Part shown: piece after piece, positions 1-64,000 of the stretch
Layout of the letters: each line of letters begins with the position of its first letter
Position numbering within the stretch: the first letter of the stretch is position 1
Assembly (NCBI GenBank): GCA_046563655.1
Contig: CM102286.1
Location: 1,612,001-1,676,000, forward strand
From: Yuukianura sp. NJ FZ-2021
Taxonomy: Eukaryota
Direction of reading: 5' to 3'
Length of the DNA: 64,000 nt
Translations under genes and position numbers: made by a program
Notes under the pieces: generated by a model
The model's input: the letters and a program-made list of their open reading frames with translations, nothing else
Database searches by the model: none
Told to the model about the DNA's origin: nothing

Positions 1-1566
1 CTACTCGGGTAATGTTTTGGTGCAAAACCGCCTTTTACTGTTGTTCGACTGGCCTTGGTTAGGATTCTGCAAGTTCTAACTGAGTTTTGGCACAAAACGC
101 GGCGGATTTCAAAGTTGCAAAAACGTATTTTTGTGTCAAGTTCCCACGGTGCACATGGGATTCCGTTGTATCATACTCGTGTTTGGTGTTGTACCTTTTC
201 GCAACTTTTTTGAAACTTGTTTCAAATTAAGAATGTTTCAATTTTTTTCAAAAAACTTCAATTTCTTGCCTTGCGTTTTGAAATCTTGCCCAGCGTGTCA
301 TATTTCACAGGGCAATGACTTTAATTTAAAGTTACAAAACATAATTTATTGCTTCGTTGATTCAATTTATGACTTAATTTTCAAAATTATGTCAACTGCT
401 TTTTTTGAAAATAATGTGTACTGTTATTTCAAAACTAACCGACCTTGAGCTGGACTAAAAACTTATTATGTTAAACATTCATCTTCTAGGTAATTTGGTT
501 TTCATTTGAAATGTCAAAGGTCACGGTAAATTCTGAGCGGTTCTTACCGAACTCGGTTACACTTTTTGCGAACTTCGTTTTTTTTGGTACTGTTACATTA
601 CATGTCATGTTCTTGTCGTGTTAGTAGCTCTGACAAGGCAGCGTGAAATGAAAGGCATGCCATTAAGCTCAATCCGCTCCAAGCCAATTTCCAAATCTAC
701 TTTGCAATTAATCCTCGCATCCGTAAAAATTCAATTACGGTCATTTGAAGTTTGCTTCCGAAACTGTGCCAAGTGAAATCGTGTCACCTCAAACAATAAA
801 CGTTTCTTTCTAAGCTCATTTTGTTCTTCTAAATGCCTTTTTGAAAATGAGGTTACAGAAACTCAACATTTTGACAAGCGTCACTCAATTCAAAATATTT
901 CCTCACTAAAATTTGAAATGTGCAAAAATTTGCCGATTTTCAATTTATTGCTTTTACGTTTTTACTTATTTGTAAAAACTCGAACTTAAACATGATACAC
1001 GAGTTCTCACCTCCGAGGTCAGGAAAAACTCATAAAAATTAAACCTGTTTTTTGAATTTCCAATTTATTGCCATAAATTTATCATCGCAATGGCCAATGA
1101 CATTTGTTAATTGTTCACTGAATCTACAAGACAAGCTACACGCTACGCTTCACTTACACGTCAATGCTGTTGTTTTTGGTGTAAAAACTTGAAAAAAATG
1201 GACCACCTTGTTTAAACAATCTCAAATTGATTTTTGGCTCCAACTTTCAAACATAAAAAAACAAGACGCCACACGAAAACAAAATTTATTGGCAGAAAAG
1301 CAATTTTTGTTGAAAGAAATGTTTAATCGTTTTGCCAATTCAAACACCGACGCTGTTCGTCAAGGTTAAATATAATTTTGAGAAAAAAAAACAGAGAGGA
1401 AGAGGGAAATTTTAAATATTTGATGAACATTCCATAAAACACAAAGTCAAACTCGAAAAGCTATACTTTTAATTGACTTTGATTGCTTAATTTCTTGTTT
1501 TACATGTTCTTCTTTTTTGAATTTCTGTTCAAAAATTATGAATTTGTGATTTGTGTATAATTTCAG

Positions 1567-4500
1567 AATGCTCGGCTCATCAAAGGGCGGGACACGTTCA
1601 ATCTATGGAGAGGCGCATCGACTATGGCGGGTATCACGAAATTCTACATCTTCAATGTCACTAACCCGGACGAAGTTAAGGACGGTGGCAAGGCCAAATT
1701 GGAACAACTTGGACCATATACTTACGAGTAACTGCTTTTCTATCTATTTTTTCAAAAGAATGGCGCCAAAAGACAAGAAATTTAAACTGTTTCATCTCGG
1801 TTTTTGATAAAAAAAGAGGCATTCCGCACTTTCTTGTGCTTTATTGAACTGGCTTTTTGCCGTGTCAAGTGGTATACTTATGCACTTTACTCATACTCAT
1901 TCTCATTCTCATAAAAACTTTTCAGAAAAAAATTTTTTTGTGAAAAAAAATGAAAAAAGTGGAATTTCATTAGGGTTCACTTTTTTCAATGCCCACCAAA
2001 CACCAGGGCGAAAAGAAAGCAAAAAATTCATTTTATAAAAAAAAATCTATTTCGTGTTTAATTTTCAGTTCCAAGTTGTTCATCCATACTACACTTGTGT
2101 ACTAGTTAATTTAAGCTGCATTATGCATTTTGTATTTTGAAAGATTTTCGTTTTCTTTTGAAATTTTGAAGAAATGTTGGAGTGTTTTTATGAAACCCTG
2201 CGATTCAATTGCAGAAAATAATTAGCTTTTCTTTCGTTTCTTCCTTCCGCACTTAATGCAGTTCTTAATGACCTTGGTATTTGTAAGAAGCCACTCGTCA
2301 TGCCACTTTTTTGTTCTTTCTGTAAAAGAACTTCAAAAAATATGCCGTTACTCGGTTAATTTTTTTTTCTTGTAATTTTTTTCAAAATCTTTTGTAAAAA
2401 TCTAGAGAGAAGAAGTTGAAGGTTGACATTGAGCCAGGGGAGAGGAACAATTCTTTGCAGTATCGCAACAAGCAACTGCTCCACTTCCATCCCGAAATGT
2501 CAACCGGTTCCGAACAGGATGTGGTCACCATCATCAATGTCCCTGTCCTTGTAAGTGCATTGACCCAACAAAACTAACCTAATGCCAACATTTACTTTCC
2601 TAACCTATCTTCTGCAAAATAAAACTTCCAAGGTACTAAAAACCAAGGTTCATTGACAACAAAAAGATTTTCTTTAACAAGTTGGGTACTACCTCGCTTG
2701 TTGACAGAAAAACGAAAAAAAAGTACCAATTTTAGTACTACCCATCTGAAAAATTGTTACCAATTCATATGCCAAATTACAAACAAAATTCGGCTGTATT
2801 GTTATGACTACAATGCCCTGAAATTAAAAGGCACTTCTTTTTTTTGCAAAATTAAAAAAACATGAGATATTACCCAACCTGCTAAGGAAATCAAAATCAT
2901 CAAACCTTGTTAAAAATTAAAAATAAGAGTGAAAATGTAAATTTTTAACTTTCTGCTCAGATTCTTGTGAAACTGACGTCTGGCCTTGAAGATGCAGCGG
3001 GAATTCAGAGCGGGATGAATTCAAAATTGGTTGAGGCGGGAGAAGGACTTTTCAAAACAGCGTCAGTTCGTGACCTACTTTTTGATGGTGTCGGCATCGA
3101 ACCGTATTTGGATTTGCTCCAAGTACATGAATCCAATGACACGAAAATTCCAGATTCCTTTCTGGATGGAAAATATGCACTTTTCGAAGGAGTAAGTCAC
3201 TCATGTGCAGATTTTTGTGCAAATTTCAAGTTGCATGATGTAGAACGCGAGAGGTTTTGTTAACTTTTGTTGTGACTATGAATTCAAGTGGTGTGATGAT
3301 CAAAAGATGTGTAACGATGCATCCTTAATGTGTATACGGAAACCAAAGTGTGAGGAATGGGAGAGTCCGTTTGAGTCCTGTAATAAGATCTACCGCATCC
3401 TGTTAGAATGAGCTCCTTCAATTGTACTTTGATCACCACAAAATTGTACAACTTTTTTGTACAAGTTTCAAAATTGGAGGGAGTAACTTTTCGCTAACAC
3501 TAATCACAGGATTGTTCGGTCAGAAAACATTTTATGGCTTTCAGTTTGCGGAAAACCGTAGCATCCAAACGGAATTCTTCCAAATTTTTATGAAAAGTCT
3601 CAAGTACAATTTAGTTTTAATTTACAAAACTTGGTAATTTACAATTCAGTGAATTTTAGTTTGAGATTTCAAAATTTTGGCTTTGAGGAGAAATTCAGGC
3701 GAAAACTTTCTTAAATGCTTGGAATTGCAAAAGGCAAGTTTTTTTTTAAAAAAAAGTTTCCAAGTTTTTGATTGGTATGACTTTCTGCAGGAGAAGTTAG
3801 CATTGCATACAAAAAAAAATTGAGAAAATTTTTGTCTCACGTTTTTGAAAATTTTTTTTTTCAGAGAAATGGCACACAAAATGTCCTTTGGGAAATCAAC
3901 AGTGGGGAACACGACTCCCAGGACTTTGGTAAAATGTTGGCCAGGAACAACGAAACACTTTTACCGTGGTGGTCGAACGAAACTTGCAACAGCCTCAACG
4001 GTACCGACGGAATTCTATTTTCACCGTTCGTGACGACCGAAACGGTACTCACGGCATACAGTTTCGACATATGTCGGAAACAAAGTTTCATCTACGACTC
4101 CACCACAACCTTCAAAGCCACCAACGTACCGACGTACCGGTTCAAACCGGACATGAAAGCATTCCAATCAGTTGAAAACAATGCCGACAACTGGTGCTAC
4201 TGCGCAGAAGCCGAGTCGCTAGGTTGCATGCGCGATGGAATCGTGTCCATCTCTGCCTGTTCTGACGGCCGAGCACCATTTTCCATATCGCTGCCTCATT
4301 TTTATGAAGCAGAACCAACTTTGCTTGAAAACGTCGACGGATTGGAACCGAAACCAGAGGAACACTCCACCTCTATAGACATTGAACCGGTAATTAAAAA
4401 AAATAGTTTTTATCTTATATAAAAACAGTTTTTATCATATAAAAATATCTTATCTCACTTAATTCCGGTACTTCAACAGCCCACAGTTTGGCTTAGGTAG

Positions 4501-5461
4501 TAACAAGGTTACTTGATAACGGAATTGCATTTCCTACAACAGGTTGTCCAATAACTTCGGGTTTTTCAAAAATCTAGCTCCAAACAACTTTGAGCACCAA
4601 TTTTGTTTATACATTTTGTTTTTCAAACTTTGGACACTTGAAATCACATATGAATAAAATAAAAGTGGGAAAAAAATCAAAAATTTTCATAGAAATGGAA
4701 GCAAAGTTTAACCCGTTTGGTTTTCGAAAATTTTGGCAAAAATTGAGAAACTCGAGTTATTGGACAACCTGGTGTAGAAAAAACATTGTCTTTGTTTACG
4801 AACCTTGGGTAGTACCTAAAAGTAATAAACTAATTAAAAAATAGGAAATGCGCATGAGTTCTGTGAAATCTTGGAATCTGCACATGCGCACAGAAAGCTT
4901 CTTCGGATCCCGTTAGATTTGGTCAACTGATCTTGCCCATTTATGGGCTTTACTTTTTTGGTGGTGGTAATTAAGTGCCGCTTCTGCACGTTAATTGTTC
5001 CTACTCACTGATTTTTGTGTTTGTTTTTGTTAACAACCTTGGCAATGCGCATGACAAAATCCTGAAGTTTCCTGATTCGTCATCCAAAATCTCACTTTTT
5101 TCTAGATAACCGGAAAAGTACTGAAGGCAGTCAAACGGATTCAACTGAATGTGGATTTGGTTCCGGTGGAACAAATGCCCTTGCTTGCCAAAGTCAAGAA
5201 CATGGCGTTTCCTATTCTCTGGATCGAAGAGGTACGAAATTTTGAAAAATATTACAAAATTTTGAAATTTTGAACTTTTCAATTTAGTCGTACGAGTTGA
5301 CTGAGCGTCACTTGAGGTTCTATGGACAAATCAAGTACATTGGAGCAACTGTTGTGCAGTCAAGGTGGTACATGGTTGCTGCCAGTGGAATCTGCATTGG
5401 AATTGGTCTCTTCGTGGCCTTGCTCCACCGAGACAAAATTCCACATCAGCAATTGAAGTAA
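1567..5461 (+). CDS. CD36 / scavenger receptor class B (SR-BI/SNMP/croquemort family), 5'-partial
   Basis: Exons ~1567-1727, 2406-2550, 2961-3191, 3865-4389, 5106-5231, 5288-5461 with GT-AG introns. CD36 motifs FYIFNVTNPDEV..LEQLGPYTY, NGTDGILFSPF, DICR, NWCYC, SLPHFYEA, IDIEP-ITG..KRIQLN, FPILWIEE, then a C-terminal TM and TAA. The N-terminal TM exon was not found. Confidence 0.93.
4537..4774. mobile_element. Tc1/mariner-like MITE in a CD36 intron
   Basis: Terminal inverted repeats CAACAGGTTGTCCAATAACT / AGTTATTGGACAACCTGGTG, flanked by TA at 4535-36 and 4775-76. Confidence 0.75.
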
Positions 5462-6205
5462 AAATCGGCTACTGCGCATACCTCCTGCGCAACTCTGGTA
5501 AATCAAAGGCAATGTGCAGTAGATCAACTTTTAAGAAAAGAAATACGTAAATACTAGCTGTATAAATTTAGCAATAGTAAATGTTGTTACATCACAAAAG
5601 CTCAAAACTAGATCGACTGCAAGATGGAGTTGTAAAGCATGCGTAGATTCCTCAAGAAAAAATGGCGGGAAGCAAAACAGTTCCGTATTTTGAAAATTTG
5701 AGGTAAAGCAATACTTATGGCATAATAAAAACGTCACGTTTCTTCACAATATTTCATTTAAGATTTTGCGATGAAAACTAGATTACAAAACCAAGTTTTT
5801 TTAAATGATTTTTTTCAAAAGTATTTAAAAAAAAGAATTTTTTTGAAAACATGAAAAGTGTAAAAACTATGTAAAATTCAAACCTCGATTTTGTTTGGAG
5901 CGTTTTTGTATAAACGGAAATTGGATTCATTGTGCTTCAAAAAAAATTTAACTTGCATTTCTATTATTCTGGATTTGCAAAATCATAATTGATGTCAATT
6001 ACGCAAATTATTTGACAAATTACGACTTCTAGTTGTGTTGCTTTCAAGTTGCATGTACAAAAAAGTCACGATAGAGCTTCTGGCAAGGTCATAAGGTCAG
6101 CGGTTGGACGTGAAGGCGTTTTTTCTTTTGATTCACATTTGACTAGCAGCAGTCGAAAATTGACAGATTTTTGGCAAATTTTGAGAAAAATTTAAACATA
6201 AAAAA

Positions 6206-7031
6206 ATGGGGTTCAAACTTGGCTCTAAAATTGCCAAAGGAAGAAATCCTTGTATTTGCTTGAATATCAAAACAGGAGCAGCGTTAATTGGGGTTTTTGA
6301 ATTGGTAAGAGTTATACTGCATAAATTATGTGTAAATAAAATAATATATTATAAAACATAATAATTATATAATATTAATATCTCGTTTAGGTGTTATGGT
6401 CAGTCATAATGAGCGTGACTTCGGTCAACTTGTACAAAGTGTCTGGATTAATGGATGACTGGAAGGCCGAGAGTGAGCTTAAGCCTCAGTATCCAGATGA
6501 CACGGAAATGTCTTCGCCTGAGGTCAATGACCTTGGCCAAAGTCTATGTAATTAAGCATTTATAGTTTATTTACTTTTATGCATTAATTACAATTAATAT
6601 ATTATAATTATATGTATTTACTTTTTGTTCAACTGAATTTTCAGTGCGTGGGATTTTCGTGGCTCTTGTTGCTTTGGTGGCTGTGAGCGTCGTGAGAATT
6701 GTGAATGGCACATTTCTCATTTTGGGAATTGTGATGGTTTGGACAAAATTTAAAAACCGCTTGCATAAATTTGTTTCAAAATTTGAAAATTTAACTGAAA
6801 ATTTAGAATTCGACAGTGCTGGTCGCAATTTGGATTGGTGTCAAAATCTTATCTTTTGTTTTGACCATGGGATTCTTCGTGACCGCTCTGGCCAATGGCA
6901 CGGCTACGTTTGAACTGGATGTAATGTACGCCGTTAGTGTGATCGTGACGGCCTACTTCTTGTGGGTTGTGATCGCTATGCATGGAGTTATGAAAATGGA
7001 AAATCAACCGAAATCACATACCAAAGTCTAA
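6206..7031 (+). CDS. small four-transmembrane protein (LAPTM/DUF4728-like)
   Basis: Four exons (~6206-6304, 6392-6547, 6644-6736, 6808-7031). N-terminal PCICLNIKTGAALIG motif followed by four hydrophobic helices. Confidence 0.7.
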
Positions 7032-7381
7032 AGGTTCAAAAAAACTGTAAATCATTCAAAAATTTATTTTTAATTTTATGTTCATTTTGTAGATCTTTTG
7101 AAACGGAAAGACCAACAAACCAGTAAAATAAAATTCCGCTTATGACTTTTCCCAAAAAAGTGACAAAATATGTTAACTTTCTTTGCCAATATTTCAGTAA
7201 TCTTCTTCTGTAAATGCAATCTGTTTTTCTGAATTCATGCATTATCAATCTGTATGTAAATATGTATTACTATTAATACACAAGTGGATGCTTCTTTCTT
7301 TATTAAGTGGAAGTTACTAGTTAGTAAAAGTGTTGGGATCCAGTTGACAAGTATTCACTTGCTAAAGTTAAATTCAGAAAA

Positions 7382-9793
7382 ATGGGGGTTCCTTTAGGTG
7401 CAGCCATGGTTACAGCAGTTTCATTTTTCTTTCAACTGGAAAGTCAGCACTTGATAGACATTGGGCGGAGGCAGTATGAAGCAAAACAGCGAGAAAAACC
7501 AATCCAAGCCGAAACAAACATATTTGATTTCATAGTCGGTAATCTACAATTCAGATTACGCTCTTTTTGTTTTCTAAGTTTTTTAAAACGGAAATTCCCA
7601 ATTTAAAAAAAGAAAAATTTCAAAAACTTGTTCAGTTGGTAGTGGTACTGCTGGATCCATAGTTGCTGGAGAACTGTCCAAAAAATTTCGTGTTTTGCTG
7701 CTGGAAGTCGGCGGACCTGCGCCAACGCTAACCAGAATTCCAGCATTCAGAACAATTGCCCCTTCAATTCCAGAAATCAATCACGAGTATTCTTCAGTAA
7801 AGCAAAAGCATGCTCTTAATCGGGTTAGTTCAACTGCATTATGACCTTTGACATTTAAATTTTATAAGTTCATGACCTCAGACCTTGACAACAGAAAGTG
7901 GAGCTATCAACTGGTAAAATGCTTGGTGGAACTCATGCCCACAATGCCTTGATTTACAACAGAGGGAACAGGTAGAATCTGATTAATTTTGTTTCTAAAA
8001 CTTCAAAAACTGCACAAAATTTGCAAAAAATTGTTGATTTAGGCGTGACTACGACACAATTGCTGAGTTGACAGGAGACGACAGTTGGCGCTACGACAAT
8101 ATTCTGCCATTTTTCAAAGAAATGGAAAACTACATGGGTCCATTTCCAGGACGTATGCAGATCCGAACTAACTTTTATTAATTACGTTAACTAAGATTTT
8201 CAAAAAAAATTACTTGAATGATAATGCACAGAAGTCAGTTTGTGTTTGTAGCGCAGCATGGTAAAACTGGTCCAGTGCCAATTCGAATTCGAAATATAAA
8301 AGAGCTTGAGTTATACAAAGAGGCTGCCAAGGAGCTTGGATGGAACTATTCTGATGCAAATGGCCCTCAACGGGAAGGCAAGAAATTTGGAAAATTTTGA
8401 ACAAGAAAAAATTAGTTTAAAAAAAATTACAATAATTTTTAAGGCATTAGTCCCCTGGATTTTACCCAAAGCAGAACTCGTGCCGTGACGACTTACAACG
8501 CCTACGTGGAGCCTTTTGTGACAAGCAGAAAGCTTCTGACTGTTCGCCCTCTAGCGGAAGTGACTCGAATTAAATTTAAAGGCACCACTGCCACTGGAGT
8601 CCAATACGAACAATTCGGAAAGTCGTTTAAAGCAACTGCGTTGAGAGAAGTCATCATCTGCGCAGGCGCATTCGGTTCGCCAATGCTTCTTTTCAAATCT
8701 GGAGTCGGACCTGGTCGTATGCTTGCTAAGGCGAACGTAATTTTTTTAATTTTGAAAATTTCAAAATTTGAATTTCTAAAATTTTTAAATGCTTTCCCGC
8801 TTTTTACCTTCTAATAGATAAAAGTGATAAAGGACTTGCCTGTTGGAAAGAATCTTTATGACCATTTCAAAGTCAAAGTCAACACAACAGTTCGACGCGG
8901 TGTTTTAACTCTTGCAAAAAACTTAAACAAGAACAATTTCTGGCGGGAATCTTCAAAACCAAATCGGCTCCTCACTAACCTTGACTTCCTTGCACAGGCA
9001 TTCTATGTAAGTAGTTTTGCCAGAAAAAGGAACGAAGCTGATTGGCCAGATCTTCAGTTCTTTCGAGAAAATACATTCGTAGATGACAATGGAAAAGTAA
9101 ATCTTGTTTTGTTTACGATGGTTGGACGACCAACGTCAATTGGAACCGTGAAATTGGACACGCGCGAGTATTTGAACGGCGAAAGAGAAAACACACGTCT
9201 CGCTCTCATAGATCACAACATTTTTGGCGACCCCGATGACCTGCTGCGTTTGTTAGAAGGTTTGACGCTACTCAAGTCAAAAATGAATTTTCAGTTTTGA
9301 ATTTTGAATTTCCGTGTTTTTTGAATCTGTTTCTTCAGGGCTTAAGCTGAATTTTCAATTGTTCAACACAACGGCACTGAAGAAACTTGGAATTAAACCA
9401 ATTCCGGACAAAGATTGCACAAATGGCGCGAAATTCAAGTCAGACGAATACTGGATTTGCTTCATCAGAAAATTTGTGACTACTCCTTGGCACCCTTGTG
9501 GTACGTGTCGTATGGGTCATCGTGGGAATACTGCAAATTCAGTGGTAGATACCAACTTTAAGTAAGATGCTAACAAAGTAACGAATTAATTTAAATATAT
9601 AAACTTATTTAAATTATATTTAATTTAATTTAGCTAAGAATTTAAATTGTAATTCAGGGTTCACGGACTTGAAAAGCTGAGAATCGTTGACTCTTCCGTA
9701 TTGCCGCTAATCACCAACGCCAACACCAATGCTCCTACAATGGCACTTGCTATGAAGGGTGTTAAAACGATATTAAAACAAAATCTGTTTTAA
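7382..9793 (+). CDS. GMC oxidoreductase (glucose dehydrogenase/choline oxidase-like), copy 1
   Basis: Spliced. [13 protein letters not shown] (FAD fold), [76 protein letters not shown]. Confidence 0.93.
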
Positions 9794-10275
9794 CAAGGAT
9801 TTTTGTGATATTATATTTTAATGTATTTTATTATTCTATATTATATTTTAACTTGCAACATGGACATAAACATACACGTGTAAAATATCTATGTTCTCAG
9901 GATAAGTGTAAAACATTTAACTGACAGATTTAGAACCAATTAATTATATAATTTAAATATTAATTAATATTAATTGAACTATTAATCAATTTAAATATTT
10001 TGCAACAACGTATTTAGGTCACTGACCTTTTAGTGACCTTTTAAAAGGTCATGCGGAACTCATTGTTAACGGAGCGTTAATGGCTTTTTCTCGCAAAAAT
10101 TTTGCAACTGTTCTTGTGTAATGCGTTTTATTTTTTGAATCCATGAATTATAATCATGTATGTAAATGTATGGACAAGTGGATACTTTTTTTTACTTGTT
10201 AACTAGAAGTTAGTAGTTAGTCACAGTGTCATTAGTTTGACAAGTAATTTACTTTTTGAAGTTAAATTCAGAAAA

Positions 10276-12975
10276 ATGGGGGTTCCATTAGGTGCAGCCA
10301 TGGTTACAGCAGTTTCATTTTTCTTTCAACTGGAAAGTCAGCACTTGATAGACATTGGGCGGAGGCAGTACGAAGCAAAAGAGAGGGAAAAACCAATCCA
10401 AACAGAAGCAAACACATTTGATTTCATAGTCGGTAATTTACAATTCATACAACGTTGCGTTTTTTAAAACTGAAATTCTAAATTTTCAAAAAAAAGAAAG
10501 AAAAATTTGAAAACTTGTTCAGTTGGTAGTGGTACTGCTGGATCCATAGTTGCTGGAGAATTGTCCAAAACATTTCGTGTTTTGCTGCTGGAAGTCGGTG
10601 GTCCTGCGCCAACACTAACCAGAATTCCAGCATTCAGATCAGTTGCCTACACAATTCCAGAAATCAATCACGAGTATTCTTCAGTAAAGCAAAAACACAT
10701 TTTTAATAGGGTGAGTTCAACTGCACTTTGACCTTTAACCTTTAAACTTTACATCTTCATGACCTTTGACCTGGGCAACAGAGAATGGAGCAACCAACTG
10801 GTAAAATGCTCGGTGGATCTCACGCCCACAATGGCATGATTTACAACAGAGGAAACAGGTATAAACCAATTTTTTTCATCTAAAACTTCAAAAATTGCAC
10901 AAAATTTGCAAAAAATGAGTTAACTTTAGGCGTGACTACGACACAATTGCTGAGTTGACAGGAGACGACAGTTGGCGCTACGACAATATTCTGCCAATTT
11001 TCAAGGAAATGGAGAACTACAAGGGTCCATTTCCAGGATGTACGGCGCCTGAATTAATTTTAATTAACTACAACTAATTACAATTACTTGGACAAAATTT
11101 AATTAATTACGACTAATTTCAATTAAGTTGAATGAGGATGCGCAGAAGTCAGTTTGTATATTACAGCGCAGCGTGGCAAAAAAGGTCCATTGCCAACTCG
11201 AATTCGCAATATAAAAGAACTTGAGCTTTACAAAGAGGCTGCCAAGGAACTTGGATGGAACTACTCGGACTCAAATGGACCTCAACGGGAAGGCAATAAA
11301 TTTTGGAAATTTTGAAAACAAATTGGTTTTTTGAAAGAAAAAAACAACAACTTTTTTTCAGGTATTAGTCCCATTGACTTCATCCAAACCAAAACTCGTG
11401 CTGTGACGACTTACAACGCCTACGTGGAGCCTTTTGTGACAAGCAGAAAGCGTCTGACTGTTCGCCCTCTAGCGGAAGTGACTCGAATTAAATTTAAAGG
11501 CACCACTGCCACTGGAGTCCAATACGAACAATTCGGAAAGTCGTTTGAAGCAACTGCGTTGAAAGAAGTTATCATCTGCGCAGGCGCATTCGGTTCGCCA
11601 CTCCTTCTTTTCAAATCTGGAGTCGGACCTGCTCGTATGTTGACAAAAGCAAACGTAATTTCCCGCGTTTTTTAATTTTGAATATTTGAATGTGGGTAAA
11701 TTTTAAAATTCCAAAATATTCTCCCGCCTGTTACCTCATAATAGATAAATGTGGTAAAGGACTTGCCTGTTGGAAAGAATCTTTATGACCATCCCGCATT
11801 TCGCTACAACTCGACAACTGGGCGAGGTGTTTTAACTTTAGCCAAAAACCTCAACAAAAACAATTTTTGGCGGGAATCTTCAAAACCAAATCGACTCCTC
11901 ACTAACATTGACTATGTTGCGCAAGGATTCTTTGTAAGTAGTTTGGCCAAGAAAAGGAACGAAGCTGATTGGCCAGATCTTCTGTTCTCTCGTCTCCCAA
12001 CATTTGTAGACGACAATGGAAAAGTGAATGTCATTTTGACTATGATTGTTGGACGACCGACGTCAGTTGGCACATTGAAATTGAACACGCGCCAATATTT
12101 GAATGGGGAAAGAGAAAACACGCGCCTTGCTCTCATTGACAACAAATACCTTAGTGACCCCGATGACCTCCAGCGTCTTGTAGAAGGTATGCAGTACTCT
12201 AAAAAAATGTTCTGAATTTTGAATTTCCGTCTTTTTTGATTATGTTTGTGCAGGGCTAAACCTAAATCATCAGTTGTTTAACACTACGGCTCTGAGAAAA
12301 CTTGGAATTGAGGTTGTACCGGACAAAGATTGCACAAAAAGCGCGAAATTCAAATCAGAAGAATACTGGATTTGCTCCATTAAAAAACATATGGATACAA
12401 CGCTCCACCCTTGTTGTACGTGTCGCATGGGCCATCGTGAGAATACTACAAACTCGGTTGTAGATACTAACTTTAAGTAAGATGTTAATTAACTAACTCT
12501 AGTTAATCTAAATAGAAAAATTATTTATATTTAATTTAATTTAGCTAATAGGGAGTTTGCGCTTCAAATCATTTATAGAATTTATAGAAAGTACAGAATT
12601 TAGCAAGTCCCGCCCCTTTTAACACCCCTCCACCCCTCTCGTGATTGGTCGATTTCAAATCCGTGACGTCACTTTCCAAACTTTTTTTGTTTATGGCATT
12701 TATAGAACGTATTTATAAATTTTGGGCATCTGAAAAGTTTAAAAAGTGACGTCACTTCTCACCGTAAATTCTATACTTTCTATAAATTCGATAAATGATT
12801 TATAACGCAAACTCCCTAATAATTCACATGGTAATTCAGGGTTCACGGACTTCAAAGGCTCAGGATCATCGACTCTTCCATATTGCCGCTAATACCCAAT
12901 GGAAACACCAATGCTCCAACAATGGCACTTGCTATGAAGGGTGTTAAAACTATATTAAAACAAAAGATGTTTTAA
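10276..12975 (+). CDS. GMC oxidoreductase, copy 2
   Basis: Same exon structure and motifs as copy 1 ([24 protein letters not shown]). Confidence 0.93.
12550..12817. mobile_element. MITE (possibly PIF/Harbinger-like) in the last intron of GMC copy 2
   Basis: ~50-bp imperfect TIRs AGGGAGTTTGCG...CGCAAACTCCCT with AAT on both sides. Absent from the homologous intron of copy 1. A related degenerate copy lies at ~53060-53370. Confidence 0.8.
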
Positions 12976-13196
12976 AATATGGAGCGTTCCATATTCTATA
13001 TTCTACATTCATATTCTATAAACTCTATAAAGTAAGTTGCAATTACTCTCTTCTATTTTTGACTCTATTAATTATAATTATGTATGTAAATATATGGACA
13101 AGTGGATACTTTTCTTCTTACTAACTAGTTACTAGTTCGTCACAGTGTTAGGATTCAGTTGACAAGTATTCACTTGTTAAAGTTAGATTTAGAAAC

Positions 13197-15743
13197 ATGG
13201 GGGTTCCTTTAGGTGCAGCCATGGTTACAGCAGTTTCATTTTTCTTTCAACTGGAAAGTCAGCACTTGATAGACATTGGGCGGAAGCAATACGAAGCAAA
13301 ACAGCGCGAAAACCCGCTCCAAGTGGAAACGTTTGATTTCATAGTCGGTAATATCTGCTATTCAGATGACGTTTTTTGTGTTTTCTAAAAAAAAAATTTA
13401 AAATGAGATTCGAAATTTAAAAAAATAATTGAAAACTTGTTCAGTTGGTAGTGGTACTGCCGGATCCATAGTTGCTGGAGAACTGTCCAAAACATTTCGT
13501 GTTTTGCTGCTGGAAGTCGGTGGCCCTGCGCCAACACTAACCAGAATTCCGGTATTCAGAACAATTGCCTACGCAATTCCAGAAATCAACCACGAGTATT
13601 CTTCAGTAAAGCAAAAACATGCTTTCAATAGGGTGAGTTCAACTGCACTTTGACCTTTGACATTTAAACTTTATAACTGCATGACCTTTGACCTTGGCAA
13701 CAGAGAGTGGAGCAACCAACTGGTAAAATGCTCGGTGGATCTCATGCCCACAACGACTTGATTTACAACAGAGGGCATAGGTATAATCCAAGCAATTTTT
13801 TTCTAAAACTTCAAAAATTGCACAAAACTTGCCAAAAAAATTGTTGATTTAGGCGTGACTACGACACAATTGCTGAGTTGACAGGAGACGACAGTTGGCG
13901 CTACGAAAATATTCTGCCAATTTTCAAAGAAATGGAAAACTACATGGGTCCATTTCCAGGATGTACGGAGCCTGTATTACTAACTCTAATTAGTAATTAC
14001 AACTAATTCCTATTACTGGAATGAATTACAATACAATTAATCATAAGTAATTACGATCACTTGAATAAGGATGCGCAAAAGTTAATTTTTATATTACAGC
14101 GCAGCGTGGTAAAAAAGGTCCAGTACCAACACGAATTCGAAATATAAAAGAACTTGAGTTTTACAAAGAGGCTGCCAAGGAACTTGGATGGAACTACTCG
14201 GACTCAAATGGACCGCAACAAGAAGGCAATGAATTTTCAAAATTTTAAAAACAAATTGGTTTTTGAAAAAAAAACTTTTCTTGAAGGCATTAGTCCTATT
14301 GACTTTACCCAAAGCAAAACTCGTGCCGTGACGACTTACAACGCCTACGTGGAGCCTTTTGTGACAAGCAGAAAGCTTCTGACTGTTCGCCCTCTAGCGG
14401 AAGTGACTCGAATTAAATTTAAAGGCACCACTGCCACTGGAGTCCAATACGAACAATTTGGAAAGTCGTTTAAAGCAACTGCATTAAGAGAAGTTATCAT
14501 CTGCGCAGGCGCATTCGGTTCGCCAATGCTTCTTTTCAAATCTGGAGTCGGACCTGCTCGTATGCTGGCAAAAGCAAACGTAATTTCCCGCGTTTTTTTA
14601 ATTTTTGAAAATTTGGAACTCGGAAAATTTTAAAATTCAAAAATATTCTCCCGCCTTTTACCTCTAGATAAAAGTGGTAAAGGACTTGCCTGTTGGAAAG
14701 AATCTTTATGACCATCCCGAATATGACTACAACGCGACAGCTCGGCGAGGTGTTTTAACCTTAGCCAAAAACCTAAACAAGAGCAATTTTTGGCGGGAAT
14801 CTTCAAAACCAAATCGACTTCTCACTAACGTCGACTATGTTGCACAAGGATACTTTGTAAGTAGTTTGGCCAAGAAAAGGGACGAAGCTGATTGGCCAGA
14901 TCTGCAGTTCTCTCGTCTCCAAACATTTGTAGATGACAATAGAAAAGTGAATGTGGTTTTGATTATGATTGTTGGACGACCGACGTCAGTTGGCACACTG
15001 AAATTAAACACGCGCCAATATTTGAATGGCGAAAGAGAAAACACGCGTCTTGCTTTGATTGACAACAAATACCTTGCTGACCCCGATGATTTGCAGCTTT
15101 TTCTAGAAGGTTAGACGCTACTCAAGTCAAAATTCAAATCTCAGTTCTGAATTTTAAATTTCCTTGTTTTTTTTTTGAATCTGTTCGTTTAGGGCTAAAC
15201 CTGAATCGTAAATTGTTTAACACTACGGCTCTAAGAAAACTTGGAATTGAGGTTGTACCGGACAAAAAAGATTGCACAAAAACCGCGAAATTCCAATCAG
15301 AAGAATACTGGATTTGCTCTATTAAAAAAAATTTGGCTACTACGTTCCACCCTTGTTGTACATGTCGCATGGGCCATCGTGAGAATACTACAAACTCGGT
15401 TGTGGATATTAACTTTAAGTAAGGTGTTAATTAACTAACCCTAATTAATTTCAATAGAAAACCTCACTAACAAGTATACTAAATTTGTGTTCACTAATAA
15501 TCAGGGATCTCAAACATATTTAGTCTCCGCGCCCGTAATGTTAACAAAAAAAATATTTGGGGTTTTTGTTTAATTTAATTTAACTAAACATTCACATTGT
15601 AATTCAGGGTTTACGGACTTCAAAGGCTCAGAATCGTTGACTCTTCCGTATTGCCGCTAATCACCAACGCAAACACGAATGCTCCTACAATGGCACTGGC
15701 AATGAAAGGTGTTAAAACCATATTAAAACAAAATATGTTTTAA
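13197..15743 (+). CDS. GMC oxidoreductase, copy 3
   Basis: Same exon structure and motifs ([24 protein letters not shown]). Confidence 0.93.
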
Positions 15744-15993
15744 AAAGTGGTTTATTTTATTATATTTTATTGCATTTTATTATACCTTATTTGAGAAACA
15801 TGCAACATTGACATAAACAAACACGCTGCTGATCAGAATTAGAAGTTCCTCACCAAGTCATACAGATTCGTGATAAATGTGAAGCTCTTCAATGGAAGAT
15901 TAGAATCAGTTTAACATTAATTAATTAAACATGTTGCTAAATATTTTGCAGCAACGCATTTAATGCTTGGGTCATTGACCTTTTGGTGACCTT

Positions 15994-18900
15994 TTAAGAG
16001 GTCATCGGGAGGTCATGATTAATCGGAGCGCTAAAGGTCAAAATCCCCTCAGCAGACAGTGTAGGCTGAAAATCTCGCGGATCAACGCCATGCGGAATTG
16101 AAAATTTCTTGTTAAACGAACGACTTGAAAATTCCGTTTTTTGCTCTCCGTGAACCGTAACGACGTACTTGGTGATCCGAATGGTGATATCTTCTGGTCC
16201 ATAGCCAGATACATCATAAACCATCTAAAAGTTAAAAAATATATTAATAATAATGAATAATTAATTAATATATATAATATAAAACTCTTTTATGTCTCTT
16301 ACAGTGAAAGTTTTCTCGTTCCGGTCAATGTCTCTAACGTGACCGCCTTCAATCGTTTCCTTTGCCGCATTAAGATCAAGTGTGGTTTTCAGAACTGTAG
16401 TTTTTTGTGTAGAGGTCGTTGACCTTTGTGAAGTTGTTGATTGCTGTTGTTGTTGTTGTTGTTGTTGGGTTTGAGTCGACCGGATTTGTTGTTCGTGAAC
16501 GTTCCTATGTTCAACTTGTTGTTGTTGAACAGTTTTCTGTTGAAGTTGTTGCGTATCCGTGACTTGTTGTTGTTGCTGTTGCAAAACCTTTTGTTGTTGC
16601 GTTACTGTAGTCTGTTGTTGTTGCGTCGTTTTTTCATGAGTCTGCGTAACTTTTCCGATGATGGTCAAGAATCCGTCGTGACTGATTTCACTTGTGATGG
16701 ATCTGGCTTCAACGCCCTCTGGAAGTGGAACTTCCTTGTAAAACGACTTTTTGGAAAACTTCGTTTCGTGTTTTCCCTCAATTTTGATCATGGTTTTCGT
16801 AATTCTGATTTCAATTTCTTCACGTCTGTATTCCTTTACGTCAATGACGACCTATGACATAAAAAAAAATTGGTATAATATTTTTTGAACTTTTTTTAAA
16901 ATTTGGTGCTAACTTTTACCTTAAACGTTTTTCCGTCGTTGAATTGCGTAACTTTATTTGTTTCTTCATTGGAACTAGATTTTGTTAACGTATTTTCCTT
17001 CTGCTGCGTTTCACGTTGAATTTCGTGAACATTCACAACAGAAAAGTCTTGTTCAATCTTGTGTGTGATTTCTTTTTGTGCTTGTGGTTGTGGTTGTTGC
17101 GGCGCAGGAGTCGGAGCTTGTTGAGCAGGTTTCTTCTCAACGGGAGCTGAAATTGTAAGATGCCCATTGTGTGTAATGGTGCTTTGAATTTTCGAGGGCT
17201 CCACTCCTTCTGGAATTGGATGTTCTTTTGTAAATGAGCGACTTGAAAAATCCCGCGTTTGTTTTCCTTCAATTCGAATCGTAGTTTTTGAAACTTTGAC
17301 GGTAATTTCCTCCCGGCGGTATTTTGAAACGTCGAGAACCAGCTGAAATTAAAAAAAAACATCAAATTAGTTTTGAAAAAGTTGGAAAAATTTAAACCCA
17401 AAAGGATTTAGAAGAAAGTTGCTAATTTTTTATTTTTTTTATTTTTTGAAGGTTTACTTCATATTTGTCCTCGTTCAGAACATTGCTGATTTCTTTTGGT
17501 GCGTCCGATTCCGGTGATCCGGGTCGTACCGACGGTTCCTGCGTCGGTACAACAACAAAATCGTCGTCTCCGGTTTCTTGCGGTTTGGTCGGTTCGTTTG
17601 GAGTGACCGGTTTTTGTTGAGTTGGTGTTGGCTGCGGTTGGACATTTGTGGTTGGACCGCTAGATGGCTGAGCTGCAACGTTCGGTACATTTTGACTTTG
17701 CTGTGGTGACTCAGTTGACGGTTTCAGGGGCACTTTGACAACCAAGACGCCATTTGGAGCCAAACCGCTTGTCACATCTTTTGGCTCAACGCCATCCGGA
17801 ATTGGCACTTTTTTCAAAAAAGATCGACTTCCAAAGTCATCTTCATGTCTTCCCTCAATTACCAAAATTCGCTTCACAATTCTCACTCGGAGTTCTTCTT
17901 TTGTGTATTCCGTTACGTTCACTCTCACCTAAAACCACAAAAAATATTAAAAAAAAAAGTTAGACATCGCAAGTTTTTTTCTTTCAAAAATTCTAGGCAT
18001 CGTTCCAAAAAGTCTATAAATAATTAGATCCTGACGCCTATTTTTGTTCCGGTTCGTTTAGTTTTCTAAATTCGAAACAAATTTTAAACAAGAAACCGTA
18101 CCGTCGTCTGGTGTTCGTCGTTTGTTTGACTCAGTTCGTTCGGTACGTCACTGGATGGCGATGAAGATACCACGCGTGGTTCGTCTTTAGGTAACGGTTG
18201 GATTTGAACCGGTTCGACTCCTTCTTCGGTATCGGCAGGGAATTGGGGCGTTCGACTCACCGGTTGGGGCTGACCTGCAGGCTGGGCTGATGGTCGACCT
18301 GCAGGTTGGGTTGAAGGCTGACCTGCAGGTTGCTGTGGTTTATCTTTCAAGGTCGGAGTGATTTGTGGCTGCTGCGGAATTGTTTCGGTAGCCCTCCGGC
18401 ATTGCTCTTGTTGTAGTTGCTCCTGTTGCTGTTGAGTAACTTGCTGTTCTTGCTGCGTTACCTGCTGCGTAACTTCTTGTCGTCGTTGCTCCGTGACATG
18501 TTGTTGCTGCGTTTTCTGAACTTGGGTTTGCGTCTGCGTCACTTGCGTTTCTTGGCGTGTATCCACTGCTGTGCTGGGTGACGAATCAAGTGGAGCCGTT
18601 ACCGTAAGGATTCCGTCAGTGGTCAAAGTACATTCGGTTTGTTCAACTTTGATGCCATTGGTTGTGTATTCCTTGTAGAATGACCTGTGACTGTGACCTG
18701 AGTGACCTACAATGTACTCTGACTCATGTTGACCTTCAATGGTAATCTTGTACTTGGTCACCTTGACCTTGATCTCTTCAGCCCTGAACTGAGTACTGAC
18801 GTTGACGCGAATCTGCAAAACCGAAATTTTGAAATTTATAACATACTTCCCACTCTTTTTTTTTAAATGCAATGTTTCTCGACTTTGATTTTCTTTAAGA

Positions 18901-19952
18901 GGTTGACCAATATTTTATGTTTTTTTGGTTTTGCAAAAAAATAAGTGTTCTTTCTTTTCCGGGTGTCGTAGTCATAGAAATACAGCCGAATTTTTTAAAT
19001 TTTACTTACGAATTGGTACCAATTTGGATTAATACAAAAATTGGTTCCAATTTTTTTTTCTTTTTTTTTTATCAACAAACGAGGTAGTGCTCAACCTGTT
19101 CAAGAAAATTAACTTTTTGTTGTCAAGAAACCTTGGTTTAAATGTGTGTTTTACCGTAAAATTCTTGTCGTCAACGAAGGTTCCGAGTTCCTGTGGAATC
19201 GTCGGCGGATTGACTTTGCGAGGACAAATTCCCGGGCAGGAATCAGTTGTTGAGCCTACATCAGTAACACTGCTGGAGTTGCTAACATTAGACGACGTGA
19301 CCTTTGACACAGTCGTCTGAGTCAACTGATTTTGTGCCTCTCTTTCAATCGGTGCGCTAATTTTCAGTATTCCGTCTTTGCTCAAACTGCATTTGATCTT
19401 TTCTGGAGTCACTCCCGGGGGAATACTAAATTTTTTACTAAACGACCGAGATTTGAAATTATTTTCGTTAATTTTAATTTCCTGTTTCCCGGTAATCATC
19501 ACAACGTCATCCAAAACTTTGACCTGGATGTCATCCGGAGCATACTCTGCCACGTCTACCTTCATCTACAACAAAACAGTTAGATTTAGCTCAAAGGTCA
19601 AAGGTCAAAGGTCATTGACCTTTCAACTTACTTCAAAAGTATCCTGTTTCTGGAGACAAGCCACTTGAGTCGACACGTCTTCAAAGTCACGCTCGTTTCC
19701 GCTGAATCTTTCTCCCAAAAAACGTAGCGGTTCCATCATAAAGTCTCCATCCGTGTTGAACATTTTTTGAATTTGCGTGATTTGGCGCGTTTCTTTTCGT
19801 GACGAAAGTGGCGACCCCTCGTGACCTCCGAATTCTCCAAGCGAACTGGAACTCTCCACACTTTCACTGCTGTGCTGCACAACGCGATGAATGGATTTCG
19901 TCGTTTTCGTGACAGTGCTCCGTTCTTCCTGGACTTCATGATGCTGATCCAT
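15994..19952 (-). CDS. small heat-shock protein (HSP20 family) with six tandem alpha-crystallin domains, ~1038 aa
   Basis: Exons 19952-19632, 19565-19155, 18812-18102, 17928-17458, 17342-16920, 16851-16303, 16224-15994, all joined by phase-0 GT-AG introns. Exons 2-7 each carry [D/N]V..[Y/F]..[E/D][E/D]I.V.....I.G....S[R/K]SF.K...IP.GV......L...G.L.I.AP. The linkers are Q/T/P-rich. Confidence 0.88.
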
Positions 19953-20088
19953 CGTTTAACTTTTAAGTTTGAATAAGTTAATGTCAATTAAATTTAACTT
20001 TAACTGAGGTTTCTGTTTGTTCAAGGGCGTGGTTTGACCTGCAACTTGTCAAGTGTGCTACTAAACTCAAGATTTGTGAAAGTGGCTT

Positions 20089-20096
20089 GTTTTATA
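20089..20096 (-). promoter_or_regulatory. putative TATA box of the multi-ACD sHSP gene
   Basis: CTATAAAA on the minus strand ~140 bp upstream of the ATG at 19952. Confidence 0.4.
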
Positions 20097-20673
20097 GCAG
20101 ATTTTGGAAATCTCCTCCTCCTCTTTTTCGAAACTTAAGTGACGAATCCTTAAGAACGAAGAAAGATCGAGATCATTGTATCTTTTCAGATTCAAAAAAA
20201 ATGTTGCAAGCTGCGGGATTTGAAACTGTGGAGGATGTCATGACCATAATTGAAACACCTACGCAGAAAACATAAAATAGACTTGTGAATAACTTTTACA
20301 GTTGAACATTTCCAATGTGGAAACGCTAAAGGAAGAAGATGAGTCCACCAACTGCAGATGAGATCACCAAAATGCATTTTAAGTGAAAAGAACAAAAAAA
20401 GTTGGCTAAATTCCAAGAAATTTTTTGGTTTAAAAAAAATTCTATGACAAGATCCCTCTAGCCTTGATGACAATTTGCCAAATTAAGAATTTTTGTGACA
20501 ATTCCGACGTGACATGGACTTAGACTGACGTAAAACGGACATTCCAGAAGAATTCAATTAAAAAGCACAAGAAAATTTTCATACCATTTTAGTTCAAACC
20601 GAATTTATTTTCATACTTTTTAAAATTTTGAATTTTTCTAAACTATTTTTTGAAACCTAGTCGGAATTCATTA

Positions 20674-23537
20674 TTATACGTAAATTTCTTGGTCTTCAGT
20701 TTTTAAACTAACGGCGGCTTCTTTGATTTTTTCCAGTCGTTCCTTAGTTGTGCGAAGTTCATCCTAATTAGAAAAATTTATATATTTTAACACTGTTTTT
20801 GAAATTTTCTAAAATTTGGGACTTACGCGTAGTGCATTTGCCTCTTTGATTGAAATTTCATAAAGTTTTTCAGTTTTTGCATTTTTGGCATTGGCTTCAT
20901 CCAGTTTATAGCAAAAATTTTTTCGTTGTTGAGCTGCTTCACGTCCTTGTTTTTCAGCAACTTGGAGCAATCTGTTTGCCGTTTTCTTTTCAAGTGAAAG
21001 TCTACTGATTTCTTGAACAGCCAAATTCAAATCGGATTTCAATTTTTCCTGTGTAGTTTCATACCGGCGAAGTTGAATTTCATCCATTTTGATTTTACTT
21101 TTAAATTGACCAAGACGTAAATAGTATTCTTTTTTGGCCGTATTTTCCCGCTCTGCCTTTGTTTCTTCTAAAATTTGAATTTTCTTGTTCAGTTGAGCCA
21201 CTTGTTCAGTCAAAACGTCGTTGTCATGCGCCAGAGCTTTGTTAAAGGTCAACTGATCAGCCAAGTTGGATTTCTCTGCTGCTAGTTCCACTAGTGACGA
21301 ATTGTAGTTTTTCAAAATCTAAAAAAAAATTATCCAAAATTTTCAGAAAATTAAAAAAAAAGTTTGCTTTTTACGTTTTCCATTTCCAGTTTCGTTTCTT
21401 CCAAAGACGCCATCAATTTTACACTTTCTTGTCCAAGTTTTCGGTTGAACGAAGCCGTTTCAGCTTCACGTCGAGTCACATCTTGTAGCTGGTTCAATGT
21501 ATCTTGAAGATCTTCTTCAGTCTACTTCAAAAAAAAATATTTTCAAAATTTTGAACTTTCTTTTTATGAAATTTTGAAATGACCTTTGCATGTGCTCTGC
21601 GTAGTTGCGACTTTTCACTTTCTCCAACTTCAAAACTTGTTTTCAACTGCCGAATAATTGCCTTATTTTCGGAATCTCTTTTTCTAAAAGTTTCGGCAAC
21701 TGCTTGGGCATCTTTCAGCAAAAGTTGAAGAGCGCTGCATTCACTTTCCAGTTTTTGAATTCGTTCAACTTTGACATCGTCTGACGTTTTTTCAGAATTT
21801 AAGTTCATCATGACCTCGGCTTCGACGAGTTTCATTTCCAGTTCACGTTTTAAACCAAGGATTTCAGTCTTTTCTTTTTCGACTTCCGAAAGTTGAAACT
21901 CCAGTTCTGAAAAGAGGAAGCAAAAGAAAGTTAATTTAAATATATTTAGTTAAATTATTTATTTTAATTATGAGATTAATTCAATTAATTATTTAAACTT
22001 GCTTTTCAATTTCATTTGATTTGATTCTTCCGCCTCCCGCAACTCTTCTTGGTGTCGCTCAAATTCCTGTTTTTGCTTTCGCCGAAGTTCAGCAACATTT
22101 TCTTCTAAACGCTTTTTAGCCTTTTGCTCCTCCTCTAGTTCTTCTGAAAGTAAAGATTGTTCCAGTTCCTACACACATACAGAATATTTCAAGTGAATTT
22201 TTTATCCACGCGTGAAAAATTCACGTGCGATTTACAAACTGACCCGAATGCCAAAACTTACAAGTTTTTCCAGTTTTGACTGGAAATTGGTTTTGAGTTG
22301 CTCAATTTCAGCCGCGTGTTGAACTCTACCATCAGCCATTTCGGCTTCCATTGAATCCAATTTGTTTGCTTTTAAATGTACATCGAGTTTTAGCCGCTAA
22401 ATTCAAAAGCGAAATGTAATTACATTGTAATTCAAACGAATTCACATGAATTACTTTGTAATTACATGAAGTTCCTTTCTAAGGAGTTCAGTTTGTTGTG
22501 AAATTTCAACTTTTTCGTTCTTCAGTTGCTCAATAACGGAATTCCTTATGCTCAAAGTAGCCTCACATTTTGACAATTCTTCAGAAGCTTTTTGAAATTT
22601 TTCATCCAAAAGTCCGTTTTTCATTTTTTCATTTTGGAAATTAGACTGGACTTGGTTTAATTCCAGCGTCAATGACCGCATTTCCTGTTGTAACTTTGAG
22701 GCCAATTGGCGCTGCTCTTCGGCAATCTGGGACGCTTCAGAGCACTTTTTCAAAAAAAAAAAAAAGTTCAAAATTTCGAAACATTTTTAAACGAAAATAA
22801 ATGCTTCACACATGGCTTTTTCTGACCTGCTTCTCTAATGTTTTTCTTAAAAGTAAGATCTTGTCTGAAAAGAATGTCTCCCTGGCCTGAATTCTTCGTT
22901 TGACGGATTCCATTTCCAGTTGACTCTTTCGTTGCATCAAATCCTTCCTACGTCAAAAAGGTATAATTTTATATAAAATTATATATTATTTATTAATATA
23001 TTAATATTATCACACATTCTATACTAAAATTTAGTTCATTTTCTTTTCTTACATTGAAAAGATTGACATCGATCCTGGTTCTGAAGTAAAAGGAACGCAA
23101 TTAATTTTTTGGTTAATTTCCACCAGTAAGCTGTTTTCCTCATTTTCAAAATTTTGAAATTTTGTTTCCAATTTTGAACAATTTGTACGAATCGATTCCG
23201 TCGGAGTTGTGGTTTCCCTTGGATTATTTTGATTTCCAGTTTCAAAATTTTGATTTCCATTTCCATTTTCATCAAGTTCAAAATCATTTTGGCTCAGAGA
23301 TGCCAGTGACTCGGTAGAGCTGAACAGCGAAATTGAGTTGCTCGTAATACTTTGAACTGAATCTCGTTTTTTGAAATTTGAAAAATAATTTTTGAATTTC
23401 GATTCCGATTCCAAATTTTGTCCAGATCGATGCAGAAAGTCCGTGATGCGTGTTGAAAGTCGATCAAACTTTCGGTCAGAATCGGTTCGAATTAGTGGAA
23501 AGAAGTGCCCTCTGTTCTTCATTTCAATGATGGACAT
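20674..23537 (-). CDS. long coiled-coil protein of unknown function (multi-exon, start uncertain)
   Basis: Series of E/K/Q/L-rich heptad ORFs (22451-22771, 21527-21835, 20809-21315, others) with splice sites. The last exon ends ...KTEDQEIYV* at 20674. Confidence 0.65.
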
Positions 23538-24847
23538 GTTGGAAGTCGTTGTTTGAACACGTTTGAACACGCGTGTGTCTTGATTAGAACAAGGTTAAAC
23601 TAATACTTCCTGTTCTAAAGATTCATCTTCTTCAAAACAGCCCAGCAGCGGTGCTCGTCAACTTCATCCGGATTGGCTTTCGTCCAAGTTCCATTCAGTT
23701 TTAGCCTGTTCAATTAAAAAGACTAAATTAAAACCAGATGCTTAAAAGAACACAAAGAAATTAGCAAAAAAAAAAAACTTTTGTTCTGTTTTCAAATTTT
23801 GTCACCAATCCAAAAAATAAGGTTTGCAAACTCAAAATTTTAGAACCAATTTGTCTCCAAATTTTGAACCTTTGCAAGTTTTTGTACTTTTTGAAATTGA
23901 GTAACTTACAGAAACTTTGTGCTAAAATGGATAAAAAGGAAGCTTAAAGTTCCAGTTTGAGAATTTTAGACTTTTTGGACTTTAAACCTGAATGAAATGA
24001 AGAAAATGAAAGGGACGTGCTGTTCAAGCAGCATTTGGAAAAGAAATGTTTTAAAAAAGAAATGCACCGAGTCTGAGTTCTTCCAAGATCTAAGGAAGAA
24101 TGAGCAGGGGATGCTGAGATCTTGATCTGGAAGATCTTGAGCGCTACAATTTTTTTTGGCAAATGAAACCGAAATAGGTTTGCGTAAAATCTAAAATGGT
24201 TTCTATCTACGAAAGTAAGTGTAAACTTTAAAAAAAACCTTGGCATCAGACATGGGTTGAAAATCAATTAATGTCACTTCCTCTTCACTTGACTTGTTTT
24301 TCAAAATATGAAATGTTTAGAAAAGTATTTCTTGTGATGAAGTGACAGTGCGTAAATGATAACAAATGAAATGAAGTAAATGATAATGCTAAAGTTCAAA
24401 CTCTTGAACGTTTTGGTGATTCATAACTTTCTTAAATATAGTTAGTAATAAAAAAAAAGTAAAAAAGCAACTCTATGCTCAAGTGAATTAAAAGTGCTGA
24501 AATGAATTAACAATACCTCATCAGTCAGTAATGCAAAATTTTAGGTAATATACTTGGAGGTAATAAACATAGGAACCAGAGCTTATTAAAGTATAGTCGC
24601 AGTTACAGCTAAATTCTGAAAAGTAAAACGAATGAAGGATGGATGGAAAACGTCATGGGCGCAGCCCCAGTGGGTACGCGGAGCATTCTCATATTTTAGA
24701 AAACTATTTTTGCAATTATCCAGCTACGCAAATTCTTGGATTGAGGCATGTGTAGATTCTTTACACAAACCAGTAATAGAACCTTATAAATTTTTTTTTA
24801 TAAATAAATATTATAAACAAATATTTTAAATATTATAAAAACTGGTC

Positions 24848-24986
24848 CAGAGAATAGCCAGATAAGTCAGAGAAAGTGATAACAATGTTACAAGTTATGT
24901 TAAAGAGGTCATCCGGTAGGTGTGAAAAGCGGAGCTTATAACCACCTCGTTATCAGAGTTTCTCTGACTTATCTGACTATTCCCTG
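24848..24986. mobile_element. short inverted-repeat element (MITE-like) ~120 bp upstream of the zinc-finger gene
   Basis: CAGAGAATAGCCAGATAAGTCAGAGAAA...TTTCTCTGACTTATCTGACTATTCCCTG, ~35-bp imperfect inverted repeat. No TSD visible. Confidence 0.55.
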
Positions 24987-25105
24987 CACCCTATATTAAA
25001 AAGTTCTTAGAACGTTTCCTTTGTGTTCAATTTAATTACGTAGTATTAATTGGTCTAGTTTTTAATGACCTAGTTGTGTGACACAATACCTTGACCGGAG
25101 TGAAA

Positions 25106-28100
25106 ATGGCAGCATGGTACAAATGTTCCTCTTGCCAAGTACTAATTCAAGGTATTCAGCAGTTCGTGGTTCATAACTTCAAACATCAATTCAAGGACGA
25201 TGACGACAATGACACGACAGTTCAGTCAGCGGGTCAGCTGTTTTATCCAGAACCCGGGTAAGTTAGGATTGTAACTCCAATTGCTATGCCTATCGTTATG
25301 AATACGCTTAATTGTAACTTAACTTCTGTGTTTTTTTTTTACTTTTAGGGTAGGATATCCTTTGAATGAACTACCATCGCAACATACAACCGGCATTTTT
25401 GCACCAAGGATTCAGTTAATGTCTATCGAGGAGAGCTCTGCAAATTTCATGGTTGAAATCAAATCGCCTTCAGTCCTTTTACCATTTGTTGGCCCGGGGG
25501 AACCGGAGTTACGTTTGCCATTGGTTCCGGACTATACAACCTTAGATTCATACGATAAAAACGATCTGGATTGTTCCAAAGCCGAATTACCTCAGACTCA
25601 GATAGCAAAGCGTGTGTTCGTTTGTAACTTTTGTCACCATCAAGTAACTAGCAGCAAGTAAGTGTCAAATCTTTACAATCAACACTGTTGCAGACTTTGA
25701 GTTATAAAACTGAATTGTGTTTTTGAATTGTAAACAGATCGCTGAGTAGTCACATACAGGAATGCTTGAAAGGACCAAACGCTTCAAGACTATATTGTTG
25801 TCCGATCGATTCCTGCGACTATTCCAGAGGATTTTGTTCCACTGATCTGATATGGAGCCATTTTTCAAATTATCATCAGGTCCAAGCCCGATCCACATGT
25901 AATAATTGTCAGCAAGCGTTTCCCACCGTCTCTGCCTTCCGTCACCATCAAACTGACGCCACATGTGTCTCTAGAACCGTTTCTGAAATGAAGGAAGAAA
26001 CAGATGTGATTAAGCGCCAAAGCGGAAAGATCGAAAAAGTGCCGATGGTATACTGCAGTTTCTGCCAACTACGTTTAAAGAAAAGGTGAAACCGGCACAT
26101 TTGAAAGCCGAGAAGGGCTTTTTTTTTTATAAGATTCGGATGTAACTTGTTTCTTTGAATGCTTTTCCGATTCCAGGGTTCTAAGTGGTCATCATCTGAC
26201 ATGCCATAGGAAACTTTTACATGATGGCAGAAGTATACAATTCCGATGCCCCTTCAGTGAGTGCCCGACGATGTTTAATAGTCGCAGTGAAGTTGCTCCA
26301 CATTTTCATTCATCATGCCATTCCCATGTGAATATCGACGTCAGAAATATGCTTATTCTCAAGCTTCAAAGGAAAATGGAACTACTGAATTACATGCAGG
26401 GAGATGTCGCCGGCATTGTCGTGCCTAAAAATAGGCGCAAGACTGCGATTTCATATACCCGTTCAGAACCACTAGAACCTGACCCTAACGGCGGTTATCC
26501 TTTCAAATTATATCACGAAAAAAACGGAAAAGTAAGAAAAATCCTGTACAAGCCATGCCGCACTTGTGGCAGGGTAATAAGTACAAGGTGAGTTCCCTAT
26601 ATTTCTTACTAATAAATGAGGTTTGATAAATAGTATATTTTGAATTTATCCTAGAAATTTAGCAAAGCATCAACGTGAATGTATGGAGAACCGACAAATT
26701 AGCAAAGGAATTGCCAGTGCTGCCCTTAAGTCACGTGACATCCGTTCTTTTTTCAAATCGTAATGGGTTTTAATAATTTGTGAATTTTGATGAAGTCCTT
26801 GAAGTTTGAACCTAACTGAAGTAACTTTTTGTTGCAGAAAAACACAAATTAAAAAACCTGAAAATGGAGAACTCAAATTGGACAATGACTCTGGTTCGTC
26901 ACGAGTTCCGATACAATCTCCGGTTGCTGTGAAAGAGGAAATTGACCCTGGGGTTAACGTAGTCGAAGATTCTAAACAAACCAGCACAAAAGTAGTTTCC
27001 GTAGTGAAGGCCGAGCTTACTTCGACCAAGAGACGGGTTAACCCCGAGAAATACAAACGGCGAGAACAAATGAAGCAGTGTCCATTTTGTTGCGTTCAAA
27101 TACGTCCCTCGTGAGTCTATTTGCTAGAAAAAATTAGCTATCCGTTAATCTTCAACTTCACAATTTAATTTGAGTTCACTTCTTTCAGGAATTTTGTCAG
27201 ACACTGCCGACGTTGTAAACGTATATCAAGGATTTCAAAGAAACAAAACATGACCCGTCCCTGTACTACTGTTGAGAAGCAATTGCCATCAATAAAAGTC
27301 GAATCGTAAGAGGATGCTTTTGTCTCACAGTAAAACCTTTCACTCTGAATTTTAAAAGAGATGCTAAAAAACGCTTTTTTCAGGACCCATGACGAACCTG
27401 AGCAGGAAACGACGAATTTTGAACAAGAAAAAGGGCCAGACGTGTTCGATGAAACTAGTCCGCAAGACGTCAATAGTTCTGGAAAACGAGAGATGAGTGT
27501 TGTCGATCAGGATGATGAAAAGGTTCCAACAGTATCCAGTCATTCTCGGAAGAAAATCGCATCTCTACGCGCCAAAGCGAGAGGCAAAATACAAATCCAG
27601 TTCAAAACGAGATGTAGATACTGTGACATTCAAATCACATCCAAGTAAGTGACTTAAAACAAAGCGACCTCAACTTTATGTCGTAGTCGAATGTCATTTT
27701 ATTACAGTTTTTCCGTCGTATTTGAATTAGGTGCTTGGCAAAACACCTCAGTAGATGCAAAGTAAAGAAGAGAATTGACCAAGAAAGGAACACAGTTATA
27801 CCCGAAAAAGAGCGAGATGTCACCATCATTCACACTCAAACTGTTGATGAACAGCATTCAGAAGCAAAACAATCACAGGACTCACCGTCGTGGCTAGCAA
27901 ATTGGACTTCAGCGGCTGATTGTACGATACTAACAGACTCAAAATTTAGACCAAGGAGCACTTGCCCAATTTGTAAAACTGTCCAAACATCGGGGTAAGG
28001 AAACCATTTTTAGTTTTATAATGGAATCTTTGTTTTATTGATGTATTATTACTGTCTAATGTATTACTGCTATCGTTATTCTTTCGTAAAAACAGGAGCT

Positions 28101-29880
28101 TAACTACACACATGCAGAAATGTGCGCTGAACTCACCGATTGTGACAAGTTCTCCTAAAAATGAGTCGCAACAACCAGAAGAAATATTCCATCCAGTCAC
28201 AGATCGGGAAGACTCGGAACAGAAACAGAGCACGTCCACGTCGTCAAATCTTAAAACAACACAAGTGACTGAAGAAACGAAAACCAAAAAGCCAACAGTT
28301 CCTAACAATAAACAACTGAAAAAATGTCCATCCTGTCGCCGTTTTGTTAGAGCTGAGTATGCCAAAATACTCTTTAGTTTTTTTTGTATTCAAACCGTGC
28401 AATTAATCTATTGATCTCTATTTTTAGCAACATGGATGAACACCATAGAAACCGCTGCGGCAGAGTAAAACCAAAATGCGACGTGCCTTGTCCGAAACCC
28501 GGCTGTAAAACACGCCTGACCTCAAATCCTTTCAGCCTCAACGTACATCTTCGTGTCCACCACAACGCCAACCAAACGTGTGGCATTTGCAATCGGACAT
28601 TTACTGTTAAGGCTTCCTTTAGGAAACACTTCTACGGATCCATTTGTGGACGTTCTCTTATGCCGATTGGTTCCGAACAAAAGAAATCTTCAGCAGGAAG
28701 AAACAGTGTGATCGCCTCTAGAAAAATTTTGGCTACTTCCAAACTGCGAATTGGGAAGGCGAAGACTCAGCCAGAAGTCGATAACGAACCAAGTCAACAG
28801 CTGATTCTGGGACCGTTTGAGCGTATACCCTGTCAGGAGTGTGGCACTGTCATGTTCAGAAAGTAAGTTCGAAACTGGAAAATGACTAAATATTTACAGT
28901 AATCGGTTAAATATTATCAATATTTGTATGATTTTAGGAGCATATTGAAACATCTTCGAGTTTGTAAAGGACGTAAGAATGTAGAACCAGAAGTTGAAAT
29001 AAGTCAAACAAGTCTGATGGTTTGTACTGAGATGGGTTGTGATTCTCTGTTTTTGAGTTCGGAAGAATTGAAGAATCATGTGGAACAGTATCACGTCAAA
29101 AAAGTCAACTACTTATGTAGTAACTGTAAGAAACTATTTGTAGAAACTTTGTCCAACATCTCCCAGCATCGTAAAACCTGTCAATCCATTGGAACCAAAC
29201 CGAATCTTGCATCCAGTTCTACAGAAACTGTTGTACGCCCCGGACAGCTCAAACGTGTCGCCATTAAAATTGTTTCTGACACTTCCACTACGCCAACACT
29301 TTTGCCGAAACCGAAACCGAAACCTCCATCACCGAAAAAAACGAAGTCTATGCCTACTAACCTCAAACCAAATGCATGTAACATGTGTGGTAATTGTTAC
29401 AATACCGCGTCAGGACTACAACAGCACAAGCAACGACACTGTGGGAAGAAGTCTGCCAGTGCTGCCAGTCAATGGAAATGTATATTTTGCATGCAAGGAT
29501 TCGTAACTCCCGCTGATCTCAAAGATCACATTCGGAATAGGTGTCATCTGAGACGCAGTGATGGAAATACTGTTGAAGACGATCCGTTGACGTTGCCTAT
29601 GACGTCAGAAACGTCTAACGGATTTGCCAATGACGCGGGGTCAACAAGTGATATGAAATGTGGATACTGTCATACGTATTTTAGCACTCGGAAGGCACTG
29701 ATGGAACACTTTAGATCTCCCTGTACGTTACCTAGCAACGGAGTGTCACATGGGCAGATCAAAATGGATCCTGATGGAATCGGAGCAGTTCGGATTAAGA
29801 TGGAAGACGACTTGATGGTGGACGGAATTATGGGCGCGGAGGTAGAGCAAGATCCACTGGACGACGAAAGTATTTATTAG
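25106..29880 (+). CDS. multi-zinc-finger protein with mixed C2H2 and C2HC fingers
   Basis: ATG at 25106 (MAAWYKCSSCQ..H...H), about 12 exons, many CxxC...H...C/H motifs, and a long last exon ending at 29880. Confidence 0.85.
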
Positions 29881-30015
29881 TAATAGTAAATTATGAGTTT
29901 AGTAGCTTATGTTAACTTTAGATTAAGTTTGTTATAATATTTAATTAAGTTTAGTTATAATTGTTTAAGCATGGCATGATTAATTGATTTCTTTGCTGTG
30001 TTTTTATTGTTTTTA

Positions 30016-31654
30016 TTATTTACTACCGAGAAGTACTTGCGCACAGGCAACAATGACTGCCACAAGAATTAAATTGACGACTGAGAGTGACGAAGATGAG
30101 TTGATGGAGTGCAGATGATGATGTACCGGAGAATCTTTGTTGTTTTCCGGTATTGAAATTTTGTCATGCGGTGAAATTTTTGGAGAATTTTGGAAATTTT
30201 GAATTTCGTTTTGAATTATGGTAGAGGTCAAGTCACTACCGAGTATTACTTTCAGTTGGTCTGGAGCAATCCATTCCAAAAGGGCGTCAGTCCATTCTGC
30301 TTGATCGTACCTAAAACAAATTCAAAATTTACTTATAAATTGGAAATTTTATTTTGCAATACTACACAATAAATACTAAACAAAAATTATTAAGCGAAAA
30401 AGTGTTGAACAATTTAAGTCTTCCGTACCCGTAAACATGCATAATTTGTGCAGAACGTTCAGCCAATACTGCTTTGAGTATTTTCATAATCACTGCATGA
30501 AATGAAACAAGAACAAGACCAAGTGAAACTTTTTCAATTTTGAAGTTGTTACTTTTCGTTTCAAAATGCTTTAGAAATTTTGAAGTATTTCCAAAGTATT
30601 TAAGTTCAAATCAGACCTTCAAATAGCCTTGGAGCTGTAAGGACATAAATTTTTTATCAAGTCTTGTTTTAGAACTTCAAAAATTGTGAATTAAGTTCAA
30701 AATTACTGTTAATGATGAAAACTGCTGCAGCAAGTTCTGGATAGTTGGCGTCCAGTGCTTCTGCAATCTCTTTAGTAAATTCTACACAATTTGAACAGCC
30801 TTGTTTGCGGAGGCTGACTCCATTCAAGTCCACAATGATGACGATGTCACTAGAGTTCATTGACCTGGCCTGGGCAAGCGCTGACTCCGCAAAGTGCCAA
30901 GCAAAACGACGTACGGATTCAGTTATACCAGTAACCACTATTTTTCGAACGTCAACTTTTCCTACTTTTACCAGGATTGCTGAAAATCCATATTTAGTTT
31001 AGATAATAATAACATATTATATTATAATTTTTTATAAAAGTAATAATTTTCAGGCTATTTTATGATTACTTGGACGAGATGATCTGTCTATGCCATAAGT
31101 AAAGATGTCACCGGGTTGAAAAGTCATTTTTTCGTTTAAGATTCCGTCGATTTTGTTCTGTGCTCGCCATTTCATGCTCTGCCATTTCCAAAATAATGTT
31201 TGTATTATATTTTATTTATTTATTTTGATATAAATAATTGTTATAATTATATTTTAATTTTATATAAATAATTAACAATTATGTTTTAATTTCAATTTCA
31301 TTACGTTTTGAATCATGTCTGCCGCCTTTTCAACATCCAGATTCGCAGTTGTGAGGAATGGCCGTAGGTATGAATCTTCTTTCATGTAACTATGCGTCAA
31401 AATGTTGACAACGAGTGGTCGCAGCTAAAAATTTTGAAAAAAAAATCAAACCGGTTTGCACAATTGACAATTTTGAGCAAAATTGGGAAAAAATCAATTT
31501 GACTTTAAGAATTTGTTGAGGCTTGTCACGAAGTGTTCAAAGTTTGTACCTTCTGCAACGCAAGTTGCTCTTCCTCGGTCGTGCATTCTGCAGTCAGATA
31601 CAAATGTAACTGAATTACAACGATTACTAAAATTAGCAACTTCATTCTCAACAT
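30016..31654 (-). CDS. CRAL-TRIO/SEC14-like protein A, with signal peptide and hydrophobic C-tail
   Basis: MLRMKLLILVIVVIQLHLYLTAEC; EDSYLRPFL..NLDVEKAADMI..MKWR..NKID; GIDRSSRP; IIVDLNGVS; DANYPE...VFIIN-APRLFE; LLEWIAPDQL. Confidence 0.88.
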
Positions 31655-32226
31655 ATAATTATTTGATACTTTAGTTGAGGTTAGGGTAACTGACTAAGAA
31701 TTTGGAAATTCTTAGGTAACAATTAAGAATTCGACTCCAGTTTACTCCATCGAGGTATAAAAAGCCAATGAAAACATATTCTTTGTTTCAGATAAAGAAA
31801 AGCATAAGTCTATATTCAGCTTCACCCTGAATTTATTGAGTTTGATTTGCATTTAAAAATAATTTAAGTATAGAAATTGCATAACCTGCTAAGTTCCGTG
31901 AATCAAAAACGTAAAAAAAAACAAGTTAAACTTGAAATAACTAATGACGTAACATTCTGGACGAGTCGAGTTGAAAATTCAACGCAACCAGAATTGTAAT
32001 TTTCTAACACTCCAACAGGTTTTGTCAAATGTAAAATAAAAATCTTTTAATTGTTCTAGGAGTAGAAGGCTTTATGCATTCCTGCTAACTAGAAAAGAAA
32101 ATTTTGAAATGAGACAAGTTTTGAAGTCAAATTTTTTTTACCCCCAACCAAACAACTTCTTAACTTCTAATCGTAGTAATAACGTCTAATGTTATTTAGT
32201 TTTTGTGTTACTAAATAACGCAGTCA

Positions 32227-34012
32227 CTAGATTGTTTGTGCAAACGCAATAATAATTGAAACTAAAGTGACTGAAAGTGCAGAAGATTTGCTGACTGAAT
32301 TAGGCTGCTGTTGATGCTTGTCCGGCACAAAATCTTTGTCTGCATCATCGGTTGAAAACTTGTCATGCGGTGAAATTTTTTGAGCATTTTCAAAATTTTC
32401 AACTTCATTTTGAATTGCAGCCGAGTTGAAATCTGTACCCAACAACAGTTTCAATTGATCTGGAGCTATCCATTTCAAAAGCGCTTGAGTCCATTCTGCC
32501 TGGTCATATCTAAGACAACTCAAAAACTTTTCGAATTTCAAAAAAAAATTGAAAAAAAAGTTGTCAATACGTACCCGTAGACGTGAATTTTTGCCGCTGA
32601 ACGACTAGCCAATACCGTTTTGACTACTTTCAAAAGAACTTGACAAAAAAAAACACAAAAATTTGAAAATTAAAATTTCAAAAATTTAGAAAAATCTTGA
32701 AACATATTACGGTACTACTACGATTGTAGTACATAAGCTTACCCTCGAAAACTCTTGGAACTATAAAATCAAAAAAAAAGTTCATTTTTTCAAAGTTTAA
32801 ATTAAATTTAGAATTCAAAATTTACTATTTATGATGAAGATGGCAGCGCCTAGTTCTGGATAGTTGGCATCAAAGGTTTCTCCAATTTCCTGTTCAAATT
32901 TGACACAGTTTGTGCAGCCTTGTTTGCGGACGCTGACTCCGTTTAAGTCTATGATGCCGATGACCTGACTACAGTTCATTGACCTCATTTGACTTAGCAT
33001 CGTCTCCACTGACTTCCAGATATAACGACGCACAATGTCCACTGTCCCAGTAAGAACAAGTCTTCTAATGTCGACTCTCCCCATTCTGCCATAAATGACT
33101 GAAAATCCATTCAAATCTTTTATATTACTTAAGAAAAAGGTTTAAAACTAAAACAATTTCAATTAAAATGTTTTCTATCAAATTTTTTTATTTCAACGTA
33201 TGGGTTCTGTACTAGAACTCTCAAAATTGTAACTTCCTCAGTCATGAAAAACTAAAATTTTCTGAAATATTTTTTGAAACATCACACTTTCTAACTTTCT
33301 AACGTATTACTTTTGGAAAAAGTTATGGTTAAAAAAAATTATGACGATTGAAATGGCGTTGGGCGAAGCCCCAGTAATGTCGCGTAGCATTCTCGTTAGT
33401 AGAGGTTTATATAAAAGTAATTTGATAATTTATTATAAACGTCTATCAAATTCTTTCGACTTTTTTGGCTTACCTGGGCGTGATGATCTGTCTACTGCCA
33501 CACTAAACGCGTTTCCAATTTCAAAGTTAATTTCTTCGTCTATGATTCCGTCAATTTTATTTTCTGTACGCCATTTCATACTCTATGAATTTAAAACTTA
33601 TGTTCATTTACGAATTTTTATCAATTTTCTAACTTAAGTTCTACAATCATTTATAATTGCGTTACATTACGAATCATGTCCGCTGCTTTTTCAATGTCCC
33701 AGTCGACTGCACGCAGAAACGGCAAAAGATATGAATCTTCTTTCATGTAACTCTGCGTCAAAATGTTGACAACAAGTGGGCGGAGCTACAAAAAATATAA
33801 CAGTATGTAAAGCTGCTACATTGATGAGCTACAATGAAAATTTCCAAATCATGAATATTTGAAACAGAATTTCAAAAGGTGCAGAATTAAAGACAAAAAC
33901 GTTAGATGGATTTTACCTGTTCTACTAGTGCAAATTCCTCGTTTTCATTTGCAGATTTAACACAATCCAGCATCAACTGGATTATAAAGATGTATTTGAT
34001 GAGCAACTTCAT
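32227..34012 (-). CDS. CRAL-TRIO/SEC14-like protein B
   Basis: Paralog of A with the same exon structure. Starts MKLLIKYIFIIQLMLDCVKS and ends SALSVTLVSIIIAFAQTI*. Confidence 0.88.
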
Positions 34013-34407
34013 CTTTAACCGATGTTTGGTAAGCTTGTGTCAGGTTTTTCTACGATGTGTTCGCAGTTATGTTAAACCCTACATAAATAGAACACTAATT
34101 AAAAATTTCCTCCCACAAATAAAATTTTGACTTTGGATTTATTTGTATCAAAACTCACGCGAATTATGATGACGCCATAGACAAAATTCCCAAGCTCCAC
34201 AAAAAGTAAGAATGTCGTCGAATCCGCTTTTCGCTTCTCATACAGATTCTCAGCATTAGTTCCTGTTTCACTCTCTAAACATTCCGGTCGTCCGTTCGAA
34301 AGCGTCTTTTGGGCATTTCGCTCCAACTGCTTTCAGTCGACCAGAACTTATTTTAACATTACATGAGGCGCGGTAGGTTTGAAAATTCGGGAGGCGTGGC
34401 CAGATAT

Positions 34408-34482
34408 CAGGGTTTGAAATAGATGGCATTTTTCATAAAAATTCGATATTATACCAAAAAGTATTATACGTATAATACCCTG
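34408..34482. mobile_element. 75-bp hAT-like remnant
   Basis: CAGGGT...ACCCTG ends flanked by the perfect 8-bp direct repeat CCAGATAT (34400-07, 34483-90). Confidence 0.65.
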
Positions 34483-34583
34483 CCAGATATCGCACATGAC
34501 GAATACTGTGTAAAAGTCACTCCTGTGTGACAGGTCGTTTCAGTTTTTCAAACGCTTGAACGCTTCAGACAAAAACTCTGAAG

Positions 34584-35437
34584 TAGGGGTCGGAATCCGG
34601 ATTTTGGCTCCGGATTCAAATCCGGATTTTTGACGGATTCGGATTATCCGAAATCCGGATTTTTAAATACTGAAATCCGGATTTCTACGGATTTCAAGAG
34701 CTATTCGAGGGCATGTGCGGTATCAAAAAAAAATAGCCAACCTCAGATTTACTCAATTTCAGGGTTCGTAAAATACCGTATTTTGTATTGTTGTGCCAAT
34801 GTTGTGCTAATGTTGTGCTAATGTTGTGCCAATGTTGTGCTAATGTTGTGCTAATGTTGAGCTAATGTTGTGCTAATGTTGTGCCAATGTTGTGCTAATG
34901 TTGTGCCAATGTTGTGCTAATGTTGTGCTAATGTTGTGCCAATGTTGTGCCAATGTTGTGCCAATGTTGTGCTAATGTTGTGCTAATGTTGTGCTAATGT
35001 TGTGCCAATGTTGTGCCAATGTTGTGCCAATGTTGTGCCAATGTTGTGATAATGTTGTGCCAATGTTGTGCCAATGTTGTGATAATGTTGTGCCAATGTT
35101 GTGATAATGTTGTGCCAATGTTGTGCCAATGTTGTGCTAATGTTGTGCCAATGTTGTTCTAATGTTGTGCCAATGTTGTGCTAATGTTGTGCCAATGCTT
35201 CATTTTTTTTTCAACACTAGTAATTTGATTCAAAAAATAAACACGCCGAATTTATCATCAAGGTTTTAGCTACGAGTGTTTCCAACCTGCATTTCTAACA
35301 GCTTAAACCAATTTTGAATTTCTTATGGGAGTTAACACAGAAATTGAAATCCGGATTTAAATCCGGATTTCAGGATTGAAATCCGTCAAAATCCGAAGTC
35401 CGGATTTTAAGAAACCCGCTCCGGATTCCGACCCCTC
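34584..35437. mobile_element. non-autonomous hAT-like element carrying a minisatellite
   Basis: TIRs AGGGGTCGGAATCCGGA / TCCGGATTCCGACCCCT, 8-bp TSD CTCTGAAG (34576-83, 35438-45), and clustered subterminal ATCCGGAT motifs. Confidence 0.85.
34789..35195. repeat. 11-bp minisatellite TGTTGTGC[C/T]AA x ~37
   Basis: Directly visible tandem array with no spacers. Confidence 0.97.
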
Positions 35438-35765
35438 CTCTGAAGTGACCGTAACTGGGAGAACTGATTGCTAGCTTCACACAATGTTCCCACGAAACCT
35501 TACAACACCCTAGCCACCATAAATCAGCAAATTCCAGCAATAAACTCAACTCACGATCAGAAGAATCCCAGCCATTTTGCACACAATGGACTTAATACAG
35601 AATTAAATTAAATTAGCAGCAATACTGAACTACAACAGCACATCACGATCCAGTGAACGAGGAAAACATTTATTAGTAATTGTTATAGTGTTTGTTATAA
35701 TATTTATATAAGTTTATTTATAATTATTTAAGCTTGGCTTGACAAATTTCTTTGCTATGTTTTTA

Positions 35766-37330
35766 TTATTTACTACCAAGAAATACTTGCGCACAGGCAA
35801 CAATGACTGCCACAAGAATTAAATTGACGACTGAAAGTGACGAAGAAGAGTTGATGAAATGTGGATGATGATGTACCGGAGAATCTTTGTTGTTTTCCGG
35901 AATTGAAATTTTGTCATGCGGTGAAATTTTTGGAGAATTTCGGAAATTTTGAATTTGGTTTTGAATTGTGGCAGACTTAAAGTCAGTACCGAACAGTATG
36001 TTTAGTTGGTCTGGAGCAATCCATTCCAACAGGGCGTCAATCCACTCTGCTTGGTCATAGCTAAAACAAATTCAACATTTACATACAAATTTGAAATTTT
36101 ATTTTTCAATACTAAACATTGTTATTATCTAAAAAAGTGTTGAACAATTTAGTCTTCCGTACCCGAAAACATGCGTAATTTGTGCAGAACGTTCAGCCAA
36201 TATTGCTTTGATTATTTTTAGAATAACTGTAAGAAAACCGAAGAAACCAAACTTTTTCAATTTTGATTTCAAAATAGTTTGAAAATTTTCAATTCAAATG
36301 CCTTAGTTCAAACCACGACAACTTACCTTCAAATAGTCTTGGAGCTGTAAGGACATAACTTTTTTATCAAGTCTTGTTTGAAATTTAGAACTTCAAAAAT
36401 TGTGAATTAAGTTCAAAATTACTGTTAATGATGAAAACTGCAGCAGCAAGTTCTGGATAGTTGGCGTCCAACGTTTCTGCAAGCTCTTTAGTAAATTCTA
36501 CACAAGTAGAGCAACCTTGTTTGCGGAGGTTGACTCCATTCATATCCAAAATGACCATGACATCACTACGGTTCGTTGATCTGGCTTGAACAAGCTGTGA
36601 CTCCGCCATGTGCCAAGTGAAACGACGTACGGATTCAGTTCTACCGCTAAGCACTATTTTTCGAACATCAAATTGTCCTATTCTTACGAGGGTTGCTGTA
36701 CATCCACATTTAGTTTAAATAATAATAATAATATATTATATCATAATTCTTTATACAACTAATAGTTTTTATAAAAATTTAAACAGGCTGTTTTAAGGTT
36801 ACTTGGACGAGAAGATCTGTCTATGCCATAGGTGAAGGTGTCACCAGGATGGAAAGTCATTTTTTCCTCTAAGATTCCGTCGATTTTGTTCTGTGCTCGC
36901 CATTTCATGGTCTGCCAAATAATGTTCGTTTTATATTTTAATTTTATATAAATAATGCATAATTATGTTTTAATTTCAATTTCTTTACGTTTTGAATCAT
37001 GTCTGCCGCCTTTTCAACATCCAAATTCGCAGTTCTTAGAAATGGCCTCAGGTAGGAATCTTCTTTCATGTAACTATGCGTCAAAATGTTGACAACTAGC
37101 GGACGGAGCTAAAAGTGTCAAAAAATTAATTGCGTTGGCAGATTTCGAGCAGAACTTTTAAAAAGAAATGATTGACTTTAAAAATTTACTGAGACTTTCT
37201 TAAGTCTGTTCGACGTTTTTACCTTCTGCAATGCAAGTTGCTCTTTGTCGGTTGTACCTTCTGCTGTTCTATACAACTGTAACTGAATTACGACTCCTAA
37301 TACTAAAATGAAGTCAATGAGCAACTTCAT
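35766..37330 (-). CDS. CRAL-TRIO/SEC14-like protein C (closest to A)
   Basis: Starts MKLLIDFILVLGVVIQLQLYRTAEG. Same motifs, and the C-tail is nearly identical to A. Confidence 0.88.
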
Positions 37331-37961
37331 TTTTATGTTCTAACTGTTTAATGCTTTACTTTTGCTTATGTTAGGTTAGGCTAACTGATTATAAGAATTT
37401 TAAACTTCTTCGGAAGAAAGTAAGATTTCGACTTAACTTTATCCTTGTGATTTCAATTCGTTATAAAACGGCATGGAAAAATGAAAAGCGCAACTCGTTT
37501 TATTTTTCACAAAGAAAACAGAATTCTTTAATCAAATTCACATCTACTTTGAGTTTAATTGGCATTAAAAAACTACCGAAATTGAACTCGCCTGCTGAGT
37601 TTGGAAAAACATAGCAAGTAAAAGAATATATTTACTTGTGCATATATAGATTATATCTATTAGATTTATCTATAGATTATAATATATAGTAGAATTGAAA
37701 ATTAATTAATTTTCTCACACTCCAGAATGCCTTGTCAAATGTGAAATAAAAACATTTCAATTGTTTTATGAGTCGAAGGCTTTTTTGTAGTGCGAAAACA
37801 ATAAGCGTGAATTCAGCAAGTTGGCAACAGTGGAGCTGAACCTTAAGTTTTTAAATTTTGGACAGGAAGCAAATGAAACTTTTTTTTACCTCAATCAGAA
37901 CTCCGTAAATTCTAGTAACTTCGAAAAAAAATTGTAATAGTTATGAAGTAACTATCTACAT

Positions 37962-39905
37962 TCAGGAAATTATTTGTGTAAACGCAATAATAATTGGAAC
38001 TAAATTAGCTATAAGTGTAGCAGATTTGCTAATGGAATGAGGCTGCTGTTGATACTGGTCCAGCAGTAAATCTTTGTCGGTATGAAGAATTGGGGACTTA
38101 TCAAGCGGTGAAATTTTTCGAGAATGTTGAAAGTTTTCAATTTCATTTTGAATTGCTGCCGAATTGAAGTCAGTACCCAACAACAATTGCAATTGATCCG
38201 GAGCTATCCATTTCAAAAGAACTGGAGTCCATTCTGCCTGATCATACCTTCAACAAAACAAAAACATTTTGAATTTCTTTAAAAAAATTGAAAAAAATTG
38301 TCATGTTACGTACCCGTAGACGTGTATCATTGCCGCTGAACGACTTGGCAGCGCCGCTTTTGCTACTTTCACAACGACTGCGAATGACACAAGAACCGAA
38401 ATGTTGAATTTCAAAAATTAAAGTGTCAAAGACTTCAAAACGGCAAAATTCTGAAGAATTTTGAAGTAATACCGCTTACCTTCGAAAAATCTTGGCGCTG
38501 TGAAATCAAAATCAAAAAGTTTAATGAATTAAGTTTTGGATAATTACATTTTATTTTATTCATCTTTAAAATTACTATTTATGACGATAAGAGCTTCAAC
38601 GAATCCTGGATAGTTGGCATCTAATGCGTCTCCAATTTCCCGCGAAAATTTGACACAGTTTAAGCACCCTTGTTTGCGGGCACTGACTCCGTTTAAGTCC
38701 ATGATGCCGATGACCTGAGTAGAGTTCATTGACCTCATTTGACTTAGCATCGTCTCCACTGACTTCCAGATGAAACGACGCACAATGTCCACTGTTCCAG
38801 TAAGAACAAGTCTTCTAATGTCAACTTTCCCCATTCTGCCATAAATGACTGAAAACCGTCCAAATAGTAATTATTAACCAGCGTAGCAACTTTATACATC
38901 CACACTGTCGGTCTGTCTGCCTGTCTGTCTGTGATTATCTCGGAAACGGCTCAACATTTCCGTCATCTGCCGGTGTTACACCTTTTGACCCGGGAATGTT
39001 TAATATTGAATATGATTCCGATGGGTTAATCTCTTCCGGGTCAAAGGTCGAGGTCAACTAGTTTCCTTCCGTTAACAGAAACTGACCTCTACAAAAGTTG
39101 CTCATATCATCGAGACAAATAACTTTTATGTACATGGCAAGTGACCTCCGTCCGGGTCAAAGGTCAATTTTTTTTATTTTACTGTTAGCAAGGGTTGTGC
39201 GTTAAAGTCCACCACGAGGTGTCCTCGAGACCAGCTGTTTGTTTGCAAAAGCAATGCAATCTTTCGCTACTTCCTTACACTCCGCTTTACAACCGGTTTA
39301 TGTTGTAATTAATGATAAAATGTTAAAAACTATTTGGAAAAACTAATTTTCGACTTTTTTGGCTTACCTGGGCGAGATGATCTGTCTACTGCCATACTAA
39401 CCACATCGCTAATTTGAAAGTTGACTTCTTCGTCCATGATTCCGTCAATTTTATTTTCTGTTCGCCATTTCATGGTCTACAAATTCACAAACTTTTTTCA
39501 TTTTCCCATTTTTATCAATTTTATAGCTTAAGTTTTGCAGTCATTTATAATTGCATTACGTTACGAATCATGTCCGCTGCTTTTTCAATGTCCCAGTCGA
39601 CTGCACGCAGAAATGGCAAAAGATATGAATCCTCTTCCATGTAACTCTGCGTCAAAATGTTGAAGATGAGTGGGCGGAGCTAAAAAATTTAATAGTCAAG
39701 CTGAAACAGTGATGAACTATTCAGCTATAAAGATTTCTAGAGCCTGGATTTTCAAAACACAGAATTTCAAAAAAATTCAGAATCAAGCACCAAAAGTTTT
39801 ATTGGATTTTACCTGTTCTAGTGCTAATTGCTCCTTCTCGTTTGAAGATTTAACAGAATTCAACACCAACTGGATTGCAAAGATGTATTTAATGAGTAAC
39901 TTCAT
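37962..39905 (-). CDS. CRAL-TRIO/SEC14-like protein D (closest to B)
   Basis: Starts MKLLIKYIFAIQLVLNSVKS, contains DANYPG, ends ATLIANLVPIIIAFTQIIS*. Confidence 0.86.
38878..39272. mobile_element. interspersed repeat resembling Helentron-associated (HINE/DINE-1-like) elements
   Basis: (CTGT)n microsatellite near one end, CCGGGTCAAAGGTC core, CTTTCGCTACTT near the other end. Related sequence at ~57088-57510 and fragments at ~45955, ~48010, ~54985. Confidence 0.55.
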
Positions 39906-40149
39906 GTTTAAACGATGTTTGCTTAAGTTATGTCTGGTTTTGCTGCAATGTTAGACTAAATCCAAAATAAATAGAATACTTCTCAACCATTTCCACGCGC
40001 AAATACATTTGCATCTAAACTGAAAAACACGTTAATTAGTTTCCTACGTTAGTTTTGTAAAAAAAATTCCAGCAGATAAGGAAAAGAAAACTAGTAAAAC
40101 CGGTACAAATTTTATTTTGATAGTTGAGAACAGAATCATCTTCATCAGT

Positions 40150-40330
40150 GACTTTTAGAGGTAGTCAAGTATTGCGAAAAACTTTGAAAAGGTTGTAAAA
40201 AGTGCAATCTTTGTGTCTAGATGTGAAGTAAAAGACGCAACATGGAGCACTCCGGTTCTGTTTGTGACGTTATTGTACATGCACAGACGTCTGCGATAGT
40301 CTGCATTCCAGTCAAAAAATCGATTCGGCT
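40150..40330 (-). pseudogene. degenerate relic of a glucoside xylosyltransferase last exon
   Basis: The minus strand reads GGAGTGCTCCAT (GVLH) and TACAACCTTTTCAAAGTTTTTCGCAATAC (YNLFKVFRN), matching 42317-42640 and the GXYLT last exons, with frameshifts and stops. Confidence 0.6.
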
Positions 40331-40335
40331 TGTTT

Positions 40336-41861
40336 TTACAATATTATTTTTATCGACGCAATAATCATGGGAACTAAATTGACTGAAAGTGCAGAAGATT
40401 TGCTAATTGAATGAGGCTGCTGTTGATGCTTGTCTGGCACAAAATCTTTGTCAGTATCAAGAACTGAAAACTTGTTATGCGGTGAAATTTTAGGAGAATT
40501 TTCAAAATTTTCAACTTCATTTTGAATTGCAGCAGTATTGAAATCTGTACCCAACAACAATTTCAATTGATCTGGAGCTATCCATTTCAATAGGGCTTGA
40601 GTCCATTCTGCCTGATCATATCTAAAACAAACCAAAAACGTTTGAAATGTAATAAAAATAAACGTTTTTAATTTCTATAAAAATTTTTGACAAAAGTTAT
40701 GTCAAGTTATTCACCCGTAGACGTGTATTACTGCAGCAGAGTGACTTGCCAATACCGTTTTGACTATTTTCAAAAGAACTGCAAAAAAGCAAAACATTGA
40801 ATTTCAAAAATAAATATTTCAAAAACTTCAACAGCAAAATTCTGAACAATTGTGCTGTACAAAGCTTACCTTCGAATACTCTTGGCACTATAAAATCCAA
40901 AAAAAAAGTTAATTTTTTTTTTAAATTTCAAATTAAATATGTAATTTGAAATTACTGTTTATCATGAATAAGGCTGCGGCGAGTTCTGGATAGTTGGCGT
41001 CAAAAGTTTCTCCAATTTCCTGTGTAAATTTGACACAGTTTGAGCAACCTTGTTTGCGGAGGTTGACTCCGGTGTAGTCCATGATGCCGATGACTTGACT
41101 ACAGTTCATTGACCTCAGTTGACCTTGCATTAACTCCACTGACTTCCACAGAGAACGACGCACAACGTCAATTGTCCCACTAAGAACAAGTCTTCTAATG
41201 TCAACTTTCCCCATTCTGATGAGGATGGCTGAAAAACCGTTGAAATATACAAATGCATATAATTATTTCATAATTCAATGTAAAATGTTTAAAAACTATT
41301 TTGAAACTTTTTTTTTTGGCTTACCTGGGCGAGATGATCTGTCTACTGCCATACTACCAAAGTCTCCAATTTGAAAGTTGATTTCTTCGTCTATGATTCC
41401 GTCAATTTTATTTTCTGTTCGCCATTTCATGTTCTAAAAATTTCCAAACTTTGTTCATGTTCACAATTCCCAAAAATTTCGACTTTCACTGAATTTTAAT
41501 TACTATGTTATTCTGTTTACATTGCGAATCATGTCCGCTGCTTTTTCAATGTCCCAGTCGACTGTACGCAGAAATGGCAGAAGATACAAGTCTTCTTTCA
41601 TATAGCTTTGCGTCAAAATGTTGAAAACGAGTGGGCGGAGCTAAATATTTTAAAGTCTACGTAAAACATTAGAACTTTGCTACAAAAAAGCATTTCTGAA
41701 CTCTGAATTTTGAAAACAGGGTTTCCGAAAATGAATAATCAAGAAAAGTTAGATTTTACCTGTTCTAGTGCAATCTGTTCCTTCTGATCTACAGATTGGA
41801 CAGAATCCAACACTAATTGAGCTACGAAGATGTATTTAACAAGTAAGTTCATTCTTAACAT
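40336..41861 (-). CDS. CRAL-TRIO/SEC14-like protein E
   Basis: Starts MLRMNLLVKYIFVAQLVLDSVQS, contains FDANYPEL, ends SALSVNLVPMIIASIKIIL*. Confidence 0.86.
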
Positions 41862-42316
41862 AGGTTTGATTTGGTTGTGTTAGGTATTAGCTATGGTAGA
41901 GTCTATGTTAGGCCAACAACTTGAAAAAGATTCTCCTCACAATCAAATTTTAAAGTTAGTTTTATTGGGACCTAAAGTCACACGATTTAATTAGTTCTCG
42001 ATGTTGGTTGTGTTAAAAATCTCAAACATTCGTCAGATTTTTATGGAAAAAAAGAAAAAGACATACAAAAAAGTTGTAAAACTGGTAATTGCTAATAGTT
42101 GAAAATCAAGTCGTAACTATGACTTTCAAGCGTGTGACTGGAAATCCTTTGGTTCTCAAATTCTGACCAAAACATTCTGATAAAATTTTAATTACTAATT
42201 TATCAATCAAATCAAAAACTTTGTAGACTTGACTTTGTTTTTTCGCCTGTTTGGTTTTTGAATCCATTGAATTATCATTTTCAAAAAATTTGCAACATTT
42301 GTACGGAAAATTTTAA

Positions 42317-42640
42317 CTATTCTTGAGAAGTTTGTGTTTGATTCAAGAAAGGACGAAGAATGAGAGCTTCAAAGTGAGGCATATGCGCAGCATAATTTTT
42401 TGGTCTGCGCCGTGCCACGCGAAATGCATTTTTCAAGTTTTGCAAAACTATGTTGGGGTGGAGGTCGGCTGAAGTTAGTTGCGTATTTCGAAAAACCTTA
42501 AAAATGTTGTAAAAAGTGTTATCTTTGCATTTAAGTGTGAAGGATAGACCGTAACCATGGAGCACTCCTGATTTCATTTGTGACTTCATTGCACATGCGC
42601 CGATGCCTGTAATATGATCGTCCAAAGTTCCATGTACACT
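42317..42640 (-). pseudogene. isolated 3' fragment of a glucoside xylosyltransferase
   Basis: SGVLHGYGLSFT..FYNIFKVFRN..FEALILRPFLN is homologous to the last exon at 44362-44729. No upstream exons. Confidence 0.7.
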
Positions 42641-42751
42641 TCATTAAATGAAATTCCGTGCAACTAGGTTGAATAAATTACTTCTTGGTTAATAATTTCT
42701 ACAAAGCTGAATTACGGTGTGTTTTTATTTCAATTTTAATTAAAAACTTAA

Positions 42752-44126
42752 TTAGGCTGTGCGAAATTTGTTTTTCTTTAAATCCCGAAAATTAGTAAGA
42801 ACTGCAGCTTCAAAATTTGGTGAAAGAGAGCAATAATTTTTTGAATGGATTTTTCCTTTTTTAATTGCCGTTTTTAGATTTTTGAGTAGTCGGCTACGAT
42901 TAAATGTTGCAGAAAGGCGGGTATTTTTAAAAACTTTGAATATTTTAAAGTATGTGGAGTCGTTGTAGTAGCGAGTAAATGCTAAACCGCAACCATGAAG
43001 AACTGCCAGTCCATCCTTGATGTCGTCACAAACTTATTTCCTCTCGATGACAATTCTTTGGTCTAAAGTTCCACGCAGGGTCCAGTAAAACTATTTCGGT
43101 TGGATTTCTTGTCAAAAAAGTTTCTAAAATGTCCTAAACAAATTCAACACAAAAAGTGTTGCTAGATGCAGATGTGAAATTTATGGTTTACCTGATCGGG
43201 ATAAATAAATTTTGGACGAAGTTCTTTGGCAATTTTTAAAATTCTGGGCGTGAAGTGGCTAGATCTCATCCGAGTTAAATTCATAAGCAAAACTCCGGAA
43301 TTGAGTGGAACCCGGTCTTTCTTGGCTGTTGTTTCAGGATCTCCTCGGTGAATACTTTGGATAGAGTGATAGTGTGGTGCAATTGAAGCCAAAGAGTGCA
43401 TGTCATGTGACTCAAATTTGGCCCAGAGGTCAGCGACACTTGACACTTCCCAGAAAAATGAGGTCAGTATCCAGGTAGAGTACGGAGTCAAACGTCGGTA
43501 GAAGTTCAGGAAAAAAGAGTCTGGCGGATGAACAAGGTCGAAAAATAGAAGCCATCCACTCCGAACCTTTAAGTAAAAAAAATTCAAAATTCAAAAAGTA
43601 TGCTAAAAACTAAACTAATTTTGAATCCTATCATTTTTTTAATCTTGCCTTGAGGGTACTTGAGCGGAATAAAATTTAACTTCATACGGCTAAAGAATTT
43701 GGAATTCCACTGTTCACTATTCCCATAAATTGTTTCATTTAGCTTGTCAAAATTAGTTTTTTCATTTGACAAAACATTTATCTCGACACAATTTTTCGAA
43801 AAATTTGCTCCTACGCTGTTCGTCCTCGTATTGTCCAATGTTATTAGAATTGACTTGATGAGAACCAGAGTCTGGTCCAGTTGTCTTGCAAAACGTTTAC
43901 CGGCCCTTCCAGAACTTTTTGTCTCACTACACATAACCACTACCACTTTGATTTGGCACAAATTGAGGTCAATGACCTTTGAATCACTTTTACCGACTTC
44001 TGCTTCACTGTTTTGAATTAAACGTTTCCTGGTATCGACAAAACAAATCAGCAGGAAAACAACTACTATTTTACCGCTAAAATTTGACCACGAAGGAGCA
44101 AGAAACATTGTTGACAGCCTTAGCAA
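42752..44126 (-). pseudogene. glucoside xylosyltransferase (GT8, GXYLT/shams-like), two frameshifts
   Basis: Motifs QTLVLIKS, FRPCSSARLF, LYLDTD, LNSGVLLMNLTRMR, PDQD, WNF, VLHG. Frameshifts from a 7-bp duplication at 43435-43448 and near 43035. Confidence 0.8.
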
Positions 44127-44361
44127 AAATTGACAATGTTCTGGTATGAGTTATTCAGCATTTTTCTCCAAACCAAAGCTAACCATATGTGTTGCATTTT
44201 ATAAAAATTTAGAAGGTTATTGAACCAAAATATGTAAACAAGTTTATTATAATCATATCAATCAATTTTCAAGTAAAGTAGCAAATATATAAATTAGCAA
44301 ACGACAATTACTAGCTAGCTTTTCACCATTTTTCTTTGGTTAAAAATTTACTACAATATTT

Positions 44362-45697
44362 TTATTTTCCTATTTTTGCACGATTCAAAAACGGCGCCAG
44401 TACTGAGTGTTCAAATTTCGGAGCACGTGAACATCTATCTTTGGAAGTCTTTTGCGCATTTTGAATTGCGGTTTGCAATTTTTTCATCATTTGGGCACTA
44501 TTAAATTTTTTGGAAAGGTGAGCCATTTTGAAAACCTTAAAAATTTTATAAAACGTCTTGTCTGGACGGAGGGAGGTAAATTGGCCACCAAAACCATGCA
44601 GAACTCCAATTCCGTTTTGGATGTCACTACATACGTACTCTGGGTCACAAATTGGTCCAAAGTTCCAACAAGGATCCAGAAAGGCAATTTCTTTCGGATT
44701 TTCGTCCAAGTAAAATTCTAAAATGTCCTGCACATTTTGAAAATAGAGCACAGTAAGTACAATTTCCAAGTTTTTAAAATGTCATTTTCATACATACCTG
44801 ATCACCATACACCAATTTTGAGCGAAATTGTTCAGCGGTTGTAACAATTTTTTGAGTCCATCCACTGGATCTCATCCGAGTCAAGTTCATTAGCAAAATG
44901 CTTGAATTTATTTGAATTCGTCCTTTTGTTGCCATGGTTACTGGATCTTTCCTGAGGACACTTTGAATAGGATAACGTGGTGTAACTGATGCCAGCGAGT
45001 GGAGGTCATGTGACCTAAATTTTTCCCAGAGGTCACTCATACTCCGCAGAACTAAAGTGTCCGTGTCCAGGTAAATAACGGAGTCCATTGTTGGCAATGA
45101 TTCGGCTAGGAAGAGTCTGGCGGTGGCGAACGGTCGACAACTGTAGAACATCCACGAAGGAGTGCCTTGATTACAAAATTTTGAAACAAAAATAAATGAA
45201 AATCAAAATTCACCTAACGTTTAAAAAATTTTTTATATGCAGGCTTGCCTTCAGGATACTCGAAGGGAACAAAATCTAGTTTCATACGGTTTACAAATTT
45301 GGAATGCCACTGGTTACTGTTGCCGTAAATTTTTTCGTTTAGTTGGTCAAAAATACTTTTTTGATTTGACAATATTTATATGGAGACAATTGTTTGGAAA
45401 TTTCGTTTCTCTTTTGGAAATTTCGCTGTTGTCCAAAGTCATCAACATAGACTTGATGAGAACCAGGGTCTGGTCCAGTTGTCGCTTGAAACTTTTAGTA
45501 ATTCCTGTTTTTCTAGGACCACGGCATACTATCAGGGCTATCTTGATTTCACAACTGCTGAGGTCATTAACCTTGGAATTGTTTTTGCTGACTTCTGCTC
45601 CATTCCTTTGAGCTAAACATTGCTCTAAACAAACGAAACTAAGCAGTAGCAACACAGTGACTGCAGTTAAGTGTGAATTTGAACCAACCGCCAACAT
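44362..45697 (-). pseudogene. glucoside xylosyltransferase (GT8, GXYLT/shams-like), single frameshift in exon 1 (could be an assembly error)
   Basis: RPFATARLFL, IYLDTD, INSSILLMNLTRMR, YGDQDIL, PCWNF, VLHG. The exon-1 frame breaks near 45370 relative to the paralog. Confidence 0.7.
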
Positions 45698-46163
45698 TTT
45701 TTAGTAATTTTTACACAAAAAAAAACACAGAGACGTGTCAAAAAATCGGCGTTTGTTTTAGCTGAAATGGAAAGGAACAGAAATGCAATACGTTCCAATA
45801 TGTCCAGTAAAATCCAACACAAAAATTGTTGCTCCATGCAGATGTGAAATTAAATCACAATAATTTAGTCGTTTTTGGAATATTAGGCAGAATAACTAAT
45901 TTTATTGTTGCTTGGATGCAATTAATTGACTCGAAAAAAATTCTACCGATCTTAAGTAGCGAAAGTAGTTCGATACTTTATGTTTTTCGGCGTCTGTGTC
46001 TGTCTGTCTGCTGGTCAGCATAATTCTAGAACCGCTGGACTCATTTTCTGTCTAAATGAGGCACAGATTTTTATTCATCTCTTGGTATGTAGGAACAAAG
46101 TATAACAGTTTAACAAATTTCTCTAACCTCATAAAATATATTACAATATAATTATAATGTCAA

Positions 46164-47729
46164 TTAAAACAATTTTGGCAACATGAATGACAAAATTAAC
46201 ACCATGTTGGTATAAGGTTGAATCCGTCCGATGTTTGAAGTTGCTTCTGTGCGTTTCTGCCACAAAATTTTGCCATCGAAATCAGAAATTTTGGATGTTT
46301 CGACAATCTTTTTAGAAGCAGAATTTGATATGTGTTTTTGATGACGAAGTTTGTGGTGGTGTCCAAAAAATTTGTAAAGTTGTTCTGGAGATATCCATTC
46401 CAAAAGAGCTTCGGACCACTCCTGTTGGTCAAAACTACAAACAGTAAAAGTCATGCGTTAAGGTCAAAAGTCATCCGTAATGATAATTGTTTTTCAATGC
46501 TTACCCATAAACGTGCAATGTTTTCCGTGTACGAGGCGCCATATTTGCTTTGATTATCTTCAGAATTACTTTAAACCAAAAAAAAAAATAATAACACTTT
46601 AAACTTTCTCCAAGATAGTTTTTTCGTCAAAGAAAAATCTATTTACCTTCAAAAATACGCGGAGCTAAAAAACAAAAAAAAATATAAGTTTCGGAAGTTT
46701 CAAATAGAAAAAAAATAATTCTCATAATTTCTATAATTTCTTTATAAAACCTAATAAAGTCAAGAATTTTTCTTTTTACTGTTAATCATGAAGAATGCTG
46801 CACTAAAGTCTGGATAGTTGTCCTCAACTGCTTGTAATACGTCGGTGCACATCTTCAGGCATTCGGGACAAGCATGTCTACGGACATTAAATCCATTGAT
46901 GTCAACGATTCCGACCATTTGACTAAAATTTGAACTTATGGAGACTTCAAACAGTTTTTCCATCAATTTCAAAAACGCTCGTGAAACCGAATTGCGATTT
47001 CCAGTTATAATCATTTTTCTAGTGTCAAGTTCCGAACATCTTATGAGAATTGCTGTAACGAGAAAAAGATTGAGATTTTGACTTAAAAAAACTAATTTGT
47101 AGGTAGGAAGTCCAAGACACGTTTCAGGTAGTTTCAAAATTTTGAAATTCAAAATATGAAACAACGAATTCTACGTACTTGAGCGGCCTTCTCTATCTGT
47201 TCCCCATGTGTACTTCAAATCCTTATCCACCGGATTCATTTCGTTGACGATTCCATCGATATTATTTTCAGCACGCCATTTCAGATTCTACAAAAAGTGA
47301 AATTAATATTTTATAGAAATTTTGATATTTTAATAATTTGGTTTGTACTTTCAGAATCATTTCTGATGCCCGTTGTACATCAAATTCCGAGGCTCGCAAA
47401 AACCGAACCAGAAACGCGTCTTCAGTTTCATAACTTTTTGTCACATTTGATTCAACTGCGACTCGAAGCTTCAACAAATCCAAACAAAGTCGTCAAATAC
47501 ACAAAAAAAAAGTTTAATTTAGAAAAATACATTTTCAAACAAAATTCTTTAACGAAACAAAAAAAAAGCGAAAACTAATAAGTTTTTTCATACTTAAGAT
47601 TTTAGTTTTAGTTAGGGTACTCACTTGTTGTAGAAGAATTTGATTCTGTTCAGCATCCGTGAGTGATCCATGCACGCTGAAAATTGTGACAGCTAAGTCG
47701 ATTAGTAAAACAGTACTTACAAAATGCAT
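46164..47729 (-). CDS. CRAL-TRIO/SEC14-like protein F (second subfamily)
   Basis: Starts MHFVSTVLLIDLAVTIFSVHG; EDAFLVRFLRASEFDVQRA; HACPEC; EDNYPD; LLEWISPEQL; hydrophobic tail. Confidence 0.88.
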
Positions 47730-48332
47730 GCTCAGCCGAAATCGTAATTCAAAGAACAAAATTTTATTATAAAGAATTTAACTTTCAGCTAGTAGACAGA
47801 ATGATGCCGAAATAATTTGCATTTTTCCTTTTGTTTCTGTATCTACACAAAAATCAACGCTGCTTTATTAACTTTCCTGTTCTGTGAAATAAAAATTTAA
47901 TTAAAACTAGTTATGTGTGAGATAGATTTTATCCAATTTCATGTTTTAAAACTGTTCAGACTTCAAAAAATTTCAAATTGTATATAACTCAATATGTGCT
48001 AATTTATTATCAAAAGCTACTTATTGGTAATACATTGTCTGTCTGTCTGTTTTTCTGTTGTCTTTAAAAAAACGCCACTTCCTGCCACCAACTGCGTGGA
48101 GAAGATGGATCACTTACTAATTGTTGTGACCGTATAGCAGTCATTGTCTATTTTTTGCCAGCGATGTATTATATGGTACTAGGCCTCTTGTTGGTAAGGT
48201 AAATTCCTACAAATGTTATTCACATACACACGAGAACACATTTTGTGAGTTGATGTAGTTCTTGGTAGGTAGCAGCAAAGAACAGCAGTTTAACCAATTT
48301 CTCTAACTTAATTAAATATATTACAACATCAA

Positions 48333-49978
48333 TTAAAAGATTTGTGAAGTGAATGAAGAAATTAATACTACGCTGGTATAAGTTTGAATCCTTCCTATAT
48401 TTGTAGTTGCTTCTGTTTGGGTCTGCAACAAAATTTTGTCGTTGAAGTTAGAAAATTTTGATGTTTCGACAATCTTTTTAGAATTTGATATGTGCTTTTC
48501 ATGACGAAGTTTGTGGTGGTGTCCAAAAAATTTGTAAAGTTGATCTGGAGATATCCATTCCAAAAGAGCTTCAGACCACTCTTGTTGGTCAAAGCTACAA
48601 ACAGTCAAAGGTCATAAGTTAAGGTCAAAGGTCATCAATCAATAAAGATCAAAAGTCATAGCAAATTGTTTTTCGATGCTTACCCATAAACTTGTAGTAC
48701 TCTTCTTGTTTGAGGCGACATAGTTGCTTTGATTATCTTCAGAATTACTTCAAACGAAAAAGTAACTTTTCAAAATTTCACAAAAAAAAAAACCTTAAAA
48801 TGCTAAAAAATAGTCAATTTACCTTCAGATAGACGTGGAGCTAGAAAACCAAAAAAAAAAATAATAAGTTTGGAACAAGTCAAGGAATTGCACAAGCCAT
48901 TATAAGTTTGTGGATAAAACAGGAGGGATTCTCAAAAAAATTATAATTCTCATAATTTCTATAATTCATTTATAAATCCATAATAACTTCAAAGCTGTAT
49001 TTTACTGTTAATAAAGAAGAATGCTGCATAGAATTCTGGATAGTTGTCTTCAAGTGTTCGTAGTAATTCGAGGCCCAATTTCATGCAACCCGGACATGCA
49101 TGTTTACGCATACTGAATCCATTGAGGTCAAGGATTGCAATGCTTTGACTAAAATTTGAAATTCTCGATTCTTGAAACAGTTTTTCCATCAATTTCAAAA
49201 CCGATCGAGCAAGCAGCTCGGGATTTCCAGCCAGTATTAGTCTTCTAGTGTCAATTTCCGAACATCTTATGAGAATTACTACAAAGAGAAAAATTGAGAT
49301 TTTGACTTTTTTTTTTTTACAAAGAAACAGAGTAGTGTCAAAATTTTGATATACAAAATTCATCTCAGGGTTAGTGGATTGATAATTCAACTACTTTTAT
49401 ACCTGCTCGTCCAATTCTATCTGTTCCCCATGTGTACTTAAATTCCTTATCCATCGGACTCGTTTCATGTACAATTCCATCGATATTATTTTCAGCACGC
49501 CATTTCAAATTCTACAAAAAGTGAAATCCATATTTCATAAGGGTTTTGAAATAAATTAAATAATATACAAATACAATTAAATAAAGTATATTATTTTGGT
49601 CTGTACTTTTAGAACCATTTCTGATGCCCGTTGTACATCAAAATCCGAGGCTCGCAGAAACCGAATTAGAAAAGCATCTTCAGTTTCATAACTTTTTGTC
49701 ACATTTTTTTCAACTGCGAGTCGAAGCTTCAACAAATTAAAAAAAACAAATCAACCACTTCAAATACACATGAATTTGTTTTGAATTTTGAGCATTTTCA
49801 CAAAACCCTGAGAAAAAACTACGAAAACAAAAAATTTTTTTTCATACTTGCAAATTTTCCTTAGGTTACTCACTTGATTTAAAAGAGCTTCATTTTGAGT
49901 TTCACCTAGGTTTGATCCATGCACGCTGCAAGCGATTACAACTAAATCGATTACTAACACGGTAATGACACAACGCAT
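48333..49978 (-). CDS. CRAL-TRIO/SEC14-like protein G
   Basis: Starts MRCVITVLVIDLVVIACSVHG; HACPGC; EDNYPEF. Confidence 0.86.
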
Positions 49979-50804
49979 TTTAAGTAAAAATCTAAATCAA
50001 AATGGACAAAACCAAACTAAGCAATAAGTTACTTGCAGCGAAGTGACGCTTTGAGTCGAAAACCTTCAACTTAACCTTATAACACTGAGAAATTTTTGTT
50101 ATCTAGACAAGAATCGATTTGATGGTGTAAAACCCGTGTTTTTCTTTTGATATACTTTCAAGTTCATCATAGTCGAAAAAGATGTAGAAAAATTTAAACA
50201 AAGCCATTTTCTATACAGTTAAAGTACAAATTAGGCTAATAAAACTTAATTACCAATGCTATTTCATATGAAAAATGTTTCTTTTATGAAGTTTTTATGC
50301 CACAGGACATCCTGTTTTGTAAATTTTTTTGGAATTGTTGGAAAAGTAGTTCTCACATTCAAATGTGCTGGTTTTTGAGTTTCACATGAACTTCACATTA
50401 AAAACTCAACACAAAAGTGATCCCACTATTCATGGCCACATTTTGATGTGATTCTCCTAGTGCTTGGAGGTGTTAGGAGCGAAAATTTTAGTTGGTTTAA
50501 AATTTTGGAAAAATTCGATTTTCTCAAAACTGGATAGGTGATTATTTCTAGAAACAACTTTATCCAATATGCCACCTACAAATAATGCAATTGAATGCTC
50601 ATTAGGAGAAGCTGAATGCCGGGTAAAATCAAGGGCATGGCAGCCTATTAGGGTAGAAATGACTTGCTGTTCATTTTTTAATAAAGTCAAACTTGTTCTA
50701 AAAACTGTTTTAGTTGGATAAAAAATTACAGTTGAAAAATATAAGTCTTCAGACATACCAGCAAGTTTTTAAGTAAAAATTACAAACTACAGCATTTATA
50801 CAAC

Positions 50805-52228
50805 ATGTTTTCAGAGTCTACTACGAAACAGTTTTTTCAAATTTTAAGCATTGCTGAAAAGTGCATGTTGTCGGCGTTGCCGCGCAACGTCAACAATATG
50901 CGTAAATTGCAAAAGTTCAAGTACTTTGGTCTCTACTACTTGGGAATAACCTACTACACGATGGATATCATTTACCTAACATTCGCGGTCTCTCAGCTTT
51001 ATGAAGATCCAAAATGTACTGCCGAAGTATTCTTCAATGTTACGTTACATTGGGGCACAAGGTCGCTAGCTCTGCTGTTCCAGTACTACACCATTTGGTT
51101 CAGCACGGAAATTTTGGCATATCTGGAACAAGTTTTTGTCCTGCATCGAAAACTGCAAGGTATACATACACAGGAACAAGGTTGTTTTTAAATCAAAATT
51201 TCGCTTATTTTTTCTCAAAAGGTTGTTCCATAACTCCTTGTTTCTTGTTTTTTAATTTACGGCATTCGTACAAAGGGCCGCTATACCAACCTTTTACAGG
51301 AATTTCAAATTTTCAGAAAAAGAATTTTGAAGTTTCTTTTCGTTTCAGGAGAATTTGATGGAGAACATTTGCTGAAAGATTCGAATTCACAAGATACAAC
51401 TCGCCTAATGAAACTGGCTGCATTTGGAATTAAGTACTATGCATTCTTACCAGCAATCAATGTACTGACTAATGCTGCCAGCCCACAGTACTGGAGCGGA
51501 CAAATTTTTCCGCCAAACATTTACGGATCCATTCCATGGAAAATTGTGCTTTTTTGTATCGAATGGTACTTGACTCAAAGTGGCGCATTTATCGTCATCT
51601 TTGTTCTGACCATGACGATCCTCAACGTTTCATTCCTCAGATACTGGCTCTCAATACTCACGTACGATTCGATTCGAAAGGATATTTCGATCCAATTTTT
51701 TTAAAAAATTCATGACTAGCGAAAGTTTTTTTTAATGTTTCTTTTTTTTTTAAATTCAGCTCTAACATTGATCCAGGAGTGAATAATTCAGATGTTCCAC
51801 TCCAAAAATCTCTTGAAGTTTACCGCCAACTGACTTGCATCAACAGCACTCATGCAATGGCATTTAAAGCATTCCTTCGTTTTGCAATTCTCTATCTCCT
51901 TTACGTCACTGTCTTTTTAAATGTTGCGTTAATTCGTGTCAAAATTCCGCTTAATTTGACCCTGGCTATTGGATTTATAAATTTCGTTTGTTATTATTTT
52001 GCCTTTGTTTGGTTGCATAGCATCACTTATACAGTGGCCAAATCCCAAAAGTTCATCTCTTGCCTTGTGCAGACGCAGTCGTCTTTTTTCAAGAAAAGCG
52101 CTGTTTCCTGTCATCAACTGTCTGGAGAAAATGGATCACTTTTTAAATGTAGTGACCGAACAGCAGTTATTGTGTATTTTTCAATAGTGATGGATTATAC
52201 GGTCCAAGTTCTGCTTCTGGTACGATAA
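50805..52228 (+). CDS. gustatory-receptor-like 7TM chemoreceptor, copy 1
   Basis: Three exons with multiple TM helices. The C-terminus G.LF......IVYFSIVMDYTVQVLLL resembles TM7 of the arthropod GR/OR superfamily. The family assignment is by pattern only. Confidence 0.6.
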
Positions 52229-52481
52229 ATTTCGTCAAAAAATTTCGGCATAACGCCAATAATTAAATCACCGTAGAAAAGTCAGCAGTTACATGCATTT
52301 TTTTCGGATTTCCTGCTAAAAATTTCAACAAAATTTTAACTGAATAAAAGCTATAATAGAATAGGAAATGTTTCCAAATTGGACACAGATTGTGACCTGC
52401 TGCTTGTAGGTAGGAACAAGGCATAGCTGCTTAACAATTTTCTCTAACCTAGTAAGATATATTACAATATAATTATGTTAA

Positions 52482-54458
52482 TTAAAGCAAGTTTGACAAA
52501 ATAAATGACAAAATTAGCACTATGCTGGTATAAGTTTGGATCCGTCCGATGTTTCGAGCTGGTTCTGTTCGGGTCTGCCACATAATTTTGTCGCTGAAGT
52601 CAGAAAATTTTGATGTTTCGACCATCTTTTTAGAAGCAGAATTTGATATGTGCTTTTCATGACGAAGTTTGTGGTGGTGTCCAAAAAATTTGTAAAGTTG
52701 TTCTGGAGATATCCATTCCAAAAGAGCGTCCGACCACTCCTGTTGGTCAAAGCTACAAACACGCAGTGGAAGGTCATGCGTTAAGGTCTAAGGTCATTCG
52801 TAAAGATGAAGCGTCATATCATGAAATTGGTTTTCAATGCTTACCCATAAACATGCAATATTCTCCTTGTACGCGGCGCCGTATTTGCTTTGATTATTTT
52901 CAGAATTACTTTAAACCAAAAAAAATTTTTTTTTGTAAAGTTTCACCAACAAAAAGCTTTAAACTTTTCCCATAAAATATTCAATTTACCTTCATAAATA
53001 CGTGGAGCTGGAACACAAAAATATTGGTTTTGAAAGTATCCAATATAAATTTCACATTATAAATACTGAACTTATAGAAATTATGGAGTTTAATTTATAG
53101 AATTTATGAAGTTCCGCCTCTTAGCTCGCGCTATTGGTCGATTTCAAATCTGTGACGTCACTTTTCAAACTTTTCTCATTTATAAAACTTAAGTTTTATG
53201 AATTTTGTGTTTATGAATTTTGTAAATCTCAAAAGACGTCATTACTAGTCACAAAAACAAAGCTTTTAGGCTTATAAACACACAGTGTAATTTCCATAAC
53301 TGAAGAGTTTTGAAAGTGACGTCAGAGAATTGGAGTCAACCAATCGCCCGACTTGTTGAAATTGGCGGATGGGAACAAAAGAAGTAGAAAACCTTGAAAA
53401 AAATTATAATTCTCATAATTTCTGTAACTCAGTTATAAATTTCAGTTAAGCATTGCTTCTTTACTGTTAATAATGAAGACTGCTGCACTAAATTCTGGAT
53501 AGTTGTCTTCAACTATTTGTAGTAATTCTAGGCCCACTTTCATACACTCTGGACAAGTATGTTTACGGAGACTGAATCCATTGAGGTCAACGATCCCTAC
53601 CATTTGACTAAAATTGGAATTTCTGGCTTCTTCTAACACTTTTTCCATCAACTTTAAAAACGCTCGAGCAAGCAACTCGCGATTTCCAGTCAGAATCATT
53701 TTTCTAGTGTCAATTTCCGTAGATTTTATGAGAATTGCTGTAACGAGAAAAAATATGAGAATTTGAACAAATAAAAACAAATTTTCATGTATCCCGTTTT
53801 CCATAAAATGATTTAGGCAGTTCCAAATTTTGATATTCAAAATTCGAAACTACAAATATTTTACCTACTCGAGCGTCCAATTTTATCTTTTCCCCATGTG
53901 TGCTTCAAATCCTTATCCAACGGATTCGTTTCATTTACAATTCCATCAATATTATTTTCAGCACGCCATTTTAAATTCTACAAGGGAAAGAATGTTTCAT
54001 TAAGGTTTTAAACTAAATTAAATAATAATAATATATTATGTATTATCTAATGCATAATAATTTTAGCATATAGTATATTTGGTTTGTACTTTTAGAACCA
54101 TTTCTGCTGCCCGTTGTACATCAAAATCCGATGCTCGCAGAAATCGAAGTAGAAGCGCATCTTCAGTTTTATAACTTTTTGTTACATTTTTCTCAACTGC
54201 GAGCCGAAGCTTCATCAAATTAAAAAAAAACGTTAATAAATACACAAACAATGCTTTTGAATTTCGAAAAATTTTGTAGCTAAGCCCCCCTCAAAAAAAA
54301 AAGAAAAACTAAACAATTTTTTATATTTACAGATTTTACTTAAAGGGACTCACTTGTTGTAGAAGAATTTGATTCTTTTCTTCATTAGTGCCCGATTCAC
54401 TCACGCTGGAAACTGTAACAACTAAATTGAGCAATAAAACAATAAGTAAGAAATCCAT
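52482..54458 (-). CDS. CRAL-TRIO/SEC14-like protein H
   Basis: Starts MDFLLIVLLLNLVVTVSSVS; HTCPEC; EDNYPEF; ends YTSIVLILSFILSNLL*. Confidence 0.86.
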
Positions 54459-55452
54459 TTTGAGTTAAAATTTAAATTCAAAAGGACAAAACTAAACTAA
54501 AAAATAATAAATTACTTGTAGTGAAGAGACTGTGTGAATTCAAAAGCAATTTGTATTTGACCTTGAAAGAAATGAAAGGCTTTTGCTATCTAGCGAAAAA
54601 TCAACGCTACTTCTACTTTCCTGTTTTGTGACTTAAAATTTTCCCTTAAAACTAGTTTGAAAAACAGCCTTAATTACTTAATGTTAATAAGGTAGAATTG
54701 GCTTTGGCTTTCATATTTAAATTTTTAGCCATTCTTTTACGTCAGCAATAAATCTAAAGATTCAGAAATTCAACTTTTTTTCAGCCCTTTTCTCTTTGCC
54801 AAATTAAATTAATTGCGCCTCTTGAATCCAATAGCACCGAATATAAAATGCTTATTTTGCTATACTGCAAATGAAAGCAAAAAAGTTGAGAGATAAGTTT
54901 TGGTTTTGTCCCATTTCATGTTTTCAAAAATATGAAAGTTTAAAAAATTTTAAATTTTATTACCCAATATGTGTCTATTAATTAGTGAAAGCCACTTATT
55001 GATTTGACTCTGTCTATCTGTTCGTCTGACTGTCATTCCAATGGGTCAACTCTTTCCAGGTCAAAGGTCAAGGTTAACCGCAGCCTGTTGTAGAAAATAC
55101 AACTCGGTTTTCAAGGAACCTTAATATTTTTTTTCTTGGAAAATTAAGTAGATTGGTTTTTTGAATGTTGCCTAATAAGAATATGAAATACTAAAAACAA
55201 TCGGTTTCGTAATGTTGTTGACACAAAAGTGTTGAAATGGAGCTAGCAGGTTAGTTAGTCAAGCATAGTTCCTCCTATTTCATGTTATCAAAAAAATGAC
55301 TGGTGAAAATTTTTTATCAAGGCTGTCCCAGTTTTCAACAAATTTTTCAATTGGATAGAAAATTAGTTTAACAAAAGTGTTGAAAATACCTAGTACAACA
55401 AGAACTCTTTTAAGTGACAAAAATAGAAAAATACAGTAACAAATTACACAGA

Positions 55453-56789
55453 ATGTTTTCAGAATATTCCACACAAGCATTTTTTGCAATTCTGAGCAAC
55501 GCTGAAAAGCTGATGCTGTCAGCATTTCCTCGGAATGTAAAAAGTATGGGAAAATTTGAGAAGTTCAAGTACTTTGGCCTCTATTTTTTGGGAATAAGCT
55601 ACTACACAATGGACAACATTTACCTAACGTTCAGGATTTTTCAACTTTACGAAGATCCACAATGTACTGCCGCAGTATTTTTCAAGGTCACTTTTCATTG
55701 GGTCAGAAGACACTTCAATATCTCCTTCCAGTACTATGCGATTTGGTTCAGAACTGAAATTTTGACGTACTTGGAATATATTTTTGCCATGCATCGAAAA
55801 CTGCTAGGTACGCACCAACTTTCAAAAAACTTTCTCTATTTTCTAAATTTTCAGAAAACTTTATTTCTTTTTTAAATTTTTGTTTGATTAGAACAATTTG
55901 CTGGAGAGGAGCAGCTACAGGAGCTGTTACACGTTTCTGGTTCAGACGGTACGAGTCGCCTCATGAAAATGGGTGTGTTTGCAATGAAGTACTATGCATT
56001 CTTGCCAGCACTCAACGTAGTTATTGATGCTGCCAGTCCACAGTACTGGAGCGGCCAGTTCTTCCCGCCAAAAATTTACGGATCCATTCCATGGAAAATT
56101 GTACTCTTTTGTATCGAGTGGTACGTAATTCAAAGTGGCGTCTTTATCGTCTCATTCTTCTTTGCTACAATTATACTCAGCGCTTCATTTCTTAAATACT
56201 GGCTGACGTTTCTCAGGTAAAAAAAAAGAAATTCAAATTTTTTTTTCACTTTCTAAAATTGATTTCCGCAAAAGAAATTTAATTTTTTTTAGAATTTAAT
56301 GTTTTTTTTAACTCTAGGTCTACCATTCAATCAGGAGTAGATAATTCAGATGTTCTGCCTCTAAAACTTTTCGAAACTTACCGTCAACTGACTTGTCTCA
56401 ACAACACTTATATGATGGCATTTGGACCATTTCTTCGTTTTGCAATGCTTTTCCTCCTTTACGGCACTGTTGTTTTAAATATTGCTGTAATTCGTGCCAC
56501 TCACATTCCGTTTAACTTGACTCTGGTCATGGGATTTATGAATTTCATTTGTTATTATTCTGCTTTTGTTTGGTTGCGTAGCATCACTTGTACAGTGTCC
56601 AAATCCCAACAATTCATCTCTTGCCTTGCGCAGACGCAGTCCCCTTTTTTAAGAAAAAGTGCCATCTCTTGTCATCAACTGTCTGGAGAAAATGGATCAC
56701 TCGTCAAATGTAGTGAGCGTGCTGCAGTCATTGTGCATTTTTCAAAAGTGGCGGAATATACTGTACAAGCTCTTTTGCTGGTACGGTAA
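55453..56789 (+). CDS. gustatory-receptor-like 7TM chemoreceptor, copy 2
   Basis: Close paralog of 50805-52228 with the same three-exon structure. Confidence 0.6.
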
Positions 56790-57087
56790 ATTCGTATACG
56801 AATTACTTAATGCTAATAAGGCAGGACTGGCTTTCAAATTCATATTTGAACTTTTGTTCAACTCTATATTTTTTTCTGCCAATTAAATAAATTGCTGTTT
56901 TTGAATATGATACCAACGACCATAAAATACTAAATCCTAAATAAGCAATGGTTTTCTCCCGTTTATGTAAGAGGCTTGAAATAAAGGTAAAAGTTAAGTG
57001 ACCGCTATGTTTCAACCTTTTCTTGTTTTCAATACTATTAAACTTTAAAAAGGATTCGAATTTTATAACTCAATATGTGCCTACTAA

Positions 57088-57510
57088 ATAGCGAAAGCTA
57101 CTTATGATTTGACCTCGTCGTCGGCCTGTCTCTCTGTCTGGCGGTTGGTGGTAATTATCTCGGGCATAGCTACATATTTCTGGGATCTTCTTTCACCCGT
57201 ATACCTGTTGACCCCCGGAAGTTCACTATTGAGTTCGCATGGGTCTACTCCATCCGGGTCAAAGGTCAAGGTCAACCGCTGTTATCCCCGGTAATATGGA
57301 AAATCACCCTTACAAAAAGTTGTCCGTCTGTCTCAACGAGTTCAACAACCATTGCGTGCATCACATGACCCAAAGTGACCTCTTTCTTGGTCAAACGTCA
57401 ACCTTGTTCATTTTACCGTTCATAGCCACGGTGCGTTATACGTTCGCCATGGTGTCTAAACGAGACAACCGTCTACAAATGCAGTTCTTTCGCTACTTAC
57501 GTGCACAAGT
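57088..57510. mobile_element. HINE/DINE-1-like interspersed repeat
   Basis: Subterminal inverted repeat TAGCGAAAG / CTTTCGCTA, a CTGT-rich tract, and homology to 38878-39272. Confidence 0.55.
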
Positions 57511-57859
57511 TTACAAATGAAACAATCTGATATGTTGGCATCGTTGTGGCTTTTTTTAATTAATGTCTTCCGACTGTTCACCCTATTTTCCGTTGCAATA
57601 AAAAATTAGGGAACAGTGTAAGAACATCCCGGTAGCAGGGAAAGCTTTCCTCTTTTTTTAATTTGACACTTTAGAAGCATTAACTAACTAGAAAAAGGTA
57701 AAAATTCAAATTAAAACGATAATAAAGGTTTTGTTTTACAACCGTTTCGCACTTTTCCATAAATTTTTCGGTTGGATAAAGAAATAGAGAAAAGTGTTGA
57801 AAAGTACATATATAAAACTTTTCTACAAACTTGCAACATTCGGTAACAAATTGAGCAAA

Positions 57860-59403
57860 ATGTTGTCAGAGTATTCTACAAAAGCATTTTTCACAACTTT
57901 GAGTAATGGAGAAAAGTTGATGTTGTCGGCATTTCCGCGCAACGTCAAAAGTATGCGGAAATATGAAAGGTTCAAGTACTTTGGTCTATATTTTTTGATA
58001 ATAAGCTACTACACAATGGACGTCATTTACCTTACCATCCGTATTTCTCAACTTTATGAAGATCCACAATGTTCTGCCAGAGTATTTTTGAAAGTAACTT
58101 TTCACTGGGCCAGAAGACTCTTAAATCTCCTCTTGCAGTACTACACGATTTGGTTCAGAACTGAAATTTTGACGTACTTGGAGCAAGTTTTTGCCCTGCA
58201 TCGAAAACTGCAAGGTATGTGTACACCAAGGTCCGTAAACACTAAAATAGTTTTTTCTTCAACAGGTTAGGAAATAACTAGAATATAACTAAATAAATTT
58301 TGTTAAAAAGTTAGCAAAACTTGCTTCACCGTGCCTTCCTATGGCAATGATTCATATGTAATCAAATGGATTGGCGGAAAAAATTGGTCGGGGTGGGATT
58401 TTACGTAAACCGGACTTATTGTCAAACCTGCTAAAGGAAAACTATTTCGTTGCTACAGGAACCTTAGTACATACCAAACTTAAATTTCCCGAAAACTTCT
58501 TATTTTTGTAATTTTTGAAATCTTTAAGGACAATTTGCAGAAGAACAGGAGGAGGAGGAGTTGCTACAAGCTTCGGGTTCACAGCATACGAATCGCCTCA
58601 TGAAAATGGGTCTGTTTGCAATGAAGTACTATGCATTCTTGCGAGCACTCAACGTAGTTATGGATCCTACCAGTCCACAGTACTGGAGCGGCCAGTTTTT
58701 GCCGCCAAAAATTTACGAATCCATTCCATGGAAAATTGTGCTCTTTTGTATCGAGTGGTACTTGACTCAATATGGCGTCTTTATCATCATATTCCTCTTT
58801 GCTACAAAAATGCTCAATGTTTCATTCCTTACATACTGGCTCACATTTGTCAGGTAAAAAATGGATTCAAAAATGAATTTTTATTAAAATTTTATTTCCG
58901 TGGAAGAGATTTTGGAAATTTTCAAATCTAGGTCTGCCATTCAGCCAGGATTGAACGATCCATATGTTTCGCCTCTGAAACTTTTTGAAACTTACCGCCA
59001 AATGACTTGTCTCAACAATACTTATGTGATGGCGTTCGGACCATTGCTTCGTGTTTCAATTCTTTTCCTCCTCTACACCACTGTTATTTTAAATATTGCT
59101 TTAATTCGCGCCACACACATTCCGATTACTTTTACTCTGCCCGTGGGATTTTTAAATTTCTGTTGTTACTACTCTGCCGTTCTTTATTTGCGTACCATCA
59201 CTTGTACAGTGTCGAAATCCCAAGAATTCATCTCTACCCTTGGGCAGACGCGGTCGAATTTTTTAAGAAAAAGTGCCATTTCATACCGACAACTATCTGG
59301 AGGAAATGGATCACTCTTTAAATGTAGTGGGCGTGCTGCAGTCATTGTGTATTTTTCAAACGTGGCGGAATTTACTGTCCAAGGTGTGCTATTGGTAGGG
59401 TAA
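57860..59403 (+). CDS. gustatory-receptor-like 7TM chemoreceptor, copy 3
   Basis: Close paralog with the same three-exon structure. Confidence 0.6.
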
Positions 59404-60118
59404 ATTCGTAGAAATATTTGCTACATAGTGTGTATGTTATGTAGTACATGATGAATATGTTCTGAACATAATGCGTTTGTTCTGTACATAATGTGTAACA
59501 TTTCGTTCAGGAACAACTTTATTTAAAAATTTACTGCAATTAAAAATGATAAAAATGTGGTTTTTCCAAAGTACTCATAATATTATAATTCTTCGCGGCA
59601 AGGCAAGGTAAAAAAAATTATGAACTAAGCTAATCCTCACGTTAGCATTTGGAAAAATGTATTCTACCTGTTTTTAACTTTGAATTTGTGTTATAAAAAG
59701 TAAAATCTGCACCACCATGATGAAGTAAAACACATAAGTACTTTAGTGTGTGACCTAAATTTAAAATAAAGTTAAAATTTCACAGGAATAAAGTTTTACT
59801 CTTGCCGTGATAAGGAAAATAATAAATTGTAGTTTCAGTGTTGAAAATCCAGATTTTTTCTTGGATTTTTTTGTTACTTCAGGAAAAGTCTCATTGAATT
59901 TTTTTCTTCGCAAATCAGGAAACGAGTTTTTCTCAAGTTAAAAAAATACTAAGGTCACAGCGTATTTTCCATTTCGCATCTCTGGGAACTTTTGTTTACT
60001 GGATTCAATCTGTGTGACCAATTCTTGACTCGATCCAGTCTTGAAACATAAGTTGATTCAAAATCTATCTCCAGAAAAAAGAATTTGGACAAAAATTTGA
60101 AAATTTAAAATTAACGAA

Positions 60119-61421
60119 ATGACGGAACAACCAATCCGCTTGGACTTTTTTCCTTCTACGGAAGAAGTTGCAGTTGGAAAACGTTTGAAAGTGACCTTCC
60201 GATACCCGGATACAGATCATCCCATTTATGGAAAAGCAGTTGACCTTGAAGGAGAAGTTGACCTCATCATTCCTCAAGGGTAAGCATTTCGAGTTTCAAA
60301 ATTTCACGGAATTTTCAAAAATTGAGTTTTGGGAAGTTTCCCGCACTTTGCAAAACGCGAATCCACTCTAAAAGTGATAATTTTGAATTGATTTTTGCCG
60401 GTTTAGGTCGTATCCAATATCAAATTTCTATCAAATGGGAGCCACAGAACAAGACGAGCTGCTTGAAAATTATGTTCGACGACTGCGCAAACTCCATGAA
60501 GACTTGGACGATATAGAGATGAAAAGCCGGTTCCGTGATTGGCTAGTGACTTGCTGCCTCGTTTGCCCATTGATGGACGCTCGTTCAGACCTTTTCAAAT
60601 CTGTTTCAAACGTTTTTGCGATTGTTTTCCACATTGATGATTTGGCCGACGATGAAGAAATGATGCACGAAATAGGCCTAACTACTTCTGCTATTTACCG
60701 TTGTTACCCTAGTTGGGCAGGGATTTTTACCACTGGTGATACCAAATATTACGAAGAACTTGTTCTGAGATTCCCACTGTTAAAAACTGGATTCGATCAC
60801 ATGACGACTACGCTGGAAGATACGATTAAGATGGATCCAGGACTACGACTGAGACTAAAGTATATGCACCGCTCTTTTTTTGAATCAGCTGAAACTGTCC
60901 CGCTAGTTACAATTGACATGGAATGTGAAGGGGAAACTTTGTCAGAAGAATCGATGAAACTTGTACGTGGACTCAACGCGGGATTTCAAATTGCGTTAGA
61001 ATATATCGCAGCACTACAAGGAATTGAACTTTGCGAAAAAGTGCGCCAGAGTCTCCTGTTTGAAATTTTTATCAACGGCTACAACCTGGGCTCTGGACTG
61101 TTCAATGACATTTTTGGATTGAACAAAGATGTGGCCAAGTCTGCGTCAACGGACAACTGCATTTTGCGTAGAGTTGTAGGAGAAGGAATGTCGCTCAAAG
61201 CAGCCTTGGACAAAACTTTGAAACTGCTGCGTGATACGACGAATGATACTCGACTGGCGGGAAAAAAGTTGATTGAAGCCTTTCCCGGTGAAGAATCGGT
61301 TGCAAAATTTGTGCGAACTGCGGAAATAATTTACGATGGTCAAATTCTTTCGTATTTACTCCTGTTTAAACTTAAGGGACGTTATGGATCCATTGGTTTT
61401 CAAATTGTTTCGCAGGATTAA
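60119..61421 (+). CDS. class I (microbial-type) terpene synthase, ~391 aa
   Basis: Exons 60119-60279 and 60407-61421 joined in frame by a GT-AG intron. FHIDDLADD (DDxxD), VRGLNAG (PPi-sensor Arg), FNDIFGLNKD (NSE/DTE variant), C-terminal RY. Confidence 0.85.
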
Positions 61422-62128
61422 TCCGATTAGTTTAAATCGTTAGTTCTATCATCTTGTTCGTTAATTGAAGTGTCTAGTATGTCAAGTAATTAAAATTAAA
61501 GGTTAACTAGAGTCCCGGATTAACTTTTAGTTTTAAGCGGTGGTTTTCAACTAAATTTTAAATTTACTTTGGAGTTGAACGAAGGAATGCAATTTTCCCG
61601 CGCTAAAACTTTTTTGAATTTGAAATGCAAAATGACGGTGAGAAGACGATAAGATTACTAGAACTCAGCAGCAACTGTGCAAAATCATGATTTGAAAAAG
61701 CTTGATTTACAAGTAATTGATTGATAAAGTGTAATGGATAGTCTTAGTTTAGTTATCATAATTTAGAGCTATTAAGTTAATCGGTAATTGAAGTACATTA
61801 TCTACTGGGGTGCCCTAGTGTTCCACCGTGGAAAGTTACAGAAACTTCCGGGTATTTCCTCCCGAAAACCCGCGTAGTTTTAACTTCGTTGGTTTTAAAT
61901 TTTTTCCGCATTCAGTTTTTTAGAAGACAACAAATGATCAGCAGTGAACTAAATTTTTTTCGAATCCTTTCTTCCGTGCGAAATAGTAACTGGTTAATCG
62001 AAAATACGTTGATAATGGGATAATAATTTATTGGCATTAATTTGTTAATTGCATTTTAATTTTATAGGAGTATTGAGCATATCATTATCATCCACTCGGT
62101 TCGTTAGTTTTAGTTTAGTAACAAAATA

Positions 62129-63870
62129 ATGGACACGTTTTTTGGAGCCACTGCGATTCAGCTGGAACCACATGATCGATTTGATAGTCAAGATGAACGA
62201 TTATCAATGGTACAGGAAGGAGGAATCGGGTAAGTTTACTTGAAAGTAGTACTTTCTAGAATACCTCTTGTACTTGTTACTGCGTTAACTTGAGCCGTGT
62301 TATTATCTCAATTGCAGTTATTTTATGACGTCATCGTCATGGAATGCTGGATATTGCAATACCTGACCTTTTGTCAAGGTTAAGTGACTCTTGATCTTTG
62401 AACTTTCAGATACATCCTGCTCCAGCCATCTGACGAAAATCCGAATAGTATAACAATGTACATCAATACAGGATCACAGGAGATTGCTGAACCAACTCAT
62501 GCCACACTAACAGTGGAATCGACAAATCCTGAAACCAATCAAAAACAGGTCCAACGATTCAAGTGCGAATATGACGGATGTACCAGGACGTATTCGACTG
62601 TTGGCAATCTTAAAACTCATTTGAAGACTCACAAGGTACTACTACTATTTACTTTGAATTCCAGCACAAGAATAGTCAATACAATTTCATCAATTTTATT
62701 TCTTTCAGGGTGAATATAAGTTCACATGTACCGTCGACAACTGTCACAAACAGTTCCTCTCCAGCTATTCACTGAAAGTTCATGTCCGCGTTCATACGAA
62801 GGTGAGGTTTTCCATTTTTTAACAACCAATTTTTGAAAAACATGACACTAAAGTTGAACATTTATAAAAATACCACCGTTATTAGGACAAACCCTTCAAG
62901 TGCACTGTGGACTCATGCGACCGTGCCTTCACGACACTTTATCGACTAAAAGCACATCAACGTCTACACGATGGCAATACTTTTAATTGCGACAGCTGTT
63001 CGAAGCACTTTACAACACTATCTGATTTGAAGAAGCATTATCGAACGCATAATGGAGAGAGGCCTTTTAGGTCAGTCGATTTTCAAATTCTCTTAGTTCC
63101 AGTGTAGTTATCCAAATTTTGTAAAATTGACATTGTTTTTCAGATGTGCCGTTACGAACTGTGACAAGAAATTCTCGGCCTCCCATCACCTCAAAACCCA
63201 TACCCGTGTCCACACCGGAGAACGGCCTTACATTTGCCCACTGTGCGAAAACAAAAGTTTCGCTACACAAACCAGTCTCAAGGCCCATGTCCTCAAGAAA
63301 CACGGATCTGGAAGAGATGCTGCTGGTACTGGCGGCAGTAGTTCGGGTGACGACACGTCTATGTCAATTGTCTTTGATGAATCAGAACTTGAAGAACTGG
63401 AGCGTCTTCTGGGTGTCCCGCTGGAAAAATTCGATCACAGTGTCAAGGTCGAACAGCTCAAGAACGTCGGGGACTCAAACGACTGCAAGTGCAAGAAATG
63501 TTGCAAGACAAATTGCCAACCGGATTGCTGTTGCCTCAAAACTTTGGACAAACTGAAGAAGTTCATGGAGACAAAGAAGGTTTGTATCTGCCCATGTCCA
63601 GAAGAGCCTTCAGGATTCAAATTAGTGGAGCCTTCGAATTGTATTATCTTAGAAGAGGAACAACCACCGACCTATTCAATGCCAAATGAAGAATGGATTT
63701 GTTCCACTCCTGGATGCACTGTCACGTCACCGTGTGACATTTGTAAAGACTTGCTACAAGCAGCAGCCACTTCAAAACCCGTCCTTGACTACCAACTTCC
63801 ACCAGATGATGGAAAGACTGTTGATGAAGAAATTGCAAGTTTTCTTAGTTCGTTGCCTAGCTCATTTTGA
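62129..63870 (+). CDS. MTF-1: metal-responsive transcription factor 1
   Basis: [51 protein letters not shown], six C2H2 fingers ([41 protein letters not shown]), and a Cys-rich C-terminus. Confidence 0.92.
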
Positions 63871-64000
63871 CTGAACTCCGGAGAGTCTTGACGGTAAAAA
63901 ATAGTCTAGTCAAATCCAGTGTTATAAAAGTTACAATCAACCATAATCCAAGATTAATCTCTTCCACGGTGCCATTAATCGTCTTTTACCAAACAGGTAT

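Follow-up and report, generated by a model that had tools for sequence, protein, structure and literature searches.

In human HSPB1 and αB-crystallin, one alpha-crystallin domain (ACD) is carried on a chain of 20–27 kDa, and the flatworm small heat-shock protein (sHSP) p40 of Schistosoma has two. Two-ACD sHSPs are known in the earthworm Eisenia fetida and other annelids (PMC13226371; PMC9075518) and three ACDs in the E. fetida protein EfsHSP68 (PMC13226371); the accessible portions of these articles describe stress-responsive transcription of annelid multi-ACD sHSPs. In whiteleg shrimp, triple- and septuple-ACD genes have been reported (Zhang et al., 2023, Sci Total Environ 880:163239, cited in PMC13226371), which are heat-responsive according to the second-hand account in the accessible part of PMC13226371. 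RefSeq and GenBank further hold predicted chains with 5–9 ACDs from lobster, crab, crayfish, krill, ladybird and firefly. The “seven ACDs” of PMC2850924 were rejected as a seven-ACD protein, the phrase denoting seven solved structures. How sHSP assemblies are put together and regulated, by ACD dimers, by motifs that dock in grooves and by disordered extensions, is debated, and natural many-ACD tethers are almost unstudied; in the open-access literature, we found no biochemical or structural study of any chain with at least three ACDs. Automatic annotation conceals the poly-ACD class, whose spread among invertebrates is much wider than the literature suggests. Names automatically given to relatives include “titin-like”, “serine-rich adhesin for platelets-like” and “dentin sialophosphoprotein-like”.

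Here we describe a gene of this kind in a 64,000-nucleotide stretch of DNA, the whole of which is called the window. The gene occupies 19952..15994 of the minus strand, on which all features of the gene given below lie, and its seven exons join into one ORF of 1038 codons plus stop, with the start ATG at 19952-19950 and the stop TAA at 15996-15994. The initial annotation had proposed one gene with one start, one final stop and in-frame splice sites, and the model bears this out: all six introns are GT..AG and phase 0, and every exon length is divisible by 3. Eight related loci (among them L001–L003 and L005–L008) were compared with it, including metagenome contigs of relatives. Exon 1 (19632..19952, 107 codons) encodes the N-terminal region, has no Pfam match, and ends with a conserved “DFEDVSTQ...” pre-ACD segment and β2 of ACD1; its orthologues in L001 and L002 are 58–64% identical. 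After intron 1 (19566..19631, 66 nt), exon 2 (19155..19565, 137 codons) encodes β3–β9 of ACD1, a T/S-rich linker and β2 of ACD2 (HSP20 E 2.2e-15; orthologue P0057 / L001 937-1350, 67–68% identity). Intron 2 (18813..19154, 342 nt) is followed by exon 3 (18102..18812, 237 codons; HSP20 E 3.2e-9), with ACD2, a 157-aa Q/P-rich linker and β2 of ACD3, and intron 3 (17929..18101, 173 nt) by exon 4 (17458..17928, 157 codons; HSP20 E 5.5e-11), with ACD3, a P/Q-rich linker and β2 of ACD4. Intron 4 (17343..17457, 115 nt) leads to exon 5 (16920..17342, 141 codons), which encodes ACD4, a linker and β2 of ACD5 (HSP20 E 7.4e-13; orthologue P0053 / L001 2748-3137, 61% identity). Intron 5 (16852..16919, 68 nt) precedes exon 6 (16303..16851, 183 codons), with ACD5, a Q/T-rich linker and β2 of ACD6 (HSP20 E 9.9e-10; orthologue L006 98-679, 50% identity). 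Finally, beyond intron 6 (16225..16302, 78 nt), exon 7 (15994..16224, 76 codons and TAA; HSP20 E 6.7e-10) supplies ACD6 and a 4-residue tail, and is 77–80% identical to its orthologues in L006 and L005. A possible polyadenylation signal, ATTAAA, which matches the consensus alone, lies at 15959..15964, 30 nt past the stop codon. Inclusion of all seven exons in every mRNA, as constitutive exons, is predicted.

The product consists of a 99-aa N-terminal region, six metazoan-type ACDs and five linkers of 57–157 aa, with a pI of 5.98. Its calculated mass of 116.5 kDa agrees with the product of about 115 kDa anticipated earlier, for a predicted protein, and lies outside the descriptive range of sHSP monomers, about 12–43 kDa. 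That range is exceeded by other multi-ACD members as well. The six divergent ACDs of the initial annotation, for which a Pfam HSP20 scan had been named beforehand as the check, were recovered by that scan: PF00011 matches six of the seven exon ORFs (E 2.2e-15 to 3.2e-9, 37–57 bits against a cut-off of 20.8), and pairwise identity among the ACDs is 28–44%. Each match begins at HMM position 9–12, which places the first ACD strand in the closing part of the exon before it, and each ACD is interrupted by an intron at one common β2/β3 point. Against a criterion of at least three ACDs in one polypeptide, the spliced ORF holds six in its predicted product; a search of six-frame ORFs of at least 25 aa with a six-ACD HMM gave no additional ACD in the window. 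The same profile matches the ACDs of HSPB1 (4mjh, E 2.6e-19), αB-crystallin (about 1e-18) and Tsp36 (2bol, E 6e-16). Core sHSP motifs are retained in all six ACDs, which are the most constrained parts of the chain, and the “SR” arginine is kept in five of them. ACD2, the weakest Pfam match, is without the “IP” of the IPxGV motif and has a His-rich 7-aa insert in exon 3 that its orthologue lacks. In the alignment, the column of the HSPB1 “FTRKY” Arg is an invariant Lys (6/6 ACDs). We take this Arg to be the disease-linked β7 arginine, equivalent to αB R120, and given the Lys in its place, the dimer interface of these ACDs may differ.

About half of the chain consists of low-complexity linkers. 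They had been called Q/T-rich and P/Q-rich, and the computed composition agrees, linker 2-3 having 25% Q and 13% P, linker 3-4 21% P, and linker 5-6 34% Q and 19% T. The flanking extensions of sHSPs bear an I/V-x-I/V motif for docking in the β4/β8 groove. Here, four of the five linkers contain exactly one [IVLM]-x-[IVLM] motif, kept in orthologues; linker 1-2 and the N-terminal region have none. In linker 2-3 this is V-Q-I (18201..18209), 28 residues ahead of ACD3, a possible IXI-type docking motif at whose aligned place an orthologue has V-M-I-P-I. The candidate docking motif of linker 3-4, V-V-V in “DFVVVP” (17548..17556), stands 25 residues ahead of ACD4, and L001, L007 and L008 all keep “DFV.VP” unchanged. 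Linker 4-5 has a putative one in V-N-V (17028..17036), 31 residues ahead of ACD5, near which orthologues have V-L-V or V-D-V. In linker 5-6, L-D-L (16372..16380), which may likewise serve in docking, lies 18 residues ahead of ACD6 within “TLDLNAAKETI”, a segment identical in L006. These linker islands are conserved despite saturated synonymous divergence.

For the exon 4 product, AlphaFold2 gave a β-rich core with pLDDT of about 76–85 over residues 11–70, and no structure for the linker islands (pLDDT 39–54); linker docking was not seen in this model. In the model of a two-ACD relative, P0005, the ACDs superpose on those of αB-crystallin with TM of 0.77–0.82 (target length) and rmsd of 1.4–2.5 Å, and these predictions assign the ACDs to the immunoglobulin-like β-sandwich fold. 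The P0005 model gave no confident inter-domain arrangement (pTM 0.43), and the arrangement of Tsp36 was absent from it in comparison with 2bol (TM 0.22–0.25, rmsd 19.9 over 235 columns). A complex prediction for the ACD3 and ACD4 cores, run without alignments and without controls, scored 0.06 (mark 0.34), a value that speaks neither for nor against their pairing.

The related loci carry the exons in gene order: exons 1-5 in L001, 1-3 in L002, 4-6 in L008, 4-5 in L007 and 6-7 in L006. At the same places as in the window gene, AG precedes 14/14 internal exon copies and GT follows 12/12 complete copies. Between the window and these relatives, pN is 0.09–0.26 in ACD cores and 0.26–0.48 in linkers, and pS is 0.55–0.95; synonymous change is saturated, and non-synonymous change is far lower in every ACD. 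Close copies give dN 0.035 and dS 0.139, a ratio of 0.25 over 757 codons. Purifying selection on every ACD, weaker on the linkers, is shown by these values. The exon ORFs of 137–237 codons in a region of 35–43% GC, together with orthologues under purifying selection, place the gene well beyond chance. It is confirmed as a real, conserved animal gene with six ACDs in one predicted chain, an architecture that is rare and barely studied. L003 has two uninterrupted ORFs, 600-1784 and 2505-3338, with two full ACDs each; as read from these ORFs, it is a locus that has lost the introns between ACDs, fixing two of them in one ORF.

In a FastTree phylogeny of 402 ACDs with SH-like support, the window ACDs pair with their positional orthologues (97–99 for the four displayed), and in the tree drawing ACD5 and ACD6 are paired likewise. 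ACD3, ACD4 and ACD5 group together, and the window ACDs fall with metagenome and Logan relatives in a separate, lineage-specific, weakly resolved clade of 48 rows (SH-like 95). The predicted 5–9-ACD chains of crustaceans and beetles came from a search of 1.84 billion proteins. A word-index search for longer proteins, queried with exon 4, gave none at E<=1e-3, the same kind of search with the ACD1 region matched P0057 solely, and the ESM Atlas yielded no usable match to the N-terminal region.

Several other readings of the locus have to be weighed. Tandem sHSP arrays are common and exons 2 and 7 start with ATG, which would suit six tandem single-ACD genes, or a decaying array, misread as one. 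However, no exon stops before its donor, and only 66–342 nt separate the ACD-bearing ORFs. The Met residues of the product are at 1, 64, 72, 73, 108, 130, 800, 963 and 1036, with none from 131 to 799; ACD2–ACD5 are without an ATG of their own, and the inner ACDs therefore cannot be separate genes. Relatives, moreover, keep the exon boundaries, their pN being much lower than pS and their dN/dS 0.25, or carry uninterrupted two-ACD ORFs, and such an artefact is extremely improbable. We also assign a low, though appreciable, probability to a cassette locus, in which exon skipping would give in-frame isoforms with 1–5 ACDs and the six-ACD chain would be one, possibly minor, product. The six phase-0 introns at one structural position fit this reading, in that junctions rebuild an ACD from β2 and the β3–9 of the next exon, as do the RefSeq isoforms of crustacean poly-ACD genes, Eriocheir X13/X15 and Procambarus X3 and X5, which are source names only. 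On the other hand, the introns are short with ordinary GT-AG sites, relatives keep every exon, in order, under purifying selection, and in L003 ACDs are fixed in one ORF free of introns between them.

The regulatory sequence bears on whether the protein, despite its sHSP fold, has mainly a structural or scaffolding role, in muscle, cytoskeleton, or egg or dormant-stage storage, rather than that of a stress-induced holdase. The window has 53 heat-shock elements (GAANNTTCNNGAA, at most one mismatch), where 41.2 are expected; the 850 nt upstream (19953-20800) hold one such site only, with one mismatch, and both perfect sites fall within coding exons. No convincing heat-shock element was found in the upstream scan, and these results make no case for heat induction. 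A scaffold would also be in keeping with low-complexity linkers of such length, and with the crustacean relatives of the same repetitive build that bear “titin-like” and “serine-rich adhesin-like” as automatic names. Nevertheless, sHSP core motifs persist in the six most constrained parts of the chain and the shrimp genes are heat-responsive in the second-hand account above, and we consider a mainly structural role unlikely. Palindromes of AGGTCAnTGACCT occur at 19609-19621 (intron 1) and 15969-15981 (just beyond the stop). This sequence was rejected as a gene-specific hormone-receptor element, with 11 sites window-wide against 0.05 expected; AGGTCA occurs 94 times in the window against 23 expected, the palindrome is absent from all eight related loci, as is AGGTCA from intron 1 of L001. 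Clues to the taxon conflict and lead no further than an invertebrate animal: the CD36 exon has its best match in a bryozoan protein (37%), followed by vertebrates and then an insect, and the 7TM-like genes come nearest to clusters from arthropods.

The reading we favour, and regard as likely, is a single invertebrate gene encoding a 1038-aa poly-ACD sHSP with six ACDs and largely disordered Q/T/P-rich linkers. By analogy with established sHSPs (HSPB1, αB-crystallin and Tsp36), such a protein would act as an ATP-independent holdase, a chaperone activity that we infer from family membership alone. Its ACDs would pair via their β6+7 edges, as in known sHSPs, within one chain and/or between chains. 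The initial annotation had gone further, to a trimer of ACD dimers tethered covalently in one chain that might serve under desiccation or cold or in muscle, its linkers perhaps forming condensates; this intramolecular pairing is hypothetical, and the AlphaFold2 model of the two-ACD relative gave no confident arrangement of its domains. The linker islands, each composed of one I/V/L-x-I/V/L motif 18–31 residues ahead of the next ACD and a pre-ACD segment of 15–20 residues, could stand in for N- and C-terminal extensions in groove docking, assembly and client binding. Each symmetric phase-0 exon would form one module of “β3–β9 + linker + next β2”, a layout from which unequal crossing-over within introns is the most likely way for the array to have grown. 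An extended version, which seems to us rather doubtful, holds that this is a lineage-specific poly-ACD family in which each exon is a “mini-sHSP” module, the number of ACDs is tuned by exon duplication or intron loss (L003) and by exon skipping that yields hybrid ACDs, and the chain forms a self-tethered, linker-driven assembly or condensate instead of the usual exchangeable oligomer. With six old, constrained ACDs, position-specific linker islands and a one-exon-per-module layout kept in relatives, the gene offers a clean case for the question of how sHSPs assemble.

Among known systems, HSPB1 and αB-crystallin (4mjh, 2y22, 4m5t) provide the best sequence matches of the window ACDs and the best fold matches of the P0005 ACD models. 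They share the SRxF and IPxGV core motifs with the window ACDs, in which the loop ahead of β6+7 is shorter by 5 residues than in HSPB1 and the “FTRKY” Arg is replaced by Lys. Tsp36 of Taenia saginata (PDB 2BOL) shares with the window protein the presence of multiple metazoan-type ACDs in a chain, but has two against six, which sets the window protein apart from the Tsp36/p40 two-ACD type. The annelid proteins resemble it in having tandem ACDs joined in one transcript, as predicted for the window gene, and variable linkers, but have two or three ACDs; the ACDs of EfsHSP68 are reported, in the accessible part of its description, as a recent triplication, whereas those of the window are only 28–44% identical. 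Six or more ACDs per predicted chain are also found in Coccinella septempunctata XP_044752623 (P0003), with 9 ACDs in 1072 aa, and in Abscondita terminalis KAF5286076 (P0002), with 6 near-identical ACDs in 600 aa, uncharacterised predictions that differ in their short, non-Q-rich linkers and ACD clades. The triple- and septuple-ACD shrimp genes and malacostracan predictions, including Procambarus XP_045606876 (P0013, 6 ACDs), Homarus (P0001, 8), Eriocheir (P0004, 5) and krill (P0006, 6), share with the window many (3–8) metazoan-type ACDs per chain of ~1000–2400 aa and long low-complexity S/T/Q/P-rich linkers. Their repeats each include a full N-terminal-like region of the “LPI..RG.FF.DSFF” type, whereas the short pre-ACD segment alone recurs in the window, whose ACDs form a clade separate from theirs in the weakly resolved 402-ACD tree. 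The initial annotation was aware of no six-ACD protein in the literature, and the idea that the type is undescribed does not stand beside the three- and seven-ACD shrimp genes cited in the accessible part of PMC13226371 and the RefSeq and GenBank predictions with 5–9 ACDs. The poly-ACD architecture is rare but not unprecedented, and the window gene adds to a known, poorly characterised kind.

The minus-strand gene at 19952..15994 of the window stays open in a single frame across seven exons, from an ATG at 19952 to the TAA stop at 15996-15994, and its predicted product has 1038 aa, a mass of 116.5 kDa and a pI of 5.98. Exon 1 (19952-19632) has no Pfam HSP20 match, and exons 2 (19565-19155), 3 (18812-18102), 4 (17928-17458), 5 (17342-16920), 6 (16851-16303) and 7 (16224-15994) each carry one match to the HSP20/alpha-crystallin domain (ACD), with E-values of 2.2e-15 to 3.2e-9. 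Introns 1 to 6 measure 66, 342, 173, 115, 68 and 78 nt; all six are of the GT...AG type with a pyrimidine-rich tract ahead of the AG, and all seven exon lengths are divisible by three. Since the Pfam matches begin at HMM position 9-12 in all six ACDs, the first strand of each is encoded by the end of the exon before, and the six introns interrupt the domain at one common place. The ACDs share 28-44% pairwise identity, and an HMM built from them found no seventh copy in the window. Linkers 1-2 to 5-6 span 57, 157, 77, 61 and 103 aa, with a high content of Q, T and P. The initial annotation is thereby confirmed in its coordinates, its length of about 1038 aa, its linker composition and its count of six ACDs, the number it expected of a Pfam scan.

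Three features within the window speak for one gene rather than a row of single-ACD genes: no exon has a stop codon before its donor; methionines occur only at positions 1, 64, 72, 73, 108, 130, 800, 963 and 1036, leaving ACD2-ACD5 without an ATG of their own for separate translation; and the gaps between the ACD-bearing ORFs are only 66-342 nt. The argument otherwise depends on relatives. Searched against 1.84 billion representative proteins, a profile built on the six ACD cores (A1) gave 4364 matches at E<=1e-3, among them short ORF-type proteins aligning to single exons, linker included: P0057 to exon 2 (67% identity), P0096 to exon 3 (44%), P0080 to exon 4 (47%), P0053 to exon 5 (61%) and P0054 to exon 7 (80%), several of them carried by one 3179-nt metagenome contig. 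At the DNA level, 181 pattern matches yielded nine confirmed ones and eight loci, in which exon order is that of the window. Loci L001 (exons 1-5), L002 (exons 1-3), L007 (exons 4-5), L008 from a second metagenome (exons 4-6), L006 (exons 6-7) and L005 (exon 7) together cover all six introns. Each of the 14 internal exon copies has an AG in front of it and each of the 12 complete ones a GT behind it, and these boundaries fall at the codon positions seen in the window. Taken together, these comparisons show a single conserved gene encoding a predicted six-ACD chain.

Between window and relatives synonymous sites are saturated (pS 0.55-0.95), and non-synonymous differences amount to 0.09-0.26 for ACD cores and to 0.26-0.48 for linkers; closer copies inside one metagenome, compared over 757 codons, have a dN/dS of 0.25 (0.12-0.37 by exon). 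These substitution patterns indicate purifying selection on every ACD and on the N-terminal region, and more weakly on the linkers. A different poly-ACD gene of a metagenome relative (L003, 1-3431, plus strand) carries six or more ACDs, all on the same strand. Two of its beta2/beta3 introns are missing, and its uninterrupted ORFs at 600-1784 and 2505-3338 hold two complete ACDs apiece, so that the covalent ACD-linker-ACD linkage there is independent of splicing; a stop ends the last ORF after a Q/S-rich tail. Uninterrupted ORFs of 5 and 7 ACDs also occur in the Logan contigs of P0014 and P0015 (2726 and 3834 nt), which could be transcripts.

The exon unit, 'beta3-9 + linker + next beta2', is phase-symmetric, and the array can therefore grow through unequal crossing-over in introns. 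The same symmetry permits in-frame exon skipping, the main rival, or complement, to the full six-ACD product. As to the age of the array, ACD3, ACD4 and ACD5 group together in the ACD tree, and the window ACDs pair with their positional orthologues (SH-like 97-99 for the four with support displayed), which places the ACD duplications before the split from these relatives.

By its ACD profile the six-ACD protein lies nearest to metazoan ACDs, namely HSPB1 (4mjh, E 2.6e-19), alphaB-crystallin, Caenorhabditis elegans SIP-1 and the two-ACD flatworm protein Tsp36 (2bol, E 6e-16). HSPB1 differs in that its loop ahead of beta6+7 is five residues longer, and the arginine of its 'FTRKY', presumably the disease-linked beta7 Arg, is replaced by an invariant lysine in all six window ACDs. 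AlphaFold2 gave a beta-rich core for the exon 4 product (pLDDT about 76-85 over residues 11-70) with an unstructured linker. For P0005, a two-ACD relative, both ACDs were confident (pLDDT above 90) and superpose on alphaB-crystallin ACDs with TM 0.77-0.82 by target length. As the pTM of this model is only 0.43 and its modelled inter-ACD arrangement is unlike that of Tsp36, it provides no prediction of domain packing.

The final 15-20 residues ahead of each ACD show position-specific conservation among orthologues, with segments such as 'DFEDVSTQ', 'LGTFVD.K.FT', 'PNE.SQTND', 'KEI....E.K.E', 'KSSS.EE.NKVT' and 'TLDLNAAKETI'. In four of the five linkers there is a single [IVLM]-x-[IVLM], 18-31 residues N-terminal of the next ACD and kept in orthologues: VQI, VVV (inside 'DFVVVP'), VNV and LDL. 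These may work like the IXI motifs that dock in the beta4/beta8 groove of ordinary small heat-shock proteins (sHSPs). Judged from the family, the chain would be an ATP-independent holdase whose ACDs pair via beta6+7 edges, within or between chains, with the linker islands taking the place of the N- and C-terminal extensions when the protein assembles and binds clients. A scan of 19953-20800 gave no convincing heat-shock element upstream of the gene. Two local features of exon 3 are a His-rich 7-residue insert in ACD2 ('...VGHSGHS...', 18690-18710, minus strand), without counterpart in the L001 and L002 orthologues, and three imperfect 8-residue 'QPAGQPS(T/A)' repeats in linker 2-3 (18262-18333, minus strand), encoded by repeated CCTGCAGGTC.

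The neighbouring genes are CD36, GMC oxidoreductase, CRAL-TRIO, GT8 and C2H2, and tandem duplicates abound across the whole window. The genes are those of an invertebrate animal, with contradictory signals as to phylum: the CD36 exon is most similar to a bryozoan protein (37%), followed by vertebrate and then insect ones, while the 7TM-like genes point to arthropods. The GMC-oxidoreductase gene stands three times in tandem at 8443-15743 (plus strand); the exon ORFs, at about 8.4-9.3, 11.3-12.2 and 14.1-15.7 kb, are nearly identical, and the third copy converges on the sHSP gene's 3' end. On the minus strand lie two glycosyltransferase-8 copies (43162-45202) and three of a CRAL/TRIO-domain gene (46760-47170, 48989-49390, 53442-53849). 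Three paralogous genes in tandem (50745-52228, 55414-56789, 57788-59403, plus strand), each with several exons and coding for a hydrophobic protein, have no Pfam match; their nearest Atlas clusters are unnamed arthropod proteins (0.96-0.97), and the nearest named ones, 7tm_7 chemoreceptors (0.87), serve as a lead only. At 60387-61421 (plus strand), among otherwise animal genes, a 344-aa single-exon ORF matches Terpene_syn_C_2, of microbial type (Pfam, E 1.9e-8), and bears a DDxxD-like 'DDLADDEE' motif; it is possibly a horizontally acquired terpene synthase. Furthermore, the palindrome AGGTCAnTGACCT occurs 11 times in the window with at most one mismatch (0.05 expected; for example 6521-6533, 10016-10028, 19609-19621 and 43966-43978), and the hexamer AGGTCA 94 times (23 expected), often in small clusters (for example 19595-19621, 48609-48634 and 57263-57274). 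The palindrome is absent from all eight related loci and AGGTCA is mostly rarer there; the two may represent a regulatory motif particular to this genome, or a dispersed element.

The premise of the initial annotation, that nothing beyond two ACDs had been described, is outdated. Passages of PMC13226371 report nine two-ACD proteins and the three-ACD EfsHSP68 in an earthworm, and refer to whiteleg shrimp genes with three and with seven ACDs that respond to heat (Zhang et al., 2023); two-ACD forms are described in part of PMC9075518 as ubiquitous in annelids and reported from molluscs and phoronids too. Among the best 150 of our 4364 matches, ordered by summed score and hence biased toward multi-domain chains, 13 proteins have one ACD by our own count of domains, 86 two, 33 three, nine four, three five, four six and two eight. 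The A1 search matched eight ACD stretches in a Homarus protein (2415 aa), nine in Coccinella (1072 aa), six each in a Procambarus 'titin-like' protein (1522 aa), a krill protein (1493 aa) and a firefly protein (600 aa), five in Eriocheir (1236 aa), and three each in Tigriopus, Trichuris and marine metatranscriptome entries. RefSeq calls the poly-ACD crustacean proteins P0001, P0004, P0012, P0013 and P0043 'serine-rich adhesin for platelets-like', 'titin-like' or 'dentin sialophosphoprotein-like', names that derive from the low-complexity linkers and hide their sHSP nature.

The window gene is real and its architecture striking, and it belongs to the already known, poorly characterised multi-ACD sHSPs. 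Our open-access searches turned up no chain of three or more ACDs that had been studied biochemically or structurally, and the gene is therefore valuable as a clearly defined, conserved case in which the exons are modular and the linker motifs conserved. The crustacean poly-ACD proteins have a full N-terminal-like region per repeat, whereas the window gene lacks such regions. In a FastTree of 402 ACDs, a short alignment with weak resolution, the window ACDs fall in a separate 48-row clade (SH-like 95) made up of only the window, the metagenome loci, JGI/Logan ORFs and three other rows, which suggests an independent, lineage-specific expansion.

What the first reader, a model, noticed from the sequence alone, without database searches (positions are those of the whole stretch)
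30016..54458. Eight CRAL-TRIO/SEC14 genes apparently converted into secreted, GPI-anchored extracellular lipid carriers
Established: characterised CRAL-TRIO proteins (Sec14, CRALBP, alpha-TTP, SPF/SEC14L2) are cytosolic binders of lipids and isoprenoids. Seen: all eight paralogs begin with a separate exon encoding a signal-peptide-like segment. All keep an N-x-S/T sequon at the same position (NSS, NCS, NRS, NST, NCS, NFS, NFS, NFS) despite divergence around it. All carry a CxxC (QGCSNC / HACPEC) and end in a polar linker, small residues and a hydrophobic tail with no cytosolic extension (e.g. NSSSSLSVVNLILVAVIVACAQVLLGSK). The usual LP..YGG motif is lost. Inference: a family of cell-surface lipid or terpenoid-binding proteins, possibly acting like odorant-binding proteins.
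Basis: partly seen in the sequence, partly recalled or inferred. Interest (0 to 1): 0.85.

Follow-up and report, generated by a model that had tools for sequence, protein, structure and literature searches.

The report
Secreted, membrane-tethered Sec14-like lipid carriers
Eight neighbouring genes of a springtail-like animal encode versions of a normally intracellular lipid-binding protein that carry an export signal and a membrane-tether tail, so they probably handle fats or terpenes on the outside of cells.

Summary
Eight intact seven-exon CRAL-TRIO genes lie on the minus strand at 30016-54458. Each has a hydrophobic first exon, an N-x-S/T sequon exactly 20 residues before a CxxC, and a C-terminal polar linker ending in a hydrophobic tail.

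The "conversion" did not happen in these eight genes. The signal-like N-terminus, sequon and CxxC are shared with a large family whose named members are all springtail (Orchesella, Folsomia) "SEC14-like" proteins. This is the known Sec14-like expansion of Collembola, which the literature treats as cytosolic (PMC5490193).

Only the roughly 70-residue extension with the GPI-signal-like tail is special to this clade. The clade is monophyletic (SH-aLRT 99) and under purifying selection.

A model of a relative matches human supernatant protein factor, a squalene and tocopherol binder (TM 0.85).

Entry into the secretory pathway is well supported in silico. GPI anchoring is plausible but was judged only by simple rules. 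No SignalP or NetGPI was available, no RNA run was listed, and there are no protein data. The ligand and any odorant-binding-protein-like role are untested.

Verdict: a new variant of a known kind, of moderate to high interest.

The parts
30016..31654 (-). G1, 327 aa, subfamily A. Exons 31654-31550, 31424-31305, 31178-31070, 30979-30707, 30634-30617, 30492-30429, 30310-30016. Sequon NSS at 30857-30849, CSNC at 30797-30786, tail at 30093-30019.
   Evidence: Pfam CRAL_TRIO 36.3 bits on the exon-4 ORF.
32227..34012 (-). G2, 320 aa, subfamily B. Seven exons. Sequon NCS at 32976-32968, CTNC at 32916-32905, tail at 32304-32230.
35766..37330 (-). G3, 328 aa, subfamily A (83% identical to G1). Sequon NRS at 36573-36565, CSTC at 36513-36502, tail at 35843-35769.
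37962..39905 (-). G4, 320 aa, subfamily B. Sequon NST at 38726-38718, CLNC at 38666-38655, tail at 38039-37965.
40336..41861 (-). G5, 323 aa, subfamily B. Sequon NCS at 41106-41098, CSNC at 41046-41035, tail at 40413-40339.
46164..47729 (-). G6, 319 aa, subfamily C. Sequon NFS at 46930-46922, CPEC at 46870-46859, short tail at 46241-46167.
   Evidence: Pfam CRAL_TRIO 20.7 bits on the exon-4 ORF, below the 22.6 cutoff.
48333..49978 (-). G7, 316 aa, subfamily C. Sequon NFS at 49156-49148, CPGC at 49096-49085, tail at 48410-48336 (the least hydrophobic of the eight).
52482..54458 (-). G8, 319 aa, subfamily C. Sequon NFS at 53615-53607, CPEC at 53555-53544, tail at 52559-52485.

Best explanation
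The eight genes form one tandemly duplicated clade with three subfamilies (A: G1, G3; B: G2, G4, G5; C: G6-G8). The clade sits inside the springtail-specific expansion of Sec14-like (CRAL-TRIO) genes.

Inferred: members of that expansion enter the secretory pathway. They have a cleavable N-terminal signal peptide. They have an N-glycosylation site in the loop before a core beta-strand. They have a Cys-x-x-Cys at the start of a pocket-wall helix that probably forms a disulfide in the oxidising lumen.

Shown: the window clade has added about 70 residues after the usual C-terminus. These are a polar Ser/Gln/His/Asn-rich stalk and a terminal hydrophobic stretch of 12-21 residues, preceded by small residues.

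Inferred: this tail is a GPI-attachment signal. The mature protein would then be a glycosylated lipid-binding domain tethered on a flexible stalk to the outer face of the plasma membrane. There it would pick up or hand over hydrophobic small molecules, either lipids or isoprenoids.

Inferred from the fold of a relative only: the pocket is most like that of supernatant protein factor (SEC14L2), which binds squalene, oxidosqualene and tocopherol derivatives.
For: Gene models:
- All eight genes are intact and share one exon structure.
- Whole-gene dN/dS within subfamilies is 0.29-0.53.
- Exon 7 runs from the conserved domain end through the linker and tail to the stop without any splice.

Family context:
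- An exon-4 profile search of 1.84 billion proteins gave 231 hits at E<=1e-3.
- Of the 150 best hits, 53 could be assessed for the N-terminus. 34 of 41 with the family CxxC have a hydrophobic N-terminus, against 4 of 12 without it (Fisher p=0.0019).
- In 50 aligned relatives (mean column identity 31%) the only invariant columns are the two Cys.
- 30 of those 50 have exactly two Cys after residue 25. 30 of 50 carry the sequon at the aligned column and 7 more have one nearby.
- Many relatives are uninterrupted 260-290 aa ORFs on contigs of about 1 kb. The window genes have six introns, so these contigs are probably transcripts.
- In those contigs the signal segment is continuous with the residues that flank the window's exon 1/2 junction.

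Tail:
- All eight have Ser/Asn/Gly/Ala-type residues 16-27 residues from the C-terminus, then a short spacer and a hydrophobic end.
- In G6 and G7 the tail is too short to give a TM-like 19-residue window.
- The eight form one clade (SH-aLRT 99), so the tail probably arose once.

Fold:
- The AlphaFold2 model of relative P0003 has pLDDT 94.1, with low confidence only in residues 1-20.
- Its best Foldseek matches are human SPF (1o6u, 1olm, 4omj), with TMq 0.84-0.85 and rmsd 1.7-1.8 A.
Against: - No signal-peptide, GPI or topology predictor could be run. All calls on these features rest on my own hydropathy and small-residue rules.
- Three of the eight N-termini miss the 2.2 hydrophobicity threshold I applied to relatives: G2 2.13, G4 1.76, G5 1.73. 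Their hydrophobic cores are interrupted by Lys and Gln.
- The G7 tail is only weakly hydrophobic (1.57).
- In G1 and G3 the tail is 21 uncharged residues followed by Ser-Lys. That could equally be a transmembrane helix.
- No transcript, proteomic or localisation data exist for these genes.
- The structure was modelled for a relative that is 31-36% identical to G1, G2 and G6, not for a window protein.
- The conserved Asn and Ser/Thr, and the CxxC, could have structural or metal-binding roles unrelated to glycosylation or a disulfide.
- No relative with the same tail was found, so conservation of the tail outside this window is unknown.
Confidence: 0.55

Rival explanations
1. The topology is the same, with the domain in the lumen or outside the cell, but the C-terminal stretch is a transmembrane anchor or a retention element rather than a GPI signal. 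The proteins would then be type I membrane proteins with almost no cytosolic tail. Alternatively they stay in the ER, Golgi or secretory granules and load lipids onto cargo there.
For: G1 and G3 have 21 uncharged hydrophobic residues followed by Ser-Lys. G1-G5 and G8 give 19-residue windows with Kyte-Doolittle mean >=1.6 at the C-terminus. No GPI predictor was run.
Against: In G6 and G7 the terminal hydrophobic run is 12-13 residues and gives no TM-like window. In G2, G4-G8 it runs to the very last residue. All eight have small residues at a GPI-like distance from the end.
Confidence: 0.22
2. The proteins are cytosolic and tail-anchored, like MOSPD2. The domain faces the cytosol, the C-terminal stretch is inserted post-translationally, and the N-terminal hydrophobic stretch is not a signal peptide.
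For: CRAL-TRIO domains are otherwise cytosolic. MOSPD2 combines a CRAL-TRIO domain with a C-terminal membrane anchor (passages of PMC7610837). The N-termini of G2, G4 and G5 are weakly hydrophobic.
Against: - Relatives carry classical signal peptides with Ala/Gly/Ser at -1 and -3.
- Five of the eight window proteins have strongly hydrophobic N-termini.
- In the hit set, the CxxC goes together with a hydrophobic N-terminus, and hits lacking the CxxC mostly lack one.
- The tails of G6-G8 are too short for a tail anchor.
Confidence: 0.07
3. The genes are decaying copies, or my models join exons that are not joined in vivo. The first exon or the tail would then not be part of the real product.
For: No RNA evidence could be obtained. 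The aligner only allows GT-AG introns and was guided by the G1 model.
Against: - All eight reading frames are open from ATG to stop, with identical internal exon lengths.
- dN/dS is below 1.
- The tail lies in the same exon as the conserved domain end.
- The exon 1/2 junction matches uninterrupted ORFs of relatives.
Confidence: 0.04
4. Functional sub-hypothesis, not exclusive of the best explanation: the proteins act in chemosensation as carriers of odorants or tastants, in the way insect odorant-binding proteins or NPC2 proteins are thought to.
For: Only context. Three tandem multi-pass membrane genes lie between and after the CRAL-TRIO genes. For one tested ORF of these, the nearest named language-model clusters are 7tm_7 chemoreceptors, at 0.87, which the tool rates as a lead only. 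A CD36-family exon lies at 3781-4422.
Against: No expression data. A tethered protein differs from soluble odorant-binding proteins. The 7tm_7 lead is below the tool's own reliability line, and Pfam found nothing in those ORFs.
Confidence: 0.1

Closest known systems
Sec14-like gene expansion of Collembola (Folsomia candida 154 genes; also Orchesella cincta)
   Same: Same domain. The named relatives of the window genes are annotated SEC14-like proteins of F. candida, O. cincta and O. dallaii. They share the signal-like N-terminus, the sequon and the CxxC.
   Different: The passages I read discuss them as cytosolic transfer proteins and do not mention a signal peptide (PMC5490193; PMC4987106). 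The window clade adds a stalk of about 70 residues plus a hydrophobic tail. It has also lost the Pro and Tyr-Gly of the terminal QLP..YGGT motif.
Human supernatant protein factor, SEC14L2 (PDB 1o6u, 1olm, 4omj), and SEC14L3/L4
   Same: Best structural match of the modelled relative P0003 (TMq 0.84-0.85, rmsd 1.7-1.8 A, 27% identity). SEC14L4 is the only PDB sequence hit of the exon-4 profile (E=0.0018).
   Different: SPF is cytosolic and has a C-terminal GOLD domain. The one SEC14L sequence aligned here, SEC14L4, has Trp and Ala where this family has its two Cys. SPF lacks a signal peptide and a tail (recalled, not tested here).
Plant GPI-anchored lipid transfer proteins (LTPG)
   Same: Works alike, if my reading is right: signal peptide, small lipid-binding domain and GPI anchor on the outer face of the plasma membrane. 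In plants they are linked to deposition of cuticular lipids (abstracts of PMC7084707, PMC5052319 and PMC5874595 seen in the listing; the wax-export role is partly recalled).
   Different: Unrelated fold. LTPs are eight-Cys helical proteins and plant-specific. No experimental link here.
MOSPD2 (CRAL-TRIO plus MSP domain plus C-terminal membrane anchor)
   Same: A CRAL-TRIO domain held at a membrane by a C-terminal hydrophobic segment (passages of PMC7610837).
   Different: MOSPD2 faces the cytosol at ER contact sites. It has no signal peptide and has an MSP domain.
Predicted Sec14-like proteins with signal peptide or TM segments in Apicomplexa
   Same: Domain-architecture predictions that combine CRAL-TRIO with SP or TM labels (figure legend in PMC10543664).
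   Different: These are uncharacterised predictions in protists. No shared CxxC or sequon is known, and they are not a large secreted family.

Membership tests
CRAL-TRIO / Sec14 superfamily | Match to Pfam PF00650 above the gathering score | tested here: met
   G1 exon-4 ORF: 36.3 bits against 22.6. G6 exon-4 ORF: 20.7 bits, just below. Only single exons could be scanned.
CRAL-TRIO / Sec14 superfamily | Sec14 fold: N-terminal helical region plus alpha/beta lipid pocket | tested here: inconclusive
   Met for relative P0003 (pLDDT 94.1; TMq 0.85 to SPF). The window proteins themselves could not be folded, because the tools do not accept spliced products.
Springtail secretory-type Sec14-like family (CxxC family, defined here) | Cys-x-x-Cys at the helix start 13-16 residues before the Y-P motif | tested here: met
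   8 of 8 window genes. Invariant in 50 of 50 aligned relatives.
Springtail secretory-type Sec14-like family (CxxC family, defined here) | N-terminal hydrophobic signal-like segment | tested here: met
   8 of 8 have one by eye. 5 of 8 pass my threshold of 2.2; G2, G4 and G5 score 1.73-2.13. Among relatives, 34 of 41 assessable pass.
Springtail secretory-type Sec14-like family (CxxC family, defined here) | N-x-S/T sequon 20 residues before the CxxC | tested here: met
   8 of 8. Relatives: 30 of 50 at the aligned column, 7 more nearby.
Springtail secretory-type Sec14-like family (CxxC family, defined here) | C-terminus ending at the QLP..YGGT motif | tested here: not met
   The motif is degenerate (DQL kept, one Gly kept) and is followed by about 70 extra residues. 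The eight form their own clade.
GPI-anchored proteins | N-terminal signal peptide | tested here: inconclusive
   Hydropathy and the -3/-1 rule only. No SignalP available.
GPI-anchored proteins | C-terminal signal: small omega and omega+2 residues, short spacer, hydrophobic end with no cytosolic domain | tested here: inconclusive
   Rule-based candidates in 8 of 8, lying 16-27 residues from the end. No NetGPI, PredGPI or big-PI available.
GPI-anchored proteins | Release by PI-PLC, or a lipid anchor detected | not testable with these tools
   Needs a bench experiment.
Tail-anchored proteins | No N-terminal signal, and one C-terminal TM helix of about 20 residues | tested here: not met
   N-terminal hydrophobic segments are present. 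G6 and G7 give no TM-like 19-residue window at the C-terminus.
Insect odorant-binding proteins | Small soluble helical protein with the conserved six-Cys pattern | tested here: not met
   Different domain (CRAL-TRIO). Only two conserved Cys. A resemblance could only be functional.

The most novel reading that the evidence does not exclude
Springtails have turned the cytosolic Sec14/CRAL-TRIO fold into a major extracellular lipid-carrier system of well over a hundred secreted paralogues. This clade would be its GPI-tethered cell-surface arm. It would shuttle the animals' unusual epicuticular lipids and terpenes from epidermal cells to the cuticle, as LTPGs are thought to do in plants. Alternatively it would present hydrophobic chemicals to membrane receptors, in a lineage whose soluble chemosensory carriers are poorly known. 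A microbial-type terpene synthase gene 6 kb from the array would fit a terpene ligand.
Probability: 0.22. Interest if true: 0.85.

Novelty: new variant of a known kind. Interest (0 to 1): 0.62.

Why it matters
Sec14/CRAL-TRIO proteins are textbook cytosolic lipid-transfer proteins.

The largest gene-family expansion reported for springtail genomes has been read in that light. If it is really a family of secreted, glycosylated, disulfide-bearing carriers, its biology has to be rethought. The likely roles shift from phosphoinositide signalling to extracellular transport of lipids, sterols or terpenes. Those roles include cuticle building, detoxification, digestion and chemical communication.

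The tethered clade described here would be the first animal CRAL-TRIO domain placed on the outer membrane face. It also gives a compact set of eight genes for direct tests.

Tried and rejected
- No whole genome is held for the window.
- The search for homologous proteins with G1 exon 4, longer lengths: no hit.
- The search for homologous proteins with a 20-member family alignment: only 6 hits at E<=1e-10, none named.
- The search for homologous proteins with the tail-exon profile: no hit.
- The search for related loci in metagenome contigs with the tail-exon profile and with the exon-4 profile: patterns matched 132 and 86 stretches, and none was confirmed by tblastn. No relative with the tail could therefore be examined.
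- The look-up of sequencing runs: 5 runs from 2 studies hold the DNA, and no RNA holder was listed.
- PDB sequence search with the exon-4 profile gave one weak hit, SEC14L4, E=0.0018.
- Earlier findings of the scan: nothing on this family by words, genome or sequence.
- Pfam gave nothing for the multi-pass membrane ORFs, even at E<=5.
- My first CxxC regular expression was too strict and its table was replaced. That table still misclassifies some rows. P0036 and P0145 carry the CxxC, and P0051, P0060, P0100 and P0134 have hydrophobic N-termini that miss the threshold or the window.
- The tree is the quick IQ-TREE search, because the careful search did not finish in the time allowed.
- Pseudogene array: rejected because all frames are intact and dN/dS is below 1.
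Full report
**What is in the sequence.** The window is AT-rich eukaryotic DNA (GC 0.31-0.43) with short introns. No whole genome is held for it. Stop-to-stop ORFs on the minus strand between 30016 and 54458 show eight repeats of the same set of protein pieces. I built the G1 model by eye from the sequence. I then wrote a splice-aware protein-to-DNA aligner (GT-AG introns only). It reproduces G1 and finds the same seven-exon structure in seven more places.

**The eight gene models.** After extension to the first ATG and to the stop, all eight are open reading frames of 316-328 codons. Coordinates are:
- G1 31654-30016
- G2 34012-32227
- G3 37330-35766
- G4 39905-37962
- G5 41861-40336
- G6 47729-46164
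- G7 49978-48333
- G8 54458-52482

Exons 2-6 are 120, 109, 273, 18 and 64 nt in every copy. The 18-nt micro-exon encodes the conserved Pro-Arg-x-Phe/Tyr/Ser-Glu stretch after Ile-Asn. tblastn of the eight proteins against the window gave 236 HSPs, none outside these spans, so there are exactly eight copies here.

**Domain assignment.** Pfam finds CRAL_TRIO in the G1 exon-4 ORF (36.3 bits, cutoff 22.6). In the G6 exon-4 ORF the score is 20.7 bits, just under the cutoff.

All are present.
- Exon 1 is separate in each gene. It encodes Met, zero to two charged residues, a hydrophobic run and a small-residue region.
- The sequon (NSS, NCS, NRS, NST, NCS, NFS, NFS, NFS) always lies 20 residues before the CxxC.
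- Asn41, Cys61 and Cys64 of exon 4 are among only 18 invariant columns.
- Exon 7 is one uninterrupted reading frame. It runs from the conserved Asp-Gln-x-Glu-Trp motif through a polar stretch to a hydrophobic end.
- The QLP..YGG motif is degenerate rather than absent.

**Subfamilies and selection.** The copies fall into three subfamilies: A (G1, G3; 83% identity), B (G2, G4, G5; 72-80%) and C (G6-G8; 71-75%). A and B share 52-58% identity. C shares only 32-39% with A or B. Nei-Gojobori dN/dS over whole genes within subfamilies is 0.29-0.53. The signal and tail regions change faster in sequence (ratios up to 1.2-1.7 on very few sites) but stay hydrophobic. That is how signal peptides and GPI signals usually behave (established knowledge, not tested here).

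**Relatives change the picture.** A profile of the eight exon-4 peptides was searched against 1.84 billion representative proteins. It gave 231 hits at E<=1e-3, 13 at E<=1e-10 and none at E<=1e-30. The two best hits are short ORFs that run into an intron at the same exon-4 boundary, so they come from genomic DNA of relatives. The full-length hits of 258-292 aa nearly all start with a classical signal-like segment. They carry N-[VI]-T 20 residues before H-[AG]-C-x-x-C and stop a few residues after YGGT, with no tail.

**Counts on the relatives.**
- Of the 150 best hits, 97 were set aside as short or N-terminally incomplete. Among the other 53, 34 of 41 with the family CxxC have a hydrophobic N-terminus, against 4 of 12 without it (Fisher p=0.0019). 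Several of the exceptions are failures of my threshold or pattern.
- In an alignment of 50 relatives (mean column identity 31%) the only invariant columns are the two Cys.
- 30 of 50 have just these two Cys after residue 25.
- 30 of 50 have the sequon at the aligned column and 7 more have one within ten columns.

**Who the relatives are.** I looked up 30 clusters.
- Six carry organism names that are springtails: Orchesella cincta, O. dallaii and Folsomia candida. Their annotations read "SEC14-like protein" or even "SEC14 cytosolic factor".
- One hit without the CxxC is from a sponge.
- The rest are unnamed contigs of about 0.9-1.7 kb, apart from the two genomic fragments P0001 and P0002 (2.7-4.3 kb).

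The window genes have six introns. Uninterrupted full-length ORFs on 1-kb contigs are therefore most simply transcripts. In them the signal segment is continuous with the residues on both sides of the window's exon 1/2 junction.

This family is evidently the Sec14-like expansion reported for springtail genomes. In F. candida it is the largest expanded family (154 genes), and it is among the largest lineage-specific families in O. cincta. The passages I read discuss it in terms of cytosolic Sec14 function (PMC5490193; PMC4987106). A full-text search for "Sec14-like", "Collembola" and "signal peptide" together found no paper. Two wider searches found nothing about secreted animal CRAL-TRIO proteins. 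The only related item was a figure legend with predicted SP/TM labels for apicomplexan Sec14-like candidates.

**What is special to this locus.** In a quick maximum-likelihood tree of 82 rows the eight window genes form one clade (SH-aLRT 99). The hits without the CxxC form another clade (97), apart from the 64 other CxxC-family rows. The careful search did not finish. The root is a midpoint root, used for drawing only.

Relative to the family's usual end, the clade has about 70 extra residues. Among the 77 hits of at least 200 aa, only five reach a C-terminal hydrophobicity of 2.0: P0005, P0072, P0110, P0131 and P0145. None of them shows the stalk-plus-tail layout. P0131 of O. cincta may be a second case or a mis-annotation. 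Searches aimed at the tail exon found nothing.

**Signal and anchor, by simple rules.**
- N-terminal ten-residue hydropathy maxima are 3.40, 2.13, 2.91, 1.76, 1.73, 2.64, 3.17 and 3.26 for G1-G8. Subfamily B is weak, and this counts against it.
- All eight have -3/-1 small-residue sites after the hydrophobic run.
- At the C-terminus all eight have Ser/Asn/Gly/Ala-type residues with a small residue two positions on, 16-27 residues from the end.
- These are followed by a spacer and a hydrophobic run of 12-14 residues (B, C) or about 18-21 residues (A).
- G6 and G7 give no TM-like 19-residue window. G1 and G3 do, and they end in Ser-Lys.

This pattern fits a GPI-attachment signal better than a transmembrane helix for B and C, and fits either for A. 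No dedicated predictor was available, so this remains inference.

**Fold.** Spliced window proteins cannot be handed to the structure tool, so I modelled relative P0003, which is 31-36% identical to G1, G2 and G6, using the 50-sequence alignment.
- Mean pLDDT is 94.1 and pTM 0.87. Only residues 1-20 are of low confidence.
- The first Cys sits in the loop just before helix 181-195 and the second at that helix's first turn. This geometry is compatible with a local disulfide (inference; no coordinates were returned).
- The sequon lies in the loop between helix 130-155 and strand 162-167.
- Foldseek places the model nearest to human supernatant protein factor (SEC14L2) and SEC14L3/L4 (TMq 0.84-0.85, rmsd 1.7-2.3 A, 27% identity). 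Yeast Sec14/Sfh1 come next, and alpha-TTP and CRALBP are more distant.

SPF entries in that list include complexes with 2,3-oxidosqualene and tocopherylquinone. An isoprenoid ligand is therefore plausible but not shown.

**Surroundings.**
- Two tandem glycosyltransferase family 8 genes lie between G5 and G6 (Pfam hit on 44774-45202).
- Three tandem multi-pass membrane genes on the plus strand lie between G7 and G8 and after G8. They have no Pfam match and only a weak language-model lead to 7tm_7 chemoreceptors, obtained for one ORF of the first copy (0.87).
- A single 344-codon ORF at 60387-61421 matches Terpene_syn_C_2 (34.8 bits, cutoff 23.7). Microbial-type terpene synthases in springtails were described in 2026. 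I saw that abstract in a search listing, and a term search of PMC13638087 found no mention of Sec14 or neighbouring genes.
- A CD36-family exon and a GMC oxidoreductase exon lie upstream.

These neighbours are suggestive for lipid or terpene biology, but they are not evidence of linkage.

**Verdict.** Entry into the secretory pathway is well supported at family level. The membrane-tether tail is real and clade-specific, and GPI anchoring is the best but unproven reading. The ligand and any chemosensory role are open. The earlier scan note that this genome is springtail-like agrees with the named relatives found here.

Noticed in passing
window 60387-61421 (+): A single uninterrupted 344-codon ORF matches Pfam Terpene_syn_C_2, the microbial-type terpene synthase family (E=1.9e-08, 34.8 bits against a 23.7 cutoff). 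It lies about 6 kb from G8. Such genes in springtails were described in 2026 (PMC13638087). That paper does not mention Sec14-like neighbours.
   Followed up: partly
window 43162-45700 (-): Two tandem glycosyltransferase family 8 genes sit between G5 and G6 (Pfam Glyco_transf_8 on 44774-45202). The first exons look like type II signal anchors.
   Followed up: partly
window 50745-52228, 55414-56789, 57788-59403 (+): Three tandem copies of a multi-pass membrane protein gene are interleaved with the CRAL-TRIO array. There is no Pfam match even at E<=5. For the one ORF tested (51716-52228), the nearest named ESM-Atlas clusters are 7tm_7 chemoreceptors at 0.87, a weak lead only.
   Followed up: partly
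window 3781-4422 (+) and 14148-14633 (+): A CD36-family exon (E=6.7e-53) and a GMC oxidoreductase exon lie upstream of the array.
   Followed up: no
window 34789-35197: Minisatellite of an 11-bp unit, 37 copies, 91% matches, in the spacer between G2 and G3.
   Followed up: no
window 28378-29880 (+) and 63097-63870 (+): C2H2 zinc-finger ORFs flank the region. The first ends 136 bp from the G1 stop codon, on the opposite strand.
   Followed up: no
window 30634-30617 and the equivalent place in G2-G8: An 18-nt micro-exon is conserved in all eight genes. It encodes the family's Pro-Arg-x-Phe/Tyr/Ser-Glu stretch. A gene predictor could easily miss it.
   Followed up: yes
protein P0131 (Orchesella cincta 'SEC14-like protein 5'): This is a CxxC-family hit of at least 200 aa with a strongly hydrophobic C-terminus (30 residues). 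It is either a second tailed lineage or an annotation that runs into an intron.
   Followed up: no

Follow-up and report, generated by a model that had tools for sequence, protein, structure and literature searches.

The terpene synthase gene

Positions 60119..61421 of the window, by which we mean the whole stretch of 64,000 nucleotides analyzed here, hold a microbial-type class I terpene synthase gene that is real, spliced, and part of an animal genome. The spliced frame begins with the ATG at 60119, joins two exons, and encodes 391 amino acids before a single terminal stop (Table 1). The spliceosomal intron proposed in the initial annotation is confirmed, with its site and phase identical in all 16 distinct subfamily genes tested (17 alignment rows, of which L003 duplicates L010). 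The segment encoded by exon 1 was also matched upstream of paralogues by tblastn. Exon 2 scores 34.9 bits against the Pfam family PF19086 (E 1.7e-8), above the curated cut-off of 23.7 bits, which settles the profile check that the initial annotation had suggested.

Table 1. Features of the synthase gene and its two neighbors (window coordinates)
Feature	Position	Strand	Comment
Upstream neighbor	57788..59403	+	last of three tandem multi-exon membrane-protein genes
Exon 1	60119..60279	+	161 nt (53 codons + 2 nt); conserved N-terminal segment
Predicted β-hairpin	60182..60268	+	about residues 22-50; HHalign link to bacterial-looking relatives
Spliceosomal intron	60280..60406	+	127 nt, GT..AG, phase 2
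Exon 2	60407..61421	+	whole α-helical class I terpene cyclase domain and stop
DDxxD metal-binding motif	60636..60650	+	DDLAD, residues 131-135
Pyrophosphate-sensor Arg241	60966..60968	+	exactly 46 residues ahead of NSE Asn
Variant second metal-binding motif	61104..61130	+	NDIFGLNKD, residues 287-295
Ser369	61350..61352	+	at Trp position of WxxxxxRY; 4-residue insertion follows
RY basic pair	61380..61385	+	residues 379-380
Two ATTAAA hexamers	61489..61500	+	possible polyadenylation signal (no chance expectation computed)
Downstream neighbor	62129..63870	+	multi-exon C2H2 zinc-finger gene

All of the class I motifs that had been read from the sequence (an aspartate-rich motif, a sensor arginine, an NSE-like motif, and an RY pair) are present, and the spacing between sensor and NSE is the one given as a rule for bacterial enzymes (PMC6808215). 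The two oddities that had been pointed out are likewise there. The second metal-binding motif fits the pattern (N/D)Dxx(S/T/G)xxx(E/D) but not the strict form NDxxSxxxE; Gly is part of the NSE consensus quoted in PMC5333544. The window protein has no Trp six residues ahead of RY, and RY follows Ser369 after 10 residues, compared with 6 in the canonical WxxxxxRY. The residues after RY probably form a C-terminal strand, judging from strand 365-373 in the model of a bacterial relative described below.

Neighboring genes and integration

A multi-exon membrane-protein gene is present three times in tandem at window 50745-59403, and the last of these copies is the upstream neighbor. No significant Pfam match was obtained for them, and the GR-like label of the initial annotation is unconfirmed. 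High-copy repeats, visible as depth spikes, lie near 55040-55120, 57240-57490, and 58240-58465. The downstream neighbor had been named MTF-1; it is indeed a multi-exon C2H2 zinc-finger gene, but its matches are generic zinc-finger ones and the name is unconfirmed. A link to this neighbor through metal-response elements was considered and dropped, with 13 sites in the window compared with 28 expected and none near the synthase gene. By eye, the stretches 8443-15422, 16261-19955, 43162-45700, and 46760-53849 hold tandem GMC-oxidoreductase-like genes, a gene whose several repeats resemble small heat-shock proteins, and genes of glycosyltransferase-like and CRAL-TRIO-like type.

The initial annotation held the gene to be integrated rather than a contaminant, and several observations argue for this. 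A single 5,564-bp contig from sequencing run X2 covers window 58626-64000 at an even depth of 47, with 120 differing letters, and joins the synthase to the membrane-protein gene upstream and to the zinc-finger gene downstream. A second study (run X5) covers 59956-60361 and 60693-61012 at a depth of 3-4, reaching parts of both exons and of the intron. Paralogues were found on several large contigs. The sample behind run X2 may be the source of the assembly itself, and the common intron site is the stronger argument for integration than the bridging contig; in addition, among the pieces listed, none covers the whole 9-kb stretch. With the intron common to the subfamily and one evenly covered contig joining the gene to both neighbors, contamination or a chimeric assembly is extremely improbable.

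Fold of the window protein

An AlphaFold2 model of exon 2 alone, built from a 48-row alignment, has a pLDDT of 94.2 and a pTM of 0.92 and shows the class I fold on which the initial annotation depended. The best match in a wide structural search is 10-epi-cubebol synthase (7zrn; Z 27.9, rmsd 3.0, 291 residues); selinadiene synthase (4okm) has Z 27.1 and the N-prenyltransferase DabA has Z 25.1. Among the Foldseek matches listed, all are terpene synthases. A PDB sequence search with exon 2 alone returned 0 matches, and a PDB profile search returned 94, with bacterial and fungal cyclases on top. The ESM Atlas gave generic terpene synthase clusters only, with no taxon signal. The C-terminal strand is absent from this model, which was built without exon 1.

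The bacterial class I cyclases 7zrn, 4okm, and CotB2 thus have fold, sensor spacing, and RY in common with the window protein, but identity is 10-16%, they carry canonical NDxxSxxxE and WxxxxxRY motifs, and the hairpin has no match in the canonical N-termini tested. The terpene synthases of insects that derive from isoprenyl diphosphate synthases (IDS) are also animal enzymes with the isoprenoid α-helical fold; these, however, have two aspartate-rich motifs and descend from FPP/GGPP synthases, whereas the window protein has one DDxxD. As the initial annotation implied, the window protein does not derive from an FPP synthase: there is no polyprenyl synthetase Pfam match in it at E up to 1, the DDxxD motif is single, and the fold matches listed are cyclases.

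A gene family in a probable springtail genome

The genome from which the window comes (98.7 Mb, 22 contigs) contains 38 matches to the window protein and 32 to the Pfam family, counts that refer to exon pieces and not to genes. The genome holds at least 31 distinct family genes, the number that we modeled, the window gene included. At position 5 of the NSE motif, 28 of these 31 have Gly and 3 have Ser; at position 9, 19 have Asp and 12 have Glu; the Trp of WxxxxxRY is found in none. The odd NSE motif and the missing Trp, which had been presented as peculiarities of a single gene, are therefore family traits. The four-residue insertion before RY is common to the subfamily of the window gene. 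The closest relative, P0003, comes from a metagenome contig. It agrees with the window protein at 200 of 328 positions (61%) overall but at all 25 of the motif and pocket positions compared, which were picked by analogy, without a ligand model. This difference points to selection on the predicted pocket of the window subfamily.

In the same genome there are 10 matches to the hemocyanin family but just 2, both weak, to odorant receptors; a non-insect hexapod would account for these counts better than an insect or a mite would. The genome size of 98.7 Mb agrees with the range published for springtails. The host genome is probably that of a springtail. Among 30 proteins looked up, one relative is named, and this is XP_021959800.1 (P0041) of Folsomia candida, which groups with four paralogues of the present genome at 100/99 (IQ-TREE). 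The window gene and P0041 fall in one 23-row branch supported at 91/92, below the tool's star level.

Some members of the family depart from the single-domain plan. One gene (L072, minus strand, 6866-6225 and 5910-4446; G000:C5, about 8778445-8780865) encodes a two-exon, 701-amino acid fusion of synthase and cis-prenyltransferase. Its hairpin-type synthase domain has EETFV in place of DDxxD with NSE and RY intact, and its second domain, which matches PF01255 (E 2.8e-53), is a cis-prenyltransferase of bacterial type. This architecture recurs in three metagenome relatives, P0075-P0077. Such fusions would have been dropped from the survey in PMC13638087, as proteins above 600 amino acids were filtered out there. 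Stand-alone, single-frame cis-prenyltransferases of bacterial type are present as well (L085, 2619-3488, and L086, 3579-4463, both minus; G000:C4 and C3); they are 41-44% identical to the cis-prenyltransferase domain of the fusion and start with MGNxCGK, by eye a possible lipid anchor. The main text of PMC13389597, so far as it was available, makes no mention of prenyltransferases.

In the paralogues L019 (1474-2715, minus), L025, and L027 and in the protein P0019, a basic, Ser-rich N-terminal extension resembles, by eye, a mitochondrial presequence. The paralogues L008 (34-1080), L003 (3547-4023), and L028 (550-1182) stand beside UDP-glycosyltransferase genes and a carotenoid-oxygenase-family gene (PF03055); the UDP-glycosyltransferase label has a Pfam match for L008 and none for the L003 piece. 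Conserved homologues that lack recognizable metal motifs also occur (L026, P0034, P0030, and P0060).

Comparison with known animal terpene synthases

Microbial-type synthases were already known from springtails (PMC13638087, PMC11665903), as the initial annotation stated. The characterized enzymes ScTC1-5 of Sinella curviseta (PMC13638087) and AfTPS2, FcTPS2, and FcTPS5 (PMC11665903) resemble the window protein in being α-domain class I enzymes with DDxxD, a sensor Arg, an NSE-type motif, and RY. Springtail synthases and the window gene also have introns, membership in a multigene family, and kinship to a F. candida protein in common; 277 genes are reported from 21 of 26 springtail genomes, 55% of them with introns (PMC13638087). 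By eye, ScTC1, ScTC2, and ScTC5 have an N-terminal extension resembling the hairpin (supplement of PMC13638087). ScTC1-5 differ in having Ser in the NSE motif, whereas in the window subfamily this motif carries Gly and ends in Asp, Ser replaces the Trp, and RY is preceded by the insertion. We identified no characterized member of the window subfamily in the comparison with the ScTC1-5 sequences; the Folsomia and Allacma enzymes could prove otherwise. In the 2026 study the springtail clade groups with no known lineage and its origin is called unresolved (PMC13638087).

The type I synthases of sponges are animal-encoded and have DDxxD, RY, and the motif NDxxGxxxD, as in the window gene; this last motif is found in 12 of the 13 enzymes tested (PMC9992776). 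Sesquiterpenes were formed by 7 of those 13 and diterpenes by 1, the other 5 being inactive or expressed poorly, and the sponge synthases are reported as a clade of their own (PMC9992776). Because Gly looks derived within our tree, its presence in the NSE motif of both sponge and window enzymes is likely to be convergence.

Hairpin-type bacterial relatives

A HMMER search of 1.84 billion representatives yielded no more than 58 proteins with E up to 0.001. Eleven of these and 2 more, 13 proteins in all, look bacterial and have an N-terminal segment like that of exon 1 together with an ending of RYG plus a strand; the labels "bacterial-looking" and "animal-like" were assigned to metagenome proteins by eye, and genomic context is available for 2 of the 13. 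The model of one of them, P0073, places strands 21-32, 35-44, and 365-373 around a helical core (pLDDT 81.9). When solved synthases were compared with this model, the aligned ranges began anywhere from residue 1 to residue 43.

A profile of exon 1 from the present genome matched the bacterial hairpins in HHalign with a probability of 85.9% (E 5.2e-6, 28 columns), whereas the probability against two sets of canonical N-termini was below 0.1%. In the reverse direction, a profile of the bacterial hairpins alone found the paralogues L030, L028, L023, and L024 and the fusion gene but did not find exon 1 of the window gene at E up to 10. As the hairpin-only profile missed it, the link for the window gene itself depends on the profile-profile test. 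The predicted hairpin of exon 1 and the one at the N-terminus of the bacterial-looking synthases would thus be homologous.

The helical core was considered separately. In an IQ-TREE analysis restricted to the core (55 of 95 rows, 272 columns, hairpin excluded), 15 canonical rows are separated with support of 100/98 from a group made up of 29 animal-like rows and 11 bacterial rows of the hairpin type, so that the suggested phylogenetic check against microbial synthases places the animal genes and the hairpin-type bacterial genes in one clade. The canonical rows comprised Chlamydiota, actinobacteria, a cyanobacterium, Serratia, haloarchaea, and one unnamed protein; the tree was built without named mite, sciarid, fungal, coral, sponge, or protist enzymes and without ScTC, AfTPS, and FcTPS. 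FastTree recovered the same split from all 95 rows with a support of 0.96.

The bacterial synthases represented by P0073 and P0059 therefore share with the animal genes the N-terminal hairpin, an RYG followed by a strand, and a clade on the core. They differ from the window gene in keeping the canonical NSE motif and Trp and in having no introns, and identity is about 22-33% in local alignments. Among hairpin-type bacterial domains, the Ser and Glu of the NSE motif are present in 14 of 14 and the Trp in 12 of 14, and for this reason the Gly and Trp-less state of the animal genes looks derived.

P0073 is located in a metagenome-assembled genome of Parachlamydiaceae (L031 1043-9909). Its gene neighbors have HMG-CoA reductase, NUDIX, diphosphomevalonate decarboxylase, GHMP kinase, thiolase, and HMG-CoA synthase domains. 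In this environmental chlamydia the terpene synthase sits inside a cluster whose domains make up a near-complete mevalonate pathway. P0059 (L087 3-2409) is a bacterial fusion of terpene synthase and cis-prenyltransferase, and its C-terminal half adjoins icmW of the type IVB secretion system, a system that we take as a mark of Legionellales-type bacteria. A common origin of the animal and bacterial fusions is not supported, as their cis-prenyltransferase domains are 27% identical and their synthase halves are not sisters; the bacterial fusion appears convergent. Two further proteins, P0023 and P0065, have two synthase domains in one chain. Eight Chlamydiota genomes (L033-L040) carry synthases of the canonical type, which branch together and separately from the hairpin type.

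The hairpin common to springtail-type and bacterial synthases and the clade recovered from the core are new here, with the proviso that sequences of this kind may already be present in the tree figures and external data of PMC13638087. The main text of that article has 0 occurrences of hairpin, Chlamydi, Legionell, and prenyltransferase. In literature searches with thin coverage of subscription journals, we found nothing on hairpin-type synthases of intracellular bacteria, including among work on terpene synthases or cyclases of Legionellales and of chlamydiae (by title) and on Legionella and mevalonate.

Origin of the springtail genes

The hairpin-type bacterial group offers a lead to the donor of the springtail synthases, one suggested by sequence comparison. 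The family would have been acquired long ago from bacteria and later expanded in the host. In the boldest reading, to which we give a little less than even likelihood, the springtail synthases descend from an undescribed bacterial β-sheet subfamily, with N-terminal hairpin and C-terminal strand, of intracellular Legionellales-type bacteria bearing Dot/Icm and of environmental chlamydiae. The gene would have reached early springtails through an endosymbiont or a parasite, perhaps repeatedly. The window gene would then belong to a later subfamily born in the host, in which a remodeled pocket (metal motif with Gly and Asp, Ser in place of Trp, and an insertion before RY) would lead to new terpene skeletons. 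Endosymbionts have been named as one origin scenario, for which no support was found in Rickettsia or Wolbachia (PMC11665903).

The relationship could also run the other way. Intracellular bacteria take up genes from their hosts, and the hairpin-type bacterial genes may have been taken from eukaryotic hosts or, together with the animal genes, may come from a third lineage outside the sampling, for example protists, in which case they would not be the donor pool. The scarcity of the bacterial genes fits this alternative, with a single hairpin-type gene among 400 scored Chlamydiota genomes and genomic context for just the two proteins described above, as do the weak deep branches inside the clade (83/80) and an AU test on 34 rows that did not reject monophyly of the animal genes (p-AU 0.234). 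It sits poorly with the ancestral motifs of the bacterial group, with the prokaryote-style mevalonate gene cluster around one bacterial copy, and with the next branches outward, which are bacterial. We regard this alternative as rather doubtful yet a serious competitor to descent from the bacterial subfamily.

Two more specific donors were considered and set aside. Chlamydiae as a general donor are not favored, as each of two overlapping 400-genome samples contained one hairpin-type gene, the order-level sample giving the same single gene; 10 of the 400 scored genomes have any PF19086 match. A viral donor is not supported either: in IMG/VR, a search for relatives of the hairpin group gave 493 pattern matches, none confirmed, and in BFVD the only strong match is an Orpheovirus synthase (TM 0.56, 16% identity).

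Predicted activity

We consider it probable that the window protein is an active, metal-dependent sesqui- or diterpene synthase. By analogy with the family, DDLAD and NDIFGLNKD would bind three Mg2+ ions, Arg241 and RY would hold the diphosphate and close the active site, and the prenyl diphosphate would ionize, after which the cation would be cyclized or quenched. On a weaker footing, Ser in place of the pocket Trp and the insertion before RY may make the pocket roomier and the cations less stabilized. Such a pocket would favor a short cascade, so the likely output would be an acyclic or simply cyclized sesqui- or diterpene from FPP or GGPP. An altered product through loss of the Trp is plausible by analogy with CotB2, in which W288G shortens the cascade and gives a less cyclized product; loss of the equivalent Trp in epi-aristolochene synthase abolishes activity, which counts against our reading (PMC6808215). 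Springtail synthases are active on FPP, GGPP, or GFPP (PMC13638087), and some make linalool, farnesene, nerolidol, farnesol, or phomopsene (PMC11665903). Because the five Sinella enzymes have Ser and not Gly in the NSE motif (supplement of PMC13638087), their activity does not vouch for the window subfamily; one of the five is inactive despite having all motifs (PMC13638087).

Two other outcomes have to be weighed against a cyclizing or quenching synthase. The protein could keep the fold and bind a prenyl diphosphate without cyclizing it, releasing only a prenyl alcohol or transferring the prenyl group to a small acceptor in the enlarged pocket. The change from Trp to Ser with the insertion would suit such chemistry, DabA has the same fold, and FcTPS5 yields only geraniol and farnesol (PMC11665903). 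In the structural ranking, however, true cyclases stand as high as DabA or higher, the sensor, effector turn, and RY are all intact, and no partner enzyme gene was found beside the synthase among the neighboring window genes, and so we think this outcome unlikely. That the gene is a catalytically dead or decaying duplicate is less likely still. The family is large and does contain broken or motif-poor copies (L020 and L027 with stops inside the match, and L013 with altered motifs), but the window gene has an open frame, intact splice sites, and all catalytic motifs, and its key positions are fully kept in P0003 despite the overall divergence of the two proteins. An active synthase is thus the reading that we carry forward, and its product would serve as a signal, a defense compound, or a component of the cuticle.

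Taken alone, the window gene adds one member to a class already in print, and its significance is modest. The bacterial sister group with a common structural mark, two members of which come from intracellular-type bacteria, makes the question of origin testable by tree. With new skeletons already obtained from springtail enzymes, the rebuilt active site of the window subfamily makes it a sensible target for assay.
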